Source of the DNA: a virus
Taxonomy: Duplodnaviria > Caudoviricetes
IMG/VR virus record: IMGVR_UViG_3300007171_000004
Span: 236,537 to 300,536 of that record
Strand: one strand, 5' to 3'
Length of the DNA stretch: 64,000 nt
Part shown: piece after piece, positions 1-64,000 of the stretch
Layout: every line of letters begins with the position of its first letter
How positions within the stretch are numbered: position 1 is the first letter of the stretch
Translations under genes and position numbers: made by a program
The notes under the pieces: generated by a model
The model's database searches: none
What the model saw: only the letters and a program-made list of their open reading frames with translations
Told to the model about the DNA's origin: nothing

Positions 1-667
1 TACATATTCTATCCAAAGATTGATTAAAGAATGGATTGTTGTTTGAAATATGTTCTACTCCATCAATACATACTAACTCATAATTAGCAAAAATATCTTT
101 AACCTCATCAATTTCAGATCTATTGTCAAAATCAGACATAAGACTAACTAAGTCAGACCATTCATAGTACATTGTTGTCAAAGATTGATTGATAGCTGAT
201 TGTGCAATTACAGAATTAATAAAAGATTTTCCTGAACCTTGATTGCCAGTAAATAAAATAGAATGAAGTTTGCTTTTTACATTGCCATCATGTTGTAAAT
301 AGATACTCTTGCCTTGAACAATAACTGATAAATTAGACGAATAAAATTTAACTAACTTCTTGATATTTGTACTTGTTATTTGTTGAGATCCTAATGAATT
401 GCCACTAGAATCAGCATGAATATTCCAGTCTTCTATAGTTTTGTGCCAATATTTTCTAGGCAAGTTTGATTTGATGTAAATTTCTTTAAGCATCTTAGAT
501 TTAGCACAAGAGCATACAATAACTTGACCATCTGAATTAAGAGCATATCCACGGTAGCTGCATTCAACACAGCCCTTACCAGTTTTTTTACGTTCTTCTA
601 AAGCTCTTGAATCAATTGAATCAACATCAACACCTAAAGATTTCAGAAAATTGGAATTAGCACTCAT
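1..667 (-). CDS. DnaC/IstB-like ATPase (helicase loader), truncated by window edge
   Basis: Not in the ORF track; my translation from ATG at 667 shows N-terminal CVECSY..VCSC Zn motif, Walker A GNQGSGKS and Walker B ELVCIDG; open to position 1. Confidence 0.75.
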   Translation of the reverse strand, partial: MSANSNFLKSLGVDVDSIDSRALEERKKTGKGCVECSYRGYALNSDGQVIVCSCAKSKMLKEIYIKSNLPRKYWHKTIEDWNIHADSSGNSLGSQQITSTNIKKLVKFYSSNLSVIVQGKSIYLQHDGNVKSKLHSILFTGNQGSGKSFINSVIAQSAINQSLTTMYYEWSDLVSLMSDFDNRSEIDEVKDIFANYELVCIDGVEHISNNNPFFNQSLDRIC

Positions 668-682
668 GCATCTATTGTACCG

Positions 683-2245
683 TTAGAATTTCTGTGATGC
701 ATTCCTTGCTCTATTATTTGCCCATTTTCTTAAGGCATTTATTGATTCAGCCATAGTTTTGGACAAAGGAACAGTTTCTTTGATAGCTTTTTCTAAATCA
801 CTATTATTTATTTCTCTAGAATAATAAAATGCTTCATACATAGCAGATACAATAGAAGCTTCAATCTCAGCGCCAGTGAATCCATCAGTTTTTTCAACTA
901 ATCTAACAACATCGAAATTTTTTGGGTCTCTATTTCGTTTTTTAAGATGAATTTCAAAAATAACTTGTCTTTCGTATGCATCAGGAAGATCTACAAAGAA
1001 TATTTCGTCGAATCTACCCTTGCGTAAAAGTTCAGGAGGTAATTGAGAAACATCATTGGCAGTAGCAACAACAAATACAGGACTTTTCTTTTCTTGCATC
1101 CATGTTAGCCAAGATCCCATAACTCTTGAAGTTGTTCCACCATCAGTCATAGAAGAGCTTGAAGTGCCTGACATTCCCTTGTCAATTTCATCACACCATA
1201 AAATAGCTGGCGCAACACTTTCTGCAACTTTAAAAACTTGTCTCATGTTGCTTTCAGAGGAGCCTACTAGACCAGAAAAGATTTTGCCCATATCCAATCT
1301 TAGTAGGGGAAAATTCCAATAGTTTGCAACAGCCTTGGCACATAATGATTTACCAGCTCCCTGAACTCCAACTAATAATATGCCCTTAGGATTTTCAGGT
1401 AAGCCAAATTCTACTGCTTCTTGTGTAAATGCTCGTTTTCTTGTATTAAGCCAGTTTTTGAGCTCATCTAAACCACCAACTGAATCTAAATCTGCATTTA
1501 CATCAATCCAATCTAACAACCCTGACTTCCTAATAATATCTTTCTTTTGTTTGATAATTTCTTCAGGATTTAATTCATTGTTTTTGATAAAATTGTATGC
1601 ACAAACTTGCTCACACTCAGTTAAAGTTAGTCCCTGAAATGAATCTACAATTTTCTCAAGTTCTTCTTTTGAATAATCTAATTTTAATTTTGTACTTTTT
1701 CTGGACTTAAGAGTTTCTAACATTTGTAGAATTTTTTCATTCAAATGTTCTTTTTCAGGAAGTGGCCAATCAATAATAGCTACATTTTTTTCTAATTCTT
1801 GTGGTAATTCAAGTTCAGGAGAAAGAATTATAAGAGCTTTATTCTTAGTGATGCAATTTATAGATAGATTTCTCAAATGTCTTGTCAGAGAAATTTCAAT
1901 TTGACCTTGTATAGATTTTAGACCAAAAAATTTATTAAAATCTTTCAATATTAAAATAAAAAACTTATCTCTGGGAACTTCAAGATCATCGAACCATTGT
2001 AAAATTTCTACCTGATCCATTTTTCTTTGAGCTTTGTCAGGCAATAATTCATCTGAAGTTCCTGATAAACCGCTAATAATATCCCAGAATCCAATATTAA
2101 ATTCCATAGTTGCGTTTTTGAATAGATTCTTAATTGATTCTATCACTCGCATTTCTTCATGGGATATTAAATAAATGATTGGCCTCTTAGATCTAAGATG
2201 CCAATCAAGTTCTTTCAATGCAATGTCGTGGTTAGAGTTATTCAT
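683..2245 (-). CDS. Ycf46-like AAA+ ATPase
   Basis: C-terminal AAA domain GILLVGVQGAGKS, ILWCDEIDK, ATAND, LLRKGRFDEIFFVDLP; degenerate N-terminal AAA-like domain. Confidence 0.85.
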   Translation of the reverse strand: MNNSNHDIALKELDWHLRSKRPIIYLISHEEMRVIESIKNLFKNATMEFNIGFWDIISGLSGTSDELLPDKAQRKMDQVEILQWFDDLEVPRDKFFILILKDFNKFFGLKSIQGQIEISLTRHLRNLSINCITKNKALIILSPELELPQELEKNVAIIDWPLPEKEHLNEKILQMLETLKSRKSTKLKLDYSKEELEKIVDSFQGLTLTECEQVCAYNFIKNNELNPEEIIKQKKDIIRKSGLLDWIDVNADLDSVGGLDELKNWLNTRKRAFTQEAVEFGLPENPKGILLVGVQGAGKSLCAKAVANYWNFPLLRLDMGKIFSGLVGSSESNMRQVFKVAESVAPAILWCDEIDKGMSGTSSSSMTDGGTTSRVMGSWLTWMQEKKSPVFVVATANDVSQLPPELLRKGRFDEIFFVDLPDAYERQVIFEIHLKKRNRDPKNFDVVRLVEKTDGFTGAEIEASIVSAMYEAFYYSREINNSDLEKAIKETVPLSKTMAESINALRKWANNRARNASQKF

Positions 2246-3096
2246 AATTTGGTTAGCCTATTATATTCTTTTAGTGGCTTACCCTTATAATCCTCATCTC
2301 TCCACCATTTTTCATTATAATAGTCTTTGCAATATTTAGATAAAGACACTCTCCAGTCAAGCATAGAAAAATTATCTGAATATGGAGAACGGAGAATTGA
2401 TCTTTGGAATATTTGAGAAACCCTTAATTGAGATTGTATATCGCCTTGTCTAAGCTTTTCAATATATGCAATTAGACCTTTAAATACAACATCATAAGAA
2501 ACTCCCTTATACTGAACGAAATATGTTGCAGCTACGGGAATTCCAAATCTTGCAAAAATTTCACTAACCTTGCCTTCTCGATCTGCTTCCTGAATCTCAT
2601 CTAAAATATTCTCTTCTTGATGTGATCTGTCTATTTTATTATCTTCAACTTGTGGCAAAATTTCTTCTTGAAAAAAGTAATTAATCATTTTAAAGACAGC
2701 ATTAGAATCAATAAATGAAGTATGTTTTAGAACTTCATCTGTGTTTTCAAATACCCAGTCGATTAATTTTTTAGTATAAATTCGTTTATTGACACCATTT
2801 GAAGCCATAAATCTCATGATATCGTTGAAAACTTTACCATCAGATCCATAGACTTTTCGGTATTTATTATTAAACTTCTTATAATACTCCAAAGAAAAAT
2901 AGTCAACAAATGTTCTTGCAGTCCAATCTTTAACATCATGGGCAAGAAGATTTGGGGTTAATCTCTTATCTTCAGTTGATATTTTTCTAGTTCTTGTGAT
3001 TTTGAAAGGGTTTGATAAACTTTCTTTTTCAGGAACAGGTGTAGCCATTATCTCTTTAACCATTTCTAACAATTCATCGCTCATCGATTGCTTCAA
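2242..3096 (-). CDS. Hypothetical protein in replication operon
   Basis: 284-aa ORF overlapping both neighbours; no recognised motif. Confidence 0.7.
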   Translation of the reverse strand: MKQSMSDELLEMVKEIMATPVPEKESLSNPFKITRTRKISTEDKRLTPNLLAHDVKDWTARTFVDYFSLEYYKKFNNKYRKVYGSDGKVFNDIMRFMASNGVNKRIYTKKLIDWVFENTDEVLKHTSFIDSNAVFKMINYFFQEEILPQVEDNKIDRSHQEENILDEIQEADREGKVSEIFARFGIPVAATYFVQYKGVSYDVVFKGLIAYIEKLRQGDIQSQLRVSQIFQRSILRSPYSDNFSMLDWRVSLSKYCKDYYNEKWWRDEDYKGKPLKEYNRLTKL

Positions 3097-3811
3097 TATC
3101 CTCTGACAAATTCATTTCATCCATTAAATCATCATAATTCATTTCAACCACAAGAGCATGTTTTTCTTCGTTGTGTTTTACTTGAAATATTTGATTAGCT
3201 GGTTTGCCAAATACATCTACTCTATGAGATGTAAATATTAATTGTATGTTCTCTGACTCAGAATATTCTTTCAGAAAACTAGCTAATTTAATAATCTTGT
3301 CGTCAGCAGAAAGATGTTTTAAAGTCTCATCTAGTAATACAGGTCCTTGATATCCCTTAAACTTTAATAGAGCAAAACTAAATGCTAATCCAACAACTTC
3401 AATTAAACCACCGCCTCTAGAATTTACAACACCAGTCTCTAGAATTGAATCATTATAAACTGATCTAATTCTAATCTCACATTTAAAATCATTTTTGCCT
3501 TTTTCTCTTTGTTCATCATGAGTATCAAAGAAAACAGCATAGTCTGAACCATAAATCTCTTGAATAAAGGTAGTTGCAGTTACTTCAAGAAAATCAAAAA
3601 ACTCTTTCTTTTTTTCAAGTGCGATTCTATTCAAAAGTGCTACAGATTTTACCAATTGATTTTTAAGAGCTTTATTGTCAGCTATTTTAGATTCTAGTGT
3701 TTCAATTCTTTGCTTTAAATCATCTCTAAGGTTGACCTGAGTATTCAAGTCAACCTTATAATTATCTAAAAACTGTTTACATTCAAGCAGATTCATTTTC
3801 AATGTTCTCAA
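3074..3811 (-). CDS. Rad50/SbcC C-terminal half (coiled coil plus ABC signature, Walker B, H-loop)
   Basis: Coiled coil then SRGGG signature, GPVLLDETLKHL, LIFTSH; no Walker A. Confidence 0.8.
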   Translation of the reverse strand: MRTLKMNLLECKQFLDNYKVDLNTQVNLRDDLKQRIETLESKIADNKALKNQLVKSVALLNRIALEKKKEFFDFLEVTATTFIQEIYGSDYAVFFDTHDEQREKGKNDFKCEIRIRSVYNDSILETGVVNSRGGGLIEVVGLAFSFALLKFKGYQGPVLLDETLKHLSADDKIIKLASFLKEYSESENIQLIFTSHRVDVFGKPANQIFQVKHNEEKHALVVEMNYDDLMDEMNLSEDIEAIDER

Positions 3812-4076
3812 TACTCTGATTCAACTTTGTGATTTCTTCCTCTAGCTCAATTGTAAGAGAGTCAATCTTTTCTTTCAGCATCTTTGGAAGGCAATTATAA
3901 AGTTCTTGGCATTGAGTCTCAAGATCTGTCTTTTCCTTTAGCAATGTCTCATACTGCTCATTAAGGGTTTTCGTTGCTCCCTTGGCTTCTGAAATCTTGG
4001 TGTTAATCTTTTCAATTTCTTCAATATAATTCATCATTCTACTCCTGACTGTAAATAGTATCACGCATTCTATCAA
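3783..4076 (-). CDS. Small coiled-coil protein (true start probably near 4037)
   Basis: Heptad-rich ORF coupled between sbcD and the Rad50 C-half. Confidence 0.65.
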   Translation of the reverse strand: MIECVILFTVRSRMMNYIEEIEKINTKISEAKGATKTLNEQYETLLKEKTDLETQCQELYNCLPKMLKEKIDSLTIELEEEITKLNQSIENIENESA

Positions 4077-5022
4077 CTGACAATGCTATTACATCTTCTT
4101 CAATGTTATTTTCTTTGCCATATTCTTTAATAAGTTGAATAGGATCATTAATAAGATTGAATTTCTTCATATCAATTTCAGAGAGCTTGCGAATATAAGC
4201 ACTATTAGATTTGATTTCCTTTTTCTTAGTCTCTTTAGCTGAAAAATTAAAAATCATCTCTGCTGGTAAAGAACTTTCAAGCTTATGATATTCGACATTA
4301 TAGATAGTACCCTCAAGATCATAAACAACAGATACTACATTAATATCCCTGCAAATAATTTCAGGTTGCATAGCGTATCTACCAACACTACCCGGATTTA
4401 TAAACTGAACTCCATCTTCTCGCTTTTGTTGCATAGGAGAATGAATATGTCCACTTAAAACCAATTTAGTTGATGGATGAAACTTAGTGTCCTTAAAAAT
4501 TACACCCTCAAAATCTCTTGCTGGAACTGTCATTAAAGAAGCATGTAAAGCAAGGATAGGATAATTTACGTTTTGAAGTTTACCAGCACGAATATCAGCA
4601 TCAAGTTTAGGATAAAAATGTCCCAAATAGATTCCTAGATGATCTATGCTTTCACAATACTCCAATAATCCGCTTGAAAACAATGTATTTAAACTAGACA
4701 TTGGAAGATTAGACATGTTGTGACCAATATCATGATTGCCAATAACTGCGTAAGATTTAAATGGCCAAGGTTTACCAGTTTCATCACTTCTTAAAGCATG
4801 TAAAAGCTTAGATACAATTGTAGGCTGCACAACTGTTTTATCAAAAATATCTCCAAGAAAAACAACAGCATCAACTTTCTGATCCCGCCCAATTTGAAGA
4901 CACTCTAGAAATTCTTTAGCAGAAGTTTCACAATAATTATCTAATCTTCCCGGAGGTTGCTTTGATGCGCAGTGATTATCTCCTACAAATAAAACCTTAA
5001 ATTTACTCAACTTCTTCTCCAA
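4039..5022 (-). CDS. sbcD: Mre11/SbcD-like metallophosphoesterase nuclease
   Basis: GDNH, FLGDIFD, IGNHD, LHA, LSGHIH, NPGS motifs. Confidence 0.9.
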   Translation of the reverse strand: MEKKLSKFKVLFVGDNHCASKQPPGRLDNYCETSAKEFLECLQIGRDQKVDAVVFLGDIFDKTVVQPTIVSKLLHALRSDETGKPWPFKSYAVIGNHDIGHNMSNLPMSSLNTLFSSGLLEYCESIDHLGIYLGHFYPKLDADIRAGKLQNVNYPILALHASLMTVPARDFEGVIFKDTKFHPSTKLVLSGHIHSPMQQKREDGVQFINPGSVGRYAMQPEIICRDINVVSVVYDLEGTIYNVEYHKLESSLPAEMIFNFSAKETKKKEIKSNSAYIRKLSEIDMKKFNLINDPIQLIKEYGKENNIEEDVIALSVDRMRDTIYSQE

Positions 5023-6304
5023 TTAAGTTTACTGTACCACAACTTGAGCACTCAAAAGATTTCATAGACTTAAGTTTTTCAAGTTGTTCGATCTGCCCAT
5101 AAAAGAAATCTATCTCTTCCTGTTTTGCTTTTAATGAATTTTTAACTTCATTGTAAGATACGATTTGGCTCTTACATGTTGAAAAGAAATTTTGCATATT
5201 AACCAAAGCTTCTTTCTTTTCATTGATGGATTTAATTTGAGCTACAATCTTTTTATCAGCTATCAGTTTACATCGTTCTAGCTCAGCCCTATTCTTATTA
5301 ATTTTAAGGCTCAAATCTTCATGTTTTTTAACCATTTCCTTAGAAGATCTATATAATGACATTTTTGATTTAATAACTTCAAATTGTTCAATATTATCTT
5401 CTGACAAAATGCTATCATAAATCCGTTTCTTGTTTTTTAAATTGCTAATATTATCAGAGACTTTATTATAATTTGATTGAAACGAGGCAAGAGATTGTAT
5501 AGTCTTGTTGTTTTCTTTAATTAATTGAAAACTAGGCTCATGGTTAGCAATACTTTGATGATATTCTAGGCTCTTCTTAGTATTTTTAATCTGCCTTATG
5601 TTGTTCAATGCAGTTTGGTAAAAATCACTTAAAATTTCAAGATTAGATTCTTTAACTGAGCAATTTTCATAGATTAAAGACATTCTGTTAAGATCGATAA
5701 GTTTGTCATCCAAATTATCATAATCTTTCATCTTGTCATTTAATTCAGATAGAGTAGTTAAGTCGTCTTTAATTTTGCTTTCAACTTGATTGGCTTCAGA
5801 GTTCATCTTTTTACCACACGAATCAAAATAATCAAGTTTAATTAGTCTTGATATAAATCTTGGTAACTCTGTGGAAGATAAGCTAGTAAGACAGGGTGGC
5901 GTAAATTGTCCTAGATATGCTAAAGAACCTAAACCAGAATCATCAACTATATCACTGTTTCCAAGAAGCTTTTTAATTGCATCAGTGTATTTAGAGCCAA
6001 AGTTGTGAAATTCTTGAGGTTCTTCATCAGGTGCGTAGTAAGTAAATACATTCTTAGATGGTCCTTTAGATCTAACAAATTTACGACCATCTACAAGTTC
6101 TACTGTGACTGTTGTATATTGAGCGCCTAAAGTTACAAAGCCTTTATCAAACTCATCATGTAGGACAAAATTCATAGCTCTATTAATAGCTGTTTTGCCT
6201 CCATTACTTGTACCCGTGATAAGGTTAATGTTGCTATCAAAATCAATAACAGTGTGGTGATGATTTTGAAAGTTCTCTAATGTAAGTGTTTTAATTTTGT
6301 CCAT
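5003..6304 (-). CDS. sbcC: Rad50/SbcC N-terminal half (Walker A, coiled coil, terminal CxxC hook)
   Basis: LTLENFQNH, ITGTSNGGKTAINRA, Q-loop LGQF, long coiled coil ending CSSCG; no Walker B. Confidence 0.85.
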   Translation of the reverse strand: MDKIKTLTLENFQNHHHTVIDFDSNINLITGTSNGGKTAINRAMNFVLHDEFDKGFVTLGAQYTTVTVELVDGRKFVRSKGPSKNVFTYYAPDEEPQEFHNFGSKYTDAIKKLLGNSDIVDDSGLGSLAYLGQFTPPCLTSLSSTELPRFISRLIKLDYFDSCGKKMNSEANQVESKIKDDLTTLSELNDKMKDYDNLDDKLIDLNRMSLIYENCSVKESNLEILSDFYQTALNNIRQIKNTKKSLEYHQSIANHEPSFQLIKENNKTIQSLASFQSNYNKVSDNISNLKNKKRIYDSILSEDNIEQFEVIKSKMSLYRSSKEMVKKHEDLSLKINKNRAELERCKLIADKKIVAQIKSINEKKEALVNMQNFFSTCKSQIVSYNEVKNSLKAKQEEIDFFYGQIEQLEKLKSMKSFECSSCGTVNLIGEEVE

Positions 6305-6306
6305 AA

Positions 6307-6798
6307 TTAGTCCAGTAATATTTTATCCATAATAGTAGCAAAGTGCAATGAGATAAATTCTTCTTTTGGCTGATAATTCATAGATGGGGTTATTTTGTTA
6401 TGTATCTCAATTCGGTCAATACTAGGATTTATTAATTGTATAGGACTATGAACCAATTCACAGCACCTTTCTTGTGAATCACTTAAATTGTAATATCTCT
6501 TACAATGCAAACATTCAAAAGCAGATTTTTTGAAATATATAAGAAAACCAAGTTCATTTAGGTTCAAATCAGATTGAAATTCAAAAATCACTTTGTCATA
6601 ATTTTTGTAGAATTTTTTAAGAAACCCAAGAGAATGATTTTTGTATATTATTCTTACTTGTTTTTGGCTGCTAATTGAAAAATTTTTAATATCAATAAGA
6701 AATCCACAAGTAGTGAGCATGTTGTTTTCAAAAAGTATCGCATGAAATTTATTAGAATCTTGAGTAAGAGATTCACGATTTAAAAGAGAGAGATTCAT
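6307..6798 (-). CDS. Hypothetical protein
   Basis: 163-aa ORF, 2-nt gap to sbcC; CLHC..CC. Confidence 0.6.
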   Translation of the reverse strand: MNLSLLNRESLTQDSNKFHAILFENNMLTTCGFLIDIKNFSISSQKQVRIIYKNHSLGFLKKFYKNYDKVIFEFQSDLNLNELGFLIYFKKSAFECLHCKRYYNLSDSQERCCELVHSPIQLINPSIDRIEIHNKITPSMNYQPKEEFISLHFATIMDKILLD

Positions 6799-6996
6799 AT
6801 GATTATTAAAATTGACAGAGATATGATTGTAACTGAATTATATCAACTTAGAGCTATTGTTACAAATATTTCCACTGACCCATTAGAAACAGAAGACGCT
6901 AGAAAAAAGATTGATGAATTAATCAATTTAATTTCTCTAGCGCCTCAAAGTGAAAACAATTCTAGCTTTCCGAAAATTTCAGTTAAAAGAGGTTAG
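6799..6996 (+). CDS. Small hypothetical protein
   Basis: 65 aa filling the gap between convergent/divergent genes. Confidence 0.5.
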   Translation: MIIKIDRDMIVTELYQLRAIVTNISTDPLETEDARKKIDELINLISLAPQSENNSSFPKISVKRG

Positions 6997-7715
6997 ATCT
7001 CCAAATCCGGTAATGAAATGTTTACATAAAAAGGCTCATCTGTCTCAACACTAGCGTATACAGATGTGGAAATTCGATAAACATTTCTAGATCCTGTGTG
7101 CGGACATTCAATTTGCCAGCTGTTATCATCGCAAGGTATAATCTTTCCTCTCTTAAGAGATTTAGGATTATTGATAGCATATGATGTGGAAGAACTTACC
7201 TCTTCATTCCATTTAAAAATTCCGTTAGCTCTTAAACCTTCATCAGACATTTCTTCTTCCGTCATATCGTCGAGTAAATCGAGCATATCAATAAGGAAAT
7301 CTTGTCCATCTTCTGTGGTCACTGTCTCATAGTTAGCCATTGCATCAGAGTTTTCTTGAATTTCATCATTGAACTTTGAATTGTCTACAGATGAAACTGA
7401 AGATTCTTTTGGAATAATTGAATTGTAAGAACCGCTTTGATAAGTTTTAAATACATCAAAGACAGAAACATTATTTTGCTTTTGTAATGTGTAAAGAACG
7501 CTGTATGCAAGCTTCTTAAATGATGGAGCGAAGCCATTCAGTTTTACAGTACAATTGTCGTCATTAAATTCAAGCTTACCAACTTCCATAACACCAACAT
7601 TGGGAGACAGCAAAGCAGTGAACAATTTCATTCCAGATTCATTTTCTGAGGTTGTCAAATCACTCATCAATGCTTCAAATCGTTCACGACCACGAGTAAG
7701 ATTAAAGTTTTCCAT
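6993..7715 (-). CDS. Acidic hypothetical protein
   Basis: 240-aa ORF. Confidence 0.7.
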   Translation of the reverse strand: MENFNLTRGRERFEALMSDLTTSENESGMKLFTALLSPNVGVMEVGKLEFNDDNCTVKLNGFAPSFKKLAYSVLYTLQKQNNVSVFDVFKTYQSGSYNSIIPKESSVSSVDNSKFNDEIQENSDAMANYETVTTEDGQDFLIDMLDLLDDMTEEEMSDEGLRANGIFKWNEEVSSSTSYAINNPKSLKRGKIIPCDDNSWQIECPHTGSRNVYRISTSVYASVETDEPFYVNISLPDLEI

Positions 7716-7716
7716 A

Positions 7717-8538
7717 TCAAACAGTATTATACTCAGAAGGCACTAATATGTCAAAGCGAATTTCAATCGGATAGTCAATTCCGCCAATAGGATAAAAAAA
7801 GAATTTATGATTTTCATTCTTTTGCACTTTAATATATAAAAAGTCATTTCTAGAATATGCTTTTTTAAATCCTGATTCATAAATTGTGTCTTTGTATTTG
7901 AAGATTATGTTGCCACTACCGCCTCTTGGACTGTATGACATTTTCAAAATACCTGATTTCTTTATATCTACATTTAAACAAACTTCATACCCAAATTGAC
8001 CATTTATATCATTGGGCGGATTTTCTCCAAGCCTGTGTATTGCGAAATTATCTAACTGATAATTATAAACTTTTTTCCAATCATCATCAATAAGTAAGAC
8101 GTGATTAATTTTTTTAGAAGAATTATCGAAAGAAATTTTAAATACAGAATTTTTTTTAAATTTGCCTTCTATTGCGCCTGATACGGTTTGATTAGGCTGC
8201 AAAATAATAGTTTTTTTAATTTGACCATCAATCTTATTATTTTTAAGAAACGAAACTGTAGCATTAGAACCAGCTCTACCAGGATCTTTATCGACATTAA
8301 GGCCAAAAGATGCATTAGAAACAAAACTGGAATACAAATTAAATTTGATATTTCTATTTGTTTTGTTTATATAATGGAAGAAAAATTTATTTTTTGATTC
8401 TTCATTGAATCTATGTTCTATAATCGATCCACTTGAATAAATCTTCTCAGGATTATTCAAATAGATAAATTTCCCAGGTTGAATCATATTCCAAACTACC
8501 AAAAAACAGTATAAAGATAACTTAGAATAATAAAACAT
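7717..8538 (-). CDS. Hypothetical, possibly exported protein
   Basis: 273 aa, hydrophobic N-terminus. Confidence 0.65.
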   Translation of the reverse strand: MFYYSKLSLYCFLVVWNMIQPGKFIYLNNPEKIYSSGSIIEHRFNEESKNKFFFHYINKTNRNIKFNLYSSFVSNASFGLNVDKDPGRAGSNATVSFLKNNKIDGQIKKTIILQPNQTVSGAIEGKFKKNSVFKISFDNSSKKINHVLLIDDDWKKVYNYQLDNFAIHRLGENPPNDINGQFGYEVCLNVDIKKSGILKMSYSPRGGSGNIIFKYKDTIYESGFKKAYSRNDFLYIKVQKNENHKFFFYPIGGIDYPIEIRFDILVPSEYNTV

Positions 8539-8643
8539 CTCAACCCCTCCAAGGAAAAGAAAGTCTGTAAGTTGTAATTAAAAAACAAATCACAGATAAA
8601 ATACTTTTCTGAAAAATCTATTTTTTATCTTTTAGGTCAAGTC

Positions 8644-10965
8644 ATGAAATTCAATCTTTCGAAATTAAAAACAGCAGCAAAGCCAACCGCACAAGATTTA
8701 GAGAATCAGCTTAGAGCAGAATTAGCACCTTTAGCAGAAATGTATCAACAAGGCAAGATTTCTCAAAAGGATATTTATAGACTCCTTGGTACTACAATCA
8801 AGAACTACCAAAATGAAATTATTGCTGAGGAACTTGAAAGATTTAGAAAGCCAGTTCAAGATTTAACAAGGCAAATTTCAAAACTTAAACCTGATTATGA
8901 TCCTTCTGATATTTTATCTGAAGTTATGTCTAGCATTAATGTTGCAGTTATTCCTGAATTAAGAAGACTTTATATTTTAGCAAAGAAGAGAACAGAAGAA
9001 TTATTTAAAGAAATTTCAATTACTACTGAACCAGAAAAACAAACCTGGGGCACATTTGTAGCAGACGAAAAAACAAGAATTTTAGATGACACTAAAGCAT
9101 CTTTTGAAGAGTTTGTAGATAAGATTTCTAGTATGTTCGGAAATATTTCTGAAGATGAAGCCAAAGTCTTAATTAGAAATATTCCTCAGCCAGCTAATAT
9201 TGAAAAAAATCCTGAGTTGCTTGCAAATAGATTCAGTGGAATTGACTCTTATTTTTCAACAAATATTGTAGAGAAAAATCCACTTCCTCAATCCATGTCC
9301 AAATATGTAGAAGCCTCAAAAGCTGTGTTTTCATTTTTGACAGGTATCAGAAATAAGGCAAAAGAAACTTGGACCCAATATATGTCTGGAAGAGATCCAA
9401 TGGCATTGGAACATTTGCCTAAGGTTGATATGCAAATTGATACAGACCCTTGGAATTTGTTAGATCAAGCTGGTTATCAACTATCTGCTTTAATTGGCCC
9501 TATATCATATTGGAAAGTTGAAAATAAATCTGGCAATATTGAAAGCGATAGTAGTATAGATAGATCATTCAATTCTGATGATGAAATTATTCGAAGAGTT
9601 CAAGAAACAGTAGCACAAGGTTATGATGACGATAGATTATTGTATATTTTAACAGATCCAAAAGAATTACAAGGCAACCCAATTTTAAATGATCCTAATT
9701 ACAAAAGATTAAGAGCCTTGTTTACTGAAATTTTAAGAAGTAATCGATCTAGATTTAAAGACATCTTGGTAAAAGCTGGTTTTCATGATCTTCCTGAAAT
9801 TGTAGAAAGAGTAGATAAACTTCAAAAAGATCCTGTCTATGCAGATTTTAATCTTTATGTAAGGTCAAGACCAGAATCAAAACTATATAAAGTTTTAAGA
9901 GACGAATTTGACTTAAATCCATTGCCTTTTGAATCTAATATGAGAATGCCATCAGAATTTCCATGGGGCAGTACAATTAAAACAGACTTTCTTTTACCAG
10001 CAGATGTCATTCAATATTCTGGTAGTGAATTGACAATTAAAAGACAAATTGTTTTCACTGGTGAATATCTCGAAGGCCGAACAAAGTCTCAAGATCCTAA
10101 ACAATTATATGGAGAAAAGCAATTCTTAGGTCCAGACGGTAAGCCTCATAAATTCAATATTAATGTTGGTGGAATTTCAATCTCTAAAGAGATGAAGACT
10201 GGTGTTTCAGTAAAAGAACAAGATATTTATAATGCTACTGCTGATTGGAAAAAAGTCGCTCAACCTGTTGTAGCATCTATGATTGGTTCAGCATCTCTCT
10301 ACTTTACTGATGAAGATGCTAGACCTCCATATACTTCAGCTGCTAAAAAATTAGATCAACATTTTATTATTTACGATTTTGCTGGATGTAATGATGATAC
10401 ATGTGTAGCCATGAATTTACTCAAAAAAGTTGCTTCTGAAAATCCTAATAGTGAAGCTGCAAGATATCTCGCTACACCAAGAGAATTTGATCAGAAGAAA
10501 AAACAACTTGATTATTTAGATGTTGTAAAGGCTAATTTTTTGATGTCTAAAGTATTTTCTGCTGCCATTGAGCGTTCATCTTCAAATAGTTTCACAGCAG
10601 AGTCCATGTATGCTCATTATGAATATTTGAAACAATTAAATCTTGACGAGCAAGATATTTTAAGAGAATATAGAAATACTCCAGATCAAAATGAAAAATT
10701 AAAACAAATTGCAGAATTAAAATTGTCTTTAAACAATTCACCTATGCAAGAATTTAAAGATAATTTCGAAGAAGCTAAAAATCAAAAAAGATTTGCAAGA
10801 ATTTTAGCTGGTTTTGATTACTTAAAAGAATTAGTAAGAAGCACAGATATATCCGATGTTGATCTTAGAGTTAAAACTAACGATTTACAAAGAGGCTTAA
10901 ATATCATGGAGCTTAAAACCTCAGCTGAAAGAATTAAGTTAATTAGAAAATATGCCTCTTCTTAG
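8644..10965 (+). CDS. Large hypothetical protein, possible virion component
   Basis: 773-aa ORF heading an operon with tail-tube-like genes; starts MKFNLSKLKTAA. Confidence 0.75.
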   Translation: MKFNLSKLKTAAKPTAQDLENQLRAELAPLAEMYQQGKISQKDIYRLLGTTIKNYQNEIIAEELERFRKPVQDLTRQISKLKPDYDPSDILSEVMSSINVAVIPELRRLYILAKKRTEELFKEISITTEPEKQTWGTFVADEKTRILDDTKASFEEFVDKISSMFGNISEDEAKVLIRNIPQPANIEKNPELLANRFSGIDSYFSTNIVEKNPLPQSMSKYVEASKAVFSFLTGIRNKAKETWTQYMSGRDPMALEHLPKVDMQIDTDPWNLLDQAGYQLSALIGPISYWKVENKSGNIESDSSIDRSFNSDDEIIRRVQETVAQGYDDDRLLYILTDPKELQGNPILNDPNYKRLRALFTEILRSNRSRFKDILVKAGFHDLPEIVERVDKLQKDPVYADFNLYVRSRPESKLYKVLRDEFDLNPLPFESNMRMPSEFPWGSTIKTDFLLPADVIQYSGSELTIKRQIVFTGEYLEGRTKSQDPKQLYGEKQFLGPDGKPHKFNINVGGISISKEMKTGVSVKEQDIYNATADWKKVAQPVVASMIGSASLYFTDEDARPPYTSAAKKLDQHFIIYDFAGCNDDTCVAMNLLKKVASENPNSEAARYLATPREFDQKKKQLDYLDVVKANFLMSKVFSAAIERSSSNSFTAESMYAHYEYLKQLNLDEQDILREYRNTPDQNEKLKQIAELKLSLNNSPMQEFKDNFEEAKNQKRFARILAGFDYLKELVRSTDISDVDLRVKTNDLQRGLNIMELKTSAERIKLIRKYASS

Positions 10966-11818
10966 TCCTGAATATATTTCTAAATGGTACTATTTAGAAG
11001 ATTTAAACAATACAAATAATATTGTTTTAGTTCAGACCTGTAATCAAAATTTAGTAACTTCAGCAGAATCTAATCAATTAATGACTGGCCATGCTGGATC
11101 AATGTCTATAACTCCATCTCAATTTGACTGGAGTACATCTTTAAACAGCCCTATATTAGTAATTAATAATATAGTTCCAAGTGATTCAAGAATTCATAAA
11201 GATTTATTCACATTTGTTAAAGAAAAATATGATTATCTTTGTAATCATTTAAATTATGGCGGAGAACAATATCCATTAGACTCAAGTTATCTAATGAAAA
11301 AGTTCACAATAAAAATTGAAAATGATGTAGAAATAGATGCTGATTTAATTGGCAATATAGGAAGTTATTTTAAAAATACATTAGCCGTTGATAATGAAAA
11401 TTATCAATTATCATCAAAAGACTTTATTGCTAGAACTATCAAATTCTATGACATTAATTTTTATGTTAATGGAACTCAATTAAAATTGTTGACTGCAGAT
11501 ATTACTGCAAATTTTGATTATTCGAAAAATTATTTTATAAATTCAATGACTAGCATGCCATTTTATGGTGTTAATTTTTTAAGAATCAATGGAAGAATAG
11601 AGTTCTTAATACCAGTAAGTGAATGGACAAGCTTTTCTGTCATAGAGCAGGAATACAACGCTTTATTTACAGAACAAGCAAATGTATCGATACAAATACA
11701 AAATGAATATTTAAATCTAGGTCAAATTAATTTAAAAAATAGCCTTACGTTTAATTTAAATGGTTCATTAACTACAGTCTCCTTGACATTTGAAACGTAT
11801 GCAAGATATCGAGAATAG
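10952..11818 (+). CDS. Putative tail-tube-like structural protein, paralog A
   Basis: Beta-rich; paralogous to next gene (MPLL-P-I-S-WY, SPILV, RxxKFYD, KNYFI, PF); structural role inferred. Confidence 0.5.
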   Translation: MPLLSPEYISKWYYLEDLNNTNNIVLVQTCNQNLVTSAESNQLMTGHAGSMSITPSQFDWSTSLNSPILVINNIVPSDSRIHKDLFTFVKEKYDYLCNHLNYGGEQYPLDSSYLMKKFTIKIENDVEIDADLIGNIGSYFKNTLAVDNENYQLSSKDFIARTIKFYDINFYVNGTQLKLLTADITANFDYSKNYFINSMTSMPFYGVNFLRINGRIEFLIPVSEWTSFSVIEQEYNALFTEQANVSIQIQNEYLNLGQINLKNSLTFNLNGSLTTVSLTFETYARYRE

Positions 11819-11826
11819 GATCTTTT

Positions 11827-12837
11827 ATGCCACTTCTAGCCCCACAGCTTATTTCTACATGGTATTTGTTTCAGCAAAATCTCAATAATCAAAGCCTTAT
11901 TCGTATTGTTGAAGATTGGACAGAACAACAAACCCAAGATTTAAATGAAAAGAAATTAATACAGGGTTCAAACGGAACTCATGTAATGGATGTTGGTGGT
12001 ATTATTTGGGAAAATACAGTTAGAGCACCAGTTTTAATTATTAATCAAGCTACTGGTTATTCTAGTAGATATACAGACATTTTTGATCTATTATCTTATT
12101 CTTTCAATGCAACAAGATCCCCGTTTTTAGATCCTACATTAACTTTTTTAATGAAAAGTGCTGATATAACAGTTGATCAATCTGGTGGTAGATGTGATAT
12201 ATCTTATTTATCTCCTATTCCAATGTCAAGAACACTAAATGCAGAAACTTATAAGACTATTGATGGAAATGGAAATTATATAAATGTTTCTCCTCCATTT
12301 TTAAGAGTTTATGCACCTGAAAATTATAATGTATTGCCAGACTTTATTGGAAGAGTTGCTAGATTCTATGATTTTTATGTTTCGTTTTTTGATACTGCAA
12401 CACAATCATATACATCTTTCCCAGTATTGAATGCAAAGATTAATTTTACTTGTAATATTCAAAAGAATTATTTTATTGGTTTTTACTCTCAAACTCCATT
12501 TTTGTCTGTTCAAGATTATTCTATTTCTGGAACTATGACAATTATGGCAGCTCCAGCAAGTTTTAGATCTTTTGAAATTGATCCGCAAGTTGGGTATAAC
12601 TCTGAAGAAAATTCATTTACGGGACCTGGTGTTCTTACTCCTATCAATGTTCAAATGGCAATAGGAGTAGCTGGTACTGCTTCAGATAGTTCAACAATTA
12701 GATCCCCTCAAAGAGAAATTTATTTAGGTTCAGCATCAATGAGATCTAATGTAACAAGAAATATGTCTCCTAACGAGATTACAAAGATTACTATAGACTT
12801 CAAGACATATACAAGACCATCTACTTCTGTATCTTAA
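11827..12837 (+). CDS. Putative tail-tube-like structural protein, paralog B
   Basis: Shares motifs with 10952..11818. Confidence 0.5.
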   Translation: MPLLAPQLISTWYLFQQNLNNQSLIRIVEDWTEQQTQDLNEKKLIQGSNGTHVMDVGGIIWENTVRAPVLIINQATGYSSRYTDIFDLLSYSFNATRSPFLDPTLTFLMKSADITVDQSGGRCDISYLSPIPMSRTLNAETYKTIDGNGNYINVSPPFLRVYAPENYNVLPDFIGRVARFYDFYVSFFDTATQSYTSFPVLNAKINFTCNIQKNYFIGFYSQTPFLSVQDYSISGTMTIMAAPASFRSFEIDPQVGYNSEENSFTGPGVLTPINVQMAIGVAGTASDSSTIRSPQREIYLGSASMRSNVTRNMSPNEITKITIDFKTYTRPSTSVS

Positions 12838-12854
12838 ACTGTACAAAATAATTA

Positions 12855-13340
12855 ATGTGTACTTATGAGAGTCTTGAAAATTATCAAGAAATTTTAACCT
12901 TTACTATTCCAGGTCGTCCAGCTACTAAAAAAACTTCTCAAAGAGTTGTAAGAATTGGAAGGATGACTAAAGTTCTTCCTTCTGTGACTTATGAAAAATA
13001 CGAGAAGAATTGTAGAGAGCATTGCGAAAACATCTGGAAAAATGCTGGAAATGATCCAATTGATTGTGGTATTGGAATTTATTATAAGGTTTATCTAGAT
13101 TCTTATATCATTGGAGACTCTACAGGATATTTTCAAGCTATTGGTGATATTCTAGAAAAATTTGGAGTGATTGCTAACGATATGTGGATTCATTGGCTTT
13201 CTGATGATACACATGCAATTGCCATAGATAAAGCTAATCCAAGATGTGAAATCAAAATTGTAAGATATAAACATCCTTATGAAGCATATAGGATGGAAAA
13301 GATTGCTAAAGAAAATAAGAAAAATAAAACCCCAGTTTAA
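12855..13340 (+). CDS. RusA-like Holliday junction resolvase
   Basis: FTIPGRPATKK, GDSTGYFQAIGDILEKFGVIANDMWI, NPRCEIKI. Confidence 0.8.
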   Translation: MCTYESLENYQEILTFTIPGRPATKKTSQRVVRIGRMTKVLPSVTYEKYEKNCREHCENIWKNAGNDPIDCGIGIYYKVYLDSYIIGDSTGYFQAIGDILEKFGVIANDMWIHWLSDDTHAIAIDKANPRCEIKIVRYKHPYEAYRMEKIAKENKKNKTPV

Positions 13341-13353
13341 CCTGGGGTTTTAT
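13327..13353. terminator. Bidirectional intrinsic terminator
   Basis: aaaaccccag-tttaac-ctggggtttt between convergent genes. Confidence 0.75.
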
Positions 13354-13689
13354 TTACTCTGCAGCTGGTTCTTCAACAACTGGAGGAGGAGCTACAGGAC
13401 GAACATAGTGTGGTTCGGTATCTGTAATACTAAACTCACCTTCAACACCAAGAGGCTCAATTACTGTCTTAAATGATTCTTGAAGATCATCTTGTGCCTT
13501 CATGATATCGTTGTCGAGAGTTGCCTTTCGCTCCTTGGCTTGCTCATACTGCTTCAAATTCTCTTCAAAACTCATGAGCCAATCAAGAATGTCCGACTTC
13601 TGTGCCTTAAGCTCCAATACAACTTGACGCTTTGCAACGAGCATCAAATAATCATCATGCGAAATCTGTGGATCTGTATTTTCTTCCAT
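13354..13689 (-). CDS. Coiled-coil hypothetical protein
   Basis: 111 aa, higher GC codon usage. Confidence 0.7.
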   Translation of the reverse strand: MEENTDPQISHDDYLMLVAKRQVVLELKAQKSDILDWLMSFEENLKQYEQAKERKATLDNDIMKAQDDLQESFKTVIEPLGVEGEFSITDTEPHYVRPVAPPPVVEEPAAE

Positions 13690-13750
13690 AATTTTCCTAC
13701 CCTTATTAACTAGGTACTTGTATTATACCCAAAATCAGATAGAATAAGAC

Positions 13751-14422
13751 ATGATTATTTACATTAGTCCATCTGATTTTGCATTTCTTTATAAGCAATC
13801 AAAATGGGGATTTCATCAAAAGTGTATGAAGAATATTCGTAGACCTTTTCTTCCAATGCCAGGTATTTTTAATGTTATTGATGCTGGAATGAAAGAATAT
13901 CTCAAGAGTACTAAAAAACCTAATATTAAAAATACAGATATCTTTAATGATTTTGAATTTAAATTTGAAGACGCTGCTGTTTGTTCACGTCCTATTGTAA
14001 ATTCAGATTTTCCAGATGTTCAAGTATGTCTTCGTGGAAAGCTAGATGGTATTTACACTAATGGATCTCAAAACTATTTAATCGACTTAAAGACAAGTTT
14101 TACAGACCCTGATTCTCTTAAAAAATACAATTTACAACTTAATTCATATGCTTTTGCTCTTCAAAATCCTTATGATGAATTTTGTGTAACCATGGACATT
14201 TATAAAGCTGGATTAATTGTGTATGAACCAGAGTCTTTTAATGAATTGGGCTTGATGGGCGGAATGGCATGGCATGAGACAAAACTGAATTTAAATGCTT
14301 TTGAAAAATATATTCAAGATACAATTATTCCATTTTTAGCTGGACCAGAACCTAATGCAGAAGAATCAGATCCTTTTTATGATTATTTATATAAATTAGG
14401 CTTTAGAAACTCAGAAAGCTAA
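13751..14422 (+). CDS. PD-(D/E)XK nuclease (RecB/Cas4-like)
   Basis: LRGKLDGI..LIDLKTS..QLNSYA; no Cas4 cysteines. Confidence 0.8.
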   Translation: MIIYISPSDFAFLYKQSKWGFHQKCMKNIRRPFLPMPGIFNVIDAGMKEYLKSTKKPNIKNTDIFNDFEFKFEDAAVCSRPIVNSDFPDVQVCLRGKLDGIYTNGSQNYLIDLKTSFTDPDSLKKYNLQLNSYAFALQNPYDEFCVTMDIYKAGLIVYEPESFNELGLMGGMAWHETKLNLNAFEKYIQDTIIPFLAGPEPNAEESDPFYDYLYKLGFRNSES

Positions 14423-14474
14423 AAGGAATTTATGTTGACACTCCTGTAAAATAACTTCAGGAGTGTCTTTTATT

Positions 14475-15443
14475 ATGCCAAAGTTTGTGGATGATTTTGT
14501 TTCCGAAAGATTAAAAGATAAATCGTTCTATCCTGAGCTAAGTGAAAAAGAACGCAAGTCTATTGCATTCGCAATAGCATATAAAACATTAAATGAAAAA
14601 AAGCAAAAGAAAAATAAAAAGAAAAGCTTTTTTATTGGTGTTAATACAAGATACTCCGAACTCTTAAGATTATGTCGTCATTTAGATCATAAAGGTCAAT
14701 ATCGTACTGCTGATAAAATTGTAGAGGCTTTAAACCGTGGAGAATTCTGGATTGAGGATGATGGCTCCACTATATATGCAGATGGTGATGTTGGTGATTT
14801 GAATCATGCAATGGTAGCTGAACAAGAAATGATATCTAGGTTGGGTATTTATTTCGAAGATGAAATCTACTCTATCGAAAATGCTAGAGAATTGTTTTAT
14901 CAATCTATTAATGACGAAGGTGCTTATGGCCCTGATGGTATAGAAGATTATATTCAAGATCTTAAATCTGATTATGGAGATGATTGGGTTGATGAAGCTT
15001 CATTTGATCATTTTATTGTGTGGAATTCTACAAAACAAGCCCATAATCATCCTGCAATGTTAATAGAGAGCCAAAAAACTTTAGAAGGATTTAAAGATCC
15101 TGTAACTTTTGCAATTGAAAACTATGGATGGATTAGAGCTGAGATTAATAGAAATTATGCAGCATTTCAAACTAAAAATTTGAACAAGATGAATTTTGAT
15201 AAAATCTTAGCATGTCTTCTTGGAGATTATCCTGAAGAGTCTAATATACAGCCAGATTATAAAATTTCATTAGAAGTACAATCTCCAGTGGTTACATCTT
15301 TAAAATTTAATTATGATGAATTTAATTGGGATCATGTATGGGAAGAATTTAAAAGCTCTATTGGATTAAAAGAGCCTGTTTCTGAACCTAATTTAGCTAC
15401 TCCAAATATGCCTGAGTATTATCAAGGAAGAGAAGGCGATTAA
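14475..15443 (+). CDS. Putative virion-associated protein with internal leader-like helix and C-terminal GRxGD tag
   Basis: LLRLCRHLDHKGQYRTADKI; ends PEYYQGREGD; start moved to ATG 14475. Confidence 0.65.
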   Translation: MPKFVDDFVSERLKDKSFYPELSEKERKSIAFAIAYKTLNEKKQKKNKKKSFFIGVNTRYSELLRLCRHLDHKGQYRTADKIVEALNRGEFWIEDDGSTIYADGDVGDLNHAMVAEQEMISRLGIYFEDEIYSIENARELFYQSINDEGAYGPDGIEDYIQDLKSDYGDDWVDEASFDHFIVWNSTKQAHNHPAMLIESQKTLEGFKDPVTFAIENYGWIRAEINRNYAAFQTKNLNKMNFDKILACLLGDYPEESNIQPDYKISLEVQSPVVTSLKFNYDEFNWDHVWEEFKSSIGLKEPVSEPNLATPNMPEYYQGREGD

Positions 15444-16912
15444 TGACTAATTCCTTAGAACTATTAAAACTTGCGGATTCATTAGATCGTCAAGGCTTTT
15501 ATAGATTAGCACAAGAAGCCGAAGAATCAGCACAAGAACAAGCAACATCTCAACAAGAATTACAACAAAATAATATTAATTTTTATGAAATGACTGGAAA
15601 TACAGCTGAGTTATACAGTGCATATAATTATTTAAGACAACTTATTGGGCTTGGTCTTAATTCTAGATATTTTCAACAACTTATAACAACTTATAAATTA
15701 AATAATATTGATCAGATGATTGGTGTTTTTGCTAGATTAGGGAATACAAAAGCTGCTGATCTCTTAAAATCAATAAGTAATAATAAATTTTTAGCAGCTA
15801 GACAAAACAAATTATTTACTTATTTGAAAACATTTGAACCAGGAGCGCTTTTTACAGCTGATGAATTGAAAATTCTTCAGAATGCTACAAAATATAATGC
15901 TCCTGCAATTGGGTCTGGTTTAAATACTATTGAAAGATTTAAAAATCTTTCTGGTATTTCACAAGAAGTTATTAACGCAAATCCAACTAAATTCAGAGAT
16001 GTTTTAAGATTTATTGGAAATGGCCAAATCGAAGAAGCAGCAAATATTTTAAAAAGCATCGAAGGTTTAAATTCAAGTCAAGTGGATGCAATCTTATTTA
16101 ATTCAAAAGCTATTCAAAGTGAAATAAAAGCTGCTGAAAATGTTTTAAAATTTGATCAAGTAGCCCTTCAAAAGGGTAATTCTGTATTCACAGCTTTAAG
16201 AGCTATGGCAGCAGAAATTCCCGTCATTGGTAAAGTAATTCAAGTTCTAGAATGGGGTATGTCAAAAGGACTTCCTATTCTTGGTATTATTGCTGGAGCT
16301 GTAGAAGTGGTTGCATATTCAAACCAACTTAAAAGTGCTCCAGAAGAAGAAAAAGCAGATATTAGAATGGACATTGCACAGGGAGTAATTAATATAATTG
16401 GTAATATTTTAATGCTTGTCCCAAATCCAATAGCACAATCAGCAGGTGGCATAATTCTTGGTTTAAATTTAGCTGCAGATGTAGTACAAGGTAAATCAAA
16501 AGATTGGATGGCACAAGCTGAAGGTTTCGATAATGCAGAGCAGATGAAACAAACAAAGCAAATTGCCGAACAAGATCTTTCTGTTGTTTCAAGCAATCCT
16601 GAAGTAACAAAAGCAATGGATTATCTAATCAAAAAAAATTGGGTGTATTTTGAATCCCCAGCTAGATATAAAAATGAAATTTCTCAAAAGTTAATGCCAA
16701 ACAATGCTCTTGCAGATGTTGGTGGACTTTATGGTAGTGATAGAAATGCAAACTTTTGGAAGTGGTCTGGAAATACAAATTCTCCTGAATATTTAGAATT
16801 TGTTCAATCTCTGACTCAGTTGAAAAAGAAACTCTTTGATAGTTTTAGGCAACCTAGACAAATGACTCAAAGAACTTCATGTAGAGCTAAAATTAAGCTA
16901 AAATATGCTTAA
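15443..16912 (+). CDS. Putative ejected/internal protein with membrane-like helices
   Basis: Starts LLKLADSLDRQGFYRLA; Gly/Ala/Ile-rich helices around aa 270-345. Confidence 0.65.
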   Translation: MTNSLELLKLADSLDRQGFYRLAQEAEESAQEQATSQQELQQNNINFYEMTGNTAELYSAYNYLRQLIGLGLNSRYFQQLITTYKLNNIDQMIGVFARLGNTKAADLLKSISNNKFLAARQNKLFTYLKTFEPGALFTADELKILQNATKYNAPAIGSGLNTIERFKNLSGISQEVINANPTKFRDVLRFIGNGQIEEAANILKSIEGLNSSQVDAILFNSKAIQSEIKAAENVLKFDQVALQKGNSVFTALRAMAAEIPVIGKVIQVLEWGMSKGLPILGIIAGAVEVVAYSNQLKSAPEEEKADIRMDIAQGVINIIGNILMLVPNPIAQSAGGIILGLNLAADVVQGKSKDWMAQAEGFDNAEQMKQTKQIAEQDLSVVSSNPEVTKAMDYLIKKNWVYFESPARYKNEISQKLMPNNALADVGGLYGSDRNANFWKWSGNTNSPEYLEFVQSLTQLKKKLFDSFRQPRQMTQRTSCRAKIKLKYA

Positions 16913-16949
16913 AATTGTATAAATAAAAATAAAAAAAGGAATTGATATT

Positions 16950-17201
16950 ATGGACAGAACATTTGTAATTTTTGATGTAACAGAAGTTGATAAGGTTGAC
17001 TTCACCCAAGTACTTGAAACATCTGCAGATACTTTGAGAAAGAGTGTTGATGGAACTAAGACTTTCGTTAAGTGGGAAAGTGCAGAACCTACATTCTTAG
17101 CAGATCTTGAAACAAAGAGTGATCTTTATTCTTATGAAGAAATTCTTGCAATTCTTCAAACTCCAGAATGGACTGCACCAATGGATATGCCTACTCCTTA
17201 G
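16950..17201 (+). CDS. Small conserved aquatic-phage protein
   Basis: RKSVDGTKTFVKW..YSYEEILAIL..EW pattern; RBS aaggaa. Confidence 0.75.
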   Translation: MDRTFVIFDVTEVDKVDFTQVLETSADTLRKSVDGTKTFVKWESAEPTFLADLETKSDLYSYEEILAILQTPEWTAPMDMPTP

Positions 17202-17379
17202 TCTTTTTCTTTCCTAAGGTTTTTAAATAAGCCTCAAGATTCTGACATATTTCTTGTTGAGATAATTCAGTTTCTTGAGGCTTTGGTTTATAATTTATTA
17301 AAAAACCAATTAATATTCCACAAAAGAAAAAGAATATTAGGATTTTAAATTGCGAGATAATATTTCCAGTTTTCATCAA
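17191..17379 (-). CDS. Small membrane protein
   Basis: Single hydrophobic segment. Confidence 0.5.
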   Translation of the reverse strand: MMKTGNIISQFKILIFFFFCGILIGFLINYKPKPQETELSQQEICQNLEAYLKTLGKKKTKE

Positions 17380-17851
17380 TTGAATCTTTATGTTTACTTA
17401 AAATAGTACTAAATGAATATCGGGGTACTTTTGGACTAGACAAAAGCTTCATTCCAGATTTTTCTAAAGTTTTGCCAGCCTTTTTATAATTACATTTCTT
17501 GCAGCTTGTTACTAAATTTTGCCAAGATGTAATTCCACCTAAATGTCTTGGATAAACATGATCAAGAGTCAAATCAATATGTTTTTGACCACAATATTGA
17601 CATGTAAAATTATCTCTTGCATAAACACCATAACGAGAAACTTTAAATTCAGTTCTAAACTTTCTCTTAGCCTTATAATTTAATCTAATAACAGAGGGAA
17701 TTTCAAAACTTAATCCTCCACCTGAAACAAAAGTATCACCACTATAATGAAGAACATCAGCTTTATTAAGAATAATTAATTTAATCGCTTTGTGAAGGGT
17801 GCAAATATTCAAAGGCTCATAATCTGAATTAAGCAAAAGAACTCTAGACAT
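17345..17851 (-). CDS. HNH endonuclease (McrA-like, host type)
   Basis: VLLLNSDYEPL, RDNFTCQYCG, LTLDHVYPRHLGG, NLVTSCKKCNYKK; upstream ttgtag-17-tagaat promoter. Confidence 0.9.
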   Translation of the reverse strand: MSRVLLLNSDYEPLNICTLHKAIKLIILNKADVLHYSGDTFVSGGGLSFEIPSVIRLNYKAKRKFRTEFKVSRYGVYARDNFTCQYCGQKHIDLTLDHVYPRHLGGITSWQNLVTSCKKCNYKKAGKTLEKSGMKLLSSPKVPRYSFSTILSKHKDSIDENWKYYLAI

Positions 17852-17884
17852 GTTTTATTCTACCATCTATTATGATCATCTACA

Positions 17885-17920
17885 AAAAAATTACCCCAGC
17901 TTTTTTGCCGGGGTAATTTT
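17885..17920 (-). terminator. dnaK terminator
   Basis: aaaattacccc..ggggtaatttt hairpin with T-run on minus strand. Confidence 0.75.
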
Positions 17921-17934
17921 CTTTCCGATGATTT

Positions 17935-19755
<1,821 letters not shown>

Positions 19756-19926
19756 TTACCTCTCATTTAAAATATATTGTAAATTATACAAAGTTCCGAA
19801 AAATCATGAACTTTCTTTACAGATTTTAAGCAACCTAATTATACCACATTAGGCCAAAAAAGGAAATCTGAACCGAAACTTTATAACATCATAAGTAAGA
19901 AAAAAGTTTCTAAGGATTTTTTTAAT

Positions 19927-21252
19927 ATGAGAGAAGTTTTTGCTAGTATCAATTATGTAATCAACAAACTTGAAGAAAAGAATTTATTCAAGATTGCACA
20001 AGAAGGACATGATATCTTTGCAGCCGTTTATAGATTTGTTGGACAAGATGGCGAATTAGTAAGACCTGATGATGATAAATCTGAGCAGTATTATGAGTCT
20101 GCAGTCCCTAGTAATATGTTTGAAAATGATCTATATAGCCCTATGGATAAAAATAAGCAAAGAAAGTGGCGTGTAAAGAGTGAAGTTCCTAGTGAATACG
20201 GAACAGCACCAGCATCTCCTGCATCTCCAAACGCAACAGAAACTCCAAGCGCAGAAACATTTACTCCAGAAGCTCCAAGTGCAGGGCCATCAGTAGCTCC
20301 AGAAAGTGCATTGGTTACAATTACTGCACCTTCTTATAATGGTGGATCTGCAGGGACATCTTCTGAATCATCTTCTGACAATAGCGAAATCCGGGATCTC
20401 CAACATCATGAGTATTTTGATCCTCAAGAGGGAATTCCTATGATTGGAGAAAGATCCGAAGAAAGTAATTTTGGAACAAGTTCTTACGAGCCAACAAGTA
20501 CTGGATTATTTGGTGAAAGCTCAAGTCCAAAAATGTTAGAAGAGCGTAGTATTTTTGATCGTGAAGAGAATGATGAAAATTATACAAACGAAGAAAAAAT
20601 TGCCGAATTAGTATTTAAAAGATTGAAAGAAAAGAATTATAAAATTCTTTCAAATCCCACAGTAATTGAAATGGCAAAAGATCCTAACTCAGGGTTAAAA
20701 GATCAATTAGCACACAATGGTTATTATTTAATTATTCCCGAAGGTGATGTAATCAATCTTGGTGTTTCAACAGATAGAAATACATATTTAAATAAAAAGA
20801 ATGTCCTTCATAAAGCCAGGGGTAGATCTTCTGCATCTGCAAAAGAAGTTCTTTCTATGACCAATACATTCATTACAAATCTTGAGAATTATGGTTTAAA
20901 GAGAGAAGCTGAAGCTATGCATGATGTATTTGTAAAAATTGCCAATGCATATGATCTTGTTAATAGACCTGGCGTTTCTGTTCAAGCAAAGAAGTGGATT
21001 CAAGATAATGTAGCAAATATTGATGCTATGACAAATTTGCAACTTGTTAATATGATGGCAAATCTTCCATTAAATGTGCAAACAGAACTTAAGCAGATTA
21101 TCACTAATTATAAGAATACACAAGGTTATAAGCAAAACAAGCCTATGGGATATCAACAACCTAATCAGCAAATGTATCAACAGGGATATCAACAAGGTTA
21201 TCAACAACAGAACATGTATCAAAATCAAGGCGGTATGGTTAGACCGCAATAA
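19927..21252 (+). CDS. Low-complexity putative internal virion protein
   Basis: Two leader-like helices, Ser/Pro/Glu-rich middle, GYQQ-repeat C-terminus. Confidence 0.7.
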   Translation: MREVFASINYVINKLEEKNLFKIAQEGHDIFAAVYRFVGQDGELVRPDDDKSEQYYESAVPSNMFENDLYSPMDKNKQRKWRVKSEVPSEYGTAPASPASPNATETPSAETFTPEAPSAGPSVAPESALVTITAPSYNGGSAGTSSESSSDNSEIRDLQHHEYFDPQEGIPMIGERSEESNFGTSSYEPTSTGLFGESSSPKMLEERSIFDREENDENYTNEEKIAELVFKRLKEKNYKILSNPTVIEMAKDPNSGLKDQLAHNGYYLIIPEGDVINLGVSTDRNTYLNKKNVLHKARGRSSASAKEVLSMTNTFITNLENYGLKREAEAMHDVFVKIANAYDLVNRPGVSVQAKKWIQDNVANIDAMTNLQLVNMMANLPLNVQTELKQIITNYKNTQGYKQNKPMGYQQPNQQMYQQGYQQGYQQQNMYQNQGGMVRPQ

Positions 21253-21253
21253 C

Positions 21254-21284
21254 AAAAAAGGGGAGATTCATTCTCCCCTTTTTT
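21254..21284. terminator. Bidirectional intrinsic terminator
   Basis: aaaaaaggggag-attcatt-ctcccctttttt. Confidence 0.8.
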
Positions 21285-22611
21285 ATAATCCATAACGGGA
21301 TTTTGTTAAGTTGTAATAAGCTAGAATTTCTGATGATGATAAAGCTCGGTTATAAATTCTTAATTGCGATATGTTTCCTGCAAAAGTTTCTGAAATGTAA
21401 CTATTACCGCCAACAAAAACATTATTTGTTGTGACTGGATTCGAATTTAAACTTGAAAGATTTTCAGTTGTAGAAGAATTATTTAGACTAAATGTTATTA
21501 CTGGATTTGAAATTGTACCAGATACACTTATAGCTGCAAAATTCCATGTATTATTTGTTATAGAACCCAAATTTTTATTTTGATAACTTCCAGCAGATAA
21601 ACTAGTATAATAAGTTACTATATTATTATCAACTCTAAATAGAGAAATCAAATATCCTCCACCAGTACTAGAATAATTTGCATATAGTGTTGAATATTGT
21701 TTTGTTGAAGTTTGATAAAACCAACAAATTATAGTAACATTTATTTGAAGAGTTCTTAAATATGTATTGTTACCTAGACTTATATAATCATTTGTTCCAT
21801 CAAAAACCCATGTTCCGCCGTTGCTTGAACTAAAAGATACACCGTTTGTTAAAGCTCCATTATTATTATAAATTGAAAGATCATTTGCTAAAGTCGAAGA
21901 GGGCTCACTAAAACTATAAGGATTACCAGCATCTAGAACTAGTACAGCAGAATCGTTAGAGAATGGGTAGCTATAAGTTACTTGTTTAAAATGAAGAAGA
22001 TTTGTGGAAGATATAAATTTCTCTACAACGCCAACAATTAAAATTTCTTGAGCAATGGAATTAACATTAACTTTAACCAATTTTCCAGCATTGACACCAG
22101 AACCGAAAGTGAGTAAATCTCCAGAATTAAAATCTATTTGTGTAGTGTAATCTAAACCATAATCACCATGCAAAACTCTAACAAACTGATCTGTAATGAA
22201 AATATTGTTAGGTTGATTATAAACAGCCAATCCTCTACGTGAAATAACCATGTTTTCTGATGGATTATAGGGCTTATTCAAAGATTCATTAAGATTATCA
22301 TTCAAAGCTCTTTTTGTTGTTAAAACTTCATTATTTTCAGTGCGTATAAAACTGTAAGAGCTATCAATATAACTTGAACCAATAACATCTGGAACTATTA
22401 TTGTGTTTGCAGCAGAAGAATGATCAGATGTAGCAAAACCTAAGAACTTTCCAATTTTTTGAGATAATGTTTTTTGGAATATTAAAGAATTATCAGCTTT
22501 AACCACTCTTCCATTATCATCTCTCATAAGTGCCATTCCAGCTTTAAAATCAACATCAACAAAGATATCAACATTTTCTACTGCATTTGAAGTTACTGTA
22601 AAGATTGCCAT
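21283..22611 (-). CDS. Decoration/fibre-like protein with C-terminal LamG (ConA-like) domain, paralog 5
   Basis: Shared ~210-aa N-domain; FDGTNDY..QLRIYNRALS..SRYGL. Confidence 0.8.
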   Translation of the reverse strand: MAIFTVTSNAVENVDIFVDVDFKAGMALMRDDNGRVVKADNSLIFQKTLSQKIGKFLGFATSDHSSAANTIIVPDVIGSSYIDSSYSFIRTENNEVLTTKRALNDNLNESLNKPYNPSENMVISRRGLAVYNQPNNIFITDQFVRVLHGDYGLDYTTQIDFNSGDLLTFGSGVNAGKLVKVNVNSIAQEILIVGVVEKFISSTNLLHFKQVTYSYPFSNDSAVLVLDAGNPYSFSEPSSTLANDLSIYNNNGALTNGVSFSSSNGGTWVFDGTNDYISLGNNTYLRTLQINVTIICWFYQTSTKQYSTLYANYSSTGGGYLISLFRVDNNIVTYYTSLSAGSYQNKNLGSITNNTWNFAAISVSGTISNPVITFSLNNSSTTENLSSLNSNPVTTNNVFVGGNSYISETFAGNISQLRIYNRALSSSEILAYYNLTKSRYGL

Positions 22612-23909
22612 TATAAACCATACCTAGATTTTGTTAAGTTGTAATATGCCGAAATTTGATCGAGTGTAAGAGCCGTAAAGTAAATTCTCATTTCAGATAA
22701 ATACATTCGAGCGTAAGAATGCGGGCTTGTTTTAACACTTCTAGCACCAATTCCAAGATCTTCATTGTTTGAACCCATATCCCCAGTAGTTGCAACTATA
22801 TTTGTCAAAGAGTTATTTATATAAGCCTTTTGATTTGTTTTATCATATGTTACAGTAATTAGTTTCCAAGCTGAAGAATCCATAGGCGCAATACTTCTCC
22901 ATTGCCAAGCTGGAAGATAAGCATAATCGAATGAATTACTATAATATCCAGTTTCATATATATTTTCTTTATTTAGGATAATATTTCCACCTAAAGAATC
23001 AGTAGGAAATCCATCAATTTTCACCCATGTCATTGTAGTAAGTTGTCTTGTTCCTGGATTTAAGCTTGGGCTGTCTAAGACTCTTATGTAATCATTTGTT
23101 CCATCAAAATAAAAAGAACCGCCTCCAAAACTACTATAAGATACTCCATTATATAAAACTCCATTGTTATTATTTGGGGTTAAATCATATACAGTGTTTC
23201 CAGAAATGTATGAATAAGGATTTGCAGCATCTATGGCAAATTGTAAGTTATTAGATTGAAATGTTACTAAATATGGGGCCTGTCTAAAATGAAGAAGATT
23301 AGAAGTTGAGATAAATTTTTCTACAATGCCAACAATTAAAACATCTGGGCCAATAGAATTCACATTTATCTTTACAAGTTTTCCAGCATTTATTCCAGAT
23401 CCAAAAGTTAGCAAATCTCCAGCATTAAAATCTATTTGTGCTGTTGAGTCTACTCCAAAATCTCCATGTAATACTCTTGAAAATTGATCCGTTATGAAGA
23501 TGTTGTTTGGTTGATTGTATACTGCTAATCCTCTTCTAGATGTTGTTAATGTTTCTGAAGGATTATAGATTTTGATGTTAGTTTCATCTTGGTTATCATT
23601 TAAGGCTCTTTTTGCTAATATTACTTCATTATTTTCAGTTCTAATATAATTGTAAGAATTGTCAATATAACTAGATCCAATTATATCTGGAACAATGATT
23701 GTATTTGAAGCTGAGGAATGATCACTGGAAGCAAAACCCAAGAACTTGCCGATTTTTTGTTCATTTGTTTTATAGAGTAGTAAACTATTATCAGCAGGAA
23801 CAGCTCTACCGTTATCATCTCTCATTAACGCCATACCAGACTTGAAAGATGATGAATAGAATATATCTACATTTAATACTTCGTTAGATGTTACGGTGAA
23901 AATAGCCAT
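22611..23909 (-). CDS. LamG-domain decoration/fibre-like protein, paralog 4
   Basis: As above; YFDGTNDY..MRIYFTALT. Confidence 0.8.
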   Translation of the reverse strand: MAIFTVTSNEVLNVDIFYSSSFKSGMALMRDDNGRAVPADNSLLLYKTNEQKIGKFLGFASSDHSSASNTIIVPDIIGSSYIDNSYNYIRTENNEVILAKRALNDNQDETNIKIYNPSETLTTSRRGLAVYNQPNNIFITDQFSRVLHGDFGVDSTAQIDFNAGDLLTFGSGINAGKLVKINVNSIGPDVLIVGIVEKFISTSNLLHFRQAPYLVTFQSNNLQFAIDAANPYSYISGNTVYDLTPNNNNGVLYNGVSYSSFGGGSFYFDGTNDYIRVLDSPSLNPGTRQLTTMTWVKIDGFPTDSLGGNIILNKENIYETGYYSNSFDYAYLPAWQWRSIAPMDSSAWKLITVTYDKTNQKAYINNSLTNIVATTGDMGSNNEDLGIGARSVKTSPHSYARMYLSEMRIYFTALTLDQISAYYNLTKSRYGL

Positions 23910-25198
23910 TATAAACCATATCGGGATTTGTTAAGGTTGTATTGATTTAAAACTTCTTGAGATGATAATACTTTAGTATAAATTTTTAAGTATCCAAAAG
24001 AAGATCTTGTTCTTTCATTATTAAATTGATTCGTAGCAGATGCTAAAGCGAACGCTGTCAGTGTATTATTTACTAATGATGAAGAATAAATGGAGACTCC
24101 ATTTACAAAAATTTGATGTGCTGCAGCATTTTTTACCAATGTAATATGCGTATATTGTCCCAATAATAAAGTGTATGATGTATTGATCCAACCTGATCCT
24201 TGCACATATAAATGTATATTATTTAAAGGATAAACTCCACCTGTCCCAAGAGCTATGATTGCTGAATTTCCGTCTCCATCAAATATCCTGTTAAGTGCTA
24301 GTTGCCCAGTAAGTTGATATACATTTACAAACATTTCTAAAGTATAATTAGAAATAGAAAATCCAGAAGAAGAACTAGAGTCATCAGCACCATCAAAAAC
24401 AATTTCACCATTATAAGCGCTTGTATATGAGACTCCATTCAAAAGAGTCATATTGTAGTTATTTGAAGCTAAATTATACCAAGTACTCCCTGTTTTTGGA
24501 TATGATAAGAGATTAGCAGCATCATAGTTTAATAAAGTAAAATTTCCAAAGCTTAAGCTAAAACTTACTTGTCTAAAATGTAATAGATTTGTTGATGATA
24601 CATATTTTTCAACAATACCCACAATCAATAATTCAGGGCCAAAAGAATTAACATTTACCTTAACAAGTTTCCCGGCATTAACTCCACCACCAAAAGTAAG
24701 TAAATCACCAGGGTTTAATGCAACAGTGTCTAATCCATCAAGGCCATAATCTCCATGTAAAACAGGCTTAAATTGATCTGTTATGAAGATATTATTAGGT
24801 TGGTTATATACTGCAAGGCCACGTCTCGAAATTATATTTTTATCAGATGGATTATATAAATTTGGAATTCCCTCATTTAAATTATCAACTAGCCCTCTCT
24901 TAGAAATTACAACCTCATTATTTTCAGTTCTTATGTAGTTGTAAGAATTATCAATATAACTTGATCCAATGACATCTGGAATAATTATAGTGTTTGAATA
25001 AGCTGAATGATCGCTTGTTGCAAAACCTAAGAATTTACCAACTTTTTGTTCGAGAGTTTTAAATACTAACAATTGACTATCTGCTGGAACTCCTCTACCA
25101 TTATCATCCCTCATTAAAGCCATACCAGCCTTAAATGATGTAGAAATCATGATGTCTACATTTTCAACAGCATTAGAAGTTACAGTAAATATAGCCAT
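23909..25198 (-). CDS. LamG-domain decoration/fibre-like protein, paralog 3
   Basis: As above; VFDGADD..LKIYTKVLS. Confidence 0.8.
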   Translation of the reverse strand: MAIFTVTSNAVENVDIMISTSFKAGMALMRDDNGRGVPADSQLLVFKTLEQKVGKFLGFATSDHSAYSNTIIIPDVIGSSYIDNSYNYIRTENNEVVISKRGLVDNLNEGIPNLYNPSDKNIISRRGLAVYNQPNNIFITDQFKPVLHGDYGLDGLDTVALNPGDLLTFGGGVNAGKLVKVNVNSFGPELLIVGIVEKYVSSTNLLHFRQVSFSLSFGNFTLLNYDAANLLSYPKTGSTWYNLASNNYNMTLLNGVSYTSAYNGEIVFDGADDSSSSSGFSISNYTLEMFVNVYQLTGQLALNRIFDGDGNSAIIALGTGGVYPLNNIHLYVQGSGWINTSYTLLLGQYTHITLVKNAAAHQIFVNGVSIYSSSLVNNTLTAFALASATNQFNNERTRSSFGYLKIYTKVLSSQEVLNQYNLNKSRYGL

Positions 25199-26508
25199 TA
25201 AGATACAAGCCTTGGATAAATAGCATTATGATTTCTTTGAGCTTGTTCTGCTGTAAATCCAGTGTTATAGAATCTTACTGCAGCGATTTTTCCAGCTGTT
25301 TGCCAAGATGCCCATACAGTAATTTGAATTTCATGAGTATTTGTATAGTTATTTGGGTTATATATAGAATCATCAAAAATACCATTAATATAAGATGTCA
25401 TTACGCCAGCAGTTCTTGTAAATATGATAGAATACCAAGTGTTAATATATACAGGTCTTTTTCCTCTTAAGAAAATTCCACTTGGTGTTGTCAGTGGGTT
25501 CCAGAAAATCGGATTACCTGCGAACCATGATCCAATTACCCAAGAGTTTCCAGAAGGTACGCCACCAGTATTTGCCTTAGCTAAAATACCAGTAAGAAAA
25601 CCCTCTAATGCATAAAAAACAATTTCAACTGTAAAATCTCCTGAAAAATCCATAATTGCATTGTGTGGAATTGTCAAACGGTCATCAATTGTATCAAGAA
25701 CAATTACTCCCCCGTTTTCAGCCGACCAAAAAGCTCCATTATTCATAGAACCATTTAAGTTATTTCCACTCAAGTCATACCAAGTTGTGCCAGTTCCAGG
25801 ATAAGATACTGGACTGGAAGCATCTAAATTCAAATAAAGCCCTGTTGTAGCAATCGAAACTGTATTACTATAAGTTTCTAAAATATGCCTAAAATAAAGA
25901 ACTTTTGAGGCAGAATCATGCTTTTCTACAGAGCCTATAATAATTACTGAAGGACCATTGCCAGATAAATCAGCTTTTACTAATTTACCAGCATTAACAC
26001 CAGCTCCAAATGTTAAAAGATCTCCTGGAGAAAGAATTACATCTACATTTGAATCTTCTGCAACAGCCATGGCTAATTTTGTTGCAAATTGGTCTGTGAT
26101 ATAAATTTCTCCTTGGAGATTATATACGCCAGTACCCCTTATGGTTTCTGGATTGTTATTGGATATTTGATAAAAATTATTTACATTCTCATCTCTGTAA
26201 TCTAAAATAGATCTTTTAGGAGCAGCATAAGGAGCATTTGTATTATCGTAAAATGCTGAATCAATATTGTAATTACTGCCTACTGGATCGTTATTAATAA
26301 TTGTGCTAGTAGTTGAGTGATCATTAGAAGAAAATCCAATAAATTTGCTTCTTTGTTCTGCTAAGCTATCAAAACTGAAAGAAGCTCTATCAGCTAAAAC
26401 AGCTCGTCCATTATTATCAAACATAAGAGCAGAACCAGCTTTAAAGTCAGTTGAAATTGACACTGGAATATTTACTACGTACTTATTGAAAAGAGGAAAG
26501 ATTGCCAT
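25198..26508 (-). CDS. LamG-domain decoration/fibre-like protein, paralog 2
   Basis: MAIFPL subgroup; LDASSPVSYPGTGTTWYDLSGN. Confidence 0.8.
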   Translation of the reverse strand: MAIFPLFNKYVVNIPVSISTDFKAGSALMFDNNGRAVLADRASFSFDSLAEQRSKFIGFSSNDHSTTSTIINNDPVGSNYNIDSAFYDNTNAPYAAPKRSILDYRDENVNNFYQISNNNPETIRGTGVYNLQGEIYITDQFATKLAMAVAEDSNVDVILSPGDLLTFGAGVNAGKLVKADLSGNGPSVIIIGSVEKHDSASKVLYFRHILETYSNTVSIATTGLYLNLDASSPVSYPGTGTTWYDLSGNNLNGSMNNGAFWSAENGGVIVLDTIDDRLTIPHNAIMDFSGDFTVEIVFYALEGFLTGILAKANTGGVPSGNSWVIGSWFAGNPIFWNPLTTPSGIFLRGKRPVYINTWYSIIFTRTAGVMTSYINGIFDDSIYNPNNYTNTHEIQITVWASWQTAGKIAAVRFYNTGFTAEQAQRNHNAIYPRLVS

Positions 26509-27806
26509 TAAATTAATTTACCCATACTTGCATTATAATTTTGTCTTACTTGTTCTGCTGTCATACCTTGGGAATATAAGCGTACAAATGGAGTTTTCAA
26601 TTTTGACCATAAACCATAAGAGTCCCAAGATCCAATAACAAAACCAGTGGAAGTATTTAAGCTTAAACTGTTATTAAAAGAAAATCTCAAAGTACCATTA
26701 TAATAACAATTGATAACACCACTATTACGAGTTACAATTACATGGTTATACTTAGTAAAAGAATTTTCTCCACCCCATTGATCTAAAGCTGGGGGATACC
26801 AAGATCCACTATATCTGATTAAAAACCACATAGAATTGCCACCAGTTGCAGACAATACCCAGTTAGCCTCTGCGTCTGAACTTCTTCTATGTAACCAACC
26901 TCCGCCTCCAACTTGTTTAATCAATGCTCCTTCAATGGTAAAATCTCCAGGAAAATCTAATAGTGAATTATCTGCTACAAGGGCTTGGTCATTAGTCCCG
27001 TCAAATGTCATTACACCACCATTTTCGCTTGACCAAAGTACACCATTCTGGAGTTCAGCATTCAATCCATTACCACTCAAATCATACCAAGTAGTTCCTG
27101 ACCCTGAATATGATGTAGGATTGCTTGCGTCTAAATGAACTGTGATACCTGTTGTAAATAACGACACTGTATTATTGTAACTTTCTAATACATGTCTAAA
27201 ATACAATAAATTACTGGCTGCATCAAACTTCTCAACTACTCCAATAATCAATACAGAAGGACTAATAGCTGAAGTATCTGCCTTTACTAATTTTCCAGCA
27301 TTGATTCCAGCTCCATAAGTAAGTAAATCACCAACATTAAAATCTACTTGAGCTGTACCATCAGAATCAATAAATAAACTTGCAACTCTTGAAAATTGGT
27401 CTGTAATATAAATTTCGCCTTGAAGATTGTAAATTCCAATGCCTCTTTTAGAATATTCGGAAAATAATACTCCAGAAACTGATTCGTCTCTAAATTCATA
27501 AATAGATCTTTTACTTGCAGAATAATGAGAATTAACATTATCTACAAATTTATTATCAGATGAAATATAATTACTGCCTACAGGATCAGACATTAAAATA
27601 GAAGATAAATTAGTGTGATCTCCTGAAGCAAAACCTAGAAATTTACCAGATCCTTCAACGATTGAATTATAACTAATATTACTTCTGTCCGCTTTAACAG
27701 CATTACCATTTGAATCAATAACAAGCGCCATACCAGAAGTAAAGCTCTCATTAGCAATTACTGGGAAATTTACTGCATGTTTATTATATAGAGGAAAAAT
27801 TGCCAT
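26508..27806 (-). CDS. LamG-domain decoration/fibre-like protein, paralog 1
   Basis: MAIFPL subgroup; LDASNPTSYSGSGTTWYDLSGN. Confidence 0.8.
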   Translation of the reverse strand: MAIFPLYNKHAVNFPVIANESFTSGMALVIDSNGNAVKADRSNISYNSIVEGSGKFLGFASGDHTNLSSILMSDPVGSNYISSDNKFVDNVNSHYSASKRSIYEFRDESVSGVLFSEYSKRGIGIYNLQGEIYITDQFSRVASLFIDSDGTAQVDFNVGDLLTYGAGINAGKLVKADTSAISPSVLIIGVVEKFDAASNLLYFRHVLESYNNTVSLFTTGITVHLDASNPTSYSGSGTTWYDLSGNGLNAELQNGVLWSSENGGVMTFDGTNDQALVADNSLLDFPGDFTIEGALIKQVGGGGWLHRRSSDAEANWVLSATGGNSMWFLIRYSGSWYPPALDQWGGENSFTKYNHVIVTRNSGVINCYYNGTLRFSFNNSLSLNTSTGFVIGSWDSYGLWSKLKTPFVRLYSQGMTAEQVRQNYNASMGKLI

Positions 27807-27903
27807 AGTTATATATTTTGTCCAAAGCCCGGTGAAATCCTAGTAGGGCTAAACATAAAAGAGCTTGTAAAATATATTTAGATTATAAAGAGGAAAGTAA
27901 ATT

Positions 27904-30900
27904 TTGAAAAGATTATCACAAGAAGAAGAAATTCAAGTGCCACCACAAGAAGTTCAAATTACTCCAGAAGAAAGAGAAGCCTGGTTTCAAAATTCTATAC
28001 CTCTATTAGAAAAGTATCAAGTTCCACAAGAATATTATCCATATTATAGACAACTAGCTAATATTTCAGCATCAGAAAGACTTTATACGATTGCTGTTAA
28101 TAATTGGGGTAAATATATTGATCAAATCAAAAATGGTTTAGATACTCCAGAAGATTATCAAGCAATACAAATATTAAGAAAAAATCCAGGATTCAATAAT
28201 TTTCCCCAAGAGAGAATTAAAGATTACATTAGATTTCTTCAAAATTATCCAGATCTATATGAAAAATATAACTGGTCTTTTTATCAGTCAATCATGGAGA
28301 ATCCAAATTTTTTCCAAGATGACAATAAACAGCTATTACTTAGTAGGTTCTTTTACTTTGGTTCATCTCATCCTAAAAAACAAATTGATGATGCAATAAA
28401 TTTTATCGAAAGAATATCTGCATACCCAGAGATATTTAATTATCTTGTAGATGAATCAAATGAAAAATATGAAATTACAAAAACTTATTTAGATTTTTGT
28501 AATAAGTATCCAGATCAAGTAGATTTTTTCGCACAAGGTCTTAGAAGATTTAAGTTTATAAACTCTTTTTATAATTTTATTAACCAATTTGCTGAAAATA
28601 ATTCAATTAATTTCAAAGAAGCAAGAGAAGCTTTTGAATTAATTGATAATGAAACTTCAAAACTAACCGCATATAATATTAAAAAGGTAAAAGAAAATCT
28701 TAAAACTCCTGAAGATATAGAAACTTTTAATAAAGTTACTAGAAGATTTTTTGACGGCACTTTAGCTACCCCATATGAACGTGACTTGAGAGAATCTAGC
28801 AGTAAAGAAGAGTATGGCTTTTTTAGTAATGTAGATCAACATAGAGAAATTGATTCATTAATTTTTCTTGCTAAAACCACAATTGGTAAAGGAGCTGCAA
28901 ATCTGCCCGATGGTAAACTATATATTTATTTAGGCGGAATGTACAAAGATGCTTTAAATCAATTAATTAAAGTTTATTATTTCTATAAAAATAATGGAAA
29001 TCTGTCAGATGAAGAAATAATTGAAAAATGCAATGATTTAAAATTATTTGATGAATCAGGTGCATCTAATATTAGCATACAAAAAGTTTTATCTAATAAT
29101 CAAGATTATCAAAATATTGTACTTCAAAAATCAGGATTATCACACTTAAAAAACGACGGCAACTTGGATTTTTTGAAAGATTTTTATTATATATTTACTT
29201 ATTTAAATCAAGATACTATTCAAAAAATTCTTCAAGAAATCTCTCATAAATTAAATATAACTCTAACTAGTGATAATGTCGAACTTATCAAAAGCCAGTT
29301 TAATTTAATTCAACCAAGAATCATATCGCTTTTGCAAGCAAAAGATACATTATCAAGAACATTTATTCCAAATAGCTTCATCAAAGATTTTCTGAATTTC
29401 TTTTTTAACAAATATCCATATCATTATAGTAATATTCTTAAAAGTTTAATTGATAATATTCAACAAATTCCTACTGAAAAATTTTCACCACGTTATTTTG
29501 ATGAATTAGTTATTAAATATATCAAATCAGATCTTAAATATTCAAGATTTGACGACTTTGAAGGTGATATATTAGATTATGTTTCTTTATATGAAACAGG
29601 AAATACTTACTTAAATAAACTTGATTTATCTGATGAGCAAATTGAAAAAATCAAGCAATTATATGATCAATATTCTAAAGAATTTAGATTTCCAAAATCA
29701 ACTCTTATCAATTTAGCAATATTAGAAGTTACACAAGGAGTTGAATTATCAGGTGAGTTTGCAAAAAATTTTAAAAACCATGATTTGCTTGATAAAATTT
29801 CTGACACAATATTTGAATCAAAAAATAAAAATCCTAAAGATATAGAATTTATCTTAAATAAATTTTCAAATTTAGTTACACCATATTTTCTTGTAGCAAT
29901 TGCAAATTCTTTAAAATATAAGACACAAAGATTTATTGAACAAATAAAATCATTACCTCTTGAAATTATGTTATGTTTGATTTTGGATGGGGATGATGTT
30001 GAGCTTTTTGAACTAGATGATTCAGAAGCTAGAGATTATATAAACAAATTTGATAGACAATATAGAAATTTACATAAAAATACAAGAGAATATTTTGTAG
30101 TTTTATGTTTCACAATTACATATAAAAATTTATTTGGAATGCCATCAAATTTAATGATTTCTGGAATAAATAATGATATTGATAAAGATGGAAGTTATGA
30201 AGTCATTGAACAAAGTACAGATGCTTATTCATTTTTATTATTAATTTTTGGAAAAAACATTACCAATTGGCTTAGAAAATTTAATGATCCACATGATGCT
30301 GTTCAAGGTTTTAATATAGATTTTAATTGGCCAAGAAGTGAAAAAGCATTTGGTGATTATTTATTGAAAGCGACTTTGGGATATAAAAATCTTTCTACTT
30401 TTCCAACTCAAAAAATTAAAATGATCCAAAATTATTGGCTCGAATTGACTGAAGAAGAAAAACAACTTCCATTTGCTCAATTATATAGCGTTTGTGATGT
30501 CAAAAATTTCAAAAAAATTCATAGTGAATATGATGTAAAAAGTGATAAATTCGCTTCTGAGTATCAATCAGCAGCCATGAAATCTGGTTTTGAACCACTT
30601 CAAGAACATTATTTAAATTCTTTGAATGTACCGCTTCCAAGTTGGTCTAATGTCGTAATTAGTAAAGGTGGATATACAGGAAGATTTTTGCCAAGAAGTG
30701 ACGCAAGAGGTATTTTTTTAGGCAAGCACACAGATTGCTGTCAATCCCCTGGCGATGCAGGAGAAGGAGCAGCTCTTTATGGGCAAATTGAACCTACTTC
30801 TGCTTTCTTTGTTGTTGAAAATAAAAAAGGTCAGATTATAGCTCAATCTTGGGTTTGGGAAGATGTTTCTAAAAAAATCATTGTATTTGACAATATTGAG

Positions 30901-31233
30901 GGAAAAGGATTAGGATACAATGATGATGACACTGATGAAGAAAGACTGCAGAAATTAAAAAGACAAAAACAAATATTTGAACTTTACACTGCATTCTCAA
31001 ATATGATGCCAGATGAGTATTCTGTTTATGTTGGTGGTGGATATTCCAAAGTTGATCTTGAAGAATTAGCTGATGAAGATAAAGTAGAGCAAGAATTTGA
31101 TTATAAAGCGTCAATACCTAGAAAAAATTATGTATTAGACACTGATAGAAATCGTATAATAATTGACGACGATAAAATTTATTCTGATGCATATAAGCAA
31201 TTTAGAATTTTAAGGAGTAATAATAGTGAATAA
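27904..31233 (+). CDS. Large helical protein with C-terminal PcfJ-like/GNAT-fold domain
   Basis: 1109 aa; LGKHTDCCQSPGDAGE..FFVVE..IIAQSWVW..IVFDNIE; domain call from memory of the motif. Confidence 0.55.
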   Translation: MKRLSQEEEIQVPPQEVQITPEEREAWFQNSIPLLEKYQVPQEYYPYYRQLANISASERLYTIAVNNWGKYIDQIKNGLDTPEDYQAIQILRKNPGFNNFPQERIKDYIRFLQNYPDLYEKYNWSFYQSIMENPNFFQDDNKQLLLSRFFYFGSSHPKKQIDDAINFIERISAYPEIFNYLVDESNEKYEITKTYLDFCNKYPDQVDFFAQGLRRFKFINSFYNFINQFAENNSINFKEAREAFELIDNETSKLTAYNIKKVKENLKTPEDIETFNKVTRRFFDGTLATPYERDLRESSSKEEYGFFSNVDQHREIDSLIFLAKTTIGKGAANLPDGKLYIYLGGMYKDALNQLIKVYYFYKNNGNLSDEEIIEKCNDLKLFDESGASNISIQKVLSNNQDYQNIVLQKSGLSHLKNDGNLDFLKDFYYIFTYLNQDTIQKILQEISHKLNITLTSDNVELIKSQFNLIQPRIISLLQAKDTLSRTFIPNSFIKDFLNFFFNKYPYHYSNILKSLIDNIQQIPTEKFSPRYFDELVIKYIKSDLKYSRFDDFEGDILDYVSLYETGNTYLNKLDLSDEQIEKIKQLYDQYSKEFRFPKSTLINLAILEVTQGVELSGEFAKNFKNHDLLDKISDTIFESKNKNPKDIEFILNKFSNLVTPYFLVAIANSLKYKTQRFIEQIKSLPLEIMLCLILDGDDVELFELDDSEARDYINKFDRQYRNLHKNTREYFVVLCFTITYKNLFGMPSNLMISGINNDIDKDGSYEVIEQSTDAYSFLLLIFGKNITNWLRKFNDPHDAVQGFNIDFNWPRSEKAFGDYLLKATLGYKNLSTFPTQKIKMIQNYWLELTEEEKQLPFAQLYSVCDVKNFKKIHSEYDVKSDKFASEYQSAAMKSGFEPLQEHYLNSLNVPLPSWSNVVISKGGYTGRFLPRSDARGIFLGKHTDCCQSPGDAGEGAALYGQIEPTSAFFVVENKKGQIIAQSWVWEDVSKKIIVFDNIEGKGLGYNDDDTDEERLQKLKRQKQIFELYTAFSNMMPDEYSVYVGGGYSKVDLEELADEDKVEQEFDYKASIPRKNYVLDTDRNRIIIDDDKIYSDAYKQFRILRSNNSE

Positions 31234-31585
31234 AAAAATAATGATTCTATTATCTGTAAGTTTCTTGTTAATGGGAAGTTATGTAGAAAAAACAAAATCT
31301 TTGGAATTTAGTGGACAACGATATTTTAAGATTGTTGATACTAATGGAAGATTCGATAAAGTACAAGAACGATTCAATGCCTTATGTTTGAGATATGGTG
31401 TTAAAAGCTCTGATGTTTCTGAAGCAAAAGTAAATGGAAATTGGTGTGTAGTTGTTGGAGATAAAGTTCTTGTAACTGTAACAAATGCAGATTCCAAACT
31501 ACATAAAACTTCACATGAAAAATTAGCTAAAATATGGGCAAAAAACGTAGCAAAACATATTGAATCTGTAACACCATTAAATTAA
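31226..31585 (+). CDS. Exported small protein
   Basis: Signal peptide MNKKIMILLSVSFLL; VLVTVTNADSK..LAKIWAKN. Confidence 0.7.
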   Translation: MNKKIMILLSVSFLLMGSYVEKTKSLEFSGQRYFKIVDTNGRFDKVQERFNALCLRYGVKSSDVSEAKVNGNWCVVVGDKVLVTVTNADSKLHKTSHEKLAKIWAKNVAKHIESVTPLN

Positions 31586-31606
31586 TTTTTAACTTGATAT
31601 TTAATT

Positions 31607-31635
31607 AAAAAGGAGCCTATTTCTAGGCTCCTTTT
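31607..31635. terminator. Bidirectional intrinsic terminator
   Basis: aaaaggagccta-tttc-taggctcctttt. Confidence 0.85.
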
Positions 31636-31640
31636 ATTTG

Positions 31641-32609
31641 TTATCTTACTGGAAAACCAGCCTGGTCTAGAATCTGTTGTCCTGTTGGGTAATAACTCTT
31701 ACCCCAGAGGAAGTTGTTTGGATTAATAGTTGCTTCAAAACGATGAAACTTTGCATGTCCATCAGCAAATACATAATTAGAACCACCTGTATGACGACCT
31801 GGCTCCATGAACCGAATATGCAGTCCGCCATCAGCTGCAACGGATCTACATCCACCAGTACCATTTTGTGCACTAGAATCAGATGGTCCACCCCAGCCCT
31901 CAGCTCCTTCTGCAGCAGCCTTAGTAATAGCAAAGATTGATCCTGACGCATCCGCAAAACTTTGTCCTGCCCATTGACCGCCAGAAACTGTACGCATTAT
32001 GGCATTTGTTGGTCGGTGAGACTTGTTTCTTCGTTCAGTATTGAGTTGGCCAGTTGAACCTAAAAAGATACAATTTAAGTGATTAGTTGCTTCTGCAATG
32101 GCAATAACATCAGCTGGAGCATCAATTGCAGCGATAGGAACAACGTTTGGAGCATCTTGAGGGCCACGCTTACGAGGAAGAACAGCCGAATTAGGAACAT
32201 AGGAAAGACGAGGAACCTGAGCTTCGCATCCAAGGGTATTTACATCTGTCCAAGGCATACAAGGAGGATTGTCTGGACCTACTCCACCGTTCTTATCAGA
32301 TGGACATACCCAAACTTTGTCACTCTTGATATATGGCTGTACCATTGCAGAATAATGAATATATCCACCAGCTGATCCGCCATTAGTCGTTGCGGTGTTG
32401 TTCTTGTACATGTATGCAGTCGGATAGGTTTCATCATAATCCTGAGTGTACATCATAAGACCAATTCCAATTTGCTTCTCATTCGACAAACAACTTGCCG
32501 ATCGGGCCTTCTCACGAGCCTGGGCAAACACTGGGAAGAGGATAGCTGCCAAAATCGCAATAATAGCAATGACAACTAAGAGTTCAATTAAAGTAAAAGC
32601 TTTTTTCAT
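31641..32609 (-). CDS. Prepilin-type N-terminal cleavage/methylation protein with DUF1559-like and H-X9-DG domains
   Basis: [51 protein letters not shown]; [16 protein letters not shown]. Confidence 0.92.
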
Positions 32610-32732
32610 ATTTTTTGACCTTTCGCTTTGCGCTAATATAATATTCCACGTAAATAATCATAAAATATTAAGTGATTGTTAAGAAACTTATTTTTGCAAG
32701 AACTATTCAAAAATTTCTTAAAAATTATAACT

Positions 32733-33341
32733 ATGTGGCATATAATCGACTATATTCAATTAAAACTAAAAGGCTATAAAGCTATCGGCCATGTTAGATA
32801 TAAAAATGAATCTATGGCCCCAAATGAATGGAAAAGATCATTATGGGATAGGTTAAAACACAATGATCTTTTTTCTCCAATAAATATAAATTCAGAAGAG
32901 CATAAGAAAGAATTTAGAGTATTTATTCAAGGCAAAGTTATTATAGTTGCAGTTAACATTTTTCTTTTCTCTTTCATATACTCGTTTGCAAAAGACTCAT
33001 ATACAATCTTAAAAGCTAAATATAACCTCTATAAAATCGAAAGTATAGATTTTAATAAAGAAATTCCAAAAGATTTAGCAACATCATATAACTGGAAAAA
33101 ATTTAAAAGAGATCAATATTTAAAATCTAATGAAATAGATAAATATACACAATCAAATAAAGAGATAATTGAAATAGATAGATGGATAGAATATTCCAGA
33201 GAGAAATCTAAAAAAGATTATTTTGAATACAATTATGATCTAATAAAAAGCAATTTGTTTTCTTTTGGTAATAATCTACTTATAATATATATGATTTCTA
33301 AATATTACTGGAAAAGAAATAAAAAGCGAAATACAGAATAA
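32733..33341 (+). CDS. Membrane protein
   Basis: Two hydrophobic segments; start moved to ATG 32733. Confidence 0.6.
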   Translation: MWHIIDYIQLKLKGYKAIGHVRYKNESMAPNEWKRSLWDRLKHNDLFSPININSEEHKKEFRVFIQGKVIIVAVNIFLFSFIYSFAKDSYTILKAKYNLYKIESIDFNKEIPKDLATSYNWKKFKRDQYLKSNEIDKYTQSNKEIIEIDRWIEYSREKSKKDYFEYNYDLIKSNLFSFGNNLLIIYMISKYYWKRNKKRNTE

Positions 33342-33348
33342 AAACATT

Positions 33349-33708
33349 ATGAAAAGATATGCTGACAAATTTCAAGATCAATTGCAAAATATGATCAATA
33401 TTCTCGACCAATTCAATTCTCTTTATTCTGAAACAAGTAGATATGGAAATAAAGATGTTTCTGCATTAGATGCTCAAGCAGAAATGTTACAATCTGAATT
33501 TTCAAGATTAATGAGATTATATATTGAAAGCAAATCTGGAGAAGTTACAAGAAGATATTTAGATAGAGTAGATAGAGCTGATACACCAGGGCAATTAGAT
33601 AGAATTAAAAGAAAAATGCAAACTGAAAAATTCCCTGTAGATCAAGAAGCTGTATTAAATGCCATATCTGAAAAACTTAAATCAAGAGGATATGATGATG
33701 TGGTATAA
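33349..33708 (+). CDS. Hypothetical protein
   Basis: 119-aa helical ORF. Confidence 0.65.
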   Translation: MKRYADKFQDQLQNMINILDQFNSLYSETSRYGNKDVSALDAQAEMLQSEFSRLMRLYIESKSGEVTRRYLDRVDRADTPGQLDRIKRKMQTEKFPVDQEAVLNAISEKLKSRGYDDVV

Positions 33709-34261
33709 ACTTGCTGCTATAAGAGTCAATGACCAAGAAGTTCCAGAAGAAGATTTCCTTAAAAAATTTATCAATGTTGCTACTAATGTTAATAAACAAC
33801 ATTATTGGATAGTTAATGGCGAAAAGTATGCTCCACCAGAAAACTATGGACATAACTACACTGCCATGATGCTTAAATTACAACATGGTGTCTATCCAAA
33901 TGATCCAGATTTTAATGAAACACCTATTGAATTTGTTGGAAGAGGAATTGGGAGCATGGCTAATGGCGGAACAATAAGAGTTAGCCAGATGTTAGATGAT
34001 GCTGATCTTTCTATATATGGACCTGTCAGCGATAATACTCTTGAAAACATACTAAAATTTATATCCCCAGACTGTATAGGTCAATGGGAAATTCTTAATG
34101 TTGCTGGAAACCCAAATGGAAGAGGATTTGATTCTCTTAAACAAACAATCCAGAATCTTACATTAGGACTTAATCAAAACACAAAAGAAGAAATTGACAC
34201 TGCTCCTATCAAAAGAGTTGACAACACTCCATCATTTTATAAAGGCAGATCTGGAGACTAA
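33698..34261 (+). CDS. MWY-leader protein with C-terminal GRxGD tag
   Basis: Starts MWYKLAA; ends PSFYKGRSGD. Confidence 0.7.
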   Translation: MWYKLAAIRVNDQEVPEEDFLKKFINVATNVNKQHYWIVNGEKYAPPENYGHNYTAMMLKLQHGVYPNDPDFNETPIEFVGRGIGSMANGGTIRVSQMLDDADLSIYGPVSDNTLENILKFISPDCIGQWEILNVAGNPNGRGFDSLKQTIQNLTLGLNQNTKEEIDTAPIKRVDNTPSFYKGRSGD

Positions 34262-34285
34262 TTTTAGCCTCAAAATCATCTAATT

Positions 34286-34654
34286 TCACTCAGTTACACA
34301 ATAAGATATACAAACAGTTGGCTCCCAGAAAGATTGCAAATATCGTACCTTTACAGAATTAACATATCTAGTAGTGTCATTAGGAACAATTTTTGCTCTT
34401 ACTAATAAATCTACAATAGGTTTTATCAAATTGTCAGAGTCGTGTTTCATCTTCCAATTCATATCTGCCATAACTAAAATTTCTACATCAACTGGAAATG
34501 AATCAGCTGGCAACATAGATTCAACAATTATTGGTAAATTCTTATCTATCCATTCTCTATATTTTTTACTTTTAATTAATTTGCCATAAGCTACTGGAGT
34601 GTACATCTTATTTGCTGAAAATGGATGTGTAATAGTACAATACTTCTTAAGCAT
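34286..34654 (-). CDS. Second RusA-like resolvase
   Basis: PFSANKMY, KHDSDNLIKPIVDLLVRAKIVPNDT. Confidence 0.75.
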   Translation of the reverse strand: MLKKYCTITHPFSANKMYTPVAYGKLIKSKKYREWIDKNLPIIVESMLPADSFPVDVEILVMADMNWKMKHDSDNLIKPIVDLLVRAKIVPNDTTRYVNSVKVRYLQSFWEPTVCISYCVTE

Positions 34655-34702
34655 ATATTTCTTTTACAGGGATATAGGAGTAAAATCGGTAAAATTAAAA
34701 TC

Positions 34703-36388
34703 ATGTGGTATCGAATATCTAATCAATTACAATTACCTGAAACTGATGTCCCTCAAAATCCTGTAGAACCAGAAGTCCAGGAAGAAGAGCAAGAGCAACC
34801 TCAGCTTTTAGAAACAGAAAAACCAACGCAAAGCTTATTTTTTAGTGAATGGGCTAAGGATCATTATGTTCCAACTCAACCTGTTTATCATGGGACGACT
34901 CACGACTTTGACGAATTTCAAATTATCAACACTGGAGATAATTCTTTAGGTGATGGTTTCTATTTCACTAGTGAAGACAAAGAAGCTGAAAAATTCTATA
35001 CAGGAAAAGGCGGAGATCAACTGCGACAAATTGATCGAATCGCCACAGATTTTGCTGATTCATATTATGGCAACGATGATGAACTATTTGAATTGTTTGG
35101 TGATAAATATCCAGAATGTTTCCAAGATGGCGAAGTTAAAGATGCTTATGAATTAGGTGAAAAAATTGGATCTGATCGAATTCTTGGAGGAAAACCTAAA
35201 GTAATTCCAGCTCATATTAGAATGAAAAATCCATTTGTCTTAACTCAAATGAATCCTAACTTTCCTTACAGCCCAACTATGTTTTATGATGATTTCCAAG
35301 AAGAAGAAATTCCAGAAGCTGATGGGGATGATGGATATGACCCTGAAAATAATGAATCGCCAGAAAAATTAATTATTGAAAAAGATGGAGAGAAAAAATA
35401 TTCTTTCAAAACATTAATTCACAAACTCTATGATATTTTATTAGAATATTATGAAGATTATAATGCTTATGAATTTATTAACCAAGTAATATTAGATAAT
35501 GCAAACCCTGGTGCAGATATCAACGCAATGCATATTTTCCAATCTATAACAAATCAAACTGAATATTTCAAACATCAATATGAAGATGATTACCATAGCG
35601 AAATAGTAAAAAAACTTATGGAATCTTTAGGTTTTGACAGCATTATCCAAGACCCAAAGGCATTCTGGCCATCTAATGAATATGAACCAGGAACACAACA
35701 TTATTTCTTATGGAAGCCTGAGAACATTAAACACGCTAGAGAAAATATTGAATTTAATCCTGATAGCAGAAAAATTTATTCAGCCTATATGTTTAATCCA
35801 GAAGGTCAAGGTGTTTTAGATTTAGGCATCAAGCTAAAATATGACCCATCTAATTATGAAGCTAGAATTGAGAAAGAAAGAAATGACAAGAATTCTCACA
35901 TGCTAGATATTGGAGCTTATATTAAAGGTACAAATATCAAACTAGGACAGATTGATTTATTTTGTGATAAATCAGTTCCACCTGAAGAAAGATATGTAGA
36001 TGTTGAATTAGTTTTAGTCTATGATAATAATAAAAGTTTTAAACAACAACTAAGACAACAATATAATCCACTTGAAATAGATGAATTTAGTGGATCAAGA
36101 GTTAAATGGGGTATTGGAGAATTTCTTTATAACGCTGCAAGAAAATTGATCCAAGAAAAAATGCCTGAAGTGAAATATATTGCTGGTAATATTCATAGTA
36201 AAGAAGCATTCAAAGCAAGAAATAAAGCGTTCGGTGATCCTTTAGAAATAAAAGATGTTAATACAGACACTAATGTTTCTCAATTAGATGCTCAAAAACA
36301 AATTCCATATATGGTTTTTGATGAATATACAGAACAACCAGAATTTCGAACAGATGACGCATTTTGGGTAAAACATAATGTGGTATAA
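34703..36388 (+). CDS. MWY-leader protein: ADP-ribosyltransferase-like domain plus C-terminal GNAT-like domain
   Basis: VYHGTTHDFDEF, LGDGFYFT, PAHIRMKNPF, LGFDSII, YFLWKPENIK; KWGIGEFLY. Confidence 0.7.
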   Translation: MWYRISNQLQLPETDVPQNPVEPEVQEEEQEQPQLLETEKPTQSLFFSEWAKDHYVPTQPVYHGTTHDFDEFQIINTGDNSLGDGFYFTSEDKEAEKFYTGKGGDQLRQIDRIATDFADSYYGNDDELFELFGDKYPECFQDGEVKDAYELGEKIGSDRILGGKPKVIPAHIRMKNPFVLTQMNPNFPYSPTMFYDDFQEEEIPEADGDDGYDPENNESPEKLIIEKDGEKKYSFKTLIHKLYDILLEYYEDYNAYEFINQVILDNANPGADINAMHIFQSITNQTEYFKHQYEDDYHSEIVKKLMESLGFDSIIQDPKAFWPSNEYEPGTQHYFLWKPENIKHARENIEFNPDSRKIYSAYMFNPEGQGVLDLGIKLKYDPSNYEARIEKERNDKNSHMLDIGAYIKGTNIKLGQIDLFCDKSVPPEERYVDVELVLVYDNNKSFKQQLRQQYNPLEIDEFSGSRVKWGIGEFLYNAARKLIQEKMPEVKYIAGNIHSKEAFKARNKAFGDPLEIKDVNTDTNVSQLDAQKQIPYMVFDEYTEQPEFRTDDAFWVKHNVV

Positions 36389-37280
36389 ATTCGCTGCTCA
36401 AGGAATAATTCAACACCAAGTATCTGACCAAGAAATAGATGCGCTTGTAGATAGATCTCTTATTGACACTGGATCAACATATTTAATCAATCAATTCTCC
36501 CTAAGAGATGGATTGCTGGATTTATTCCCAAGCCTTAATAATGTCAAATTTCAAAGCCTACCTGATGAATTTGGACTCTATAATATCACAACTCAAGAAT
36601 TAATATTAGAAGATGAAATTGCAAAAGAAGATTTAGGCCTTTTTAAAACCAATTTACATCACGAACTTCAACATGTAGCAGATCCAAATCTTAAAAGAAA
36701 TCATGAATATATTAATAAAATAGCTGATGATGCAACTTTAGCTCTTATTATTGATATTCCTGAAGTTGATGAAGATACAGTTTTCCCAACATATGAAGAG
36801 ACTGTAAACAAAATTTTCCTCAAATACATGAATAGAAAACCAACAGAATATGACACTCCATTCTTAGACAAAATTAAAAATAAATATTCAGAAGAACAAT
36901 TCAATGATGTTATTAATAGAATTAAATCTGGAGATCATCCCTATTATAATTCTCCTATTGAAAAAGCAGCAAATTTAAAAGATTTCACAAGAATTTTCTC
37001 TGTAAGCAATCTATTAGGAATAAAAGATTTAATTTCTAAAAAACCATCATATACAATGGAAAAACATATCAAGGTTATTAGCGATATCTTAAGATCTCCA
37101 TCCTCAGATAAATTTAAAGCTGTACTTGGATTGTTAGAAATAAAATATCCAGAAGCTGAACAAACTATTGACCCTCTGTTTATCTTAAATGCCAACACAA
37201 GCCCAAAATATGAAAAGCAATTTAAAAAACAATTGGGAAATATTATCAACGAATTACAAGAATTATTAAAAGAGAACTAA
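36378..37280 (+). CDS. MWY-leader putative zinc metallopeptidase
   Basis: MWYKFAAQ; LHHELQHVAD, later Y..SPIEK. Confidence 0.65.
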   Translation: MWYKFAAQGIIQHQVSDQEIDALVDRSLIDTGSTYLINQFSLRDGLLDLFPSLNNVKFQSLPDEFGLYNITTQELILEDEIAKEDLGLFKTNLHHELQHVADPNLKRNHEYINKIADDATLALIIDIPEVDEDTVFPTYEETVNKIFLKYMNRKPTEYDTPFLDKIKNKYSEEQFNDVINRIKSGDHPYYNSPIEKAANLKDFTRIFSVSNLLGIKDLISKKPSYTMEKHIKVISDILRSPSSDKFKAVLGLLEIKYPEAEQTIDPLFILNANTSPKYEKQFKKQLGNIINELQELLKEN

Positions 37281-37281
37281 C

Positions 37282-37791
37282 ATGTGGTACAAAAAAGCAA
37301 TTCTTCTTACAGATATTGAAATCGAAATGGAACTTCTTCATAATGCAAAAACCACTGAAGATATACATAAGAATTACAGAAATCTATCTAAAAGACACCA
37401 CCCTGATGTAAATCCTGATCCAGACTCTACTAAAAATTTTCAAAACATTCAAAATATTTATGATGAAGTGAAAGATCAACCACTCTACTCAACTGAAGAT
37501 TTTACAAGCAGAGAAATGACAGAAGATGATGTTAGAGATAATATAGAACTTCAAGATAATTTTCTAAATACAGATGAAGAAGCACTTAAAATGGGCATAC
37601 TTCAATCTGTAGAAACATACTTCAATAATAATGTTCCAGATAATTATGACACACCTGATTTTGAAATGTATGAATCTTTAACCGAACAAATTTATAATCA
37701 AGTTAAAGATATTCAGCCAACACCATATGAAACAATTGCAAATCTAATTAATAATATGGCTGGAAACTACATTAGAGAAAATTATAGCTAA
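37282..37791 (+). CDS. MWY-leader J-domain (DnaJ-like) protein
   Basis: MWYKKA; YRNLSKRHHPDVN..FQNIQNIYDEV. Confidence 0.8.
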   Translation: MWYKKAILLTDIEIEMELLHNAKTTEDIHKNYRNLSKRHHPDVNPDPDSTKNFQNIQNIYDEVKDQPLYSTEDFTSREMTEDDVRDNIELQDNFLNTDEEALKMGILQSVETYFNNNVPDNYDTPDFEMYESLTEQIYNQVKDIQPTPYETIANLINNMAGNYIRENYS

Positions 37792-38009
37792 TTCTTCTTC
37801 AAACTCTTAGCATATTTTAACATACTATCCACCTGAGCTTTTGATGGAATTTCAGGACTGTCTCTTCTATACATGTCATAAATTGTTTTCCGAAGATCTT
37901 TTGTTTTAGGATTTTTAAACAATATTGCAGCAGGTTCGTGGCATCCAATACAACGTTCCTTATATTCAATCTTAGGATCTATTAACATTAAAAATAATAT
38001 TAACTCCAC
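37788..38009 (-). CDS. Putative small c-type cytochrome
   Basis: Hydrophobic N-terminus, CIGCH heme motif, distal Met. Confidence 0.55.
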   Translation of the reverse strand: MELILFLMLIDPKIEYKERCIGCHEPAAILFKNPKTKDLRKTIYDMYRRDSPEIPSKAQVDSMLKYAKSLKKN

Positions 38010-38605
38010 TGAACATCACACTCTTCTCTAATACAAAAATCTGCCAAAGCTTCTAACTGTAATAACTTACCCTCAATATAATTTACATCAATTCCGCCAC
38101 CGTATGTTCTGGGGCCGTCTTCATCAGGTCTAGTGAATTCTTCTAATATCCTAGAACCTTTAACACTTTCAATTTTCCTCAGTAATGCTAAAGGCGAAAT
38201 AGAACCCACATCATCACTATTATCTATATTCAACAACTGGAAAATTGTGCGGGCATTCATATTTGACAATTGAACAGTATAAGAATCAGAAGGCATATGG
38301 GCAATACAACTTAAACTCATTACAACTTTACCATTTTTAACAATATTAAATTCTGGAAAAGCACCACCCTCATCCATTACCAGATTACCAAACTGCCTGT
38401 ACTCAGAAATCCAAAATGATAAAGGCTGATAACCATTCTTCTGTACATATTTATAAAAATAATAAGCCATATCATCATCATATTTATCAGCTAAGATTTT
38501 TCTTAAAGAACCATCAGGATCTTCATAAATACGTTCATGACAAAATTCATACAGGGTGTCATCATTAACTTCTTTGCGCAAATTAGCACTAAATTCAATA
38601 CTCAT
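38000..38605 (-). CDS. Hypothetical protein
   Basis: 201-aa ORF. Confidence 0.7.
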   Translation of the reverse strand: MSIEFSANLRKEVNDDTLYEFCHERIYEDPDGSLRKILADKYDDDMAYYFYKYVQKNGYQPLSFWISEYRQFGNLVMDEGGAFPEFNIVKNGKVVMSLSCIAHMPSDSYTVQLSNMNARTIFQLLNIDNSDDVGSISPLALLRKIESVKGSRILEEFTRPDEDGPRTYGGGIDVNYIEGKLLQLEALADFCIREECDVQWS

Positions 38606-38703
38606 AATACTTTTTTTATAAAATTAATGTTAAAAATACCTTCAAGAGGATTTTTTAAAGATATTCAGTAAAAATATGTTAATACCTCAAAAAGTAAAAC
38701 ATT

Positions 38704-39381
38704 ATGAATAAAAGACAAATCCTAGCATCATTAAATAATATAGCTTCCACACTTGATAAATTAAATTTATTTCAAGAAGCTGATTCAATCACTCTAGTAA
38801 TGAATAGATTGGCATCATCTGAATCAGATTATGATCAAAGGAGAAAGTATCAAGAACTTTTTGATCAAAAATCTTTGTCAGAATTATTAAATGACTTAAA
38901 AAAAGTAATAGATGACATTAATATCAAATTAGAAAATGATGCAAAGACAAATTTAGAAAATAAATTCAAAAAATTTAAATTAAATAATCCTGAAGCTACA
39001 TATGAAGATTTTCAAAAAGCAAGTGTATTTAATAGACCAAGAATAGAATATAAAAATCCTATTGATGAACTTGTAGCAAAATACGATATAAATGATAACT
39101 CAAGCGTAAATCAATTTAATCAATTTGAAAGCGAATTAATGAAAGAAATTGGTAGAGGCTTTTATAGCTTTCCTTTTGAAGTTGATGGCCTGAGTTTTGA
39201 TGGTACTAAATATAATTTAACTTTTCTATTTGACATGATTAGAAAAAAATTAAGAAATAATCCTGAAGTATTACCATTCAATAATGTACCTCTTCCGCCA
39301 ACTGAAGGAGAAGATTCAGAAGAAGATGTTTCGAATTTATTAGAATGGGCTAGAAATCCTTATGAAAAGAGAACATTATGA
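38704..39381 (+). CDS. MNKRQ-leader protein
   Basis: MNKRQILASLNNIASTLDKLNLFQEADSIT. Confidence 0.75.
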   Translation: MNKRQILASLNNIASTLDKLNLFQEADSITLVMNRLASSESDYDQRRKYQELFDQKSLSELLNDLKKVIDDINIKLENDAKTNLENKFKKFKLNNPEATYEDFQKASVFNRPRIEYKNPIDELVAKYDINDNSSVNQFNQFESELMKEIGRGFYSFPFEVDGLSFDGTKYNLTFLFDMIRKKLRNNPEVLPFNNVPLPPTEGEDSEEDVSNLLEWARNPYEKRTL

Positions 39382-39899
39382 ATAAAAGACAAATTATTGC
39401 TTCATTAAATAATATTGCTAATGAACTGGATAATAATTATTTATATAAAGAAGCTAACACTCTCACTAATATTATGATTAAAGTGGCAGATGAATTTAAT
39501 ATCGAACCAAATTCTCAACCTGTAAACAATTCGCCAGAACAATCAAATAATATTCAACAAAATCAACCTCAGCCTTTTATTAAATTTGATCTTCTTACAA
39601 CAAAAGGAAATAGTCAATCCTTTACTAAAACAGAGGGATTTACGATTGGAAGACAGGGCGATATAGTAACTCCACCCGAAATCAATACAGTTTCAAGACA
39701 ACATTGTCACATAACAAGAAATAGATATGGGAAATGGGCAGTATATGACCTTGGTAGTAAAGCTGGCACAAAACTTAATAGAAATCAATTATCACCAAGG
39801 GTAGGGCAAGAATTAGAAATTCATGATGGTATATTTCTAGATCCTTGGGTTGTAATTGAAATCATGGATATGTATCCTCTTCCAAGTGAAAAAGAATAA
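39378..39899 (+). CDS. MNKRQ-leader FHA-domain protein
   Basis: FTIGR, VSRQH, DLGSKAGTKLN. Confidence 0.85.
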   Translation: MNKRQIIASLNNIANELDNNYLYKEANTLTNIMIKVADEFNIEPNSQPVNNSPEQSNNIQQNQPQPFIKFDLLTTKGNSQSFTKTEGFTIGRQGDIVTPPEINTVSRQHCHITRNRYGKWAVYDLGSKAGTKLNRNQLSPRVGQELEIHDGIFLDPWVVIEIMDMYPLPSEKE

Positions 39900-39915
39900 T
39901 AAAGAAAGAAAGCAA

Positions 39916-40476
39916 ATGAATAAAAGACAAATTTTAGCATCCCTTAATAAGATTGCAAATACATTAGATAATACTGGAATGTATGTTGAAGCTAATTCTG
40001 TAACTAAAGTAATGACAAGATTAGCAGATGAATTTAATATCGAAACCCCAGCTGATGAAAGAGAAAATAAGAGACAAAGAATTATCACTGAAGCTTTAAA
40101 TACTCAAGTCAGAAAAGATAATTTGCCTAAAACAATGCAATATTATATACCTGGTGGACCTTTACTTACTATGAAAGAAATTGCAGATGCTATAATTGAG
40201 AAGGCAGATAGAGATGCAGATGCTCTTATTGCTATGCTTAATCGAGGAAAAATGGGTACTGAAGTAATTGTGCAAAATTCTTTAAAAATGTTGAGTAGTT
40301 TCAAAGAGCAATTATTAGATGTATTTAAAATGTATGGTATTCCTTCTGCTCCAGTTTTTTATTATATTGACCAAGCACATAAACCAATTATTGCAAAGTT
40401 AAATCAAAAAATCAAAGAATACAACGAATACCATGATGAAGATTTGTTTAAAGATGAAGAAAATAATCCTACCTAA
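39916..40476 (+). CDS. MNKRQ-leader protein
   Basis: MNKRQILASLNKIANTLDNTGMYVEANSVT; start moved to 39916. Confidence 0.75.
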   Translation: MNKRQILASLNKIANTLDNTGMYVEANSVTKVMTRLADEFNIETPADERENKRQRIITEALNTQVRKDNLPKTMQYYIPGGPLLTMKEIADAIIEKADRDADALIAMLNRGKMGTEVIVQNSLKMLSSFKEQLLDVFKMYGIPSAPVFYYIDQAHKPIIAKLNQKIKEYNEYHDEDLFKDEENNPT

Positions 40477-40708
40477 GATTATTCATAAAAGCATCCAATA
40501 ATCTACAAATCATAATAAAACTAAACATAATATTAGAAAGATATAACCAAGCTAATTTATAACTCTTGCGATTCTCAATATGATATCGCCAGAAATAATA
40601 ACCACAAATCCATAAACAAATTAAATACAATAATAATGATAAACCAAACTCAGATGTATAAGCAAAAAAAGAAAAAGCTAACATCTGAAAAATAAATATT
40701 AAAGACAT
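40469..40708 (-). CDS. Small membrane protein
   Basis: Three hydrophobic segments. Confidence 0.5.
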   Translation of the reverse strand: MSLIFIFQMLAFSFFAYTSEFGLSLLLYLICLWICGYYFWRYHIENRKSYKLAWLYLSNIMFSFIMICRLLDAFMNNLR

Positions 40709-40770
40709 ACAAATATTATAAAAGAAGAAAGAGAGATCTAAAGATCTCTCTTTTTATTTATTAACCTAAA

Positions 40771-41787
40771 TTACACATGAGGAAACATTAACAATAACTT
40801 GCTTAAATTAAATGCTGCTCTATTTATTTTCATTTGGATCATTGTGGAATTATTTAAAAATTCCATCATACTATCATAATATTCTTTACTAATTCTTTTA
40901 CCTTTAAGAGCTGGAATAAGATCATGAGGATCAGTGTAAAGATTATCCACAATGTGTACTATATCAATATAAGAAAACTTACCACCAGGAAGTGATTTGA
41001 ATTTACTTTTCTTTTCATCCCTTAAGAAAAATTTTAAAGCATTTTCTCTAACTTCTTCATGACTTGCATCTGGATGGTCTTTAATATATTTCTCTACAAA
41101 ATTCACTACAATTTTATTCTTTGGATTTTTCTTTATCAAAAATTCTATATGAGGATTTACAACTTTTGTTTTTAATAAGTTTACACCCGACTTATGCTCA
41201 TCTTCTCTTGATTCTTCTAAAAAATACTCTACAGCAGATACACCCATGGATAAAGAAGGAATATCAATATGACTACGAAGATCTATATGCATTAAAAAAT
41301 TCAACATTTTAGAAATTGAATTAAATACTGCAAATAAATGAGTAGCTACACCATGCATACCACCAGAAGCTTTAAAATGCTCTTTAAATATTTTGACACG
41401 TAAAGACGAATCCTCAATACCCTCAAGCTGCTTACATACTTCCAATAAATTATATATGTCAGTAATTATACCCATTAAACTAAATTGCTTCTTGATTAAC
41501 AATTGAAGAGGCTTTTGTTGCTCAAAAATTTTAACAACATTAGATAAAATAGGAACTAATTCATGAGAAACTTTCAATATCGAATTAGAGAGATTTTTAA
41601 ATTTTTCAGAATCAGGATCTAAACCACCAAAATGATAAAGTTCATCTAATTTTTCTTTGCTGCCTTCTAAACCGGATAATAGTTTTTCAGGAACAATTTT
41701 AATTCTACCATCCCTTGACTCAACATCAGTCTCAGTAGAATTAAATCCAGATAAGTTTGATAAATTTATTGCAATTCTATACCACAT
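40771..41787 (-). CDS. MWY-leader hypothetical protein
   Basis: Starts MWYRIA; terminator hairpin at 40730-40755. Confidence 0.7.
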   Translation of the reverse strand: MWYRIAINLSNLSGFNSTETDVESRDGRIKIVPEKLLSGLEGSKEKLDELYHFGGLDPDSEKFKNLSNSILKVSHELVPILSNVVKIFEQQKPLQLLIKKQFSLMGIITDIYNLLEVCKQLEGIEDSSLRVKIFKEHFKASGGMHGVATHLFAVFNSISKMLNFLMHIDLRSHIDIPSLSMGVSAVEYFLEESREDEHKSGVNLLKTKVVNPHIEFLIKKNPKNKIVVNFVEKYIKDHPDASHEEVRENALKFFLRDEKKSKFKSLPGGKFSYIDIVHIVDNLYTDPHDLIPALKGKRISKEYYDSMMEFLNNSTMIQMKINRAAFNLSKLLLMFPHV

Positions 41788-41895
41788 AAATACATAATTC
41801 TATATATTAAATATCAATCCCTAAATAATAAGATAAAAGGACTTAAATGCTTATAAAAGAATTAATATAATAAGATCTACATAGGGATTAACAAT

Positions 41896-42564
41896 ATGAA
41901 TAAAAAACAAATATTAGCTTCTTTGAATAATATAGCTAATAGACTTGATCAAAAATCTGAATATGAACAGGCTGATAAGATTACTGGTTTAATGGTGAAA
42001 ATATCCCAAATGCCCATCAAACAAGCTGGATTCATGGACGTTCTATCAACTATCGGAAGTGGACTATATGAAGCTGGCGGAAGTGCTTTACAAGGATTTC
42101 AGGGAATTGGCTCAGCATTAGTATCAAACGCAGGAGGAATAGGAGGGGTATTAGCAGGGGGAATAACAGGAGGACTAGGAGGAGCAGCAGGAACAGGAGC
42201 AGTTGTAAACAATTACCTAAATTCCAAAAACTATCAAAATCACCTTAAAGACAAAGCATACAGAGAAAAAGATAAAATGCGAGTATATGTTGAAGCTGAA
42301 ACTCAAAAAATTATTACAGAAATAACAAACCTTATCAAAAATAACAAAAACATAACTCCAGAAGCTGCAAAACAACAAGCCATAAATAAAGCTCAATCTC
42401 ATCCATATTTTCAACAAATTAACGCCTACTGCACAACTTATAATAAAATGAGCTTTACTGATATTATTGCCACAAAATTCGATTCCTATGTTGCTAAATT
42501 ATTACCACAGAAAAATATAGCAGTGAAACCTAATGTTTGGGTCCCACCTGTCGAAAAATATTAA
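41896..42564 (+). CDS. MNKKQ-leader protein with glycine-zipper segment
   Basis: MNKKQILASLNNIANRLD; GGIGGVLAGGITGGLGGAAGTG. Confidence 0.75.
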   Translation: MNKKQILASLNNIANRLDQKSEYEQADKITGLMVKISQMPIKQAGFMDVLSTIGSGLYEAGGSALQGFQGIGSALVSNAGGIGGVLAGGITGGLGGAAGTGAVVNNYLNSKNYQNHLKDKAYREKDKMRVYVEAETQKIITEITNLIKNNKNITPEAAKQQAINKAQSHPYFQQINAYCTTYNKMSFTDIIATKFDSYVAKLLPQKNIAVKPNVWVPPVEKY

Positions 42565-42566
42565 TC

Positions 42567-43082
42567 TTAACATCTATCCCAAACAACACCACACCCAACT
42601 TCATCACAATAAGAACACAATCTATCTAAACATAATAAAACAGACAATGTATCAGAATCATTCCCCATCTTAATTAATTCTAAAACCCTATCAGACAAAT
42701 TATTAAAATCTCCCAATAAACTAAATATCTCATCACTTACAATAACATCATGATTATCCCTGACAAAATCTACAGGAATCATATCTATAGAAAGTAATAA
42801 TCTACCATTCAAAAATAAATTCATACCACCATCAAAAAATACAACATCACCAAACTTACTAAATTGACTCTTTAAACTACTAACCCTGGCAAACTTAAAT
42901 AAATCAAAATCGCCAGGCTCATAAAACACAAGATCATCACGCAAAGATTCCAATATTCCACAAACATCATCCCCACTACTAAGAGAATATAATGTAGAAG
43001 AATTTATCCTAATAACATGATCCGCACGAAATAAATACAATCTATATCTCCAATAAATAATAAACACGCAAAGACAAAACAT
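42567..43082 (-). CDS. Hypothetical protein in extreme-skew DNA
   Basis: Open 171 codons, but composition is dominated by G/T-rich codons. Confidence 0.4.
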   Translation of the reverse strand: MFCLCVFIIYWRYRLYLFRADHVIRINSSTLYSLSSGDDVCGILESLRDDLVFYEPGDFDLFKFARVSSLKSQFSKFGDVVFFDGGMNLFLNGRLLLSIDMIPVDFVRDNHDVIVSDEIFSLLGDFNNLSDRVLELIKMGNDSDTLSVLLCLDRLCSYCDEVGCGVVWDRC

Positions 43083-43263
43083 TACGCATCAACATACCAT
43101 AATGATCCCCAACAACATCATACACACATAACTTATAAATACCAGATTCATAACTCAAACTATAATCATAATCTGTATCACCAAAATTAAACTCCCCTAG
43201 AGAAAAATCTAAACCCAATACATAATCAGAATAATTAACCCTAAATATTTCCACATCATTCAT
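43042..43263 (-). CDS. Hypothetical protein in extreme-skew DNA
   Basis: Start moved to MNDVEIF at 43263. Confidence 0.4.
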   Translation of the reverse strand: MNDVEIFRVNYSDYVLGLDFSLGEFNFGDTDYDYSLSYESGIYKLCVYDVVGDHYGMLMRNVLSLRVYYLLEI

Positions 43264-43267
43264 AATA

Positions 43268-43643
43268 TATACCAAAAGAAAAAGGATGGTTAAATTCTCC
43301 AGAAAACAAGAAAATTTTACCACCCCCCCTATAACTCTACAAAAGAACACATCCCATAAAAATTATATATATACCGGAAACAAAAGGGATGGTTAAAATT
43401 CTAGGAAAACGAAAAAAATATAAGCCCCCCCTATCGTTCCCCCAGATTCTTGACATGCATATAAGTGAAAACAATTGTCCATAATAAAAACACAAAGAAT
43501 AATCCAGACAACAAGATCTTAAAAATAATACTCATAAATAAATTCCCCCAATATGTTTAATAATAACACCAAAACAAAAGGCTCCAAATTCTCTGTAAAC
43601 GATAGGCGGATTTTTAAGGGGGTCGAAAAAAATTGACGGGGGG
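43268..43643. repeat. Imperfect direct repeats with C7 runs followed by G runs; origin/terminus candidate
   Basis: atacc..aaaa(g)gatggttaaa(a)ttct..gaaaac..aaaa..ccccccctat at ~43268 and ~43369, partial third at ~43567; G runs at 43618-43633. Confidence 0.6.
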
Positions 43644-43683
43644 TGGAACTATTCCTTGGGACTCCTAAATGTTAAAGTACCCC

Positions 43684-44043
43684 CTAGGTGTTTTTATATA
43701 TATCCCCTATGAGGTTTATATTATAACATACTAATTGATAGGTTGCAAGGGTAGTTCCATTATCATCTTTTAAAAATCCATGACCTAGATAAACATAATT
43801 ATACTTTCCTAAAGACCAAAGATACTTAGCAACTTCCTCCGACACAATTATTATATCAGACTCCTCAACATCTGCAAGGTTTTCAACATAATTTATTTCA
43901 CATTGACGAAATATAATTCCACCAATAGTTTTGTCATTTTTGTTTAAGTTTAATGATGCTTTTTTGCCAACAGATGGAAATGTTACAAACTGCCCATTTA
44001 TATTAATAGCAACAGTCTTACCAGTTTTATTTATTATATTCAT
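43684..44043 (-). CDS. Conserved phage hypothetical protein
   Basis: IINKT..FPS..IIIVSEEVA..KDDNG pattern. Confidence 0.65.
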   Translation of the reverse strand: MNIINKTGKTVAININGQFVTFPSVGKKASLNLNKNDKTIGGIIFRQCEINYVENLADVEESDIIIVSEEVAKYLWSLGKYNYVYLGHGFLKDDNGTTLATYQLVCYNINLIGDIYKNT

Positions 44044-44220
44044 TTACCAGTTAACTTTTCAAAAAATTCTAGGGTCTTTTTATTTTGTGACAGGAGACCA
44101 ATTAAAAAATATATCATGGCACAAATAAAGAAAACAGCAGTGCATTTAAATAACATAATCATACCAGTCCCCCAAATAAATTATATCATACTTATTCGGG
44201 GGATTTAACTTTCCTTCTTT

Positions 44221-44526
44221 TTAGATTTCCAGTTTTTTAAGCCTACTGTAACTTGCCTTGGATATATTAAGATTAGCAGGTATATCTTTTTCCGAAATTC
44301 CCTGTTCTTTCAAATTCTTAACCCTATTCAAAAGGTCTGTGTAATCTTTCTTTGGACGACCTAATTGTTTTGTTGAAAATTCTCCACGGTCGATAATTCT
44401 AACAGTAGCAACCAGATTATCTTCTTCGTCGTAATAATGCTTAATCTTATCAATATTTGTAACATCTGAAAGAATCAATTGGAAGATATCGTTCTCTAAG
44501 GCAGATGTTTCAATTTTATACTTCAT
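44221..44526 (-). CDS. Protein with C-terminal resolvase-type HTH
   Basis: GRPKK..LKEQGISEKDIPANLNISKASYSR; RBS ggagg before ATG 44526. Confidence 0.65.
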   Translation of the reverse strand: MKYKIETSALENDIFQLILSDVTNIDKIKHYYDEEDNLVATVRIIDRGEFSTKQLGRPKKDYTDLLNRVKNLKEQGISEKDIPANLNISKASYSRLKKLEI

Positions 44527-44604
44527 GACTTTCCTCCCATAAATTATATCAGAAAAGAATACGAGAGGCAAAAAAATAACCCCTATATTTCAAGGGGCTA
44601 TGTT

Positions 44605-44874
44605 TTAATCCAATATGTTAGCGAGGCGGTCTTCTTTAGTTTTTACATGACCAGAGAACCAGCCTGTCCTTCTTGGTTCACTACTTTCAGACAATTCAAG
44701 AACCTTAAGCAGATTCTTGTAAGTTTCTTCTTCTCTTTCAATCTGGTATGAAATCTTTGTTGCAACGTCAGGATTGGATTTCAACAGGTCGATTTGAATA
44801 TCCTTAAGTGCAACAATCTGATGACGCTTCGCTACCAGAATCTCTTTCAAACGGTCAGAATTTTTTGTCTTCAT
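44605..44874 (-). CDS. Hypothetical protein
   Basis: RBS aaggag, upstream promoter-like box, downstream terminator. Confidence 0.75.
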   Translation of the reverse strand: MKTKNSDRLKEILVAKRHQIVALKDIQIDLLKSNPDVATKISYQIEREEETYKNLLKVLELSESSEPRRTGWFSGHVKTKEDRLANILD

Positions 44875-44911
44875 TCTTAACTCCTTGTATGTATCTTATC
44901 ACAAATATTAA

Positions 44912-45379
44912 ATGACGCAAGCAGAAATAATATCTTTGTTTCCAGATATTATTCATGATACTATAAGCCATCACACGAAAGGTTTAGGGGAGATGGTTTT
45001 CTACAATAAGGAATGGGAGAATCCACTTTATTGGTTTGACAAGTTGTTGAAATATTCCAATCATGCTGAGTTACGTAGTTATGAGCGTGATTTGCCATTA
45101 ATAGATTTCTTGCCAATAGATTCAAAATTTCTATACAGCACTAGGAAAATAGATGTATATTCTATGACTTTTGAAACAACTATTAAAGGCAAGAGGGTGG
45201 AAATCGCAATCAACTCTTTAGGTGCTGTAATGACTGTGTATCCTATCATCAACACCATAGCAGATAAGTTTCAGTTCAAATATAAGCGGTATCTTGGTGC
45301 ATTTAAACAGCCTGATGATTATATTCCACCAATCATTACAGAATATGATTTAAACGATGTAGACATGGAGTATTTATAA
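44912..45379 (+). CDS. Hypothetical protein
   Basis: 155 aa, followed by aaagcag..ctgctttt terminator. Confidence 0.7.
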   Translation: MTQAEIISLFPDIIHDTISHHTKGLGEMVFYNKEWENPLYWFDKLLKYSNHAELRSYERDLPLIDFLPIDSKFLYSTRKIDVYSMTFETTIKGKRVEIAINSLGAVMTVYPIINTIADKFQFKYKRYLGAFKQPDDYIPPIITEYDLNDVDMEYL

Positions 45380-45455
45380 GGTAATTTCAAAGCAGGGTTT
45401 TTACTCTGCTTTTTTATTTATATAAGAGCAAAAGTTTCCAATTGATGGCAAAGAC

Positions 45456-45492
45456 AAAAAAAATCCCCTAGAGTTTTTAAGGCTCTAGGGGA
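45456..45492 (-). terminator. Terminator downstream of candidate ncRNA
   Basis: tcccctagag..ctctagggga with T8 on minus strand. Confidence 0.8.
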
Positions 45493-45535
45493 TAAAGGAG
45501 TTACACATGAAACACAAACAGAAACAGGTTTTGAA

Positions 45536-45815
45536 ATGTGGTTGGCTGGAGTTCAACCAGTACGGAACACAAGGGCAGTTCTTTCGATGGTCTCTGCCTC
45601 CGATGGTATTCTTGTCTCATATGAGAGCATAATACCCAACCACATATTATATGCCTTGACATAACTGTTTGCGTCAGTCCCTGCCAAGGACAGTAAGAAC
45701 TTGTGGCTTTTTGACCACCCCAAGGTTGCTACCCTTATTTGAATCTCGCAATAGATTCTAGCCGTTCTGGATTCTTACTGGTTGAGGGAGGTTCTAGACT
45801 CCATCCCTACACCAA
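45536..45815 (-). ncRNA. Candidate structured ncRNA (two multi-stem domains)
   Basis: GC-elevated intergenic DNA; 10-bp stems cagtaagaat/gttcttactg and atgtggttgg/ccaaccacat enclosing hairpins; G-U pairs favour minus strand; promoter upstream, terminator downstream. Confidence 0.55.
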
Positions 45816-45816
45816 T

Positions 45817-45845
45817 ATATTACGCCATCTCTAAGTAATCTGCAA
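45817..45845 (-). promoter_or_regulatory. Sigma70-like promoter of candidate ncRNA
   Basis: TTGCAG-17-TAATAT. Confidence 0.65.
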
Positions 45846-45867
45846 GGGCTATTTTCATCTATTTTTT

Positions 45868-45923
45868 GTTATTTGGATCATTCTGTCGGGGGGTTAACCC
45901 CCCGAGGACTTGTTTTAAATAAT
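45868..45923. repeat. 56-bp symmetric element, copy 1
   Basis: Core TCGGGGGGTTAACCCCCCGA at 45886-45905. Confidence 0.95.
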
Positions 45924-46004
45924 ATTTTTTAGTATAGAATTTGCAAAAAAAATCCCCTTCAAGATTTAACAAGAAGGGGTTGGAGGTGAACACCACATTC
46001 ACAG

Positions 46005-46454
46005 TTATAGTTTACAGGCAATATCTTCTGTTGTCAAGGTGTATTCTGGAAGAAATTCCTTAACAAGTTTCCATCCATCTTTTTCGTAAACATTGTAAAC
46101 TTGCCAGACATTATTAACATACAGATAAAAGTAATCTACACTGGAAGAATATATGTTGTGTAATTCATCCATTGAGGTAATTACAGCATCTACGCCATCT
46201 TCCCCACGGTCTCTGTTATAGAATACTGTTACACCCTCTTCTGGGTTATCAAAAGTATGTTCACCTTCAGGATGTAATTCAGATGTAAGATAACTCATAT
46301 CACCAAAACTAAGCAATTCATTGATGCTATCTACTGTATTGTAATTTGCAACCAGAGTTTGACCTACACCATCAGGATATCCATCAAAGTGACAATAAGA
46401 ATGCTTGATTGTTCCATCATAAAGCATAATACCGATTCTAGCGTGAGTTGACAT
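46005..46454 (-). CDS. Conserved phage hypothetical protein
   Basis: MSTHARIG..YCHFDGYP..VGQTL; own RBS and terminator. Confidence 0.8.
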   Translation of the reverse strand: MSTHARIGIMLYDGTIKHSYCHFDGYPDGVGQTLVANYNTVDSINELLSFGDMSYLTSELHPEGEHTFDNPEEGVTVFYNRDRGEDGVDAVITSMDELHNIYSSSVDYFYLYVNNVWQVYNVYEKDGWKLVKEFLPEYTLTTEDIACKL

Positions 46455-46491
46455 ATTTATCTCCTTGGATTAAGTATATCACAATTTAAAT

Positions 46492-46812
46492 TTACAGAAT
46501 GATATATTTAAATTGCTCTTTGCCTTGCCATGCCCGTGAAAGTCCTGCCAATGTCATCCAAACTAAAGACAAGAAACTAACACCACAGACACAACCTACA
46601 AATGTCATAGTATTGTGAATGTTGCCAATCAAAATGTATTCAATCAAACAAGCAATTGGCATTACACAAGCAACAGCAAATGATAATAGTACAGAGTATT
46701 CAAGCATATTATGAAACACTTTTGGCATATGCTTTGTAATCTGCCAAAATGCGACAAAACCGCCTGTGTAAAGAAAAACCTGCATTGTTCTATTAATAAT
46801 CTCTTCGTTCAT
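46492..46812 (-). CDS. Membrane protein
   Basis: Three hydrophobic segments; RBS ggag before MNEEII. Confidence 0.65.
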   Translation of the reverse strand: MNEEIINRTMQVFLYTGGFVAFWQITKHMPKVFHNMLEYSVLLSFAVACVMPIACLIEYILIGNIHNTMTFVGCVCGVSFLSLVWMTLAGLSRAWQGKEQFKYIIL

Positions 46813-47030
46813 CCTGCTATCTCCCATTGTTCAGAAAGTATATCTTCTGCTGTAAACCTATAACAAGCCCAGAAACTCATTTCTTCTCCAGTAGACCAAA
46901 TACATTTAAATCTTAGTTTTGATTCTTCCATCTTAACTAAAATAACAGTAGTGGATTTTGGATTCCATTTCTTGCTTCTGGTGATTGTTTTACCATCACG
47001 CATAAAGGGCAATACTTGTTCAAGTTTCAT
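46809..47030 (-). CDS. DUF2829/Tad2-like small protein
   Basis: M..EQVL..MRDGKTITR..WN...EDILSEQWEI pattern. Confidence 0.5.
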   Translation of the reverse strand: MKLEQVLPFMRDGKTITRSKKWNPKSTTVILVKMEESKLRFKCIWSTGEEMSFWACYRFTAEDILSEQWEIAG

Positions 47031-47075
47031 ACACCTATATTATCATAAAATATTACTGCGTCAAGGATAAAAAAC

Positions 47076-47131
47076 ATTATTTGTTTCCACCTGTCGGGGG
47101 GTTAACCCCCCGAAGACTGGAGTTAAATAAT
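47076..47131. repeat. 56-bp symmetric element, copy 2
   Basis: Core at 47094-47113. Confidence 0.95.
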
Positions 47132-47142
47132 AAAAAAAAGAT

Positions 47143-47170
47143 TTGCATCATATATTATTTTTGATATAAT
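47143..47170 (+). promoter_or_regulatory. Cassette promoter
   Basis: TTGCAT-16-TATAAT with TGn. Confidence 0.8.
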
Positions 47171-47230
47171 GTATGCATCGTTGAGGTTTAGAACCCTCCT
47201 GCGGGGTGAATCGCAGGGCTGGAGGCTGAT

Positions 47231-47611
47231 ATGCGTAACTTGTATGACAAGATGTGTTGCTGGTGCAAGGGTCACGTTCGTGCGGGCGAGGGTCAGGCTT
47301 GGAACTATCGTGGGCGATGGTATGCGGGATGCCCTACCTGCCTTGAGGAGCGTAAAGGTTCTAAGGCTAAGGCGGATATTCGCATTGAGTATCCATGCGT
47401 GATGGCAACGTCCAGTACCAATGTATACGGCGTGTTCAAGTATGACACATACCCTGCAAGTTCGGTTCTGGCAGGTGCGGAACGGCGTACGTGGCTTGAT
47501 GAGTTTGCAACGCTTGAGGAGGCTATTAAGGCTTACCCTAAGGCAACCAAGCACTGTGGTCCCGGCTACCATGAAGACAACTACGAGTGGCTCTCTGAGG
47601 AGGAGGACTAA
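47231..47611 (+). CDS. High-GC cassette gene, N-terminal Cys-rich (Zn) region
   Basis: RBS ggagg; CCWC..CPTC; terminator at 47618-47642. Confidence 0.8.
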   Translation: MRNLYDKMCCWCKGHVRAGEGQAWNYRGRWYAGCPTCLEERKGSKAKADIRIEYPCVMATSSTNVYGVFKYDTYPASSVLAGAERRTWLDEFATLEEAIKAYPKATKHCGPGYHEDNYEWLSEEED

Positions 47612-47663
47612 AGCCTTGACCCCTTCGGGGGTCTTTTTTTTTATCTATAGCAATCTAAAATTT

Positions 47664-47721
47664 ATTATTTAACTCAAGTCTTCGGGGGGTTAACCCCCCC
47701 CGACAGAAAGATACAAATAAT
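47664..47721. repeat. Symmetric element, copy 3 (inverted; C8 variant)
   Basis: Core at 47682-47703. Confidence 0.95.
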
Positions 47722-47732
47722 AAAAAATAGTC

Positions 47733-47760
47733 TTGCATCAGTTATTATTTTTGATATAAT
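47733..47760 (+). promoter_or_regulatory. Cassette promoter
   Basis: TTGCAT-16-TATAAT, near-identical to 47143. Confidence 0.8.
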
Positions 47761-47780
47761 AAGAGCATAAGGAGTTTGGA

Positions 47781-48053
47781 ATGAAAGTTAACTTGAAAGA
47801 GTATGGTCTCTGTGACGTTGTAAAGAACGAGTATCCTAACGGTAATCTCGCATTGTCCCTCAAGGATGCGTACGGTTCTCCAATCGCTAGCGTTAGCACA
47901 AACATCATCCCCCTGTTCGACAATGAGTTTGTTCTTGATGTAAACAACCTGTCTCTTATCCTTGATGAGATTCTTGAATCCGGGTTGTTTCAGGACACGG
48001 GAGACAAGGTGCAATCAGGGTTTGTAGAATATCCAATCTACAGGTTGGTATAA
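47781..48053 (+). CDS. DUF4313-like protein
   Basis: YPNGNLAL..SVSTN..LDVNN..TGDKVQSGFVEYPIY; RBS aaggag; terminator 48055-48080. Confidence 0.75.
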   Translation: MKVNLKEYGLCDVVKNEYPNGNLALSLKDAYGSPIASVSTNIIPLFDNEFVLDVNNLSLILDEILESGLFQDTGDKVQSGFVEYPIYRLV

Positions 48054-48149
48054 GATAGGGGGCTTGAAAAAGCCCCCTATTGTTTTATCTAGGCTTGCTA
48101 AAAAACCTTATTTGAAAAAAGTTGTCGTATAAGATATTTGAGGTGAAAA

Positions 48150-48536
48150 ATGGAACAAGCTGTAATGATTGGTTTGGTATCGGTTTTATTTTGTTTCAAT
48201 GTCTGGTTAATTGGTGCAAATGAATCAATCAAGAATCAAAATGAAACTCTAAAGAATCTTAACAACAATTTGAATAAAGATTTAGAAGAATTAAAGAGTA
48301 AAAATTCTTCTCTTTGGCATGAAACATTAGAATTAAAAGAACACATTGAATCTTATAAATTTCCTGTAGGTTCTAAGGTTAAGTGGTTAGATCGCACAGG
48401 AGAAGAAGAATTTGGAATTGTCTATGATGATTATGAGATTCTAGATAAGCATTATGTTGTTATTAAAAGATTGAAAGATGACAAATTAATTGGCTCTCCA
48501 CTTTCAATTAAGGCAGAAAAATTAACAGTATTATAA
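48150..48536 (+). CDS. TM plus coiled coil plus SH3-like protein
   Basis: RBS gaggtg; FPVGSKVKW. Confidence 0.7.
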   Translation: MEQAVMIGLVSVLFCFNVWLIGANESIKNQNETLKNLNNNLNKDLEELKSKNSSLWHETLELKEHIESYKFPVGSKVKWLDRTGEEEFGIVYDDYEILDKHYVVIKRLKDDKLIGSPLSIKAEKLTVL

Positions 48537-48573
48537 AAAAAAATCCCCCTTGAATAATCTTGGGGGATAACTT

Positions 48574-48777
48574 TTACTTTACGGAATATTGGGTATAAAA
48601 TCTGCTACCGTCATTTAATACCCATTCTGTTTTATATTTCCTAGCACACGTTTCACCTAACTCTTGTGCATTAGACCCAGAAGCCAAAAGCAATCCATTC
48701 CTAAACGCAGAAAACTTAAGTCTAGGAAAGTTAGTTACAAAACGAACCTCAATCTTATCTTGCAAATCCATGTCCAT
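48574..48777 (-). CDS. Small hypothetical protein
   Basis: RBS aaggag, promoter-like box, terminator. Confidence 0.65.
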   Translation of the reverse strand: MDMDLQDKIEVRFVTNFPRLKFSAFRNGLLLASGSNAQELGETCARKYKTEWVLNDGSRFYTQYSVK

Positions 48778-48804
48778 CTCCTTACAAAAATAGTATATCA
48801 GAAA

Positions 48805-49302
48805 TCATTTAAGAGTCAAGAGTTTACTGCTTAAATAAGGGTCATTTTTAAATCTTTTTAGCCCCATCTTTGTATATCCCAATGCATTTAATCTATCACC
48901 ATTTTTAATACAAAGACTAACAAGAGAGTGAAAAGTAGTGGCGGGACAATCTTTAAAACGGATAGCACTTTCATAATAACGGATTGATAATTGTTCATCT
49001 TTCTTCATCGACCTATAAAACATACCAGTAAATTCATAAGACCTATATCCATTAGGCATTAGGGACAAATATCTCTTAGTAAAAATTTCAGCATCATTTA
49101 ACCAGCTTGAATCTTTACTATTAATACTCATAGACCACATAAGCCAAATCATATTCTCCCAAGCATCACGGTCTTTGTAATCTATCTTAAGCACTTCTTT
49201 GTATAGATTAATAATTTTGGGATAGTCACCAGTTTTAGTATCTGTGCCATGCCAAAGAGTTTCAATAGTTTTCTTTAAATATTCTAGTTTACGAGTTTGC
49301 AC
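48805..49302 (-). CDS. TPR-like helical protein
   Basis: IINLYKEVLKIDY..AW..; YYESAI repeats. Confidence 0.6.
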   Translation of the reverse strand: MQTRKLEYLKKTIETLWHGTDTKTGDYPKIINLYKEVLKIDYKDRDAWENMIWLMWSMSINSKDSSWLNDAEIFTKRYLSLMPNGYRSYEFTGMFYRSMKKDEQLSIRYYESAIRFKDCPATTFHSLVSLCIKNGDRLNALGYTKMGLKRFKNDPYLSSKLLTLK

Positions 49303-49639
49303 TTGCTTCTAACTCCAATTCTTCTGCATCATAAGTATTTAAAATATGATTACTAACATTCTGCGGTAATTCTACATTCTTCATAAAACCTAAAAGAATA
49401 ATTTTCTTCTTAAAATTTTCGTAAACAGTTTTTCTTTTACGTTGAGAATTATCCCACTCATATGTAAATAAATTCATATCATTTAAAATTGAAGAGTGAC
49501 TAAATTCAATAAGATAAGTACCATCCATATGAATAAAAGAATCAAAACCGGAAATTATATCATCTCCCTTTAATTCATATCCTGTGCCAGTTTTAGAAAA
49601 ATATATCCAGACTTTTGTTTCCATGTCAAATTTTACCAT
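49289..49639 (-). CDS. Hypothetical protein
   Basis: 116-aa ORF. Confidence 0.6.
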   Translation of the reverse strand: MVKFDMETKVWIYFSKTGTGYELKGDDIISGFDSFIHMDGTYLIEFSHSSILNDMNLFTYEWDNSQRKRKTVYENFKKKIILLGFMKNVELPQNVSNHILNTYDAEELELEASANS

Positions 49640-49671
49640 ATATATTTAATGTCTGCAATTATCTAAAAAAG

Positions 49672-49727
49672 ATTATTTGAAACATTCTGTCGGGGGGTTA
49701 ACCCCCCGAGGACTTGAAACAAATAAT
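49672..49727. repeat. 56-bp symmetric element, copy 4
   Basis: Core at 49690-49709. Confidence 0.95.
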
Positions 49728-49779
49728 AAAAAATAGTTCATCTGAGACAAAAAAAGACCCCGTTTCAGGGGTCTTTAGA

Positions 49780-50040
49780 TTACAGTTCGATATTGATGTA
49801 AGATACACCGATTAAGTTATGGATAGAATATTCTTTCCAGTTCTTAAGAAGGGTCTCTGCAAACTCATGTCCTTCCAGAGCCTTTTTGATAGCATCTGAG
49901 AACTTGTTCGTCCTTACCAGAGTATAAGTGGTTTTATCATCACCGTATGTAAACTCATCAAGGACATCGTTGCAAACATCTGTGTCAAGTTCCAGAGTGT
50001 AAAAGATGTCTGATGCATCTGCGAATGTTACCTGTCTCAT
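49780..50040 (-). CDS. Single-gene cassette, hypothetical protein
   Basis: RBS aaggagg; promoter TTGCAT-16-TATTAT 50065-50092; terminator ~49749-49776. Confidence 0.8.
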   Translation of the reverse strand: MRQVTFADASDIFYTLELDTDVCNDVLDEFTYGDDKTTYTLVRTNKFSDAIKKALEGHEFAETLLKNWKEYSIHNLIGVSYINIEL

Positions 50041-50114
50041 GTCAACCTCCTTGGTTACAGGTTAATAATATCATAAATGATTTGTGATGCAATGGGTATT
50101 TTAAACTATTTTTT

Positions 50115-50170
50115 ATTATTTAAATCATTCCTTCGGGGGGTTAACCCCCCGACGACTGGAAACAAATAAT
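50115..50170. repeat. 56-bp symmetric element, copy 5
   Basis: Core at 50133-50152. Confidence 0.95.
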
Positions 50171-50222
50171 AAATTTTAGATTGACAAAAGCAAAAAAAAG
50201 CCCCCGTTTCAGGGGGGGCTTG

Positions 50223-50942
50223 CTACGCCATCGGCAGAATCTTTAATGCCTTTTTAATCTTTTTATCTGTTCCAGTATCAGGGGCGAACAGAATCACAAG
50301 TTTACGGCGGTGGAGGTGCTTATCCTGCATACAAAGCCCGCAGGACTTGCAAGAGTCGGTTTTCTTGACCTGATAGGGACAAGGGATACCAGTAAAGCCG
50401 TTTCCAAGGTTCACAGGGCGATGTGATTCGTGTTTAGTAGGAACGACCAGACTACAGGCATAACCACGGTCATGCTCTACTTGTAACTGTTCCACGGATT
50501 CGCACGAACGCAGAATACTAACATCGCCCCAAACATTACGGGGAACATCCAATGCATGGGTGTATGTCCAAACCCGTTTGCCGGAACGCTTTATATAAGC
50601 ATTATACGCTTCTGATACAATCCGGGCGGCTTCCACGGTTTTACAATCACCGACAACATGACCCCGCAGGTCATACTTGCCTTTAAGACGGTTCACGGCA
50701 TCCGCTTCAAAACGGGCTATCTGTTCCGGTGTAAACATTCCAATGGACTGTGCTAGGTTCAATCGTTTTGTTGTAATACCTGCATGACCTGTTTCGGCAT
50801 AACATCCTGCATTATAGAAGGAACAGTTAGATGGGCATGAACCTTGACTTGCCCAAGTAGCGGACACCGTTTTGTCGGTGGAAAGTTTACGGTCGGCAGA
50901 CCGCTCTACGGCAATGGCTGGGGCTGTGTATGTGTAACTCAT
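50223..50942 (-). CDS. Cys-rich GP88-like phage protein (single-gene cassette)
   Basis: SCPSNCSFYNAGCYA, RGHVVGD, WTYTH, CP..SCKSCGLC; promoter 50949-50976; terminator ~50191-50221. Confidence 0.6.
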   Translation of the reverse strand: MSYTYTAPAIAVERSADRKLSTDKTVSATWASQGSCPSNCSFYNAGCYAETGHAGITTKRLNLAQSIGMFTPEQIARFEADAVNRLKGKYDLRGHVVGDCKTVEAARIVSEAYNAYIKRSGKRVWTYTHALDVPRNVWGDVSILRSCESVEQLQVEHDRGYACSLVVPTKHESHRPVNLGNGFTGIPCPYQVKKTDSCKSCGLCMQDKHLHRRKLVILFAPDTGTDKKIKKALKILPMA

Positions 50943-50997
50943 GACATCATTATATCGACATTATATAAAAATACAATGGCATTTTGAACTATTTTTT

Positions 50998-51053
50998 ATT
51001 ATTTAAAACATTCCTTCGGGGGGTTAACCCCCCGACGACTGGAAACAAATAAT
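50998..51053. repeat. 56-bp symmetric element, copy 6
   Basis: Core at 51016-51035; within 99-bp repeat 50974-51072. Confidence 0.95.
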
Positions 51054-51115
51054 GTTTTTCAGATTGACAAATGCCAAAAAATGCCCCCCATTTCTGGAGG
51101 GCTGGTTGGTTGATT

Positions 51116-51481
51116 TTAGAACAACCGGGAATATGGTTTGGTTGCCAATGCACCGTCTGGTATGGCAATGCTGTAGTGGTTGCTAAGTTTACCGAACAGG
51201 TTTGGGAGGCTCTTGTGGAGGTGTGCAAAGGCGAATGTCTTGCCCTTGGAGGTTACCTTCATCGATACGTGAACACGGTTCAGAGCGTCAACGTAAAGGT
51301 GAACATCGACCTCAGAAGAGCGGAAAACGACATATTCGTTGCTGTCCACCTTCTCAGATACACGCTCATAGGACGCAGGGAGAGACTCTGCAAGCGTATT
51401 AATGAAGGCATCCAAAGCACGGGGCATGGACACAGGGGCGACATTGAGGAATGGTTCGGAGACAAAGTTTACGGTTTTCAT
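51116..51481 (-). CDS. High-GC cassette hypothetical protein
   Basis: RBS aagga; terminator ~51076-51102. Confidence 0.7.
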   Translation of the reverse strand: MKTVNFVSEPFLNVAPVSMPRALDAFINTLAESLPASYERVSEKVDSNEYVVFRSSEVDVHLYVDALNRVHVSMKVTSKGKTFAFAHLHKSLPNLFGKLSNHYSIAIPDGALATKPYSRLF

Positions 51482-51530
51482 TGGTTATCCTTTCAAAGCC
51501 CCCTGTAGTGACCTACAAGGGGCATATAGA

Positions 51531-51845
51531 CTATTCTGCGATGGTCTTTCCGGTGTTATCGGCAATAAGAGCATTGAAGAAGAATGTCTCTGCCTTGATA
51601 CGGGCATCCAAGAGCATGACAGACTTTTCAAGGAATCTTACAGATTCAATCTTGTCCTGAAGAATCAGTGTCATGTGAGCGTTACGGGTTGTTTCGTTGG
51701 TTCCGAAACCTTTGTACTCTTCGGACGCTTGAATCTTTGCCTCAGAGAGCAGGAGGTCAAGTTTAGCGTCCATGAGAAGGGACGTAGCCCCTGCCTTTTC
51801 GGTGAGCAGGTCTTTGAGAGTGGTTGCGATGGTCGTAGTGTTCAT
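51531..51845 (-). CDS. High-GC cassette coiled-coil protein
   Basis: RBS ggag; promoter TTGCAA-17-TATACT 51885-51913. Confidence 0.75.
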   Translation of the reverse strand: MNTTTIATTLKDLLTEKAGATSLLMDAKLDLLLSEAKIQASEEYKGFGTNETTRNAHMTLILQDKIESVRFLEKSVMLLDARIKAETFFFNALIADNTGKTIAE

Positions 51846-51934
51846 ACGGTTCTCCGGTCAGTGTAGCCCGATTGCTACAGGAACAGTATAGGAAATATTT
51901 AATGACATTGCAATGGCATTTTGAACTATTTTTT

Positions 51935-51990
51935 ATTATTTAAAACATTCCTTCGGGGGGTTAACCCCCCGACGACTGGAAACAAATAAT
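51935..51990. repeat. 56-bp symmetric element, copy 7
   Basis: Core at 51953-51972; within 99-bp repeat 51911-52009. Confidence 0.95.
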
Positions 51991-52040
51991 GTTTTTCAGA
52001 TTGACAAATTATAAAAATAGGGGTAGTTAACCCCTATTAA

Positions 52041-52334
52041 TTAATAAATAATGTTAAGGAATTTAGTCTTAACACAACGTCCTTCTTTATTAAGAAATTG
52101 TGCAATTCTCAGGATATTTACAATATCATAACCGTTGCCAGTATCACAACATAAATTATATGCATCATAAAGGTTACCTTCAAGAATCTGCCCAACAAAT
52201 CCGTGATAACGCAAGCGGGATGCATTTTCGTTATCCATGAAAGCTTGGAAATCTTCGATTATGTTTGCGATAGGATAATAAGTTTCACTTACAGGCTTGC
52301 CCATAAACATCAGTACAGTTTCTGTCATCATCAA
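52041..52334 (-). CDS. Single-gene cassette, hypothetical protein
   Basis: RBS aaggag; extended -10 TGaTATAAT; terminator ~52016-52038. Confidence 0.75.
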   Translation of the reverse strand: MMMTETVLMFMGKPVSETYYPIANIIEDFQAFMDNENASRLRYHGFVGQILEGNLYDAYNLCCDTGNGYDIVNILRIAQFLNKEGRCVKTKFLNIIY

Positions 52335-52388
52335 ACTCCTTACATGAATATTATATCAAAAAGTACAATGAATTTCTGACTTTTATTT

Positions 52389-52445
52389 ATTATTTATATC
52401 TTTCTGTCGGGGGGGTTAACCCCCCGAGGACTGGAAACAAATAAT
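52389..52445. repeat. Symmetric element, copy 8 (G7 variant)
   Basis: Core at 52407-52427. Confidence 0.95.
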
Positions 52446-52507
52446 GAAAAATAGTTTAAAAAATGGCAAAAAATCCCCCCATTTCTGGGGGGAATGTGGT
52501 AGGGAGG

Positions 52508-53836
52508 TTAGACCCCTACCATCTGATACTTTGCAACGATGTTCTCCGGGAGAGAGGAGGCACTATCGGAGAGCGTTCCCCAACGCTTCTGTATCGCCTT
52601 CAGGTCTGCATCAATGGACGGTGCAAGGATGATGCTTGCGGTCGTTTCCATCTGTTCACGGAGAACACCGGAGAATGCTTGCGCCCCTCTTGTGAGACCG
52701 TTTACAAGACCGAATGCCGTTTCGTGGGCAATGTCTCCAGATGGTTCCTGAAGCGTCTCCAGATAACCTTGCGACCATGCACGACCCTGCTCTATGGTCA
52801 TCTTGTTGTCACGGGCTACCTTAGCGATAACCTGCTGTACATTCTTGACCTTGACCTGTTGGGTGAGGTTCATCAGGGTGAGAATGGCGTTGCCTTCAGA
52901 CAACGCCAGAATAACAGCCTCCCGAACCTGTAGACGGATGTTGTCCTTGTCGATGGTTCCAAGGTGCTTTTGGTTGATGGCAATCTCAGAGTTACGCCGT
53001 CCCCATATCATGCCATTGAGACAGATGGCACGGAACAGGAATGGAGAAATCTTGAATGCACCGTTGCGAATCTCACTGTTGCGGAATGAGATGCCCACGC
53101 CGTAATCAGAATCAGGCTGTTGCTTGATGTAGTCTGGCAGGAGGATGTTGCCTTGAATATCATCTCCATTGTTGAAGAAATGGGATGCCAGAGCATCATT
53201 GAGGTTGCTACCAGATGGCAGAGCATCGGCGATAAACTCCAGAGCGTCAAGATTGTCCAATACACCGTACCGACCAGAGCAAACAGCACGAACAACAGGT
53301 GCATCACCCTCTTGACGGAGACGGAGACGAAAGTTCCGTGCGTCACGGTCACGCTCTCCATTGTTCCATTCGCTTTCACGCTTGGTAAGTTCGGCGTTGA
53401 AATACTTGGGAATGTCGGTCTCAAAACCTGCATTGACCAAGTAGGAAACAGTGGTGGAAGGAATCGGGGTGAAGGTGCGGAGGGATTCCAAACCGTCTGC
53501 GTTGATAGCCGTGCCATCGGTCAAGCGGTCATAGGATGCCAAGCGAACCTCAGACTCCAAGACAACCTTGTCGAACTTGCCTTCGTGTTGATTGCGAACA
53601 ACGGAGAGAGCATCTGACATAGGTGTACACTTGTCCTGCCATACCTTTGCTACATGGCGGTGGGTTGCGGATGATTCCAAGCCAATAGCATTCTTCCATG
53701 TGCCGTTAGCATCTTGCTTTGCAACGGAATCAGGGCGAACCTGCAAACCTGTCTCTGCACCGAAAACCTGCGTGTTAGGGGAGACTACAGGGACGTTGTC
53801 CCCAATCTCAAGGATACCGAATCTGTCTTTGTTCAT
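52508..53836 (-). CDS. DUF932-family protein (high-GC single-gene cassette)
   Basis: VRAVCSGRYGVLDN, GISFRNSE, FLFRAICLNGM, KHLG; RBS aggag; terminator ~52468-52493. Confidence 0.8.
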   Translation of the reverse strand: MNKDRFGILEIGDNVPVVSPNTQVFGAETGLQVRPDSVAKQDANGTWKNAIGLESSATHRHVAKVWQDKCTPMSDALSVVRNQHEGKFDKVVLESEVRLASYDRLTDGTAINADGLESLRTFTPIPSTTVSYLVNAGFETDIPKYFNAELTKRESEWNNGERDRDARNFRLRLRQEGDAPVVRAVCSGRYGVLDNLDALEFIADALPSGSNLNDALASHFFNNGDDIQGNILLPDYIKQQPDSDYGVGISFRNSEIRNGAFKISPFLFRAICLNGMIWGRRNSEIAINQKHLGTIDKDNIRLQVREAVILALSEGNAILTLMNLTQQVKVKNVQQVIAKVARDNKMTIEQGRAWSQGYLETLQEPSGDIAHETAFGLVNGLTRGAQAFSGVLREQMETTASIILAPSIDADLKAIQKRWGTLSDSASSLPENIVAKYQMVGV

Positions 53837-53930
53837 TCCAAAATCTCCTGTAGCGGTCGGCTACGAAAAGATTATATCGAACTGTCAAGGAAAAACAATA
53901 AAAAACTACGCTGATTTTGAACTATTTTTT

Positions 53931-53986
53931 ATTATTTGTTTCCAGCCTTCGGGGGGTTAACCCCCCGACAGAATGTTTTAAATAAT
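53931..53986. repeat. 56-bp symmetric element, copy 9 (inverted)
   Basis: Core at 53949-53968. Confidence 0.95.
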
Positions 53987-54101
53987 CTTTTTTAGTTTCA
54001 AATTGACAAAAAAAATATCTTTAAACCTTGTGATATTTAAATTTATATCCTACAATGTTGTATAGGATATTAATAATCATTTTTGAAAGCGGTGTGACTC
54101 T

Positions 54102-54521
54102 ATGATATTAAAAATCAAAAATCTTGTGGAAGAATATGCAGATATATTCCCTCATAGGACGTTGGATATTTTGCCTCAAATCTCAACGAAAAATGATAAA
54201 ATATTGCTTAAGTATAGAAGTAATTACACCATGAGTAATTTTTTAATTTGTTGTGGTAATTACAGGGATAAGCATGGCAAGGTATTAGATTTAAAATATA
54301 CTGATATAAAAGATGCCATGAGAATGAAGGCTGAAGATTTTTATATTTGGGGTTATTTAGAGGAGCAAGGTTTTTCTGAATTTGAGATGAAACTTTCAGA
54401 TTTCTTTTCTTATAAGCCAGAATCTTTTTATAATCTTGACTCGAAAATCTGGGTAGTAAGAGACTCGAATTTTTCACCCATGACATTAGAGGAATACAAA
54501 TACACCAAAAGATTGTTCTGA
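54102..54521 (+). CDS. Hypothetical protein
   Basis: 139-aa ORF. Confidence 0.65.
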   Translation: MILKIKNLVEEYADIFPHRTLDILPQISTKNDKILLKYRSNYTMSNFLICCGNYRDKHGKVLDLKYTDIKDAMRMKAEDFYIWGYLEEQGFSEFEMKLSDFFSYKPESFYNLDSKIWVVRDSNFSPMTLEEYKYTKRLF

Positions 54522-54624
54522 GAGTTTGCATAAGAGATTGTATCATGCTCGAATTTTGTATGCTCGAAAAAGTGCTATGCTCGAAAAAGAAAAATCCCAC
54601 CTTGATTAGAGATGGGATTAAGAA

Positions 54625-54696
54625 CAGCTCCAGTAAGAATCGAACTTACAATATGGCTTTAGAAGAGCCGTGTTATATCCATTTAACTATAGAGCC
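54625..54696 (-). tRNA. tRNA-Arg(TCT)
   Basis: Manual cloverleaf GGCTCTA/TGGAGCT, anticodon loop CTTCTAA, T-loop TTCGATT. Confidence 0.9.
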
Positions 54697-54717
54697 TTAA
54701 CTGACTATATTATACCA

Positions 54718-54864
54718 CTATTTTCCGTATTTGCTATTAATGTCATCAACCATTTTAATCAATTTATCAAGCCGTTTACAGAGATAATAATTTGCGACAA
54801 AGATAGGAATTGACATTATAATTCCTAATACCATTCCTCTGACAAGTGCTTCGAGTAAATTCAT
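54718..54864 (-). CDS. 48-aa membrane peptide
   Basis: Manual translation MNLLEALVRGMVLGIIMSIPIFVANYYL.. Confidence 0.4.
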   Translation of the reverse strand: MNLLEALVRGMVLGIIMSIPIFVANYYLCKRLDKLIKMVDDINSKYGK

Positions 54865-55011
54865 TTTTTTTAATCTTTCTTTTTGAGTGATTTATATTCT
54901 TTCAGGGTTTTTCGCAGCATATAGATTTGAAAGAATATTGGAACGTATAATAAAATAAATAAGACGATGAATATAGTATAGAGATTGTGTTTAATAAATT
55001 CCATGTCTCTA

Positions 55012-55299
55012 TTATATCACACATCTATTGAGACTGTCTTGTTCTTGGAAATATTTTGTTGCTTCTAATGCACATTTCCATCCAAACAATTTATCTTGGA
55101 CTTGATTAAAATTAAAACCTAAAGAGACAAAATCAATCCATTCATTTTCTGTGATATGATAAATGATTGTTACGAACCAATTATCTTCTGATGAATCGTA
55201 TCTGGAGTTTTGAGCCATATCGAAAAATAAAATAATAGAAGAGTTTTGATTAATTTCTTCTATTGTGTTTTTGATAACTTCGGCTTGTTCTTTAGTCAT
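55012..55299 (-). CDS. Hypothetical protein
   Basis: 95-aa ORF between tRNAs. Confidence 0.6.
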   Translation of the reverse strand: MTKEQAEVIKNTIEEINQNSSIILFFDMAQNSRYDSSEDNWFVTIIYHITENEWIDFVSLGFNFNQVQDKLFGWKCALEATKYFQEQDSLNRCVI

Positions 55300-55308
55300 A
55301 ATTTAAAA

Positions 55309-55379
55309 AGCTCCATAGACGAATCAAACGCCTACCTAATCTTTACAAGAGAACCGTACTATCTTTATACTAATGGAGC
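55309..55379 (-). tRNA. tRNA-Thr(TGT), atypical T-loop TTTGATT
   Basis: GCTCCAT/ATGGAGC acceptor, loop CTTGTAA. Confidence 0.8.
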
Positions 55380-55388
55380 AAAAAAAGG

Positions 55389-55459
55389 TTCCCAGACAAG
55401 GATTTGAACCTCGATAAACAGAGCCAAAATCTGCTGAATTGCCGTTATTCGATCTGGGA
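55389..55459 (-). tRNA. tRNA-Gln(TTG)
   Basis: TCCCAGA/TCTGGGA acceptor, loop TTTTGGC, T-loop TTCAAAT. Confidence 0.9.
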
Positions 55460-55479
55460 ACAATCAAACTAATTATACA

Positions 55480-56238
55480 TCAAAATTCTGGTTTATCAAG
55501 TTTACCAGATTTAATTTTTTCCCAATCACCTCTGCCTGGTTTTGTGATGTTATAGTATTTACACCATTTATTAACAGCATTATCACTAACACCAAACATT
55601 TCTCCAATTTTTATGCAAGGCATTTCCCATACGAGTTTTTCTAAAATTTCTTTGTCTGGTCTTTTAGATACTTTAATAACAGGTTGATAAAATTTTTCTG
55701 GCTGCACTTCTTTAACATATTTTGGAAATAATGTCTTTTGAGCAATAAAAATTTTTTCAGCATCGATAAGTCCGGCGTGTATTTCTCCATGGCAGTTAGA
55801 GCATACTAAAATACACTTGTCTAATTCATCAACAATTAAGTCAAATTTTCTAACATTAATTTCTCCTATATTGAATGATTTAGTTTCTGGATATACGTGA
55901 TGAAAATGTAAAGAGCCAATATACTTGTTATAACCACAAACTGAACAAGCTCCGCCTTTATATTCAATTGCTCTTTCTTTAGTTTTAGTTCTATAGATTA
56001 AACTATAACATCTACTACATTTATCTTTGTGCTTTCTGTGTCCACCTTGATATTTTCTTTCACAAATTTTACAAATCTTCATAACAACTCTTGTGTCATC
56101 ATTTTCTAAACTTCTTGTGTTATGTGATCCAAAAGGTGAACAGTCTAAACAATATTTTCTTTTATCAAATTTTCTTACTTTTCCATCTATGAACATACTA
56201 CATGGAATTTTATTGTTACACTTTAAACAATTTCTCAT
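55480..56238 (-). CDS. HNH homing endonuclease with Zn fingers and C-terminal HTH
   Basis: YKGGACSVCGY, LHFHHV, CILVCSNCHGEIH; lies inside tRNA cluster. Confidence 0.85.
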   Translation of the reverse strand: MRNCLKCNNKIPCSMFIDGKVRKFDKRKYCLDCSPFGSHNTRSLENDDTRVVMKICKICERKYQGGHRKHKDKCSRCYSLIYRTKTKERAIEYKGGACSVCGYNKYIGSLHFHHVYPETKSFNIGEINVRKFDLIVDELDKCILVCSNCHGEIHAGLIDAEKIFIAQKTLFPKYVKEVQPEKFYQPVIKVSKRPDKEILEKLVWEMPCIKIGEMFGVSDNAVNKWCKYYNITKPGRGDWEKIKSGKLDKPEF

Positions 56239-56333
56239 AATTTCTCTTAATGGTGTTCAGTTCGATTTGACACCAATTAAGTTATACATATAAAATTAAA
56301 AAAAACTCCTTTGAAATTAATCAAAAAAGTTTA

Positions 56334-56405
56334 TAGTCTGTAGGGGAATTGAACCCCTGACTCATCCGTGAAAGGGACGCATCTTAACCACTTGACCAAC
56401 AGACC
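56334..56405 (-). tRNA. tRNA-Glu(TTC)
   Basis: GGTCTGT/ACAGACT acceptor, loop CTTTCAC. Confidence 0.92.
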
Positions 56406-56436
56406 TCGAAATTTATTATATCTCGAAATTTTAAAA

Positions 56437-56509
56437 CTCCTCGGCCAAGATTCGAACTTGGGACATACAAGTTAACAGCTTGTCGCTACTACCACTGAGC
56501 TACCGAGGA
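56437..56509 (-). tRNA. tRNA-Asn(GTT)
   Basis: TCCTCGG/CCGAGGA acceptor, loop CTGTTAA, TTCGAAT. Confidence 0.92.
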
Positions 56510-56576
56510 CCATCACTCTTATTATACACCATCTCTCGAAAATCGCAATGGATGTTCGAAAAACTTACTCGAAAAT

Positions 56577-56750
56577 CTACTGGGGTTTTTTTATATTCCT
56601 GTATAGAGTATCAGCAAGAAGAATGGCAATAAGAGATTGTAATATAAATTCTGATGTCTTAGTTTCCAGCATAAGAAGTTGAAGTCTTACAATTCCCAAG
56701 CAGCAGAAGAATATTACGGATATTACGAAAGTTATTACGACTCGATTCAT
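56577..56750 (-). CDS. 57-aa hydrophobic peptide
   Basis: Manual translation MNRVVITFVISVIFFCCLGIVRL..; RBS aagga. Confidence 0.5.
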   Translation of the reverse strand: MNRVVITFVISVIFFCCLGIVRLQLLMLETKTSEFILQSLIAILLADTLYRNIKKPQ

Positions 56751-56902
56751 TTTAATGTTCCTTTAGCATATAATAAAGAAGAGCAATGCCACGACTCACT
56801 GCTCTTCTTTAGGCTTACTCTGTTATAGAACTATTGGAGGATACGTTCTATAATTTTCAGTTAATATACTCTACCATATTCCCAGTGCGTTGTAAAGTGT
56901 TT

Positions 56903-57157
56903 TTAGTACCTCGAATTCTCTAATCTTTGTGAAATTTTCGTTAAAGTTTTCTTTTTACTTTTAAGAGATTGTTTTGCAAATTGACTATATTGATATTGGT
57001 AGTAATCTGAGAGGGCTTTAGAGCATACTATTCTTCCATCTTCTATATTAATATCTTTTGGCTTACTCGAAATTGTTAAGGCGTTTCCAGCCATCATGCC
57101 AAAGATAAAGATAAAAATAATTGTAACTGACTCGAAAATTGTAAACCTTCTATTCAT
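56903..57157 (-). CDS. Single-TM hypothetical protein
   Basis: RBS gaggagg. Confidence 0.7.
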   Translation of the reverse strand: MNRRFTIFESVTIIFIFIFGMMAGNALTISSKPKDINIEDGRIVCSKALSDYYQYQYSQFAKQSLKSKKKTLTKISQRLENSRY

Positions 57158-57176
57158 AATAACCTCCTCGAAATTT

Positions 57177-57237
57177 CCCCGTCGTCTAGAATCAAATAAC
57201 CTTTTTTAGATTGGTCCGTGGGAAAGTTTTAAATAAT
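57177..57237 (+). repeat. Two decayed half-sites of the symmetric element
   Basis: ccccgt-N11-AAATAAC and ccgt-N11-AAATAAT, both with G at spacer position 7. Confidence 0.7.
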
Positions 57238-57355
57238 CTTTTTTAGACACACAATAAAAAAAGCAGCCTACTAGAATTTAATCTAATAAGCTGCTTCGCT
57301 AATTGTTTGTTATTTTTATTATACTCGAAATCCTTTTAGTTATATTAAGAGGATA

Positions 57356-57751
57356 TTAAAATACAATAAAGTCGTAGTCTCTAACCTTTTGAACAATCTT
57401 TTTATCGTTTACAAGTTGGAGGAATGTGTTACGATTAATAGTGTCGATACTGTCATTGAGAATCGTGGTATTCTTTTTAATTTGTTCTCGAATTTCTCTG
57501 GCAGTTTCTTTGTTGGTTAGTTGGTTCAAATGAATCTTCTTCAATTTGTTCCCTCGAAATTTGTTACTCAGTTTGTGGCTGGCAATGTATTTTATCTTAA
57601 GGTTAGTCTTCTTGCAACCCGAAACTCTGATTAATTTTGATTTCGTATTTGAACTGTGGTAATCCAATGTAATCAATAATATTATGTTTCTTGCATTCTT
57701 CAGGGTTAATGTACCAATCTGCTCTGCCTCTATTAAATACAAGTTTATCAA
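57356..57751 (-). CDS. Hypothetical basic protein
   Basis: 131-aa ORF overlapping clpP 3' end; true start uncertain. Confidence 0.5.
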   Translation of the reverse strand: MINLYLIEAEQIGTLTLKNARNIILLITLDYHSSNTKSKLIRVSGCKKTNLKIKYIASHKLSNKFRGNKLKKIHLNQLTNKETAREIREQIKKNTTILNDSIDTINRNTFLQLVNDKKIVQKVRDYDFIVF

Positions 57752-58253
57752 AATATCCCTTGTCTTGTTCGCAGTTTGTATCTAGTGTTTGATAGAAGAG
57801 ATTTTGTATTCTTGTGGTTTCGTTTGCATCGCTTACTACTTCCTCGAATTTCCCATTTGCTACAGAGGATACATCATGAATCATTACAACGGAGTGTGGA
57901 GTCATGTATCTGTAGCCTTTTGTACCTGCTGTAAGTAAGATAGCACCACAGGACATTGCTTTGCCTATACAGATGGTCGCTACGGGTTTCTTGGCTGTTT
58001 TAAGGACATCTAGAATGAAAGAGAGGGCATATACATCACCTCCGAAAGAATCAATGTATATGGGGATTACAGGTTGGTCGTTGTTATTTGCTTTGGTGAA
58101 TTCCTCGAAAAACGTCTTGTTAGCGGTCTCATCAAAGTCGTTAACCCACACTGATACTGGAGTGTGGGTTGATTCCTCAGGTTTAGTTGTGAGGTGGTTG
58201 TCGTAGATGTAATTTATATTAAGATATGAATTAAGATTTAAGAGTTCTGACAT
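57603..58253 (-). CDS. clpP: ClpP-family serine protease
   Basis: IYIDSFGGDV, CIGKAMSCGAILL, VMIHD, DWYINPEEC..IIDYI. Confidence 0.85.
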   Translation of the reverse strand: MSELLNLNSYLNINYIYDNHLTTKPEESTHTPVSVWVNDFDETANKTFFEEFTKANNNDQPVIPIYIDSFGGDVYALSFILDVLKTAKKPVATICIGKAMSCGAILLTAGTKGYRYMTPHSVVMIHDVSSVANGKFEEVVSDANETTRIQNLFYQTLDTNCEQDKGYFDKLVFNRGRADWYINPEECKKHNIIDYIGLPQFKYEIKINQSFGLQED

Positions 58254-58289
58254 TTTAATTCTCCTTTATAGAGTGTTTCTGTCATATCT

Positions 58290-58514
58290 TTATATTATCT
58301 TTTTAATATCCTCGAAAATCTTAGCATCTAGAATCTCATCATGTGGTTTATTATTAATTGTTCCTAGATAAGTTGTTGTATTGAAACTTAAAAAATTATG
58401 GATAAGAACATGGAAGTTGCCTTGTTGGTCTTTCCCCCAGATGCTCTCGCCATTTTTACGGTGGAATAGTTGTAGATTTTCTAGGTTTTTAAAAATAGTA
58501 ATGTAATCTGTCAT
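58290..58514 (-). CDS. Hypothetical protein
   Basis: RBS agga; terminator-bounded. Confidence 0.6.
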   Translation of the reverse strand: MTDYITIFKNLENLQLFHRKNGESIWGKDQQGNFHVLIHNFLSFNTTTYLGTINNKPHDEILDAKIFEDIKKII

Positions 58515-58561
58515 ATTGGTTTCCTATGTTAAAAATCCCCTATGTTTCAAGGGGATTAATT

Positions 58562-58807
58562 TTATTCTTCTGTGAATGTTGTCTCTTCGTATTGGAACTC
58601 TTGAAATCCTAATTCTTGGAAGGTTCGTTCATCTGTATGGAATTTCTCTTGTTCGCCTTTGGTCTGTCTCAATCCGATAAACAGGTCAACAAGGGAGCCA
58701 TCGGGGAGAGTGAACCCTATGATATCTCCTTGCCAATTCCTGTGTACTTCGTAGGACTCTGGCACATCAATCATTCCTGTGCATTTGATTTCGTATGTCT
58801 TATTCAT
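58562..58807 (-). CDS. Hypothetical protein, probable paralog of 59541..59768
   Basis: Both G.I.VP..E..FQ/FEYE pattern; RBS ggagg. Confidence 0.7.
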   Translation of the reverse strand: MNKTYEIKCTGMIDVPESYEVHRNWQGDIIGFTLPDGSLVDLFIGLRQTKGEQEKFHTDERTFQELGFQEFQYEETTFTEE

Positions 58808-58994
58808 TGGTTTCCTCCATGAATGTATTTACCGCTTCTCTCAGATTATATAGTGTATCATCTGAAAGGTCAAGGTCTTCTGCGATTGTGTCATAGATAT
58901 CAGCATCTTGAAGAGCGAATAAGAAGGTCTGCAGAATGGTGAGTTGCTCTGTTTGCGGGAGGCTTTCAAAGAACTCAAGTGTTGGATTTGGCAT
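58800..58994 (-). CDS. Small acidic protein
   Basis: RBS agagg before MPNPTLEF. Confidence 0.65.
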   Translation of the reverse strand: MPNPTLEFFESLPQTEQLTILQTFLFALQDADIYDTIAEDLDLSDDTLYNLREAVNTFMEETNE

Positions 58995-59104
58995 TGTTGT
59001 TTCCTCTGGTTGTATTGTATCAGGAAAATGTTTATAGGGGAAGAAGGAACCCAAACTTTCTTCCCCTATTTTTTGGCTAGAAACTTAACCAAAAATCTTA
59101 TAAA

Positions 59105-59401
59105 TTATTGTTTCCTATAGAAGAAGTAGTATTCACCTGATTTTTTAAATTCTACACCTATGACAGGGAGATATTTAAAAAACTCTTCCAGGTTTTCAGT
59201 TTTAAAATTTACACACATCAATTCATCTACATCAGGAAGAATAATATAATTATTAATCTTATTTTGGATATGATTAGAGATGTATGTTCTTGCTGGGATA
59301 ATATTCTTAATTGGTTGGAAGGTTAGTAGGAATATTATTAAGGGATGCATATTGTTCTGCTGTCCTTCTTGCTTGGAGTTCTTTGCTAATAAAATAGTCA
59401 C
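59105..59401 (-). CDS. Hypothetical protein
   Basis: ORF track; start uncertain. Confidence 0.5.
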   Translation of the reverse strand: MTILLAKNSKQEGQQNNMHPLIIFLLTFQPIKNIIPARTYISNHIQNKINNYIILPDVDELMCVNFKTENLEEFFKYLPVIGVEFKKSGEYYFFYRKQ

Positions 59402-59513
59402 AAACTCTAACTGTCTTGCCTTCTTTAAGAGTTACGCCATCAGGATTTTCAACTTTGTATCCGGTGTCTGTTTTATAAAGAAACAAACCATCAGCCATCA
59501 TTATCAGTTTCAT
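59307..59513 (-). CDS. Hypothetical protein
   Basis: RBS ggag; 68 aa. Confidence 0.55.
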   Translation of the reverse strand: MKLIMMADGLFLYKTDTGYKVENPDGVTLKEGKTVRVCDYFISKELQARRTAEQYASLNNIPTNLPTN

Positions 59514-59540
59514 CGACGAGTCTCCATTTACAGAAATTTT

Positions 59541-59768
59541 TCAATCTTCAAAGTAGGCATCCTCATACTCAAAGAATCCAATGCCATGTGATTTAAAATC
59601 TTCATCAGAGACAATGATTTCTTTTTCATCTGCCTCTAAACCAGCAATCAGGACATATGTTTTGTCTTTGACTTTAAAAGAATAAATTTGATTCTCGAAA
59701 TTGTATTCGTATTCAGTATCATCAGGAACAAAGATTGAACCAGTGATTGTAAATTTTAATTCTTTCAT
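59541..59768 (-). CDS. Hypothetical protein
   Basis: 75 aa, coupled to upstream gene. Confidence 0.65.
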   Translation of the reverse strand: MKELKFTITGSIFVPDDTEYEYNFENQIYSFKVKDKTYVLIAGLEADEKEIIVSDEDFKSHGIGFFEYEDAYFED

Positions 59769-59965
59769 TATTCTTCATCCTCGAAATAATCCGATTCAAT
59801 GAGAGAAGAAGATTTTAATTCTTGAAGGATAAATGAATCTTGAGAGAGTCCGATTCGAAATGCTCTGATGATAAGTTCTTTTGTTTCATCATCATATTCT
59901 TTTGGAAGTTCATCTCGCAAGCGTTCTGACATTGCTGATATCCATTTAAGGTCTGTATGTTCCAT
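59768..59965 (-). CDS. Hypothetical protein
   Basis: 65 aa. Confidence 0.6.
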   Translation of the reverse strand: MEHTDLKWISAMSERLRDELPKEYDDETKELIIRAFRIGLSQDSFILQELKSSSLIESDYFEDEE

Positions 59966-59976
59966 GGCTTATTATA

Positions 59977-60315
59977 TCAATCGTAAGTATCGGCATCAAC
60001 AAAAGAAAAATAAATATTGAGGCTGTATTCTTCGTCTTTTTTATATTTCTTGTGTTGTCGAATATAATTAACAGTCCAACCAGATGATGAAGAAGATATT
60101 AGAGTACCTTGACATTTCTTGCGAAGGTTAAGTACATGAAAAAAATGATACTCGATAATTGACGCTTCTCTAGTAAAAGAATATTGTGGATTAATATTTG
60201 TTACTTGGCGGATAGATTGAATTCTATCTGAGGATTCTGAAAGATATCCTATAATGTAATCAATCTTCTTACGGTCTTTCTTAGTCATTTCTGGCTCCTT
60301 GGTGTAGTGTAACAT
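59977..60315 (-). CDS. Hypothetical protein
   Basis: RBS aaggag before internal MTKKD. Confidence 0.6.
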   Translation of the reverse strand: MLHYTKEPEMTKKDRKKIDYIIGYLSESSDRIQSIRQVTNINPQYSFTREASIIEYHFFHVLNLRKKCQGTLISSSSSGWTVNYIRQHKKYKKDEEYSLNIYFSFVDADTYD

Positions 60316-60352
60316 GGAGTGGGGGAGATTGCAAGTTCTCCCCCAAGATTAT

Positions 60353-60565
60353 TTAGTCTTCTGTAATCAATTCGCCATGAAGAGAAATTTTATAACCTTC
60401 AATCTTTCCATCGTTGAATTCTGTAATATTATAAGTTACAACATCAACATCAAGAAGGTTAGTCTCGTTGAAAGCATGGTCAGTATCAATGCTAACTACA
60501 CAAGGTAAATTTCCATACTTTGCTTTAATATTTTCCAGTTTTTGAATCAATTCACTGACTGTCAT
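60353..60565 (-). CDS. Hypothetical phage protein
   Basis: MTVSELIQKLE..YGNLPCV pattern. Confidence 0.7.
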   Translation of the reverse strand: MTVSELIQKLENIKAKYGNLPCVVSIDTDHAFNETNLLDVDVVTYNITEFNDGKIEGYKISLHGELITED

Positions 60566-61224
60566 ACTTCTTCACTCTCCTCGAACAAAACAGCCCATTC
60601 ACTCATCCCGCCCCATTTGCCATCCTCTACTGCTTCCTGAAAAGACCCATAAGAGCAGGTTTCTTCATACTTTCCATTCTCACAGGTAAATTCGTAATGG
60701 GTATCGTTTTCAATGCTTCCCGATACCATTTCAAAAGTGGCATTAGGGTAGAGGGAAGAGAGTCTTTTAACAAAAGTCTCAGGTGTATCCCAAGGAGTAT
60801 TAAAAGAATAAATTACTGTGTTGAAATCTGGGAGTTCTTTAGTATTTAATTCAGAAGCGTCCCATTTAACTCCCCAATTCGTTATATTCCAATCGTACCA
60901 GTTAGAAAAGCCAGTAGAGGAAAATGCCAGTTGATTCTGAATACCGGCTTTAGCAGTAGAGGAGAACCATTGATGATTTGCTTCTACGATTTCTTGGAGA
61001 GTTGTGACAGATTTTCCAGTTTCTTTATTAAAATCTGCAATCAACTTTGGGACATTAACGCTAGGAGATTGAGTGCCTTCCAAGACTTCTGGCATAGTAA
61101 AGAAGATATTAAAAAATTCTTCTTCTTCGTTCTGGTTCTTTTCAGCAACCTTTGTCTTAAAAGCATTGTATTCTTCTACTGTTTGAAAAATACAGGTGAG
61201 TTCGTTCATTACCCAGTTTGGCAT
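60562..61224 (-). CDS. DUF1281/YubB-like protein
   Basis: MPNW.MN, WYDWNITNWGVKWDA, FNTPWDTP..LSSLYP. Confidence 0.8.
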   Translation of the reverse strand: MPNWVMNELTCIFQTVEEYNAFKTKVAEKNQNEEEEFFNIFFTMPEVLEGTQSPSVNVPKLIADFNKETGKSVTTLQEIVEANHQWFSSTAKAGIQNQLAFSSTGFSNWYDWNITNWGVKWDASELNTKELPDFNTVIYSFNTPWDTPETFVKRLSSLYPNATFEMVSGSIENDTHYEFTCENGKYEETCSYGSFQEAVEDGKWGGMSEWAVLFEESEEV

Positions 61225-61278
61225 TTTACTATCCTTAAGAGAGAGATGGAGAGTAGATTTCTCTACTCTCCTATATTA

Positions 61279-61476
61279 TCATGCTTCGGCGAGAAAACCA
61301 AGTTCATTGCAGGTGGGACAATAATCTGCCTTATCTTCGCCACCTTGACCATATGAATCTATAAAAGACATTGATTCTTCTTCAGTCATATTTTCAAAAG
61401 TAATCTCGTTGATTTCTTTGCCACAGTCTTTGCATTCTTGATTCTCGCAAAAGACCTTAAACTTCACTTCGGACAT
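61279..61476 (-). CDS. Small Zn-binding protein
   Basis: CENQECKDC..YCPTC. Confidence 0.65.
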   Translation of the reverse strand: MSEVKFKVFCENQECKDCGKEINEITFENMTEEESMSFIDSYGQGGEDKADYCPTCNELGFLAEA

Positions 61477-61730
61477 AAGGATTTAACCTCGTTCTGATAG
61501 ATTTTAACCTGACACACTGTTATATCATTGGAGAGAGTAAAGTGCCAATAATTTTTAGAGATTTTTCGCTTAATTATATTGACACCTTTGAACCTAGTAG
61601 AATAAGAATCTAAGAATAGATGTTCCCACTTAGCAATCTTACTCTCTCTTGCAAGTCGTTTAGCAATATTAATCTTCAATCCGTTCCACCAAAGATTCCA
61701 TGCTAAGATTCTTGATTTCGTATTGCTCAA
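61464..61730 (-). CDS. Hypothetical basic protein
   Basis: 88-aa ORF. Confidence 0.5.
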   Translation of the reverse strand: MSNTKSRILAWNLWWNGLKINIAKRLARESKIAKWEHLFLDSYSTRFKGVNIIKRKISKNYWHFTLSNDITVCQVKIYQNEVKSLCPK

Positions 61731-61911
61731 TGCTTACGATATCATTAGGGAAGCGGAGCGGGTCTTCACCATCAACCGCCTCAATGCAATCAAAGGAAAT
61801 CTCAGGATGGAAAAATACACCTTCTGCTTCAAAGACTCCATCATGCAAAACAACGCCATCTGGAATCTCAAACTCTGCAACCACGGTAACTTTCATCTTC
61901 ATTTCGTTCAC
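61669..61911 (-). CDS. Hypothetical acidic protein
   Basis: RBS gaggtg. Confidence 0.55.
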   Translation of the reverse strand: MNEMKMKVTVVAEFEIPDGVVLHDGVFEAEGVFFHPEISFDCIEAVDGEDPLRFPNDIVSIEQYEIKNLSMESLVERIED

Positions 61912-61938
61912 CTCTGCATCTATAATATCAGGTAAAGA

Positions 61939-62256
61939 CTAGGGTAGCAAATGATTTATGGTCTCTTCAAAAATAAATCCGAAAAGATGATTGGTTGGAT
62001 TTGGTTCTAAGGATGCAAAATTTTTAAATGTTTTGTCCTCGTCATAATGGAATATCTCAACCTCTGAAAACAATTCTAATAATCTAATAAAGCAGTAGTC
62101 ATTAGTAATTATAATATTATCCCATTTGCAGATTTCTTTAACATAATCCACTCGTTCAGACATAGGAATATAAAAGTAATCAGATTCGAAGATTGGATTA
62201 TTATATTTTTCAGGGTCGATTCTAGATAGGTCGTTTGAGTATATAATTTTATTCAT
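61939..62256 (-). CDS. Hypothetical protein
   Basis: 105-aa ORF. Confidence 0.6.
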   Translation of the reverse strand: MNKIIYSNDLSRIDPEKYNNPIFESDYFYIPMSERVDYVKEICKWDNIIITNDYCFIRLLELFSEVEIFHYDEDKTFKNFASLEPNPTNHLFGFIFEETINHLLP

Positions 62257-62298
62257 AATAGATTATCCCCAGAATTTTGAGGCTCTGGGGATTGTTCC

Positions 62299-62664
62299 TT
62301 ACATACTAATCTTGATGCTCTCGCCCTTGTACTTGAGGATAGAGTTCTTGTACTTGCCAATCAAAGCCTTAAGGGAATTGAAGAAAGAGAATTGAATAAC
62401 ATCCTTCTCAGAGATTTCAATTACCTTTGGTGCATTTTTATATTCTCGGAGACTAATCTTTCGTGGTCTGCCTTTGAAGATAAATGTTTGCTTATTTTGA
62501 CCTGCCAACGAATTGAACTCTGCTGTCAATTGTGTCTCAGTCTTATAATCAAAAAGGCGAGTGTTTGTTTTAAAATAACGAGCCACTTCCTTAGCGGTTT
62601 TTGGCTCACCACATTCATTAAGATATGCAATGAGTTGTTCGAGACGAGTTTTTCCACTATACAT
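62299..62664 (-). CDS. Putative winged-HTH protein
   Basis: LIAYLNECGEPKTAKEVARY. Confidence 0.6.
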   Translation of the reverse strand: MYSGKTRLEQLIAYLNECGEPKTAKEVARYFKTNTRLFDYKTETQLTAEFNSLAGQNKQTFIFKGRPRKISLREYKNAPKVIEISEKDVIQFSFFNSLKALIGKYKNSILKYKGESIKISM

Positions 62665-63347
62665 TAATTTATTTCCTTTACTGGAGTGAGACTAACGCTC
62701 TCCCCTGCGACCAAACCCCTGTAGTATCCGTTGTCAGAATTCAAGTTTACCTTAAGATTGGATGTTCTCAAACTACCAAAGCGATTGTTCAAGAAATTTA
62801 AATTCTCATTCTCACAACTATCATAAACTTTCACCAATGCATTAGATTCGCTTTGGATAATCTTTTGTGATTCCAATAGTCTAGATGATATTCTTTGCGA
62901 CATACCAATCTTAAAGGAATTACAAAATTTCTTTCCATGCTCGTTTGTTTTATATTTCAAAAGAGCATTCAAAGATTCTCGTTCAATGACATGGCAGAGA
63001 TAACGATATGACATTACCACTGCATCTCTATTAATAGACTTTCCAATAACACCGTATTTACCAGTGCTAGAGAATGCGATAACTTTACAAAAATGACTCT
63101 TGCAAATACTATTAAAAAGAATGCTCCGCCATGTGATAAAGTTCTTACCCTCTTGAACGAAACTAATGCCAATCTCATCTTCAGCCTTTTTAAGATTATT
63201 GAATTGAGATTGGGAGAGATTATGCTGAGCCAGAAGAGACATAGCCTTTTTCATTGCTACATTTGCTTCATTCTCATTCGACGATTCTGACAGACGAAAG
63301 AGTTTCTCAATCGTTTGCAGGGTTTTTTGGTCTATGTTGGGTTCCAT
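62664..63347 (-). CDS. DUF2786-containing protein
   Basis: IEKLFRLSES.NENEA.VA..KAMSLL.QHNL; promoter TTGCAT-17-TATAAA 63353-63381. Confidence 0.8.
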   Translation of the reverse strand: MEPNIDQKTLQTIEKLFRLSESSNENEANVAMKKAMSLLAQHNLSQSQFNNLKKAEDEIGISFVQEGKNFITWRSILFNSICKSHFCKVIAFSSTGKYGVIGKSINRDAVVMSYRYLCHVIERESLNALLKYKTNEHGKKFCNSFKIGMSQRISSRLLESQKIIQSESNALVKVYDSCENENLNFLNNRFGSLRTSNLKVNLNSDNGYYRGLVAGESVSLTPVKEIN

Positions 63348-63543
63348 GACTCTTTATATCATCCCGTAAATATTAATGCAAGAAAAATCCCCAAGAATTT
63401 TTAAAGACTCTTGGGGTTGAATTATCCTGTTCTACTTTAACCTACCCCATAGGCACATCAGGATAAAATTAAAAAAGTCCCACCCCATGAGCAAAAGAAT
63501 GGGACTATATACAAGAGACATGAGCAAAATCTCTTGTAAATTA

Positions 63544-63867
63544 TTAAAGTTTCTTCTGGTCGTCGATGTAAACAGAATCAACCTTGTCTTCGATTTCAAA
63601 AAGGACTGTTGTAGTGCTATCGTCATCAGCCACTACTTCGTCAACAGTAACAGTGCTATAATCGTGAACATTATGATATTCAATTTCGTATTCATTATCA
63701 ATAACTAATTGCTTCATATGTTGACGAATCTTAATCCAATCCTCTTCAGAGAAATTTTTATAATCTTCTGAATTGAGATTTGAACAATTGCAAGCCTCAT
63801 CAAATTGTTCTTTAGTAACTTCAAATTGGTATGTAGCAGTTACAGTACCGTTTACAAAGATTTGCAT
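63544..63867 (-). CDS. Hypothetical acidic protein
   Basis: 107-aa ORF. Confidence 0.65.
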   Translation of the reverse strand: MQIFVNGTVTATYQFEVTKEQFDEACNCSNLNSEDYKNFSEEDWIKIRQHMKQLVIDNEYEIEYHNVHDYSTVTVDEVVADDDSTTTVLFEIEDKVDSVYIDDQKKL

Positions 63868-63870
63868 TTT

Positions 63871-64000
63871 TTAATACCATGCAACCAAGTAATGACCAGC
63901 CTCAGCATGAAGTTTGAACATTCTGACCAAGTCTTTGAATTCTTCTTCTTCAATATCATAGTTTTCGATGTAAGAATCACGCCATTCTGTTGCTTCCAAA
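63871..64000 (-). CDS. 3' end of hypothetical protein (runs off window)
   Basis: ..DLVRMFKLHAEAGHYLVAWY-stop. Confidence 0.5.
   Translation of the reverse strand, partial: LEATEWRDSYIENYDIEEEEFKDLVRMFKLHAEAGHYLVAWY

Follow-up and report, generated by a model that had tools for sequence, protein, structure and literature searches.

Four proteins encoded in this stretch of a giant-phage genome open with the same 37-residue leader, which is probably a capsid-targeting propeptide cut off by the prohead protease; docking, cleavage, packaging and ejection are inferred. The window, that is the whole stretch of 64,000 nucleotides analysed, comes from an uncultured giant phage that is distant kin of Bacillus phage G.

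The translations of 38704-39381, 39378-39899, 39916-40476 and 41896-42564 begin with near-identical versions of the pattern MNK[RK]QI[LI]ASLN[NK]IA..LD....[YF].[EQ]A..[ILV]T..M.[KR][LIV][AS], as the preliminary description had reported, and 16 of the 42 columns of their alignment are invariant (Table 1). The genome scan proposed there was run with a profile of the four leaders against the 129-kb record in six frames, and recovers all of them at 81-88 bits (E 1e-24 to 1e-26 per copy); the best match after them has an E value of 0.004. The third carrier truly starts at ATG 39916 and not at TTG 39856. As DNA, the copies share only 61-72% identity; any pair differs by 4-9 synonymous codons, and beyond codon 37 the identity drops to background level. 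This argues that the leader is conserved as a protein and is not a recent DNA repeat.

Table 1. Leader modules and promoter-like element, in window coordinates (arrow, end of the module and putative cut).
Feature	Position	Strand	Remarks
Internal diverged module in protein 14475-15443	14652..14738	+	aa 64-92 from GTG at 14463; E 0.022
Short diverged module, N-terminus of 489-aa protein 15443-16912	15443..15511	+	MTNSLELLKLADSLDRQGFYRLA↓QE; E 0.0076
Possible diverged module, N-terminus of 441-aa low-complexity protein 19927-21252	19927..19998	+	..EEKNLFKIA↓QE; weak
Possible second module, internal, protein 19927-21252	20836..20943	+	aa 304-339; ..HDVFVKIA↓NAY; weak
Leader of 38704-39381 (225-aa carrier)	38704..38814	+	ends NRLA↓SSE
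Leader of 39378-39899 (173-aa carrier)	39378..39488	+	ends IKVA↓DEF
Leader of 39916-40476 (186-aa carrier)	39916..40026	+	ends TRLA↓DEF
AGGA-N17-GAAT promoter-like element 5' of 41896	41838..41862	+	sequence pattern
Leader of 41896-42564 (222-aa carrier)	41896..42006	+	ends VKIS↓QMP

The cargos of these four carriers are unrelated, as had been claimed, with no cross-matches past the leader. The 39378 carrier has an N/Q/P-rich linker and an FHA domain (Pfam PF00498, 43.6 bits against a cutoff of 20.7, E 4e-11), the cargo of 39916 is all-helical and gave no meaningful match in fold searches of BFVD and the ESM Atlas, and that of 41896 is basic, with a Gly-rich GxxxG hydrophobic segment. PHROGs returned nothing for the seven certain or proposed carriers but one weak tape-measure match on the Gly-rich part of 41896, and neither the DNA nor the leader protein found a match among 50,697 phage records.

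At least seven carriers had been proposed. Four are certain, and the other three (14475, 15443 and 19927) are probable or possible, with borderline E values of about 0.01 (the first reversed-sequence decoy appears at E 0.077). The cargo of 15443 has Gly-rich hydrophobic segments. The internal copy of 14475 follows a 'FYP..SIAxAIA' domain and a poly-Lys stretch and has independent support: a related phage has an 85-aa protein that ends in a clear module (E 1.6e-11), and aa 5-88 of the 14475 product are homologous to this protein (E 3e-8). Both 19927 copies are weak: the N-terminal one has E 0.004-0.02 with the plain leader profile and 0.65 with the iterated profile, and the internal one 0.013 and 3.9, respectively, and 0.014 pairwise; the same two-module architecture occurs in two database proteins. 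A weak leader-like match at 30449-30520, in another frame of a 1109-aa ORF, was dismissed as chance.

In relatives, the module is also found at the extreme C-termini of other proteins. Eight such sequences were read directly, because the core Y-[KR]-L-A-D mimics the terminal motif in an automatic tally; the majority lack the K-h-[AS] ending, and two retain K-h-[AS]-Q with just 3-5 residues beyond. Since cleavage at internal and extreme C-terminal copies would be pointless, the module may be a general docking unit and not a propeptide alone.

Beyond the window, the four-leader profile matches at least 667 metagenome protein clusters at 50% identity, 304 of them at E<=1e-10, and the module occupies residues 1-40 in nearly all of the 667. 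From 215 carrier proteins, 218 full-length leader matches were collected, of which 205 begin at residue 1. By BLAST, the cargos of 189 carriers form 60 mutually unrelated groups that differ greatly in length, thus at least 60 families, and the only Pfam domains detected in them are FHA, Lcl_C and Zn-ribbons. Payload proteins are mostly acidic (median pI 4.9) and 100-300 aa long, and related phages of 316-358 kb have 18-22 leader copies per genome. The cargo is not conserved among three syntenic genomes, and a relative with flanks 87-95% identical keeps one of the four carriers and has a different one. Judged from these matches, the leader is a clade-wide system with hundreds of payloads. It is absent from phage G and LR745208, and the phage G proteomes therefore cannot be used for questions about the leader.

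Comparison of the leader with the TPR_10 family by hhalign gave a probability of 96.5% (E 1e-9, 27 columns), aligning leader residues 5-31 with repeat positions 3-29 at 41% identity, and multi-repeat TPR_10 proteins are among the matches of the leader profile. The AF2 model of the 39916 carrier has a helix at residues 3-19, a turn, a second helix at 23-40 and a break at 41-44 ahead of the cargo. The module is thus predicted to be a helix-turn-helix resembling one solitary TPR_10-type repeat. It shares the sequence signature and the predicted helix-turn-helix with the TPR_10/TPR_12 repeats (kinesin-light-chain type), but is a single unit per site with no array, stays under Pfam thresholds (no TPR family in the carriers at E<=0.1) and is extended by a protease-type motif. 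Genomes G000-G002 gave no match to TPR_12, which suggests that these phages encode no multi-TPR receptor.

The end of the leader, previously proposed as a putative (K/R)x(A/S) cleavage site, gains support from comparison. Of 190 unique leaders, 185 have K/R at position 35, 187 have L/I/V at position 36 and 178 have A/S at position 37; past this last position conservation collapses into a disordered acidic/Pro linker that leads to the cargo. Shorter leader variants, with a second helix shorter by 4 residues, still close with K/R-h-A. Because the 129-kb record has no major capsid gene, head genes were studied in the relatives G001 and G002. The motif [KR][TLIV]A[SQADEM] occurs 12, 11 and 9 times in the protease polyprotein of three genomes (1.5-1.8 expected), 6 times in the scaffold-like protein next to it (0.5-0.7 expected) and 5 times in the portal (0.43 expected). 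These sites are at conserved positions and 6-10 times over-represented, and the enrichment is orientation-specific, with 0-2 occurrences of the reversed motif in head proteins. The first 50 residues of proteins have the strict motif 3 times as often as later windows, and very short N-terminal peptides in proteins of the head module end with it (MWYRIA↓Q, MEKSIKIA↓QFGG). A conserved head-module gene of 147 aa between terminase and portal has, like its orthologues, a short leader ending in K[IFL][AS]↓Q. The P1' residue is D/E in 62 of the 190 leaders and mostly S/A/Q at head-protein sites, and the AF2 model places the putative cut in the last turn of a predicted helix instead of an extended linker. 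Besides being short, the motif can be mimicked by a diverged core. On this comparative evidence, the leader ending [KR]-h-[AS] is a probable cutting site of the phage's own head protease.

That protease is part of a polyprotein which matches PHROG 18299 'head maturation protease' (3e-16) and is 38% identical to phage G gp19, annotated as head maturation protease (PMC12484599). Foldseek ranks T4 gp21 first and after it herpesvirus proteases alone, at a marginal E value of 1.4e-3; His126 and Ser177 are invariant, and Pfam Peptidase_S77 and S78 found no match in three relatives. By homology and fold, the polyprotein is the prohead protease, of assemblin fold. All three leader-bearing records that span its gene have an extension of ~1,100 residues, which is missing from two leaderless relatives. 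The adjoining scaffold-like protein has 533 aa.

The promoter-like element 5' of 41896 has a related one, AGG-N19-TAAA, about 30 nt 5' of 38704. The pattern AGG-N19-[GT]AA[AT] precedes 10 of 18 leader transcription units, compared with 28 of the 312 remaining ones (p 3e-6); the protease, the scaffold-like gene and the MWY genes have it in front of them too. A strict SigH-type AGGA-N15-19-GAAT shows no enrichment in the window, with 10 copies against an expectation of 19; leader genes are separated from others only by the looser pattern, restricted to upstream regions. Some matches to the latter stand within 0-8 nt of the ATG and could be ribosome-binding sites. A two-box upstream element common to leader and head genes hints at co-regulation.

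A scaffold- or portal-docking role had been suggested for the leader, and by analogy with T4 we infer the same kind of role. The N-terminal helix-turn-helix would dock freshly synthesised payloads on some part of the prohead core during assembly, candidate partners being the protease-polyprotein extension and the scaffold-like protein. After assembly, the head-maturation protease would cut at the [KR]-[LIV]-[AS] that closes the module, and the payloads, including FHA-domain and membrane-active Gly-zipper proteins, would be freed within the head and then ejected with the DNA into the host. This propeptide reading is favoured by the portability of the leader, its sharp boundary, the same motif in head proteins and the identity of the protease, and further by the short leader of the 147-aa gene, the upstream element, the turnover of payloads and the AF2 hairpin. 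It is opposed by the cut site in a predicted helix, D/E at P1', the internal and C-terminal copies, the acidic payloads, the short and mimicable motif, and the position of the leader clusters, which in each of the two near-complete relatives are separated from the major capsid gene by >100 kb. A more specific version is tentative and somewhat doubtful: the solitary TPR-like hairpin might be a universal, protease-removable label that docks on the protease extension and loads the giant head with a large and fast-changing arsenal, in hundreds of cargo families, of injected host-takeover and anti-defence proteins.

Alternatively, the module could be a TPR-like hairpin for docking or oligomerisation that works inside infected cells and not in the virion, remains uncleaved, and gathers many effectors on one hub or co-assembles them, with [KR]-h-A merely capping helix 2. 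The TPR_10 similarity fits this, as a lone TPR hairpin requires a partner surface, and so do the N-terminal, internal and C-terminal positions of the module, the site within a helix and the two C-terminal copies with K-h-[AS]-Q, where cutting would free just 3-5 residues. We nevertheless think it unlikely, because it accounts neither for the enrichment of an oriented motif at conserved positions of protease, scaffold-like protein and portal and its N-terminal excess, nor for an ending that is missing from most C-terminal copies yet kept across leaders of unequal helix length, and because no multi-TPR receptor appears to be encoded. A TPR-like leader might instead recruit the phage Hsp70/DnaJ system to fold or hold the payloads. 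The window does encode a full Hsp70 (17935-19752, Pfam 7e-247), and the orthologue of 37282-37791 in a close relative (95% identical) has a DnaJ domain in precomputed Pfam annotation. TPR co-chaperones, however, require a clamp of three repeats and an Hsp70 that ends in EEVD. The leader has one repeat only, and EEVD docking was rejected since the phage Hsp70 ends in ..VVEESPQG; with the terminal motif and the head-protein enrichment also unexplained, we regard a chaperone adaptor as highly improbable.

The carriers stand in tandem clusters, as would be expected of an ordinary paralogous family in which a duplicated gene kept a functional N-terminal domain while its C-termini diverged fast. This too is improbable, given that the cargos form 60 groups unrelated by BLAST and highly unequal in length, with a genuine FHA domain among them, and given the abrupt drop in identity at codon 37 and the disordered acidic linker. 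Conservation at the nucleic-acid level, as a recombination cassette or a translation-initiation element, would suit the hypervariable loci and the A-rich MNK start, but is largely refuted by the low DNA identity, by synonymous differences at conserved residues and by a protein profile kept across hundreds of clusters; we give it hardly any credence.

The propeptide reading has parallels in several known systems. The P22 scaffolding protein binds coat through a C-terminal helix-turn-helix, and SaPI1 CpmB mimics the 80alpha scaffold in its coat-binding hairpin; here too a small helical hairpin is a candidate for tethering proteins inside the procapsid, and the module of relatives can likewise be C-terminal. 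Herpesvirus assemblin cuts its maturation and release sites at (V/L/I)-x-A↓S. The phage protease has the assemblin/gp21 fold, and in its motif P1 is Ala and P1' frequently Ser, but P3 is basic and cleavage is putative. In T4, the CTS of the internal proteins IPI-III and Alt is removed by the prohead protease gp21, and payloads at the internal-protein loci likewise differ between close relatives (PMC9026906). Common to both phages is an N-terminal tag on unrelated, non-essential, fast-turnover payloads that closes in a head protease motif, putative in our case, and an ADP-ribosyltransferase is found among neighbouring tagged proteins here (ART-PolyVal, MWY tag, 34625). In contrast, the T4 CTS is a peptide of about 10 residues with cleavage after Glu (L/I-x-E), whereas the leader is a 37-residue hairpin with a putative cut after Ala/Ser, and T4 internal proteins are basic whereas payloads here are mostly acidic. 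With its length, no conserved Glu at the boundary and no evident sequence relation, the leader is not a homologue of the T4 CTS. In the jumbo heads of phiKZ, 201phi2-1 and SPN3US, too, many proteins are processed, a protease motif accumulates in head proteins and propeptides are removed from N-termini (processing is putative in our phage), but their propeptides are heterogeneous, 20-254 residues long and cut at A-x-E, and no single portable leader across dozens of proteins has been described for them (PMC10052503, PMC5694885).

If the propeptide reading is true, the T4 CTS principle would have been invented a second time, independently, with a distinct structure and a different protease specificity, and the leader would offer a 37-residue folded handle, complete with cleavage site, by which foreign proteins could be loaded into large capsids. 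Most payloads have no known function and turn over fast, the signature expected of host-takeover and anti-defence effectors. The injected effectors of an abundant, uncultivated clade of giant phages would then be readable from sequence, 18-22 per genome and in hundreds of families.

Four genes of the window, named here by their starts (38704, 39378, 39916 and 41896), open with a common 37-residue leader, MNK[RK]QI[LI]ASLN[NK]IA..LD....Y.EA..[ILV]T..M.[KR][LIV][AS]. The preliminary description had called these starts near-identical, and a profile built from them scores each copy at 81-88 bits, with no other match in the record near these values. DNA identity between the copies is 61-72%, with different synonymous codons used for conserved residues, and beyond codon 37 it drops at once to background; what is conserved is thus the protein. 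The cargos were likewise confirmed to be unrelated: one holds an FHA domain (Pfam 4e-11), another is Gly-rich with GxxxG, the third is all-helical and the fourth acidic.

The window spans positions 46935-110934 within an IMG/VR virus record of 129 kb, whose G+C content is 33%. This record contains terminase, portal and replication module; no major capsid gene was found in it (CheckV completeness 36%). The nearest relative of its portal is Bacillus phage G gp14 (30% identity). Whole-genome comparison used two near-complete relatives, G001 (316 kb) and G002 (358 kb), whose major capsid proteins are 48-49% identical to phage G gp27. The four-leader profile was also searched against 1.84 billion cluster representatives, returning 667 module clusters at E<=1e-3, of which 304 also passed E<=1e-10, with the module within residues 1-40 in nearly all. 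For 189 carriers the cargos form 60 groups without BLAST relation, and Pfam recognised only FHA, Lcl_C and zinc ribbons in them. Carriers have a median length of 158 aa and a D/E/P-rich linker behind the module; the cargo is mostly acidic (median pI 4.9). With an iterated profile (E<=2e-3, no reversed-sequence decoy), G001 and G002 yielded 18 and 22 module proteins, respectively, and searches of phage G and the 485-kb record LR745208 found none. Carrier loci are syntenic across the three genomes, the match being limited to the leaders while the cargos differ. In one relative with flanking genes 87-95% identical, the 39916 orthologue is the sole carrier retained; 38704, 39378 and 41896 are missing, and a different 117-aa carrier is present. 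The payload set is thus unstable between relatives.

AlphaFold2 predicts for the 39916 protein (13 homologues, mean pLDDT 84.8) a helix at residues 3-19, a turn, a helix at 23-40 and a break ahead of the cargo. In profile-profile comparison the leaders match TPR_10 repeats (probability 96.5%, E 1e-9, 27 columns, 41% identity), and the few proteins that the leader profile hit more than once consist of TPR_10/TPR_12 repeats. Taken together, the predicted helix-turn-helix and the TPR_10 match indicate that the leader is probably one solitary TPR-like hairpin. It falls below the TPR thresholds in a Pfam search of the carriers, and a TPR search of the genomes found no TPR array encoded in the phages. 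Of 190 distinct leaders, 185 have K/R at position 35, 187 have L/I/V at position 36 and 178 have A/S at position 37, with no conservation further on. Core hairpin and terminal motif are separable, because shorter leaders in relatives (second helix four residues shorter) keep the K/R-h-A ending (h, hydrophobic) while most copies at the extreme C-terminus lack it. The latter occur in tandem 900-1000-aa paralogues (three in G001, two in G002), without match in Pfam and PHROG, and in proteins of ~200 aa. Two other C-terminal copies retain the ending, followed by just 3-5 residues. The G001 paralogues directly adjoin the leader-gene cluster.

The diverged copies that had also been proposed are borderline. 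Measured against a first reversed-sequence decoy at E 0.077, the 15443 N-terminus matches the module at E 0.0076 and the internal copy of 14475 at E 0.022; the N-terminal and internal copies of 19927 (E 0.02 and 0.013) are not significant with a second profile. The 14475 copy gains support because the first 88 residues of that protein are homologous (E 3e-8) to an 85-aa G001 protein ending in a clear module. KKKKK linkers also occur in other module proteins of relatives, and may indicate internal proteins that contact DNA. Some two-module database proteins resemble a pair of neighbouring carrier genes run together, their second module beginning MNKRQ; others, without Met at that point, seem to be genuine fusions. 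The internal and C-terminal copies indicate that the hairpin would be a general docking unit.

Evidence on the ending came from a tally of [KR][TLIV]A[SQADEM] over every protein of the three genomes, set against composition-preserving shuffles. The top scorers are a ~1,400-aa protein adjoining the portal (12, 11 and 9 sites in the three genomes; 1.5-1.8 expected), the scaffold-like protein of 533/562 aa that follows it (6; 0.5-0.7) and the portal (5; 0.43), with sites at conserved positions; the reversed motif occurs only 0-2 times in them. In its strict form the motif is three times as frequent within the N-terminal 50 residues of proteins as in windows further along, and it ends the very short peptides with which some head-module proteins begin, e.g. 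MWYRIA/Q and MEKSIKIA/QFGG (slash, presumed cut). A conserved 147-aa gene within the head module, between terminase and portal, has a short leader with K[IFL][AS]/Q at its end, as do its G001 and G002 orthologues. Homology and a model identify the ~1,400-aa protein as the head-maturation protease. Its residues 86-241 hit PHROG 18299 "head maturation protease" (3e-16), and it shares 38% identity with phage G gp19, which carries that annotation (PMC12484599) and has the motif on both sides of its protease domain. His126 and Ser177 are invariant across 18 homologues. A fold search with a model of the first 330 residues placed T4 gp21 at the top, followed by herpesvirus proteases only, a uniform list with marginal E-values (from 1.4e-3). 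A ~1,100-residue extension of this protease is present in the three leader-bearing records covering the gene (G000, G001 and G002) and absent from phage G (protease ORF 309 aa) and LR745208 (497 aa), both without the module; the observations behind this contrast are few and not phylogenetically independent.

A two-box element of low information, AGG-N19-[GT]AA[AT], precedes 10 of 18 leader transcription units, compared with 28 of the 312 others (p 3e-6, Fisher test); these 28 include the protease, the scaffold-like gene and several genes with the MWY tag, a second, short N-terminal tag. This hints at co-regulation of leader and head genes. Among the neighbouring genes listed below, the Hsp70 and DnaJ-like proteins resemble a chaperone pair carried by the phage, one member of which may be tagged for the virion. 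The five tandem paralogues may represent a repertoire of alternative head decorations with lectin-like domains. The prepilin motif with DUF1559 is typical of Planctomycetota/Verrucomicrobiota pseudopilins, and may hint at the host.

Locations of module-related and neighbouring features (L, loci; G000, one of the three leader-bearing records)
Feature	Location	Observation
Domain ahead of module	window 14475-14650; G001 61465-61722 (L035)	Conserved ~45-residue N-terminal domain FYP..S...K.SIA.AIA, poly-Lys run, module
Two-module proteins	G001 28879-30405; database P0091, P0111, P0095	N-terminal plus internal or near C-terminus
Tandem 900-1000-aa paralogues	G001 34141-42563 (L033/L034); G002 74637-80511 (L051)	Last ~35 residues: hairpin module without protease-type ending
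Protease polyprotein	L001:2-3805 (-) (G000 1-3805); G001 133072-137289	Protease fused to extension; about ten positionally conserved [KR]-h-A sites; invariant [KR]-[LV]-A-Q just past protease domain
Head-module protein	L001:13449-14423 (-); G001 121917; G002 56811	Start M..[SN]I[KR][IT]A/QFGG[IV]GGGG, then Gly/Pro-rich stretch
MWY[KR].[A..] tag	window 33659-34261, 34625-36388, 36378-37280, 37282-37791, 40771-41787 (-); L001:6317-6694 (-)	Clearest in the 125-aa gene just upstream of portal: six-residue peptide with same [KR]-h-A/Q ending; one carrier is an ART-PolyVal ADP-ribosyltransferase (Pfam 1.6e-11)
Hsp70/DnaK	window 17935-19752 (-)	Full-length (Pfam 7e-247)
DnaJ-like protein	window 37282-37791 (+)	169 aa, MWY-tagged; close-relative orthologue (95% identical) has DnaJ domain in precomputed Pfam annotation
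Five tandem paralogues	window 21283-27806 (-)	429-442 aa; N-terminal ~220 residues homologous (30-39% identity) to capsid decoration protein adjoining relatives' major capsid gene; C-terminal half Laminin_G_3 lectin-like
UDP-galactopyranose mutase	L001:12338-13432 (-)	Pfam GLF, 9.5e-64; between terminase and portal genes, within head module
Pseudopilin-like protein	window 31641-32609 (-)	Prepilin-type N-methylation motif and DUF1559 (SBP_bac_10); 87% conserved in one close relative

Several points weaken the reading of the module as a propeptide: the putative cut site falls within the final turn of a predicted helix, leaders often have Asp/Glu at P1' where head proteins have Ser/Ala/Gln, internal and C-terminal copies exist, two of the latter with the ending almost at the chain end, and the payloads are acidic. 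The main rival, a docking hairpin that acts outside the virion and is not cleaved, appears unlikely; it accounts neither for the oriented motif enrichment in head proteins nor for the fact that most C-terminal copies have lost the ending. The simplest account of the combined observations, argued from sequence and by analogy, is that the module would be a capsid-targeting propeptide. In T4, ten N-terminal residues direct the internal proteins (IPs) to the core and are then removed by gp21, and the IP repertoire varies among relatives (PMC9026906). The logic proposed here is the same, target and then removal by the head protease, but this tag is much longer and folded, is presumably cut after Ala/Ser rather than Glu, and has no sequence relation to the T4 capsid-targeting sequence (CTS). 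In these phages the hairpin would dock the payload onto the prohead interior, with the protease extension as a candidate docking partner, and would be cut off by the head protease at [KR]-h-[AS].

Follow-up and report, generated by a model that had tools for sequence, protein, structure and literature searches.

A prepilin-type DUF1559/H-X9-DG gene of Armatimonadota origin, preceded by Pho-box-like repeats, in large low-GC freshwater phages

The window analyzed here is a 64-kb stretch of an IMG/VR virus record that is itself 129,429 b long and 36% complete (CheckV). On its minus strand, at positions 31641 to 32609 (stop codon counted in), lies an intact ORF for a 322-aa prepilin-type DUF1559/H-X9-DG protein, assigned by Pfam and NCBIfam profiles; other genes of the window match PHROG phage families. 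The gene stands alone between plus-strand genes, with its own promoter region and terminator, and its GC is 0.440 versus 0.272 and 0.302 in the flanking genes, with a GC3 of 0.28 versus 0.14. This agrees with the first-pass annotation, which had described a stand-alone, higher-GC gene with an intact prepilin site (A-FTLIE); the strings that it quoted from the protein, QDYDE included, are all present. A ribosome-binding site read from the sequence, AAAGG, lies 9 nt before the ATG (32619 to 32623, minus strand), and AAAGG or AAGGA is found in most of the phage copies described below. Downstream, a hairpin terminator with a 12-bp stem and T-runs on both sides (31608 to 31635, assigned to neither strand) can serve both the pilin-like gene and the convergent gene at 31226 to 31585. 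Related phages carry their own versions of the hairpin at the same place, unlike the sequence downstream of the bacterial copies.

The N terminus of the protein, MKKA/FTLIELLVV, has the features of a prepilin: Ala at position −1, Phe at +1, and Glu at +5 (E9), followed by a hydrophobic stretch. The leader peptide MKKA (32598 to 32609, minus strand) is predicted, from the TIGR02532 match and Glu +5 (E9), to be cut by prepilin peptidase between A4 and F5. Position −1 is Ala instead of Gly, likewise in the bacterial orthologues; in three of these (G001 to G003) the leader is longer, at 10 residues, and again ends in Ala. Both TIGR02532 (31.7 bits, cutoff 16.3, residues 3 to 24) and the Pfam N_methyl family (PF07963; 30.3 bits, cutoff 21.2) were matched. 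The hydrophobic N-terminal helix of the type IV pilin class that follows the leader, residues 5 to 28 (32526 to 32597, minus strand), was delimited from the structural model and from sequence matches in the PDB (PilA, PilE, GspG, and geopilin), which are confined to this helix. DUF1559/SBP_bac_10 (PF07596) scored 38.8 bits (cutoff 23.3), with profile positions 2 to 62 only aligned, and the 322-aa protein aligned over its full length to at least 8,000 homologues. The H-X9-DG domain (TIGR04294; 31.9 bits, cutoff 19) covers residues 271 to 289, and its motif runs from H273 to D283-G284 (31758 to 31793, minus strand). Across 73 homologues there is no variation at D283 and next to none at G276, N278, and Y279.

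The NCBIfam search with the 322-aa protein returned no pilin or pseudopilin equivalog above its cutoff. The GspG equivalog, TIGR01710, was considered and rejected, at 30.6 bits against a cutoff of 88.85 and over residues 4 to 64 only. The AlphaFold2 model (pLDDT 94.5) consists of an N-terminal helix of about 50 residues (residues 7 to 57) and a globular domain, together a pilin fold with large inserts. In a VIA-wide search, in which all matches were weak (Z ≤ 5.2) because the domain bears large inserts, the top structural match was EpsG (Z 5.2), followed by PilV, ComP, PilA4, and PulG (Z 4.2). Foldseek matched the N-terminal helix alone in the PDB and found nothing in BFVD at an E value of ≤0.001. 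As modeled, the globular domain is without an informative structural match beyond the pilin fold. A search of the 129-kb phage record for a second prepilin motif found none.

Several other features of the window were recorded. Five tandem ORFs of 429 to 442 aa each occupy positions 21283 to 27806 on the minus strand, and the one examined has a C-terminal Laminin_G_3 (concanavalin-like) domain; homologues of the Laminin_G_3 type adjoin the pilin-like gene in the related phage contigs L096, L091, and L078, and the products of the array may be receptor binding. A 587-aa protein with an ART-PolyVal ADP-ribosyltransferase domain is encoded at 34625 to 36388 on the plus strand and is 39 to 68% conserved in related phages. 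Its gene lies beside a homologue of the ORF at 34286 to 34654 in L104, L010, and L007/L008, about 3 to 10 kb from the pilin-like gene. Finally, positions 50000 to 54000 form a block of 0.43 to 0.48 GC in a 0.33-GC genome, with ORFs matching DUF7227 and DUF932, and may be a foreign or mobile island.

The nearest cellular homologues of the pilin-like protein all belong to Armatimonadota. Copies in metagenome-assembled genomes (MAGs) of this phylum reach 80 to 83% amino acid identity, their GC (0.54 to 0.56) agrees with that of their flanks (0.54 to 0.58), and the flanking genes are bacterial. More remote named matches were found in Armatimonadaceae (76%), a Chthonomonadaceae-labelled MAG (73%), Armatimonas (72%), and Capsulimonadales (68%). 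Phage relatives comprise nine IMG/VR viral contigs with 82 to 91% identity, in which the gene has a GC of 0.40 to 0.44 and the flanks 0.30 to 0.33. A metagenome scan added 80 loci, 79 of them with low-GC flanks (0.28 to 0.39; one of the 79 is without flank sequence), and at all six of the loci where flanking ORFs were compared, homologues of genes of the window phage were present. Altogether at least 85 related phage contigs of low GC have the gene, always intact, and in contigs of 16 to 261 kb it is flanked on either side by phage genes. Overall, the GC of the bacterial copies is 0.54 to 0.65, matching their flanks, and that of the phage copies is 0.39 to 0.46 in flanks of 0.28 to 0.39. A tblastn search found no homologue among 50,697 GenBank phage records, and literature searches found neither a treatment of DUF1559 in any phage context nor a paper naming both Armatimonadetes and jumbo phages.

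The wording of the protein had been taken in the first-pass annotation as typical of an expanded Armatimonadota paralogue family, and the candidate-host MAGs do each contain 24 to 40 paralogue matches (E ≤ 1e−20). A full-length orthologue is present only once in each, with the runner-up paralogue reaching 56% identity across half the length. In trees, all phage copies and four copies of the MAG clade form one clade (99 to 100% support) that is nested among Armatimonadota orthologues. The window copy belongs to a phage-only subclade and is 82 to 83% identical to the sampled hosts, with no long exact match. These data show that the gene came from Armatimonadota and that it is the phage counterpart of a particular orthologue present there in single copy. 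There is strong support for Armatimonadota as the hosts of this clade of large freshwater phages with low GC.

Another gene of the window encodes a full-length DnaK/Hsp70 (17935 to 19752, minus strand; HSP70 E 7e−247; GC about 0.41). Identity is 77% with the DnaK proteins of the candidate-host MAG clade, 73 to 75% with those of other Armatimonadota, and 81% for the best database matches. These identities are consistent, weakly, with an Armatimonadota host.

Among the phage copies of the pilin-like gene, dN/dS is 0.04 to 0.15, with synonymous sites saturated (dS > 1) in most pairs. In related phages the gene is 82 to 91% identical to that of the window, versus 30 to 75% for neighboring genes. 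Columns conserved in the host were defined as those with at least 90% agreement in 25 bacterial orthologues and counted as kept when 90% or more of the 75 distinct phage copies retained them; by this measure, 151 of 153 are kept. Judged by these substitution patterns, the phage copies are shown to be under strong purifying selection.

The codon composition and the nucleotide sequences of the copies record exchange with the host. GC3 of phage-flanked copies ranges from 0.17 up to 0.57, the host value, and lies at 0.17 to 0.31 in most; the high-GC3 phage copies are mosaics. In contig L096, phage genes precede the pilin-like gene and a phage-type terminator follows it. Codons 1 to 45 of this copy are phage-like, and codons 76 to 322 are 96 to 100% identical in nucleotide sequence to the bacterial copy L100, including an exact match of 239 nt; the similarity ends at the stop codon. 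Patchwork copies were also found in L094, L091, L078, and L104. Contig L104 retains the synteny of the window (neighbors with 58 to 87% amino acid identity) yet carries the other allele class. The mosaics in L096, L094, L091, and L078, together with the allele swap in L104, show, at the nucleotide level, that host-to-phage gene conversion into the resident phage copy is ongoing and repeated. In the protein tree, a single phage clade was not rejected by the AU test (p = 0.099), and the case for repeated exchange is therefore carried by the nucleotide mosaics and the GC3 gradient. As far as sequence comparison reaches, this conversion is the strongest evidence for an Armatimonadota host. The suggestion of an Armatimonadota-like host made in the first-pass annotation is strongly supported: the closest cellular homologues, the nesting of the phage copies in the orthologue tree, and the 239-nt exact match all agree with it.

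A further regularity was noticed at the 3′ end of the gene. Over codons about 286 to 315 (window positions about 31665 to 31754), bacterial copies and several high-GC3 mosaic phage copies have 93 to 100% nucleotide identity, and exact matches of 44 to 54 nt recur at one spot. This segment may be a recombination anchor.

Upstream of the window gene, the sequence CTTAACA-ATCA-CTTAATA at 32666 to 32683 on the minus strand reads as a tandem pair of Pho-box-like direct repeats whose period is 11 bp. A degenerate third box at 32655 to 32661 is followed after 9 nt by the −10-like element TGGAATATTAT (32638 to 32648, minus strand), a putative promoter element. A related pattern, TTAATAT-N(12-26)-GGAATA, has a single match in the 64-kb window, which is the one upstream of the pilin-like gene, and YTTAAYR-N4-YTTAAYR has four matches in the 129-kb record, the boxes of the window gene being one of them. 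The layout is conserved upstream of the phage copies: CTTAAYA direct repeats with an 11-bp period are followed by a −10-like element of the GGAATAATA type. A regular expression combining the boxes with the GGAATAATA-type element matched 68 of 85 upstream regions (84 phage and 1 bacterial), and the succession of box, 9 nt, and −10 element is identical in the bacterial orthologue L151. Of 71 distinct regions upstream of phage copies, 24 contain the strict two-box pattern, 72 to 87 nt before the ATG, against a background of 3 matches in 955 kb of phage flanks; with the box spacing shifted by one base (N4 or N6), the pattern is found in 1 of 71. Scored differently, YTTAAYR-N4-YTTAAYR is perfect in 19 of 70 phage upstream regions (background, 0.03%), and 33 of 70 have a box score of at least 13/14, versus 0.26% of background windows.

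One more perfect tandem-box match in the window, TTTAATATCCTCTTAATA followed by GAGTATAAT, lies at 57343 to 57360 on the minus strand, upstream of a cluster of five tRNAs (Asn, Glu, Gln, Thr, and Arg; 54625 to 56509, minus strand). This match may mark a promoter of the Pho-box type, or it may have arisen by chance, the DNA being AT rich.

In their core, PyTTAAPy, and in their 11-bp period, the boxes agree with the cyanobacterial Pho box, PyTTAAPyPy(T/A); in that system the pstS gene of cyanophages is under the control of host PhoBR, and predictions of Pho boxes in phages have been flagged as unreliable (PMC10976474). The phosphate hypothesis led to a search for the boxes at pstS and other Armatimonadota genes. 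In five candidate-host MAGs (14.7 Mb), TTWAYA-N5-TTAAYA has only two perfect matches, both upstream of pstS, and the remaining two pstS genes of these MAGs have the pattern with one mismatch. The strict form, TTAAYA-N5-TTAAYA, has no match in the five MAGs. With one mismatch allowed, TTWAYA-N5-TTAAYA showed no enrichment over the reversed control in the closest host clade, G001 to G005, where sampled matches precede unrelated genes (PEPCK, cytochrome c peroxidase, and one T2SS-E ATPase) and the orthologues of the pilin-like gene have degenerate boxes of the CATAACA type. The lack of enrichment and the degenerate boxes mean that the evidence for a regulon in this clade lies with pstS.

More remote Armatimonadota provide further sites. 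Boxes are present upstream of bacterial orthologues in L151, with five in tandem, and in L145, L147, and L142 to L144, with fewer. Genomes G043, G012, and G030 contain the motif 14, 15, and 24 times, compared with 1, 2, and 2 times for the reversed control; no enrichment was detected in G032 or G020. Among the genes downstream of the sites are those for PhoU, a regulator of the OmpR/PhoB type, a PHO4/PiT transporter, a phosphate porin of the SLH-Porin_O_P type, and a PhoD-like phosphatase. Because boxes also precede a P-II gene and histidine kinase genes, the reach of the regulator could extend beyond Pho. Tandem CTTAAYA boxes likewise precede six or more other prepilin-like genes of the DUF1559 family (G012, G020, G030, and G043; loci L154, L170, L172, L176, L178, and L180), and part of the DUF1559 paralogue expansion may accordingly belong to the Pho regulon.

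The gene neighborhoods of the bacterial orthologues were compared as well. In three genomes the orthologue directly follows genes for LMWPc (ArsC type) and a MIP aquaglyceroporin (L011:4217-5810, L150:3-1183, and L151:7247-9299), to which a glyoxalase-family gene is added in one genome and a SAM methyltransferase in another. This arsenic-type module would fit a phosphate-arsenate link. In a fourth genome, an alkaline phosphatase gene lies 2 kb from the orthologue. MAG G001 carries a prepilin peptidase gene (A24_N_bact E 1.2e−31) and a T2SS-F gene 3 to 5 kb from the orthologue; across the bacterial genomes, pilus machinery is not a conserved part of the context. From these motifs and neighborhoods, CTTAAYA repeats with an 11-bp period are proposed as a candidate Pho-box consensus of Armatimonadota, and the phage gene appears to have its origin in a Pho-regulon gene of the host, with regulon membership read from the motifs. 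A search of the 129-kb record found no phoH/PhoH.

The explanation that we favor, to which we give about an even chance, is that the gene is a host-derived auxiliary gene under Pho control that sustains an envelope function of phosphate starvation. In a phosphorus-starved infected cell, a host PhoB-type regulator would turn on the phage promoter. The preprotein would be inserted in the inner membrane via its pilin helix and cleaved after Ala4 by the host prepilin peptidase, and the mature protein would act as a normal subunit of a host type IV filament or of machinery resembling type II secretion, or else as a periplasmic protein with a pilin anchor. A phosphate-scavenging function needed to copy a phage genome of about 300 to 360 kb would in this way be kept up or boosted. 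A type II secretion system is known to export a phosphate-binding protein induced by Pi limitation (PMC2225411). The retention of 151 of 153 columns, the dN/dS of 0.04 to 0.15, and the Pho-box-like promoter jointly point to an authentic subunit with a phosphate-stress function.

The same three observations bear on the proposal, made in the first-pass annotation, that the phage modifies or jams a pilus for superinfection exclusion, which they do not support. In its fuller form, this explanation holds that a surface filament used as a receptor by competitors or by the phage itself has its host subunit replaced or diluted by the phage copy, as happens with P-FimU of Pseudomonas prophages. It has a documented precedent: pilins encoded by phages, minor as well as major ones, are built into the host pilus and prevent adsorption, and virulent phages, too, carry PilA-like genes (PMC12952977). 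It would also suit a gene that is pilin-like and self-contained and that has five tandem, possibly receptor-binding genes of the Laminin_G_3 type 4 kb away. However, P-FimU is highly diverse and shaped by competition between phages (PMC12952977), whereas the present gene is among the most conserved nearby. A near-identical copy that is repeatedly reset to the host allele cannot mask a receptor, and the Pho-box promoter is left unexplained; we therefore regard exclusion or receptor masking as unlikely.

Supply of a spare subunit with no link to phosphate seems about equally improbable. Here the phage would need a host filament or secretion machine for egress, product delivery, or envelope remodeling, and the gene would replenish a limiting subunit with fast turnover after host transcription is shut down. 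In its favor, the gene resembles psbA in having a protein close to that of the host, ameliorated codons, and recombination with host copies inside the gene, but the box match with pstS, phoU, PiT, and phoD is unexplained by it, and the record holds a single prepilin motif in 129 kb. That the gene is instead a functionless recent passenger, or the result of a mis-binned or chimeric assembly, is very hard to credit: although its GC exceeds that of the flanks and some copies were recently acquired or converted, it is intact in all those related contigs, contigs of 16 to 261 kb have phage genes on either side of it, GC3 is ameliorated in most copies, purifying selection is strong, and a phage-type promoter and terminator flank the gene.

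The favored explanation, a Pho-controlled auxiliary gene, can be extended to the protein family, which numbers more than 200,000 cluster representatives. Tentatively, and with less confidence than for the single gene, DUF1559/H-X9-DG prepilins may include a phosphate-starvation-induced, pilin-anchored class that scavenges or imports phosphorus or exports enzymes that do so, and that was captured together with its Pho-box control by large phages of Armatimonadota. If true, this would define a new class of phage auxiliary metabolic gene. New in the present analysis, as seen in the sequences, are the mosaic evidence and the proposed Armatimonadota Pho box, with boxes common to phage copies and bacterial orthologues. 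An uncultured clade of huge freshwater phages is tied to Armatimonadota by DNA exchange at the nucleotide level. The candidate phosphate-starvation regulon offers a testable lead for DUF1559/H-X9-DG, one of the largest uncharacterized paralogue families in Armatimonadota and PVC bacteria. The pattern of psbA and pstS, namely a near-host protein, ameliorated codons, gene conversion, and what would be host-regulated expression, is extended to a pilin-like envelope protein.

Comparison with known systems places the gene among several precedents. It has the same three-part architecture as the cellular DUF1559/SBP_bac_10 H-X9-DG proteins of Armatimonadota and PVC bacteria, but is phage encoded and differs in its phage codon usage, its shorter leader (MKKA versus 10 residues), and its phage-type terminator. 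In Planctopirus, 68 DUF1559 paralogues are present, two of which are essential (PMC10632474). Cyanophage pstS and phoA under host PhoBR are likewise host-derived phosphate-starvation genes in lytic-type phages, with PyTTAAPy repeats at an 11-bp period (PMC10976474); here, the product is a pilin-like envelope protein, the host belongs to another phylum, and regulation is read from motifs alone. P-FimU and P-PilA (Sztanko et al., Cell Rep 2026, PMC12952977) are also phage-encoded proteins of the prepilin type that are expected to use host machinery, but the present protein has no FimU or PilA homology beyond the N-terminal helix and is conserved, with none of the competition-driven high diversity of P-FimU. 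GspG, EpsG, and PulG are closest in structural likeness and in N-terminal sequence match; the present protein is 2.5 times longer, has large inserts, and does not belong to the GspG family. Lastly, psbA of cyanophages is reportedly a host-like core gene with intragenic recombination between host and phage, as is said to have been described by Zeidner in 2005 and Sullivan in 2006. Function and host differ from those of the gene studied here, but recombination of the same kind is found in L096 and in the patchworks L094, L091, and L078, and the two genes share a near-host protein, phage-shifted codon usage, and host-identical mosaic segments.

Follow-up and report, generated by a model that had tools for sequence, protein, structure and literature searches.

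An N-terminal MWY[KR]x[AS] peptide on unrelated proteins of huge phages: a probable tag for capsid targeting and cleavage

Why proteins with nothing else in common should start with the same six or seven residues is the question raised by a 64,000-nucleotide stretch (the window) of the virus record IMGVR_UViG_3300007171_000004 (positions 236,537 to 300,536). An earlier note on this DNA proposed that the shared start routes effectors to the phage head and is possibly cut off after (K/R)xA, and it described five MWY(K/R) starts, all of which are present in the sequence as reported:

33698..34261, + strand: tagged protein 1, 187 aa, starts MWYKLAA (tag at 33698-33715); body with a weak, sub-threshold LPD26 match
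34703..36388, + strand: tagged protein 2, 561 aa, MWYRISN, then an acidic linker, an ART-PolyVal domain and a C-terminal domain
36378..37280, + strand: tagged protein 3, 300 aa, MWYKFAA, with HHELQH (HExxH)
37282..37791, + strand: tagged protein 4, 169 aa, MWYKKA, J-domain protein
40771..41787, - strand: tagged protein 5, 338 aa, MWYRIA, start at 41787

One peptide on many bodies

For tagged protein 1, the third of three consecutive ATGs is the best spaced to an AGAGGA Shine-Dalgarno-like site. Tagged protein 2 had been read as ART plus GNAT; the ADP-ribosyltransferase is borne out by Pfam (ART-PolyVal, E 2e-11), while the GNAT call is unsupported, with no Pfam match for the whole protein or its C-terminal 162 aa. 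This C-terminal part matches another tagged family (L156), and all close homologues of the protein (36/36) start MWY[KR]x[AS], while more remote ART homologues from a T4-like contig begin with MKIMFKNYIYEAIE. The HExxH motif claimed for tagged protein 3 is there and is invariant in 31 homologues; in an AF2 model, residues 1-13 have pLDDT <50, leaving the tag disordered, and its fold finds nothing significant in Foldseek searches of the PDB or VIA-wide. Weak ArdC/selecase and LPD23 leads are all that came up for this protein. Tagged protein 4 is a J-domain protein, as had been proposed (Pfam DnaJ, E 8.2e-11, HPD motif present), and its orthologue in L097 starts MWYRLAI. Tagged protein 5, with orthologues starting MWYREAI and MWYRKAM, gave no lead in Pfam, PHROG or Atlas.

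The genome-wide count of such starts, suggested earlier as a check, is far above chance. Over all six frames of record G000 (129,429 bp), MWY occurs 10 times, eight of them as MWY[KR] at the start of an ORF (72-738 aa), where the composition of the G000 proteome leads one to expect 0.009 (Poisson P ~1e-21). Three of these starts, at 6694(-), 125621(+) and 125839(+) of G000, add to the five in the window, and away from the tags WY[KR] occurs just once in the G000 proteome. Conservation ends after residue 7, where an acidic or Gly-rich linker comes next, and the impression that nothing obvious is shared downstream holds up in all-against-all BLASTP, in which the eight tagged bodies of G000 have no significant mutual similarity; this rules them out as paralogues. 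The tag does not resemble a Sec, Tat or lipoprotein signal peptide, as judged by a basic n-region, an h-region of >=7 hydrophobic residues and a cleavage box. Nor does it sit on replication genes, a location that the earlier note regarded as speaking against its proposal.

Could the shared start be a nucleic-acid signal, acting as a promoter or coupling element or in translation initiation, or be left over from a common ancestor? ATG-TGG is fixed in DNA by the genetic code, and in the overlap at 36378-36388 the stop codon (TAA) of the preceding gene lies inside ATGTGGTATAA. Against this, DNA upstream of the tagged genes is unconserved and the tag codons differ in synonymous or conservative ways (TAT/TAC; AAA/AGA/CGA; GCT/GCA/GCG/TCT), and so the tag is conserved as a peptide rather than as DNA. 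Variable flanks and synonymous sites rule out a DNA-level signal, the alternation of Lys and Arg conserves charge, the bodies are dissimilar, and orthologues exchange the tag for a different peptide leader (see below). To our minds, this explanation deserves next to no credence.

The tag is not confined to one genome. In related IMG/VR contigs it heads at least 32 body families, across which positions 1-7 (consensus MWY[KR]x[AS]) and nothing beyond are conserved. In five relatives (261-379 kb) the tag pattern has 3-13 matches each vs 0-2 for a reversed-pattern control, and ~45 of 55 matches to MWYKxAQ in IMG/VR lie at ORF starts. The residue after the tag Ala is Q in 37% and otherwise K, A, L, M or I, which is looser than at the head-module sites described below. 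Tagged proteins have one or two domains each (72-738 aa), and their payloads include ART-PolyVal, DnaJ, NUDIX+HAD_SAK_2, InPase (PF18823), M23 peptidase, PcfJ and HExxH domains; the matches to LPD26 and LPD23 are no more than weak leads. Since such payloads are effector domains of polyvalent proteins, thought to be injected by phages, they suggest that the tag may be a capsid-targeting signal.

The tag-bearing clade of huge phages has Bacillus phage G as a distant relative. A portal query of INPHARED returned only phage G (~30% identity), and INPHARED held no relative of a 502-aa gene that adjoins the tagged, portal-adjacent gene. Phage G itself has 2 tag-pattern matches vs 2 in the control, i.e. 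no MWY tag, and we found no cultured relative that has it. Our literature search on MWYK and capsid targeting found no account of the tag or of a K-x-A code; no virion proteome of the uncultivated tag-bearing clade was found, and a proteomics preprint on phage G (bioRxiv 10.1101/2024.12.16.628780) does not give cleavage sites.

The head-module motif and its protease

Where else does the end of the tag occur? The [KR]-hydrophobic-Ala that it carries is enriched in the head module: [KR][ILVTFM]A[QSA] is found 44 times in the G000 proteome vs 14.7 +/- 3.6 in shuffles, with 24 vs 3.5 expected in the head module (~7-fold) and chance level in the replication block (4 vs 4.2). Between 8644 and 42564 of the window, there are 11 vs 3.8 expected. 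Head-module carriers are the protease-scaffold fusion, the portal and other head proteins; scaffolds hold the motif 7-12 times and it also marks protease domain boundaries. In the portal and protease-scaffold proteins, site positions are kept across >50 orthologues with exchanges of K/R, I/L/V/T and Q/S/A, and divergent tag-bearing lineages also encode the protease-scaffold fusion with 9-11 sites vs ~1-1.5 expected. Judged from these sequence patterns, the [KR]hA of the tag may be the site at which the prohead protease of the phage cuts.

The protease-scaffold gene lies at 2-3805 of G000 on the minus strand, with the protease domain in roughly its first 305 residues. The protease matches the head maturation protease family phrog_18299 (E 6.9e-18) and is predicted to have the fold of T4 gp21, its model matching 5jbl with a Foldseek probability of 1.0 (E 8.6e-4) at a mean pLDDT of only 60.6. 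H126 and S177, the latter in the stretch HDVSMG, are a candidate catalytic pair and invariant in 19 orthologues. Two relatives have an intein-like insert directly after the HDVSMG motif. The protease of relatives has MY[KR]VAK at its own N-terminus. Proteases of this kind can do without the MWY part, because phage G shares the enrichment (K-h-A[QSA] 15 vs 2.7 expected in its head module) and lacks the tag.

As for genomic context, the majority of tagged genes are located away from the head module, and one adjoins the portal gene, with an MWY[KR] start in 56/56 relatives that cover the region. In a scan that counted the strict form only, AGGA-N17/18-GAAY stands ahead of just five: the protease, two head genes, one long-leader gene (AGGA-N17-GAAT at 41838-41862, upstream of 41896..42564) and an MWYRYSG-MWYKFAA operon, so that two of the eight tagged genes follow the promoter-like motif of protease and head genes. 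Looser AGGGA forms occur upstream of 34703 and 41787.

The portal neighbour, together with the extreme N-terminal place and the invariant aromatic pair, which suggest pocket binding, might be taken to mean that the tag stays uncleaved and docks the proteins onto a component of the virion or prohead, for instance the portal, the scaffold or the inner face of the capsid. Analogues for such a role, which we regard as decidedly unlikely, would be the cargo-loading peptides of encapsulins and the conserved N-terminal anchors of receptor-binding proteins. Scaffolds are normally degraded, and the frequent occurrence of [KR]hA[QSA] in them and at protease boundaries is typical of cleavage, not docking.

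The same distribution bears on a role for the tag and the long leaders introduced below as motifs for a phage Hsp70/J-protein or a degradation adaptor in folding, delivery or turnover. The phage does encode a full Hsp70 (window 17935-19752, E 7e-247), one tagged protein has a J-domain, and hydrophobic residues flanked by a basic one resemble DnaK-binding segments, as is established; phage Hsp70 also co-occurs with the tag in 4/5 relatives, which does not discriminate this reading. Enrichment in head-module proteins with chance level in replication and metabolic proteins, conserved motif positions at propeptide and domain boundaries, and the fact that degenerate Hsp70 motifs would not demand an invariant MWY at residues 1-3 all speak against it, and we consider it very improbable.

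We rather favour, as probably correct, that MWY-[KR]-x-[AS] is a minimal N-terminal capsid-targeting and cleavage tag, T4-like in its logic but written in another code, [KR]-h-A|Q/S/A. The protease (gp21/herpes assemblin fold, fused to the scaffold) would recognise [KR]-hydrophobic-Ala where the next residue is Gln, Ser or Ala and cut right after the Ala of the motif, both its specificity and the cut position being read from the motif. Motifs of this kind lie many times in the scaffold, at the ends of portal and protease, and at the close of both kinds of leader. Proteins with either leader would be made late, enter the prohead core, be trimmed by the protease and retained in the capsid, and the trimmed cargo would be delivered together with the DNA, its domains, a P-loop kinase among them, pointing to possible roles in early host takeover and counter-defence. 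Packaging, cleavage, its exact position and injection of the tagged proteins are thus what sequence evidence leads us to infer.

Helical leaders at the same junction

The tag has longer counterparts. A second leader of ~37 residues is helical, starts MNKRQILASLNNIA and ends in a [KR]hA motif. As a query it finds >200 proteins in at least 33 body families, and among the matches listed 104/120 long-leader proteins have [KR]hA at residues 35-37. Long and shorter helical leaders in the window are:

8644..10965, + strand: 773-aa protein whose short leader at the N-terminus is MKFNLSKLKTA|A
15443..16912, + strand: 489-aa protein, shorter helical leader ending GFYRLA|Q
19927..21252, + strand: 441-aa protein, helical leader ending NLFKIA|Q
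38704..39381, + strand: long-leader protein, 225 aa; leader starts MNKRQILASLNNIA and ends NRLA|S (residues 35-38)
39378..39899, + strand: long-leader protein, 173 aa, FHA (Pfam E 4e-11); leader ends IKVA|D
39916..40476, + strand: long-leader protein, 186 aa; leader ends TRLA|D
41896..42564, + strand: long-leader protein, 222 aa; leader ends VKIS|Q

The heptad that ends the leader of the 489-aa protein (GFYRLAQ) is nearly identical to the MWY tag, which also resembles the last heptad of the leader of the 441-aa protein (NLFKIAQ). Moreover, homologues trade one leader for the other. In the HExxH family of tagged protein 3, 66 have MWY..A|AQGII vs 22 with the long leader (..RIIT|AAQGII); the L116 family has MWYRFAQ|DMS vs ..DRIAQ|DMS at one junction, and L122 is a third family in which one leader replaces the other at a fixed junction. 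Because orthologues swap them at the same place, we argue that both leaders do the same job. The natural swaps, as a comparison of sequences, indicate portability between payloads only. The MWY tag is not a stand-alone device but belongs, as the shortest form, to a broader set of leaders, and the proposal of the earlier note is amended on this point. In its main part, routing to the head and a cut after (K/R)xA, it is the best-supported explanation, drawing on the head-module motif, the leader swaps, the portal neighbour, the promoter-like motif and the type of payload, with packaging and cut as its predicted steps.

The likeness to a cleavage-type heptad minus the helical part may also be turned around, such that the tag is a processing site only and the real targeting information sits in the long leaders; entry into the prohead would then be set by other features, or trimming would occur outside the capsid as a form of activation. 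Three families that swap tag and long leader at the same junction do not fit this well, nor does the established behaviour of prohead proteases of this fold, which normally act inside the assembled prohead. It is not obvious how shedding six disordered residues would activate a protein, and the invariant Trp-Tyr exceeds what head-module sites need. We judge processing alone to be unlikely. A cleavage site by itself leaves the strict N-terminal invariance of Met-Trp-Tyr unexplained.

One way to combine address and cut would be for the tag to dock as a substrate in the protease domain, with the scaffold core carrying cargo in and releasing it by a cut after Ala. We put this forward as a possibility, albeit a doubtful one. 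If true, MWY[KR]xA would be the shortest natural portable capsid-loading tag; we know of no experimentally verified capsid-targeting sequence that is as short as six residues. Phage head proteases would then gain a new class of specificity, [KR]-h-Ala|Gln/Ser, resembling that of herpes assemblin and common to a large environmental clade and phage G.

Should the broader reading as a targeting and cleavage tag be correct, an MWY[KR]xA start, or a long leader with [KR]hA at 35-37, would predict injected cargo. This rule would apply to widespread uncultivated huge phages and take in dozens of uncharacterised families that are likely counter-defence or takeover factors; it would also imply gp21-fold head proteases whose code ends in Ala, not Glu, and provide a very short natural tag that might be tried for loading proteins into capsids, with its portability evidenced by the swaps.

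Comparison with known systems

In T4, the internal proteins IPI-III and Alt carry a capsid-targeting sequence (CTS) removed by the prohead protease gp21 (Mullaney and Black 1996, as cited in PMC10052503), and Alt is a packaged ART (PMC5512222). Similarities to the present case lie in a short N-terminal peptide on unrelated proteins of one phage (8 in G000; at least 32 families), payloads that include an ADP-ribosyltransferase, a protease with the gp21 fold, and a tag that would end in the phage's own protease motif. The two differ in that they share no sequence similarity, the tag has 6-7 residues vs ~10 in T4 and contains no Glu, and the code would be [KR]-h-Ala| rather than (L/I)-x-Glu|. Moreover, the protease here is fused to the scaffold and the tag is interchangeable with a 37-residue helical leader, in a system known from its sequence alone.

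Propeptides of the phiKZ/SPN3US type are cut at A/S/G-x-Glu by gp175/gp245 (PMC10052503). There too, a huge phage makes many of its head and ejection proteins with propeptides at the N-terminus that close with a common three-residue code, and portal and protease are cut, as would be the case here. Those propeptides, however, have 20-254 residues, share no sequence and end in Glu, whereas shared modules ending in Ala are seen here. A further parallel lies in the maturation and release sites of herpesvirus assemblin, (V/L/I)-x-Ala|Ser: the protease belongs to the same fold superfamily, P1 is a small Ala, P1' is Ser or small/polar, and a hydrophobic or aromatic residue stands upstream (Y-V-K-A|S). 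Unlike the present system, it comes from a eukaryotic virus with few sites per scaffold and has no known cargo-tag function.

Phage G (Donellivirus), the nearest cultured relative, has a portal 29.6% identical, a major capsid protein of ~283 aa as here and K-h-A[QSA] enrichment in its head module, and gp13, encoded directly ahead of the portal gene, begins with MKRLISKTAA. Candidate K/R-h-Ala sites of phage G are ..RKMA in the portal gp14, ..SKTA in gp13 and ..VKTA in gp19. It differs in having no MWY tag and in its protease gp19, which as annotated is not a long scaffold fusion.

Finally, polyvalent proteins and MuF- or portal-fused effectors of phages and conjugative elements are predicted to be delivered together with DNA (Iyer et al. 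2017, PMC5512222). The tagged and long-leader proteins share their repertoire of ART-PolyVal, InPase, LPD domains, PcfJ, NUDIX and peptidases. In polyvalent proteins, 2-15 domains are strung together in one giant polypeptide or are fused to MuF or portal, whereas here they are separate genes, each with a tag of its own. If our reading holds, these phages would offer an alternative to giant polyvalent effectors, in which the same domains are encoded as separate and individually addressed genes.

The MWY tag and its spread

All five MWY starts that the earlier note had read in the window (plus strand: 33698, 34703, 36378 and 37282; minus strand: 41787) are present in the sequence, and a count over the entire virus record (G000, 129,429 bp, in which the window is 46935-110934; the full genome is at least 300 kb) gives eight MWY[KR] starts, heading ORFs of 72-738 aa. 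These eight, out of ten occurrences of MWY in six frames, compare with 0.009 expected from amino-acid frequencies (P ~1e-21), and WY[KR] outside the tags occurs once in the whole G000 proteome. The additional tagged ORFs are:

G000 125621: 72 aa
G000 125839: 738 aa
G000 6694, minus strand: 125 aa, immediately upstream of the portal gene

DNA upstream of the tags is dissimilar and codon choice varies at Tyr, Lys/Arg, residue 5 and Ala/Ser, which places selection on the tag peptide. A nucleic-acid-level signal behind the tag was considered and rejected. The tagged bodies, which share nothing obvious downstream of the leader, show no significant similarity in BLASTP among themselves.

A portal search of IMG/VR retrieved 69 loci (50-97% identity, contigs up to 379 kb), and the gene upstream of the portal starts MWY[KR] in 56/56 loci covering that gene. 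Whole-record scans of five large relatives gave 8, 13, 3, 13 and 7 pattern matches vs 1, 0, 2, 1 and 1 with the pattern reversed, the matches frequently lying in tandem islands; a DNA pattern for MWYKxAQ matched IMG/VR 55 times, ~45 at ORF starts (low-GC contigs) and ~10 random-looking. Across all loci examined, MWY[KR] heads at least 32 sequence families.

Tag logo, weighted by family (positions 1-4 imposed by retrieval, 6-7 partly biased by the retrieval pattern)
Positions 1-3: M, W, Y (retrieval requirement)
Position 4: K 0.56, R 0.44 (one of the two is a retrieval requirement)
Position 5: hydrophobic for the most part
Position 6: A 0.76, S 0.11 (retrieval-biased in part)
Position 7: Q 0.37 (retrieval-biased in part)
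Position 8 onward: no conservation

When retrieval bias is avoided, position 6 is Ala or Ser in 23 of 28. The close homologues of the ART protein at 34703 all start with the tag (36/36), and three at 27-29% identity (T4-like contig) carry a leader with I-Y-E and A-I-E instead. The farthest portal relative (G003, 50% identity) has a portal-adjacent protein beginning MSWYRLAK (L051 9616-9927) and a genome nearly devoid of MWY starts, so that tag use differs between lineages.

Payloads and exchangeable leaders

Pfam recovers the J-domain proposed at 37282 (DnaJ, E 8e-11), and the HExxH seen at 36378 is an HHELQH invariant among homologues; from the ART plus GNAT reading of 34703 the ART part stands (ART-PolyVal, E 2e-11), while GNAT found no support in the domain search. 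The sole Pfam match at 33698 is a sub-threshold LPD26, and the protein at 40771-41787 has no Pfam match. The structure model of the HExxH protein (mean pLDDT 76.7), for which no convincing structural neighbour was found, is disordered at residues 1-13, and the ART family has an acidic low-complexity linker directly after the tag. Residues ~393-561 of the ART protein, its C-terminal domain, have their homologue in the N-terminal part of another MWY-tagged family (L156 10618-12186); since shorter ART homologues (~360 aa) are without this domain, domains have been shuffled among tagged payloads.

Tagged proteins of relatives carry NUDIX+HAD_SAK_2, InPase (PF18823), Peptidase_M23, AAA_33 and PcfJ domains. 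These payload families are those of 'polyvalent proteins', which Iyer et al. predicted to be packaged and injected by phages, and T4 Alt is an ART packaged in the virion (PMC5512222). To our minds the MWY tag is probably a capsid-targeting-and-cleavage tag that follows T4-like logic but has a code of its own and leaders of two classes. Besides the MWY-tagged J-domain protein (37282-37791) the window encodes a full-length phage Hsp70 (17935-19752, minus; E 7e-247), and the two may be a chaperone pair. Recognition of the tag by this Hsp70/J-protein system, in keeping with Hsp70 in 4/5 large relatives, nevertheless strikes us as very improbable.

The second leader class is a longer one: four cluster genes (38704, 39378, 39916, 41896) begin with a ~37-residue helical leader, MNKRQILASLNNIA..., ending [KR]-h-[AS] (h, hydrophobic). 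Helical leaders of 30-37 residues occur at:

window 38704-42564
window 15443-16912
window 19927-21252
L001 11870-12313

Searching with an FHA-bearing long-leader protein returned 221 proteins, just 12 of them with FHA, and among the matches listed [KR]hA sits exactly at residues 35-37 in 104/120; long-leader bodies comprise at least 33 unrelated families (FHA and others) in >200 database proteins. Shorter versions, GFYRLA|Q (15443) and NLFKIA|Q (19927), where the bar marks the predicted cut, look almost like the MWY heptad. Within the HExxH family, 66 homologues start MWY[KR]hA-AQGII... and 22 have a long leader, ...NVTRIIT-[AS]AQGII..., that aligns to the MNKRQ leader; the L116 family swaps MWYRFAQ-DMSVP for ...KLDRIAQ-DMSVP, and the L122 family is a third case of this type. 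These swaps, in which orthologues of a single payload bear either leader at one junction, are the strongest finding here; they argue that MWY tag and long leader are functionally equivalent, interchangeable modules, and they place the putative tag boundary at, or just after, Ala or Gln.

Head-type sites and the protease-scaffold fusion

Across the G000 proteome there are 44 copies of the motif [KR][ILVTFM]A[QSA], vs 14.7 +/- 3.6 in shuffles.

Motif counts by region (observed vs expected)
Head module, G000 2-20768: 24 vs 3.5 +/- 1.9
Replication/nucleotide block (RNR, Pol III alpha, clamp loader, DnaB, RecA, RecJ): 4 vs 4.2
Window 8644-42564: 11 vs 3.8
Remainder of G000: 5 vs 2.8

Eight sites lie in a protease-scaffold fusion (G000 2-3805, minus, open-ended gene) and four in the portal; their positions are kept across >50 orthologues with K/R, I/L/V/T and Q/S/A exchanging. 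Among the conserved sites, one falls ~30 residues from the protease N-terminus and one at ~residue 300, the protease-scaffold boundary, and two in the portal precede its C-terminal nuclease-like domain. The protease domain hits phrog_18299, a head maturation protease family (E 7e-18), and its AF2 model, of modest confidence, matches T4 gp21 (5jbl; probability 1.0, E 8.6e-4). Proteases of relatives begin MY[KR]VAK, and divergent tag-bearing lineages (GC 0.41-0.44) have the fusion too, with 9-11 sites vs ~1-1.5 expected.

Since the motif is shared with head-module proteins, the tag can be read as Met-Trp in front of a site of the head type that Tyr immediately precedes: Y-[KR]-h-A, then Q, A or S. 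Such a site could serve for processing and nothing else, which we think unlikely, or the tag could be a docking peptide that stays uncleaved, which we think quite unlikely. Under targeting with cleavage, the tag might, speculatively, dock substrate-like to the protease and, this protease being fused to scaffold, such docking could itself be the loading step.

In the portal (L001 3886-6291, minus; Portal_Mu plus a DUF559/Vsr-like endonuclease domain at the C-terminus, Pfam E 1.7e-08) a conserved pair of Y[KR]LAS-type sites stands ahead of DUF559, as though this domain were removed within the head. The protease genes of two relatives (L032 ~13200-13600, L070 ~12930-13320) hold a Cys-initiated, Hint-like, intein-like insertion immediately 3' of the conserved HDVSMG motif, a position that would be expected of an active-site insertion. 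A ~284-aa major-capsid-like protein (L010/L017/L038/L058 ~19183-20290; phage G gp27, L166 23289-24137) has G-R-[TV]-A-L-A-Q at residues 25-31 throughout the clade and in phage G; this could be an extended site, hence a short capsid propeptide.

A candidate promoter motif, AGGA-N17/18-GAAY, has 16 copies in G000, just five of them 10-40 nt before a gene start:

protease-scaffold gene
302-aa head gene
537-aa beta-helix gene
long-leader gene 41896
MWYRYSG/MWYKFAA operon

This common upstream motif suggests that at least the last two are co-expressed with head genes. The surroundings also include a phage-encoded DUF1559 protein with a prepilin-type N-methylation motif (31641-32609, minus), of a family typical of Planctomycetota and Verrucomicrobiota, which may hint at the host; a tandem array of five paralogues (21283-27806, minus), each 429-442 aa long with MAIF at its start, of which the one scanned hits a PHROG family of 'virion structural protein' (E 8e-17); and five clustered tRNA genes (Arg-TCT, Thr-TGT, Gln-TTG, Glu-TTC, Asn-GTT; 54625-56509, minus) adjoining a 50-54 kb stretch of GC 0.45 vs ~0.32 elsewhere.

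Comparison with known systems

Herpesvirus assemblin sites are (V/L/I)-x-A|S, which the predicted [KR]-h-A| code of this clade would resemble. By ending in Ala the predicted code would differ from the known head-protease codes of T4, (L/I)-x-E, and of phiKZ/SPN3US, A/S/G-x-E (PMC10052503), both of which end in Glu. Bacillus phage G is the closest cultured phage (portal 29.6% identity); a pattern scan found no MWY tags in it, and its head module (L166 1-27856) is enriched in K-h-A[QSA] as in the clade (15 vs 2.7 expected), with N-terminal mini-leaders on gp9 and gp13, the latter adjoining the portal and starting MKRLISKTAA, and further sites in gp19 (protease) and gp14 (portal). This enrichment makes phage G a cultivable system for the putative cleavage code. 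We found no description of the tag or the [KR]-h-A code in the literature. As an idea, N-terminal cargo tagging in huge phages is already known from T4; what is new here is the evidence from leader swaps and the predicted code of Ala type.

Follow-up and report, generated by a model that had tools for sequence, protein, structure and literature searches.

Hairpin-centred elements bounding gene cassettes in a freshwater jumbo phage resemble the promoter/stem-loop joints of T4-like phages

The window (the whole stretch of 64,000 nucleotides analysed here) belongs to a jumbo phage from fresh water that is uncultured and carries three sigma genes. Part of it is divided by copies of a palindromic element, e1 to e9, into gene cassettes, c1 to c8. 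Cassette c1 (46005-47030, minus strand) encodes proteins of 149 aa (phrog_1987), 111 aa, and 73 aa (Tad2-like, PF11195), and c2 (47231-47611, plus strand) encodes a 126-aa ORFan (GC 0.53). In c3 (47781-49639), two plus-strand genes (one of 90 aa, matched by DUF4313 below threshold, and one of 128 aa) converge with three minus-strand genes (67, 165, and 116 aa); a promoter is predicted at either end and terminators in the middle. The remaining cassettes lie on the minus strand: c4 (49780-50040; 86-aa ORFan), c5 (50223-50942; 239 aa, DUF7227/GP88-like, GC 0.48), c6 (51116-51845; ORFans of 121 and 104 aa, GC 0.49 and 0.47), c7 (52041-52334; 97-aa ORFan), and c8 (52508-53836; 442 aa, DUF932, GC 0.51). 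Homologues of the c8 protein at 55-67% identity were common in metagenomes, including contigs of 368-370 kb. Most cassette genes had no family or matched DUFs alone. A conserved structured ncRNA (45480-45830, minus strand) runs outward from e1, with a TTGCAG-17-TAATAT promoter and its own terminator. The preliminary description had assigned complete promoter-RBS-gene(s)-terminator units to most intervals; in fact, a predicted promoter, a Shine-Dalgarno (SD) sequence, gene(s), and an intrinsic terminator were recognized in every inter-element interval, and cassettes in both orientations had their own promoter and terminator.

The elements occupy 45868-45923 (e1), 47076-47131 (e2), 47664-47721 (e3), 49672-49727 (e4), 50115-50170 (e5), 50998-51053 (e6), 51935-51990 (e7), 52389-52445 (e8), and 53931-53986 (e9). 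Their central 20-mer, TCGGGGGG-TTAA-CCCCCCGA, gave nine matches at 45886-53968, where shuffled sequences gave a chance expectation of 0. Seven matches were exact and two had extra G or C as described before: the copy at 47682 (e3) has 8 C in the right half-stem, and that at 52408 (e8) has 7 G in the left half-stem. When the search was extended beyond the window, the 16-nt core was found at the same nine places and nowhere else in the whole 129,429-bp record, so that all copies are confined to one 8-kb island of the 129 kb. The sole further above-chance copies of the arm motif in the record were two hairpin-less half elements, AAATAAY-CTTTTTT-AG, at 57186-57246. No element copy was located inside a credible gene, in agreement with the earlier claim; e1, e6, and e9 were touched solely by short ORFs overlapping larger genes.

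In e1, the order is GTTATTT-N11-TCGGGGGGTTAACCCCCCGA-N11-AAATAAT. The arm motif CGA-N11-AAATAA(T/C) was present in 18/18 arms of the window, as had been claimed, and spacer position 7 was G in all 18. On every arm, AAATAAT is followed by a 7-nt A/T run and AG, with an invariant A (18/18) and a nearly invariant G (17/18) 8-9 nt past AAATAAT, and this tract is mirrored on both sides of the element. Two features of the preliminary description had to be revised. First, the unit is not 56 bp; about 100 bp are conserved, and the 99-bp stretch 50974-51072 around e6 is identical to 51911-52009 around e7. Second, the element is nearly symmetric but not truly so, because each copy in the window pairs one "A" spacer, ending in GAAAC or GAGTT (GTTTT in e1), with one "B" spacer, nnGAATGnTTT; the left spacer of e2 is an A/B hybrid. 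The stem is 8 bp long including G6-TTAA-C6, and the z-scores of hairpin folding were -2.9 to -5.5. The hairpin has no U-tract.

Each copy is bordered by a predicted intrinsic terminator on one side and a sigma70-like promoter on the other. A canonical terminator was predicted ahead of every terminator-facing arm, for example that of c5 (50198-50221, minus strand), 46 nt before the e5 core; others were placed at 49753-49776, 51083-51102, 52016-52038, and 52474-52493 on the minus strand and at 47618-47633 on the plus strand. Because a canonical terminator is available to each cassette and the hairpin lacks a U-tract, a terminator role of the hairpin would be redundant or non-canonical. As judged from sequence, sigma70-like boxes lie past each of the nine B arms and past two of the A arms. 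The putative c5 promoter (TTCAAA-17-TATAAT, 50960-50988, minus strand) is an example past a B arm, and others are at 47142-47170 (plus) and at 47037-47064 and 51885-51913 (minus). The boxes, among them TTGCAT-16-TATAAT, TTGACG-16-TAATAT, and TTGCAA-17-TATACT, are conserved across lineages. The elements face their neighbours in different ways: e1 turns its left (B) arm toward the ncRNA promoter and its right (A) arm toward the c1 terminator, and e3 turns its left arm toward the c2 terminator and its right arm toward the c3a promoter, whereas promoters flank e2 on either side (c1 leftwards, c2 rightwards), as they do e9 (c8 leftwards, a 139-aa gene rightwards). Three arms that face a terminator (e5R, e6R, and e7R) still have a perfect TTGACA but lack a -10 box. 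Some 40 nt separate the hairpin from the -35 box downstream of it. Blocks conserved by footprint were the terminator, TTTGTCAAT, ATTATTT, the stem, AAATAAT-N7-AG, the -35/-10 boxes, and the SD. The arms can be described as AT-rich, UP-like promoter-upstream modules. The name "early region" had been deduced from sigma70-like promoters; such predicted promoters are present, and the timing of expression stays a deduction from them.

Subsequently, the elements were compared with 45 distinct copies from metagenomic relatives. The stem, the 11-nt spacing, and AAATAAT were kept across the relatives, and the spacing was exact in 89/89 arms despite divergent spacers and changing lengths of the G/C runs. 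The G at spacer position 7, described as invariant, was so in the window but not in the relatives. The loop was other than TTAA in 16/45 copies (TAAA, TTTA, ATAAA, TTTTA). The strict 11-nt spacing, the AAATAAT on both arms, even those facing a terminator, and the orphan TTGACA suggest a geometric constraint.

Two more distant clades of jumbo phages showed the same architecture with different hairpins. In L064/L063, the hairpin is AGGnnnGGT-loop-ACCnnnCCT, and in the 358-kb relative genome 18/18 matches to the pattern, all within 27 kb, had complementary free triplets (7 kinds). In L082, the hairpin is GGGGTGrTA-loop-TAyCACCCC, with TTTATTT and AAATAAA on its flanks and TTGCAT-17-TATAAT next in order; an rIIB-like gene was also observed in this distant clade. 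The loops were highly variable, and the stems contained Watson-Crick pairs only, with 0 G-U pairs in 234 stem cells. Because the hairpins differ between the clades and their stems co-vary, a foldable hairpin, not one particular sequence, is under selection in the sister clades. A structure formed at the DNA level or on two strands would account for the lack of G-U pairs better than an ordinary RNA terminator.

These results bear on the dimeric phage protein proposed earlier to bind the site. As a sequence-specific binder of double-stranded DNA, such a protein is disfavoured, since the hairpin sequence changes freely in the sister clades and only its self-complementarity always stays. A related explanation is that the hairpin or cruciform, with AAATAAT at a fixed distance, is the site of a structure-specific regulator, phage-encoded or from the host, which would switch the promoters of the island together as a shared operator or enhancer, with recombination as a by-product. 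The 89/89 spacing in the face of diverging spacers, the invariant AAATAAT on both arms, the Watson-Crick-only stems, and the confinement of the elements to a single island in this record as in the 358-kb relative are consistent with it, and a separate hairpin family in each genome would be expected if site and protein co-evolve. However, no candidate binding protein was identified, the free variation of three stem positions within one sister-clade genome would hardly be expected for a protein that recognises a specific duplex sequence, and the polarity of the spacers relative to the promoter is not fixed in relatives, e4 being flipped in L077. We regard a regulator site as unlikely.

The variable loops also concern two other explanations. 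Each arm could itself be a promoter: TTAACC in the loop would be its -35 box and AATAAT, 18 nt further on, its -10 box, and transcription would start at the AG, giving a back-to-back divergent pair. Indeed, TTAACC-18-AATAAT scored 9/12 consensus matches in all 18 arms, and the exact spacing with AG 8-9 nt past AATAAT fits promoter geometry. The loop, however, is replaced in relatives and is highly variable in the sister clades, the terminator-facing arms would fire antisense into the upstream gene, and much better sigma70 promoters, conserved by footprint, are predicted downstream at variable distance; this arrangement is highly improbable. It is scarcely credible that the element is a GTTAAC-centred cut, a telomere-resolution site, a replication origin, or a selfish REP- or MITE-like intergenic repeat. 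The perfect palindromic core with GTTAAC at its centre in the window and the multicopy, intergenic distribution would suit these, but the centre is not conserved, neither a protelomerase nor a Y1 transposase was found, no copy occurs elsewhere in the 129 kb, and copies keep orthologous positions down to about 75% identity, always flanked by a terminator and a promoter. From the loop variation, GTTAAC is not a cut site, and the protelomerase-like cut proposed earlier is largely refuted, with no match to the ResT/TelK domain (PF16684) in the record or the 358-kb relative. An origin, also proposed, is unlikely, since the copies number nine within 8 kb here and about 18 in the island of the relative. 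REP/RAYT-type repeats were rejected as well, since PF01797 is absent and the copies occur solely at orthologous cassette boundaries.

With regard to cassette content, relatives have gained, lost, swapped, or reordered cassettes at the element joints, which upholds the cassette junction proposed in the preliminary description. In L077, c7 and one element are missing as a clean one-cassette indel. In L069 the cassettes run c8-c4-c6-c2, the last of them inverted, and in L084 c8 is directly followed by c3e and c3d. L070 is without c1a and e1, with the ncRNA inverted and c2 truncated. Lineages at 94-99% identity were collinear, and since such strains from four studies share an identical cassette order, the shuffling is slow. 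An opposite-strand joint, 50987/52458, was observed in one run, and no circle junctions between neighbouring elements were seen; both observations concern contigs, which drop rare forms. Spacer identity between paralogues within a genome was 0.82, 0.69, and 0.56, and between genomes it was 0.58 for orthologues and 0.59 for non-orthologues; the copies are homogenised within each genome by concerted evolution, and element cores have also been flipped, as at the orthologous e4 of L077.

Integron-like sites, recognized as folded hairpins in the manner of attC by a recombinase encoded in the unsampled 64% of the genome, would also produce a cassette array. As in attC, foldable imperfect palindromes bound the cassettes with their structure conserved and their sequence variable across clades, and the clean indel of one cassette plus one element and the flipped inner core of the orthologous e4 in L077 agree with this explanation. 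In integrons, by contrast, the cassettes are mostly promoterless and co-oriented behind a common promoter, whereas those found here have their own promoters and terminators and both orientations. Furthermore, the identity between copies extends over about 100 bp, far beyond a core site, and when close strains are compared, some mosaic breakpoints are located within cassettes as well. No IntI-type integrase was found: a tyrosine recombinase (PF00589) was absent from the record (36% complete) and from the 358-kb relative, whereas all control genomes were matched, and neither a serine recombinase nor a Y1 HUH transposase (PF01797) was detected in either of the two. The 358-kb relative is 89% complete and carries an element family of its own. 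The earlier remark that the window holds no candidate recombinase is thereby extended to both sequences, and the integron-like site-specific recombination suggested earlier is very unlikely.

A closer parallel is provided by the promoter-early stem-loops (PeSLs) of the T4-like phages RB49/phi1, PST/T4, and nt-1/KVP40 (Arbiol et al. 2010, PMC2839356; Comeau et al. 2014, PMC4122927). Their definition comprises a sigma70-like promoter whose -35 box is preceded by an AT-rich tract, together with a stem-loop, often of the form Gn-loop-Cn; they are located in hyperplastic regions adjoining ORFans, and degraded half-PeSLs retain the -35 box and the stem-loop (PMC2839356, PMC4122927). Further PeSL traits are an active promoter, a stem-loop by which transcription is terminated or attenuated, indels, replacements, or shuffling at the elements when relatives are compared, and mini-circles arising by exchange between adjacent elements. 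The resemblance noted in the preliminary description was strong against this published definition. The repeated unit here contains predicted sigma70-like -35/-10 boxes preceded by an AT-rich tract (AAATAAT, the A/T run, and AG) and a stable Gn-loop-Cn stem-loop (G6-TTAA-C6). It is multicopy in a variable, ORFan-rich region, relatives differ at it by indels, replacements, and reordering, half elements retain the -35 box and the stem-loop, and no dedicated recombinase was found in the record or the 358-kb relative. The comparison is made here on sequence, with promoters and terminators predicted. There are also differences. The stem-loops of RB49/phi1 PeSLs mostly separate the two promoter boxes or overlap the -10 box and are upstream in a minority subclass and in PST (PMC2839356, PMC4122927), whereas the hairpin here precedes the UP-like tract at a constant distance of 11 nt. 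Moreover, AAATAAT and the AT tract are on both sides of the hairpin, a separate canonical terminator precedes every element, and the hairpin is far more uniform within the genome. The phage is not recognisably T4-like; Gp23 and endonuclease VII Pfam families gave no matches in searches run without a positive control.

Other hairpin or palindrome systems resemble the elements less fully. The early promoters of phage N4 are hairpin promoters read by the virion RNA polymerase, and in them, as in the elements, the distance between a short G/C hairpin and a signal for transcription is constant. Here, however, ordinary sigma70-type boxes follow the element, and the stem and loop sequences are not conserved between clades; a T7/N4-type RNA polymerase domain gave no match in a search without a positive control. 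Baculovirus hr regions, which bind IE-1 as duplex enhancers and origins, likewise consist of imperfect palindromes that are scattered between blocks of genes and have a restriction site at their centre. They belong to another virus realm and differ in size and sequence, the centre is not conserved here, and the co-variation of the stems points to a hairpin.

We therefore consider it probable that the elements are PeSL-type composite joints of terminator, hairpin, and promoter between cassettes, which also serve as seams for homologous recombination. In the direction of transcription, such a joint consists of the predicted upstream intrinsic terminator, the TTTGTCAAT block, ATTATTT, an 11-nt spacer, and the 8-bp G/C hairpin, and then a second 11-nt spacer, the AT-rich, UP-like AAATAAT-N7-AG, and the predicted sigma70-type -35/-10 boxes and SD that serve the cassette downstream. 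Host RNA polymerase with the primary sigma would read the promoters, and the AAATAAT arm may work as their UP element. The hairpin could form on either of the two strands, whether extruded as a cruciform or folded in read-through RNA arriving from one side or the other, and would be a two-way barrier, so that the cassettes it separates are expressed independently of each other. The near-identical copies of about 100 bp would feed general homologous recombination, by which cassettes may be moved, deleted, inverted, or replaced without a dedicated recombinase. Simple homology for recombination does not explain the 11-nt spacing, the two-arm AAATAAT, or the orphan TTGACA. If the joints are of this type, they would extend to this giant phage a gene-shuffling device known from T4-like phages.

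The 20-mer TCGGGGGGTTAACCCCCCGA was found at nine sites between 45886 and 53968 (elements e1 to e9); seven copies were exact, one had two additional C and one had an additional G, and the number expected by shuffling was 0. The preliminary description of nine near-perfect palindromes lying between gene cassettes (c1 to c8) was thus confirmed. When the whole 129,429-bp record was searched for the 16-nt core, only these nine sites were detected. Since CheckV gave the record a completeness of 36%, the source is a jumbo phage. The 18 arms, registered on the stem base, all read CGA-N11-AAATAA(T/C), then seven A/T nucleotides and AG, and position 7 of the aligned spacer was G in every one of them; accordingly, the exact 11-nt spacing and the invariant G described earlier both stood. 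The element itself had been described as symmetric and 56 bp long, and this part required revision. It is larger, e6 and e7 being identical over 99 bp, and less symmetric, each copy having one 'A' spacer (ending in GAAAC or GAGTT; GTTTT in e1) and one 'B' spacer (nnGAATGnTTT). The left spacer of e2 was an A/B hybrid. In the predicted fold (z-scores between -2.9 and -5.5), an internal loop separated the 8-bp G/C stem from a 7-bp A/T stem; the hairpin had no U-tract.

Every interval between elements was a self-contained unit. In the joints of the minus-strand cassettes c8 to c4, read along transcription, the gene was followed by a canonical intrinsic terminator (G/C stem and T-run), about 25-35 nt holding the conserved TTTGTCAAT, then ATTATTT, N11, the hairpin, N11 and AAATAAT-N7-AG, a sigma70-like promoter (for example TTGCAT-16-TATAAT, with a frequent extended -10 TG), and finally a strong SD and the following gene. 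Phylogenetic footprints of three lineages kept the same blocks, namely the terminator, TTTGTCAAT, ATTATTT, the stem, AAATAAT-N7-AG, the -35/-10 boxes and the SD. In compact promoters, AAATAAT began 16-18 nt ahead of the -35 box, which is the usual place of an UP element and puts the hairpin centre near -75. All nine B arms faced a promoter, and seven A arms faced a terminator, the other two (the right arm of e2 and the left arm of e9) facing the promoters of divergent genes. In the terminator-facing right arms of e5, e6 and e7, TTGACA was still perfect and spaced as usual from AAATAAT, but no -10 box was present. A fixed functional polarity of the arms was rejected, because the rule, kept by nine of nine in the window, was broken in the relative L077. 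A SigH-type promoter in the B arm was also rejected; RNNGAAT fitted, but the AGGA -35 box was absent at the right distance as judged by eye.

Elsewhere in the genome, the arm motif AAATAAY-N7-AG was about as frequent as chance predicts (11 observed against about 10 expected), with the exception of a site at 57.2 kb. This site (57186-57246), upstream of an 84-aa gene, consisted of two half elements, AAATAAY-CTTTTTT-AG in direct orientation, with no hairpin. They appear to be either a relic or a hairpin-less form of the element, resembling those in the relative locus L084.

Subsequently, 45 distinct element copies from the window-type lineages were compared. The distance from the stem base to AAATAA was exactly 11 nt in all 89 evaluable arms, while the spacer sequences were strongly divergent, the G/C run lengths were altered in eight copies, and the intergenic DNA beyond the element contained many indels. 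The loop was TTAA in 29 copies, TAAA in 8, TTTA in 5 and another sequence in 3, indicating that GTTAAC as such is not needed. Within single genomes, the spacer identity of paralogous copies was 0.82, 0.69 and 0.56, and between genomes it was 0.58 for orthologous and 0.59 for non-orthologous copies. Furthermore, the inner 42 bp of the orthologous e4 in L077 were flipped with the outer flanks in place. The sharing of spacer variants within genomes and the flipped e4 core show that the copies exchange sequence with one another in both orientations.

Relatives of the region were searched for in several collections. The exact 20-mer TCGGGGGGTTAACCCCCCGA was found neither in IMG/VR nor in cultured phages, and the 16-nt core gave 45 single, unrelated matches in IMG/VR, with other flanks and mostly in high-GC contigs. 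Against cultured phages, blastn gave only a weak 102-bp match to Pectobacterium phage CBB, at a locus with no such elements, and a 489-aa protein of the window had no match. About half of the sampled words were present in Logan contigs of ten studies (drinking water, reservoirs, estuaries, wastewater and fresh water). Contigs from four of these studies covered the whole region at 90-99% identity; they spanned e2, e4, e8 and e9 in the window order and broke at the near-identical e3 and e5 to e7. An attempt to establish synteny via a 252-aa gene (55480-56238) failed because its product is an HNH endonuclease, probably mobile, common to otherwise unrelated contigs.

When JGI metagenome contigs were scanned with TCGGGGGGTTAACCCCCCGA, 16 loci were obtained. 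Lineage A (L075, L078, L080 and L066; 94-99% identity to the window) was collinear with the window. Lineage B (L070, L076, L074 and L081; about 86-89%) kept the window order without c1a, a gene of c1, and e1; a structured RNA (ncRNA) adjoining e1 in the window was inverted and c2 was truncated. Lineage C (L077; 70-85%) was without exactly c7 and one element, and had other sequence in place of c1a and c1b. In lineage D (L069; 74-90%), the order was c8, c4, c6 and c2 with an element at each joint, and c2 was inverted. L084, of which the c8 protein was 67% identical to that of the window, had the order r139 (the 139-aa gene beyond e9), a 103-aa gene, c8, c3e and c3d; hairpins were absent and AAATAAT-N7-AG half elements were present. 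Gain, loss, reordering and inversion of cassettes at the elements were therefore observed directly among relatives, and the earlier reading of the element as a cassette junction was borne out. The shuffling is slow, since strains of 94-99% identity in several continents' worth of samples have one order. Among these close strains, mosaic breakpoints of divergence also fell within cassettes.

Two other joints were seen in metagenome contigs. In three of four runs, contigs linked 45478 and 55006 across 21 nucleotides of other sequence, which suggests a co-occurring strain without the entire 9.5-kb island; this island comprises tRNA-Arg and the 139-aa gene besides the ncRNA and all cassettes. In run X1, the outer arms of e6 and e8 connected 50987 to 52458 on opposite strands in one contig, an arrangement that would set c5 and c7 head to head and may represent an inversion variant.

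Other hairpins were found in sister clades. IMG/VR relatives reached via the left-flank gene (product about 70% identical), including a 358-kb contig (89% complete), had no G/C element. They carried a dense array consisting of a terminator, AGGnnnGGT-loop-ACCnnnCCT, 13 nt ending in TTGTC, AAAT(A/T)(A/T)A and TTGACA-17-TATAAT. Twenty-six distinct copies of this type showed double changes in five of nine stem pairs and no G-U pair, with a bias in that the copies were chosen partly by pairing. The 358-kb genome was searched with a pattern leaving both stem triplets free, in which pairing played no part in selection. All 18 sites obtained lay within 27 kb at the syntenic place, and the triplets were complementary in every site, with seven kinds represented. 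A third clade was represented by a 370-kb contig with a c8 homologue and an rIIB-like gene; its seven GGGGTGrTA-loop-TAyCACCCC hairpins had co-varying stems, flanks of TTTATTT and AAATAAA at 12-15 nt, and then TTGCAT-17-TATAAT. These arrays show that the architecture is clade-wide and confined to an island. What selection maintains is the capacity of both strands to fold into a perfect hairpin. With stems that co-vary, fixed spacing and a free loop, the comparison provides the evidence, hitherto missing for the promoter-early stem-loops (PeSLs) of T4-like phages, that the hairpin itself is under selection.

Published PeSLs combine a sigma70-like early promoter, whose -35 box is preceded by an AT-rich tract, with a stem-loop that is often Gn-loop-Cn; they favour hyperplastic regions and ORFans, their degraded half forms retain the -35 box and stem-loop, and crossovers take place in or next to the loop, with no dedicated recombinase (PMC2839356, PMC4122927). 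All sequence-level and comparative features of PeSLs were present here, the promoters being predicted from sequence. The window elements differ from published PeSLs in that their arms are mirrored and have a fixed 11-nt geometry, the hairpin precedes the UP-like tract, every joint has a separate canonical terminator, and the phage belongs to another group. The element is assigned as a new variant of the PeSL-type cassette joint. No tyrosine or serine recombinase, Y1 HUH transposase or protelomerase was matched in this record or in the 358-kb relative. An integron-like junction was accordingly not supported, and a protelomerase-type cut site at GTTAAC was contradicted by the variable loop as well; the proposed replication origin was not borne out either. 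A T7/N4-type RNA polymerase domain was not found in a search made without a positive control, and each of the two records had three sigma-70-family genes. The strict geometry, with hairpin, 11 nt and AAATAAT on both sides, is beyond what recombination alone explains. The hairpin could act as a barrier to transcription in both directions, set local topology as a cruciform, or be bound by a structure-specific protein. It is conceivable, though improbable in our judgement, that a cruciform extruded from the AT-rich flanks is the address for a dedicated structure-specific phage factor, which would coordinate expression and catalyse exchange in one cassette island common to a freshwater jumbo-phage clade. 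If so, this would be integron-like gene capture without a known integrase, with a lineage-specific hairpin as the address.

The ncRNA (45480-45830, minus strand) appears to be a structured transcript of about 300 nt, bounded by the e1 promoter (TTGCAG-17-TAATAT) and a terminator of its own, with 22 base pairs showing compensatory changes across six homologues and long invariant single-stranded stretches. It was 90% identical in a relative of which the flanking DNA was only about 70% identical, and in three of four metagenome runs contigs covered it 10-50 times as deeply as its flanks. Rfam gave nothing for the elements or for this ncRNA. Two tandem units of about 103 nt ending in ACCACCCCCC (43275-43431), of which the 358-kb relative had three (L064, 646-937), may be small RNA genes. 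The HNH gene (252 aa; 55480-56238, minus strand) lay within a cluster of five tRNAs (54625-56509) and is probably a mobile homing gene, its product being 79-90% identical in contigs that otherwise share nothing with the window. In addition, five tandem paralogous genes of 429-442 aa were located at 21283-27806 (minus strand), the one examined having a C-terminal concanavalin-like (Laminin_G_3) domain, and a 129-nt direct repeat at 38704, 39378, 39916 and 41896 gave the starts of four genes a common N-terminal leader.

The majority of the cassette genes were ORFans or DUFs. They included a 73-aa Tad2-like protein (PF11195, E = 7e-8), a 90-aa protein with a DUF4313 match below threshold (24.8 bits against a cut-off of 27), and members of the DUF7227/GP88-like, DUF932 and phrog_1987 families; the c5 protein had no relatives in IMG/VR. 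Six cassette genes were richer in GC (0.43-0.53) than the window (0.33). The argument from this for a recent capture lost weight, because the DUF932 (c8) homologues were GC-rich in every clade carrying them (0.44-0.53 vs 0.35-0.37), and composition alone cannot date the capture of this gene.

Taken together, these findings widen the known range of PeSL-type modular shuffling from T4-like phages to include uncultured jumbo phages of fresh water. Its cassette content, which includes ORFans, a DUF932 gene and a Tad2-like anti-defence candidate, makes the island a natural hunting ground for new counter-defence or host-takeover genes, and the element is a simple sequence handle to locate such islands in metagenomes.
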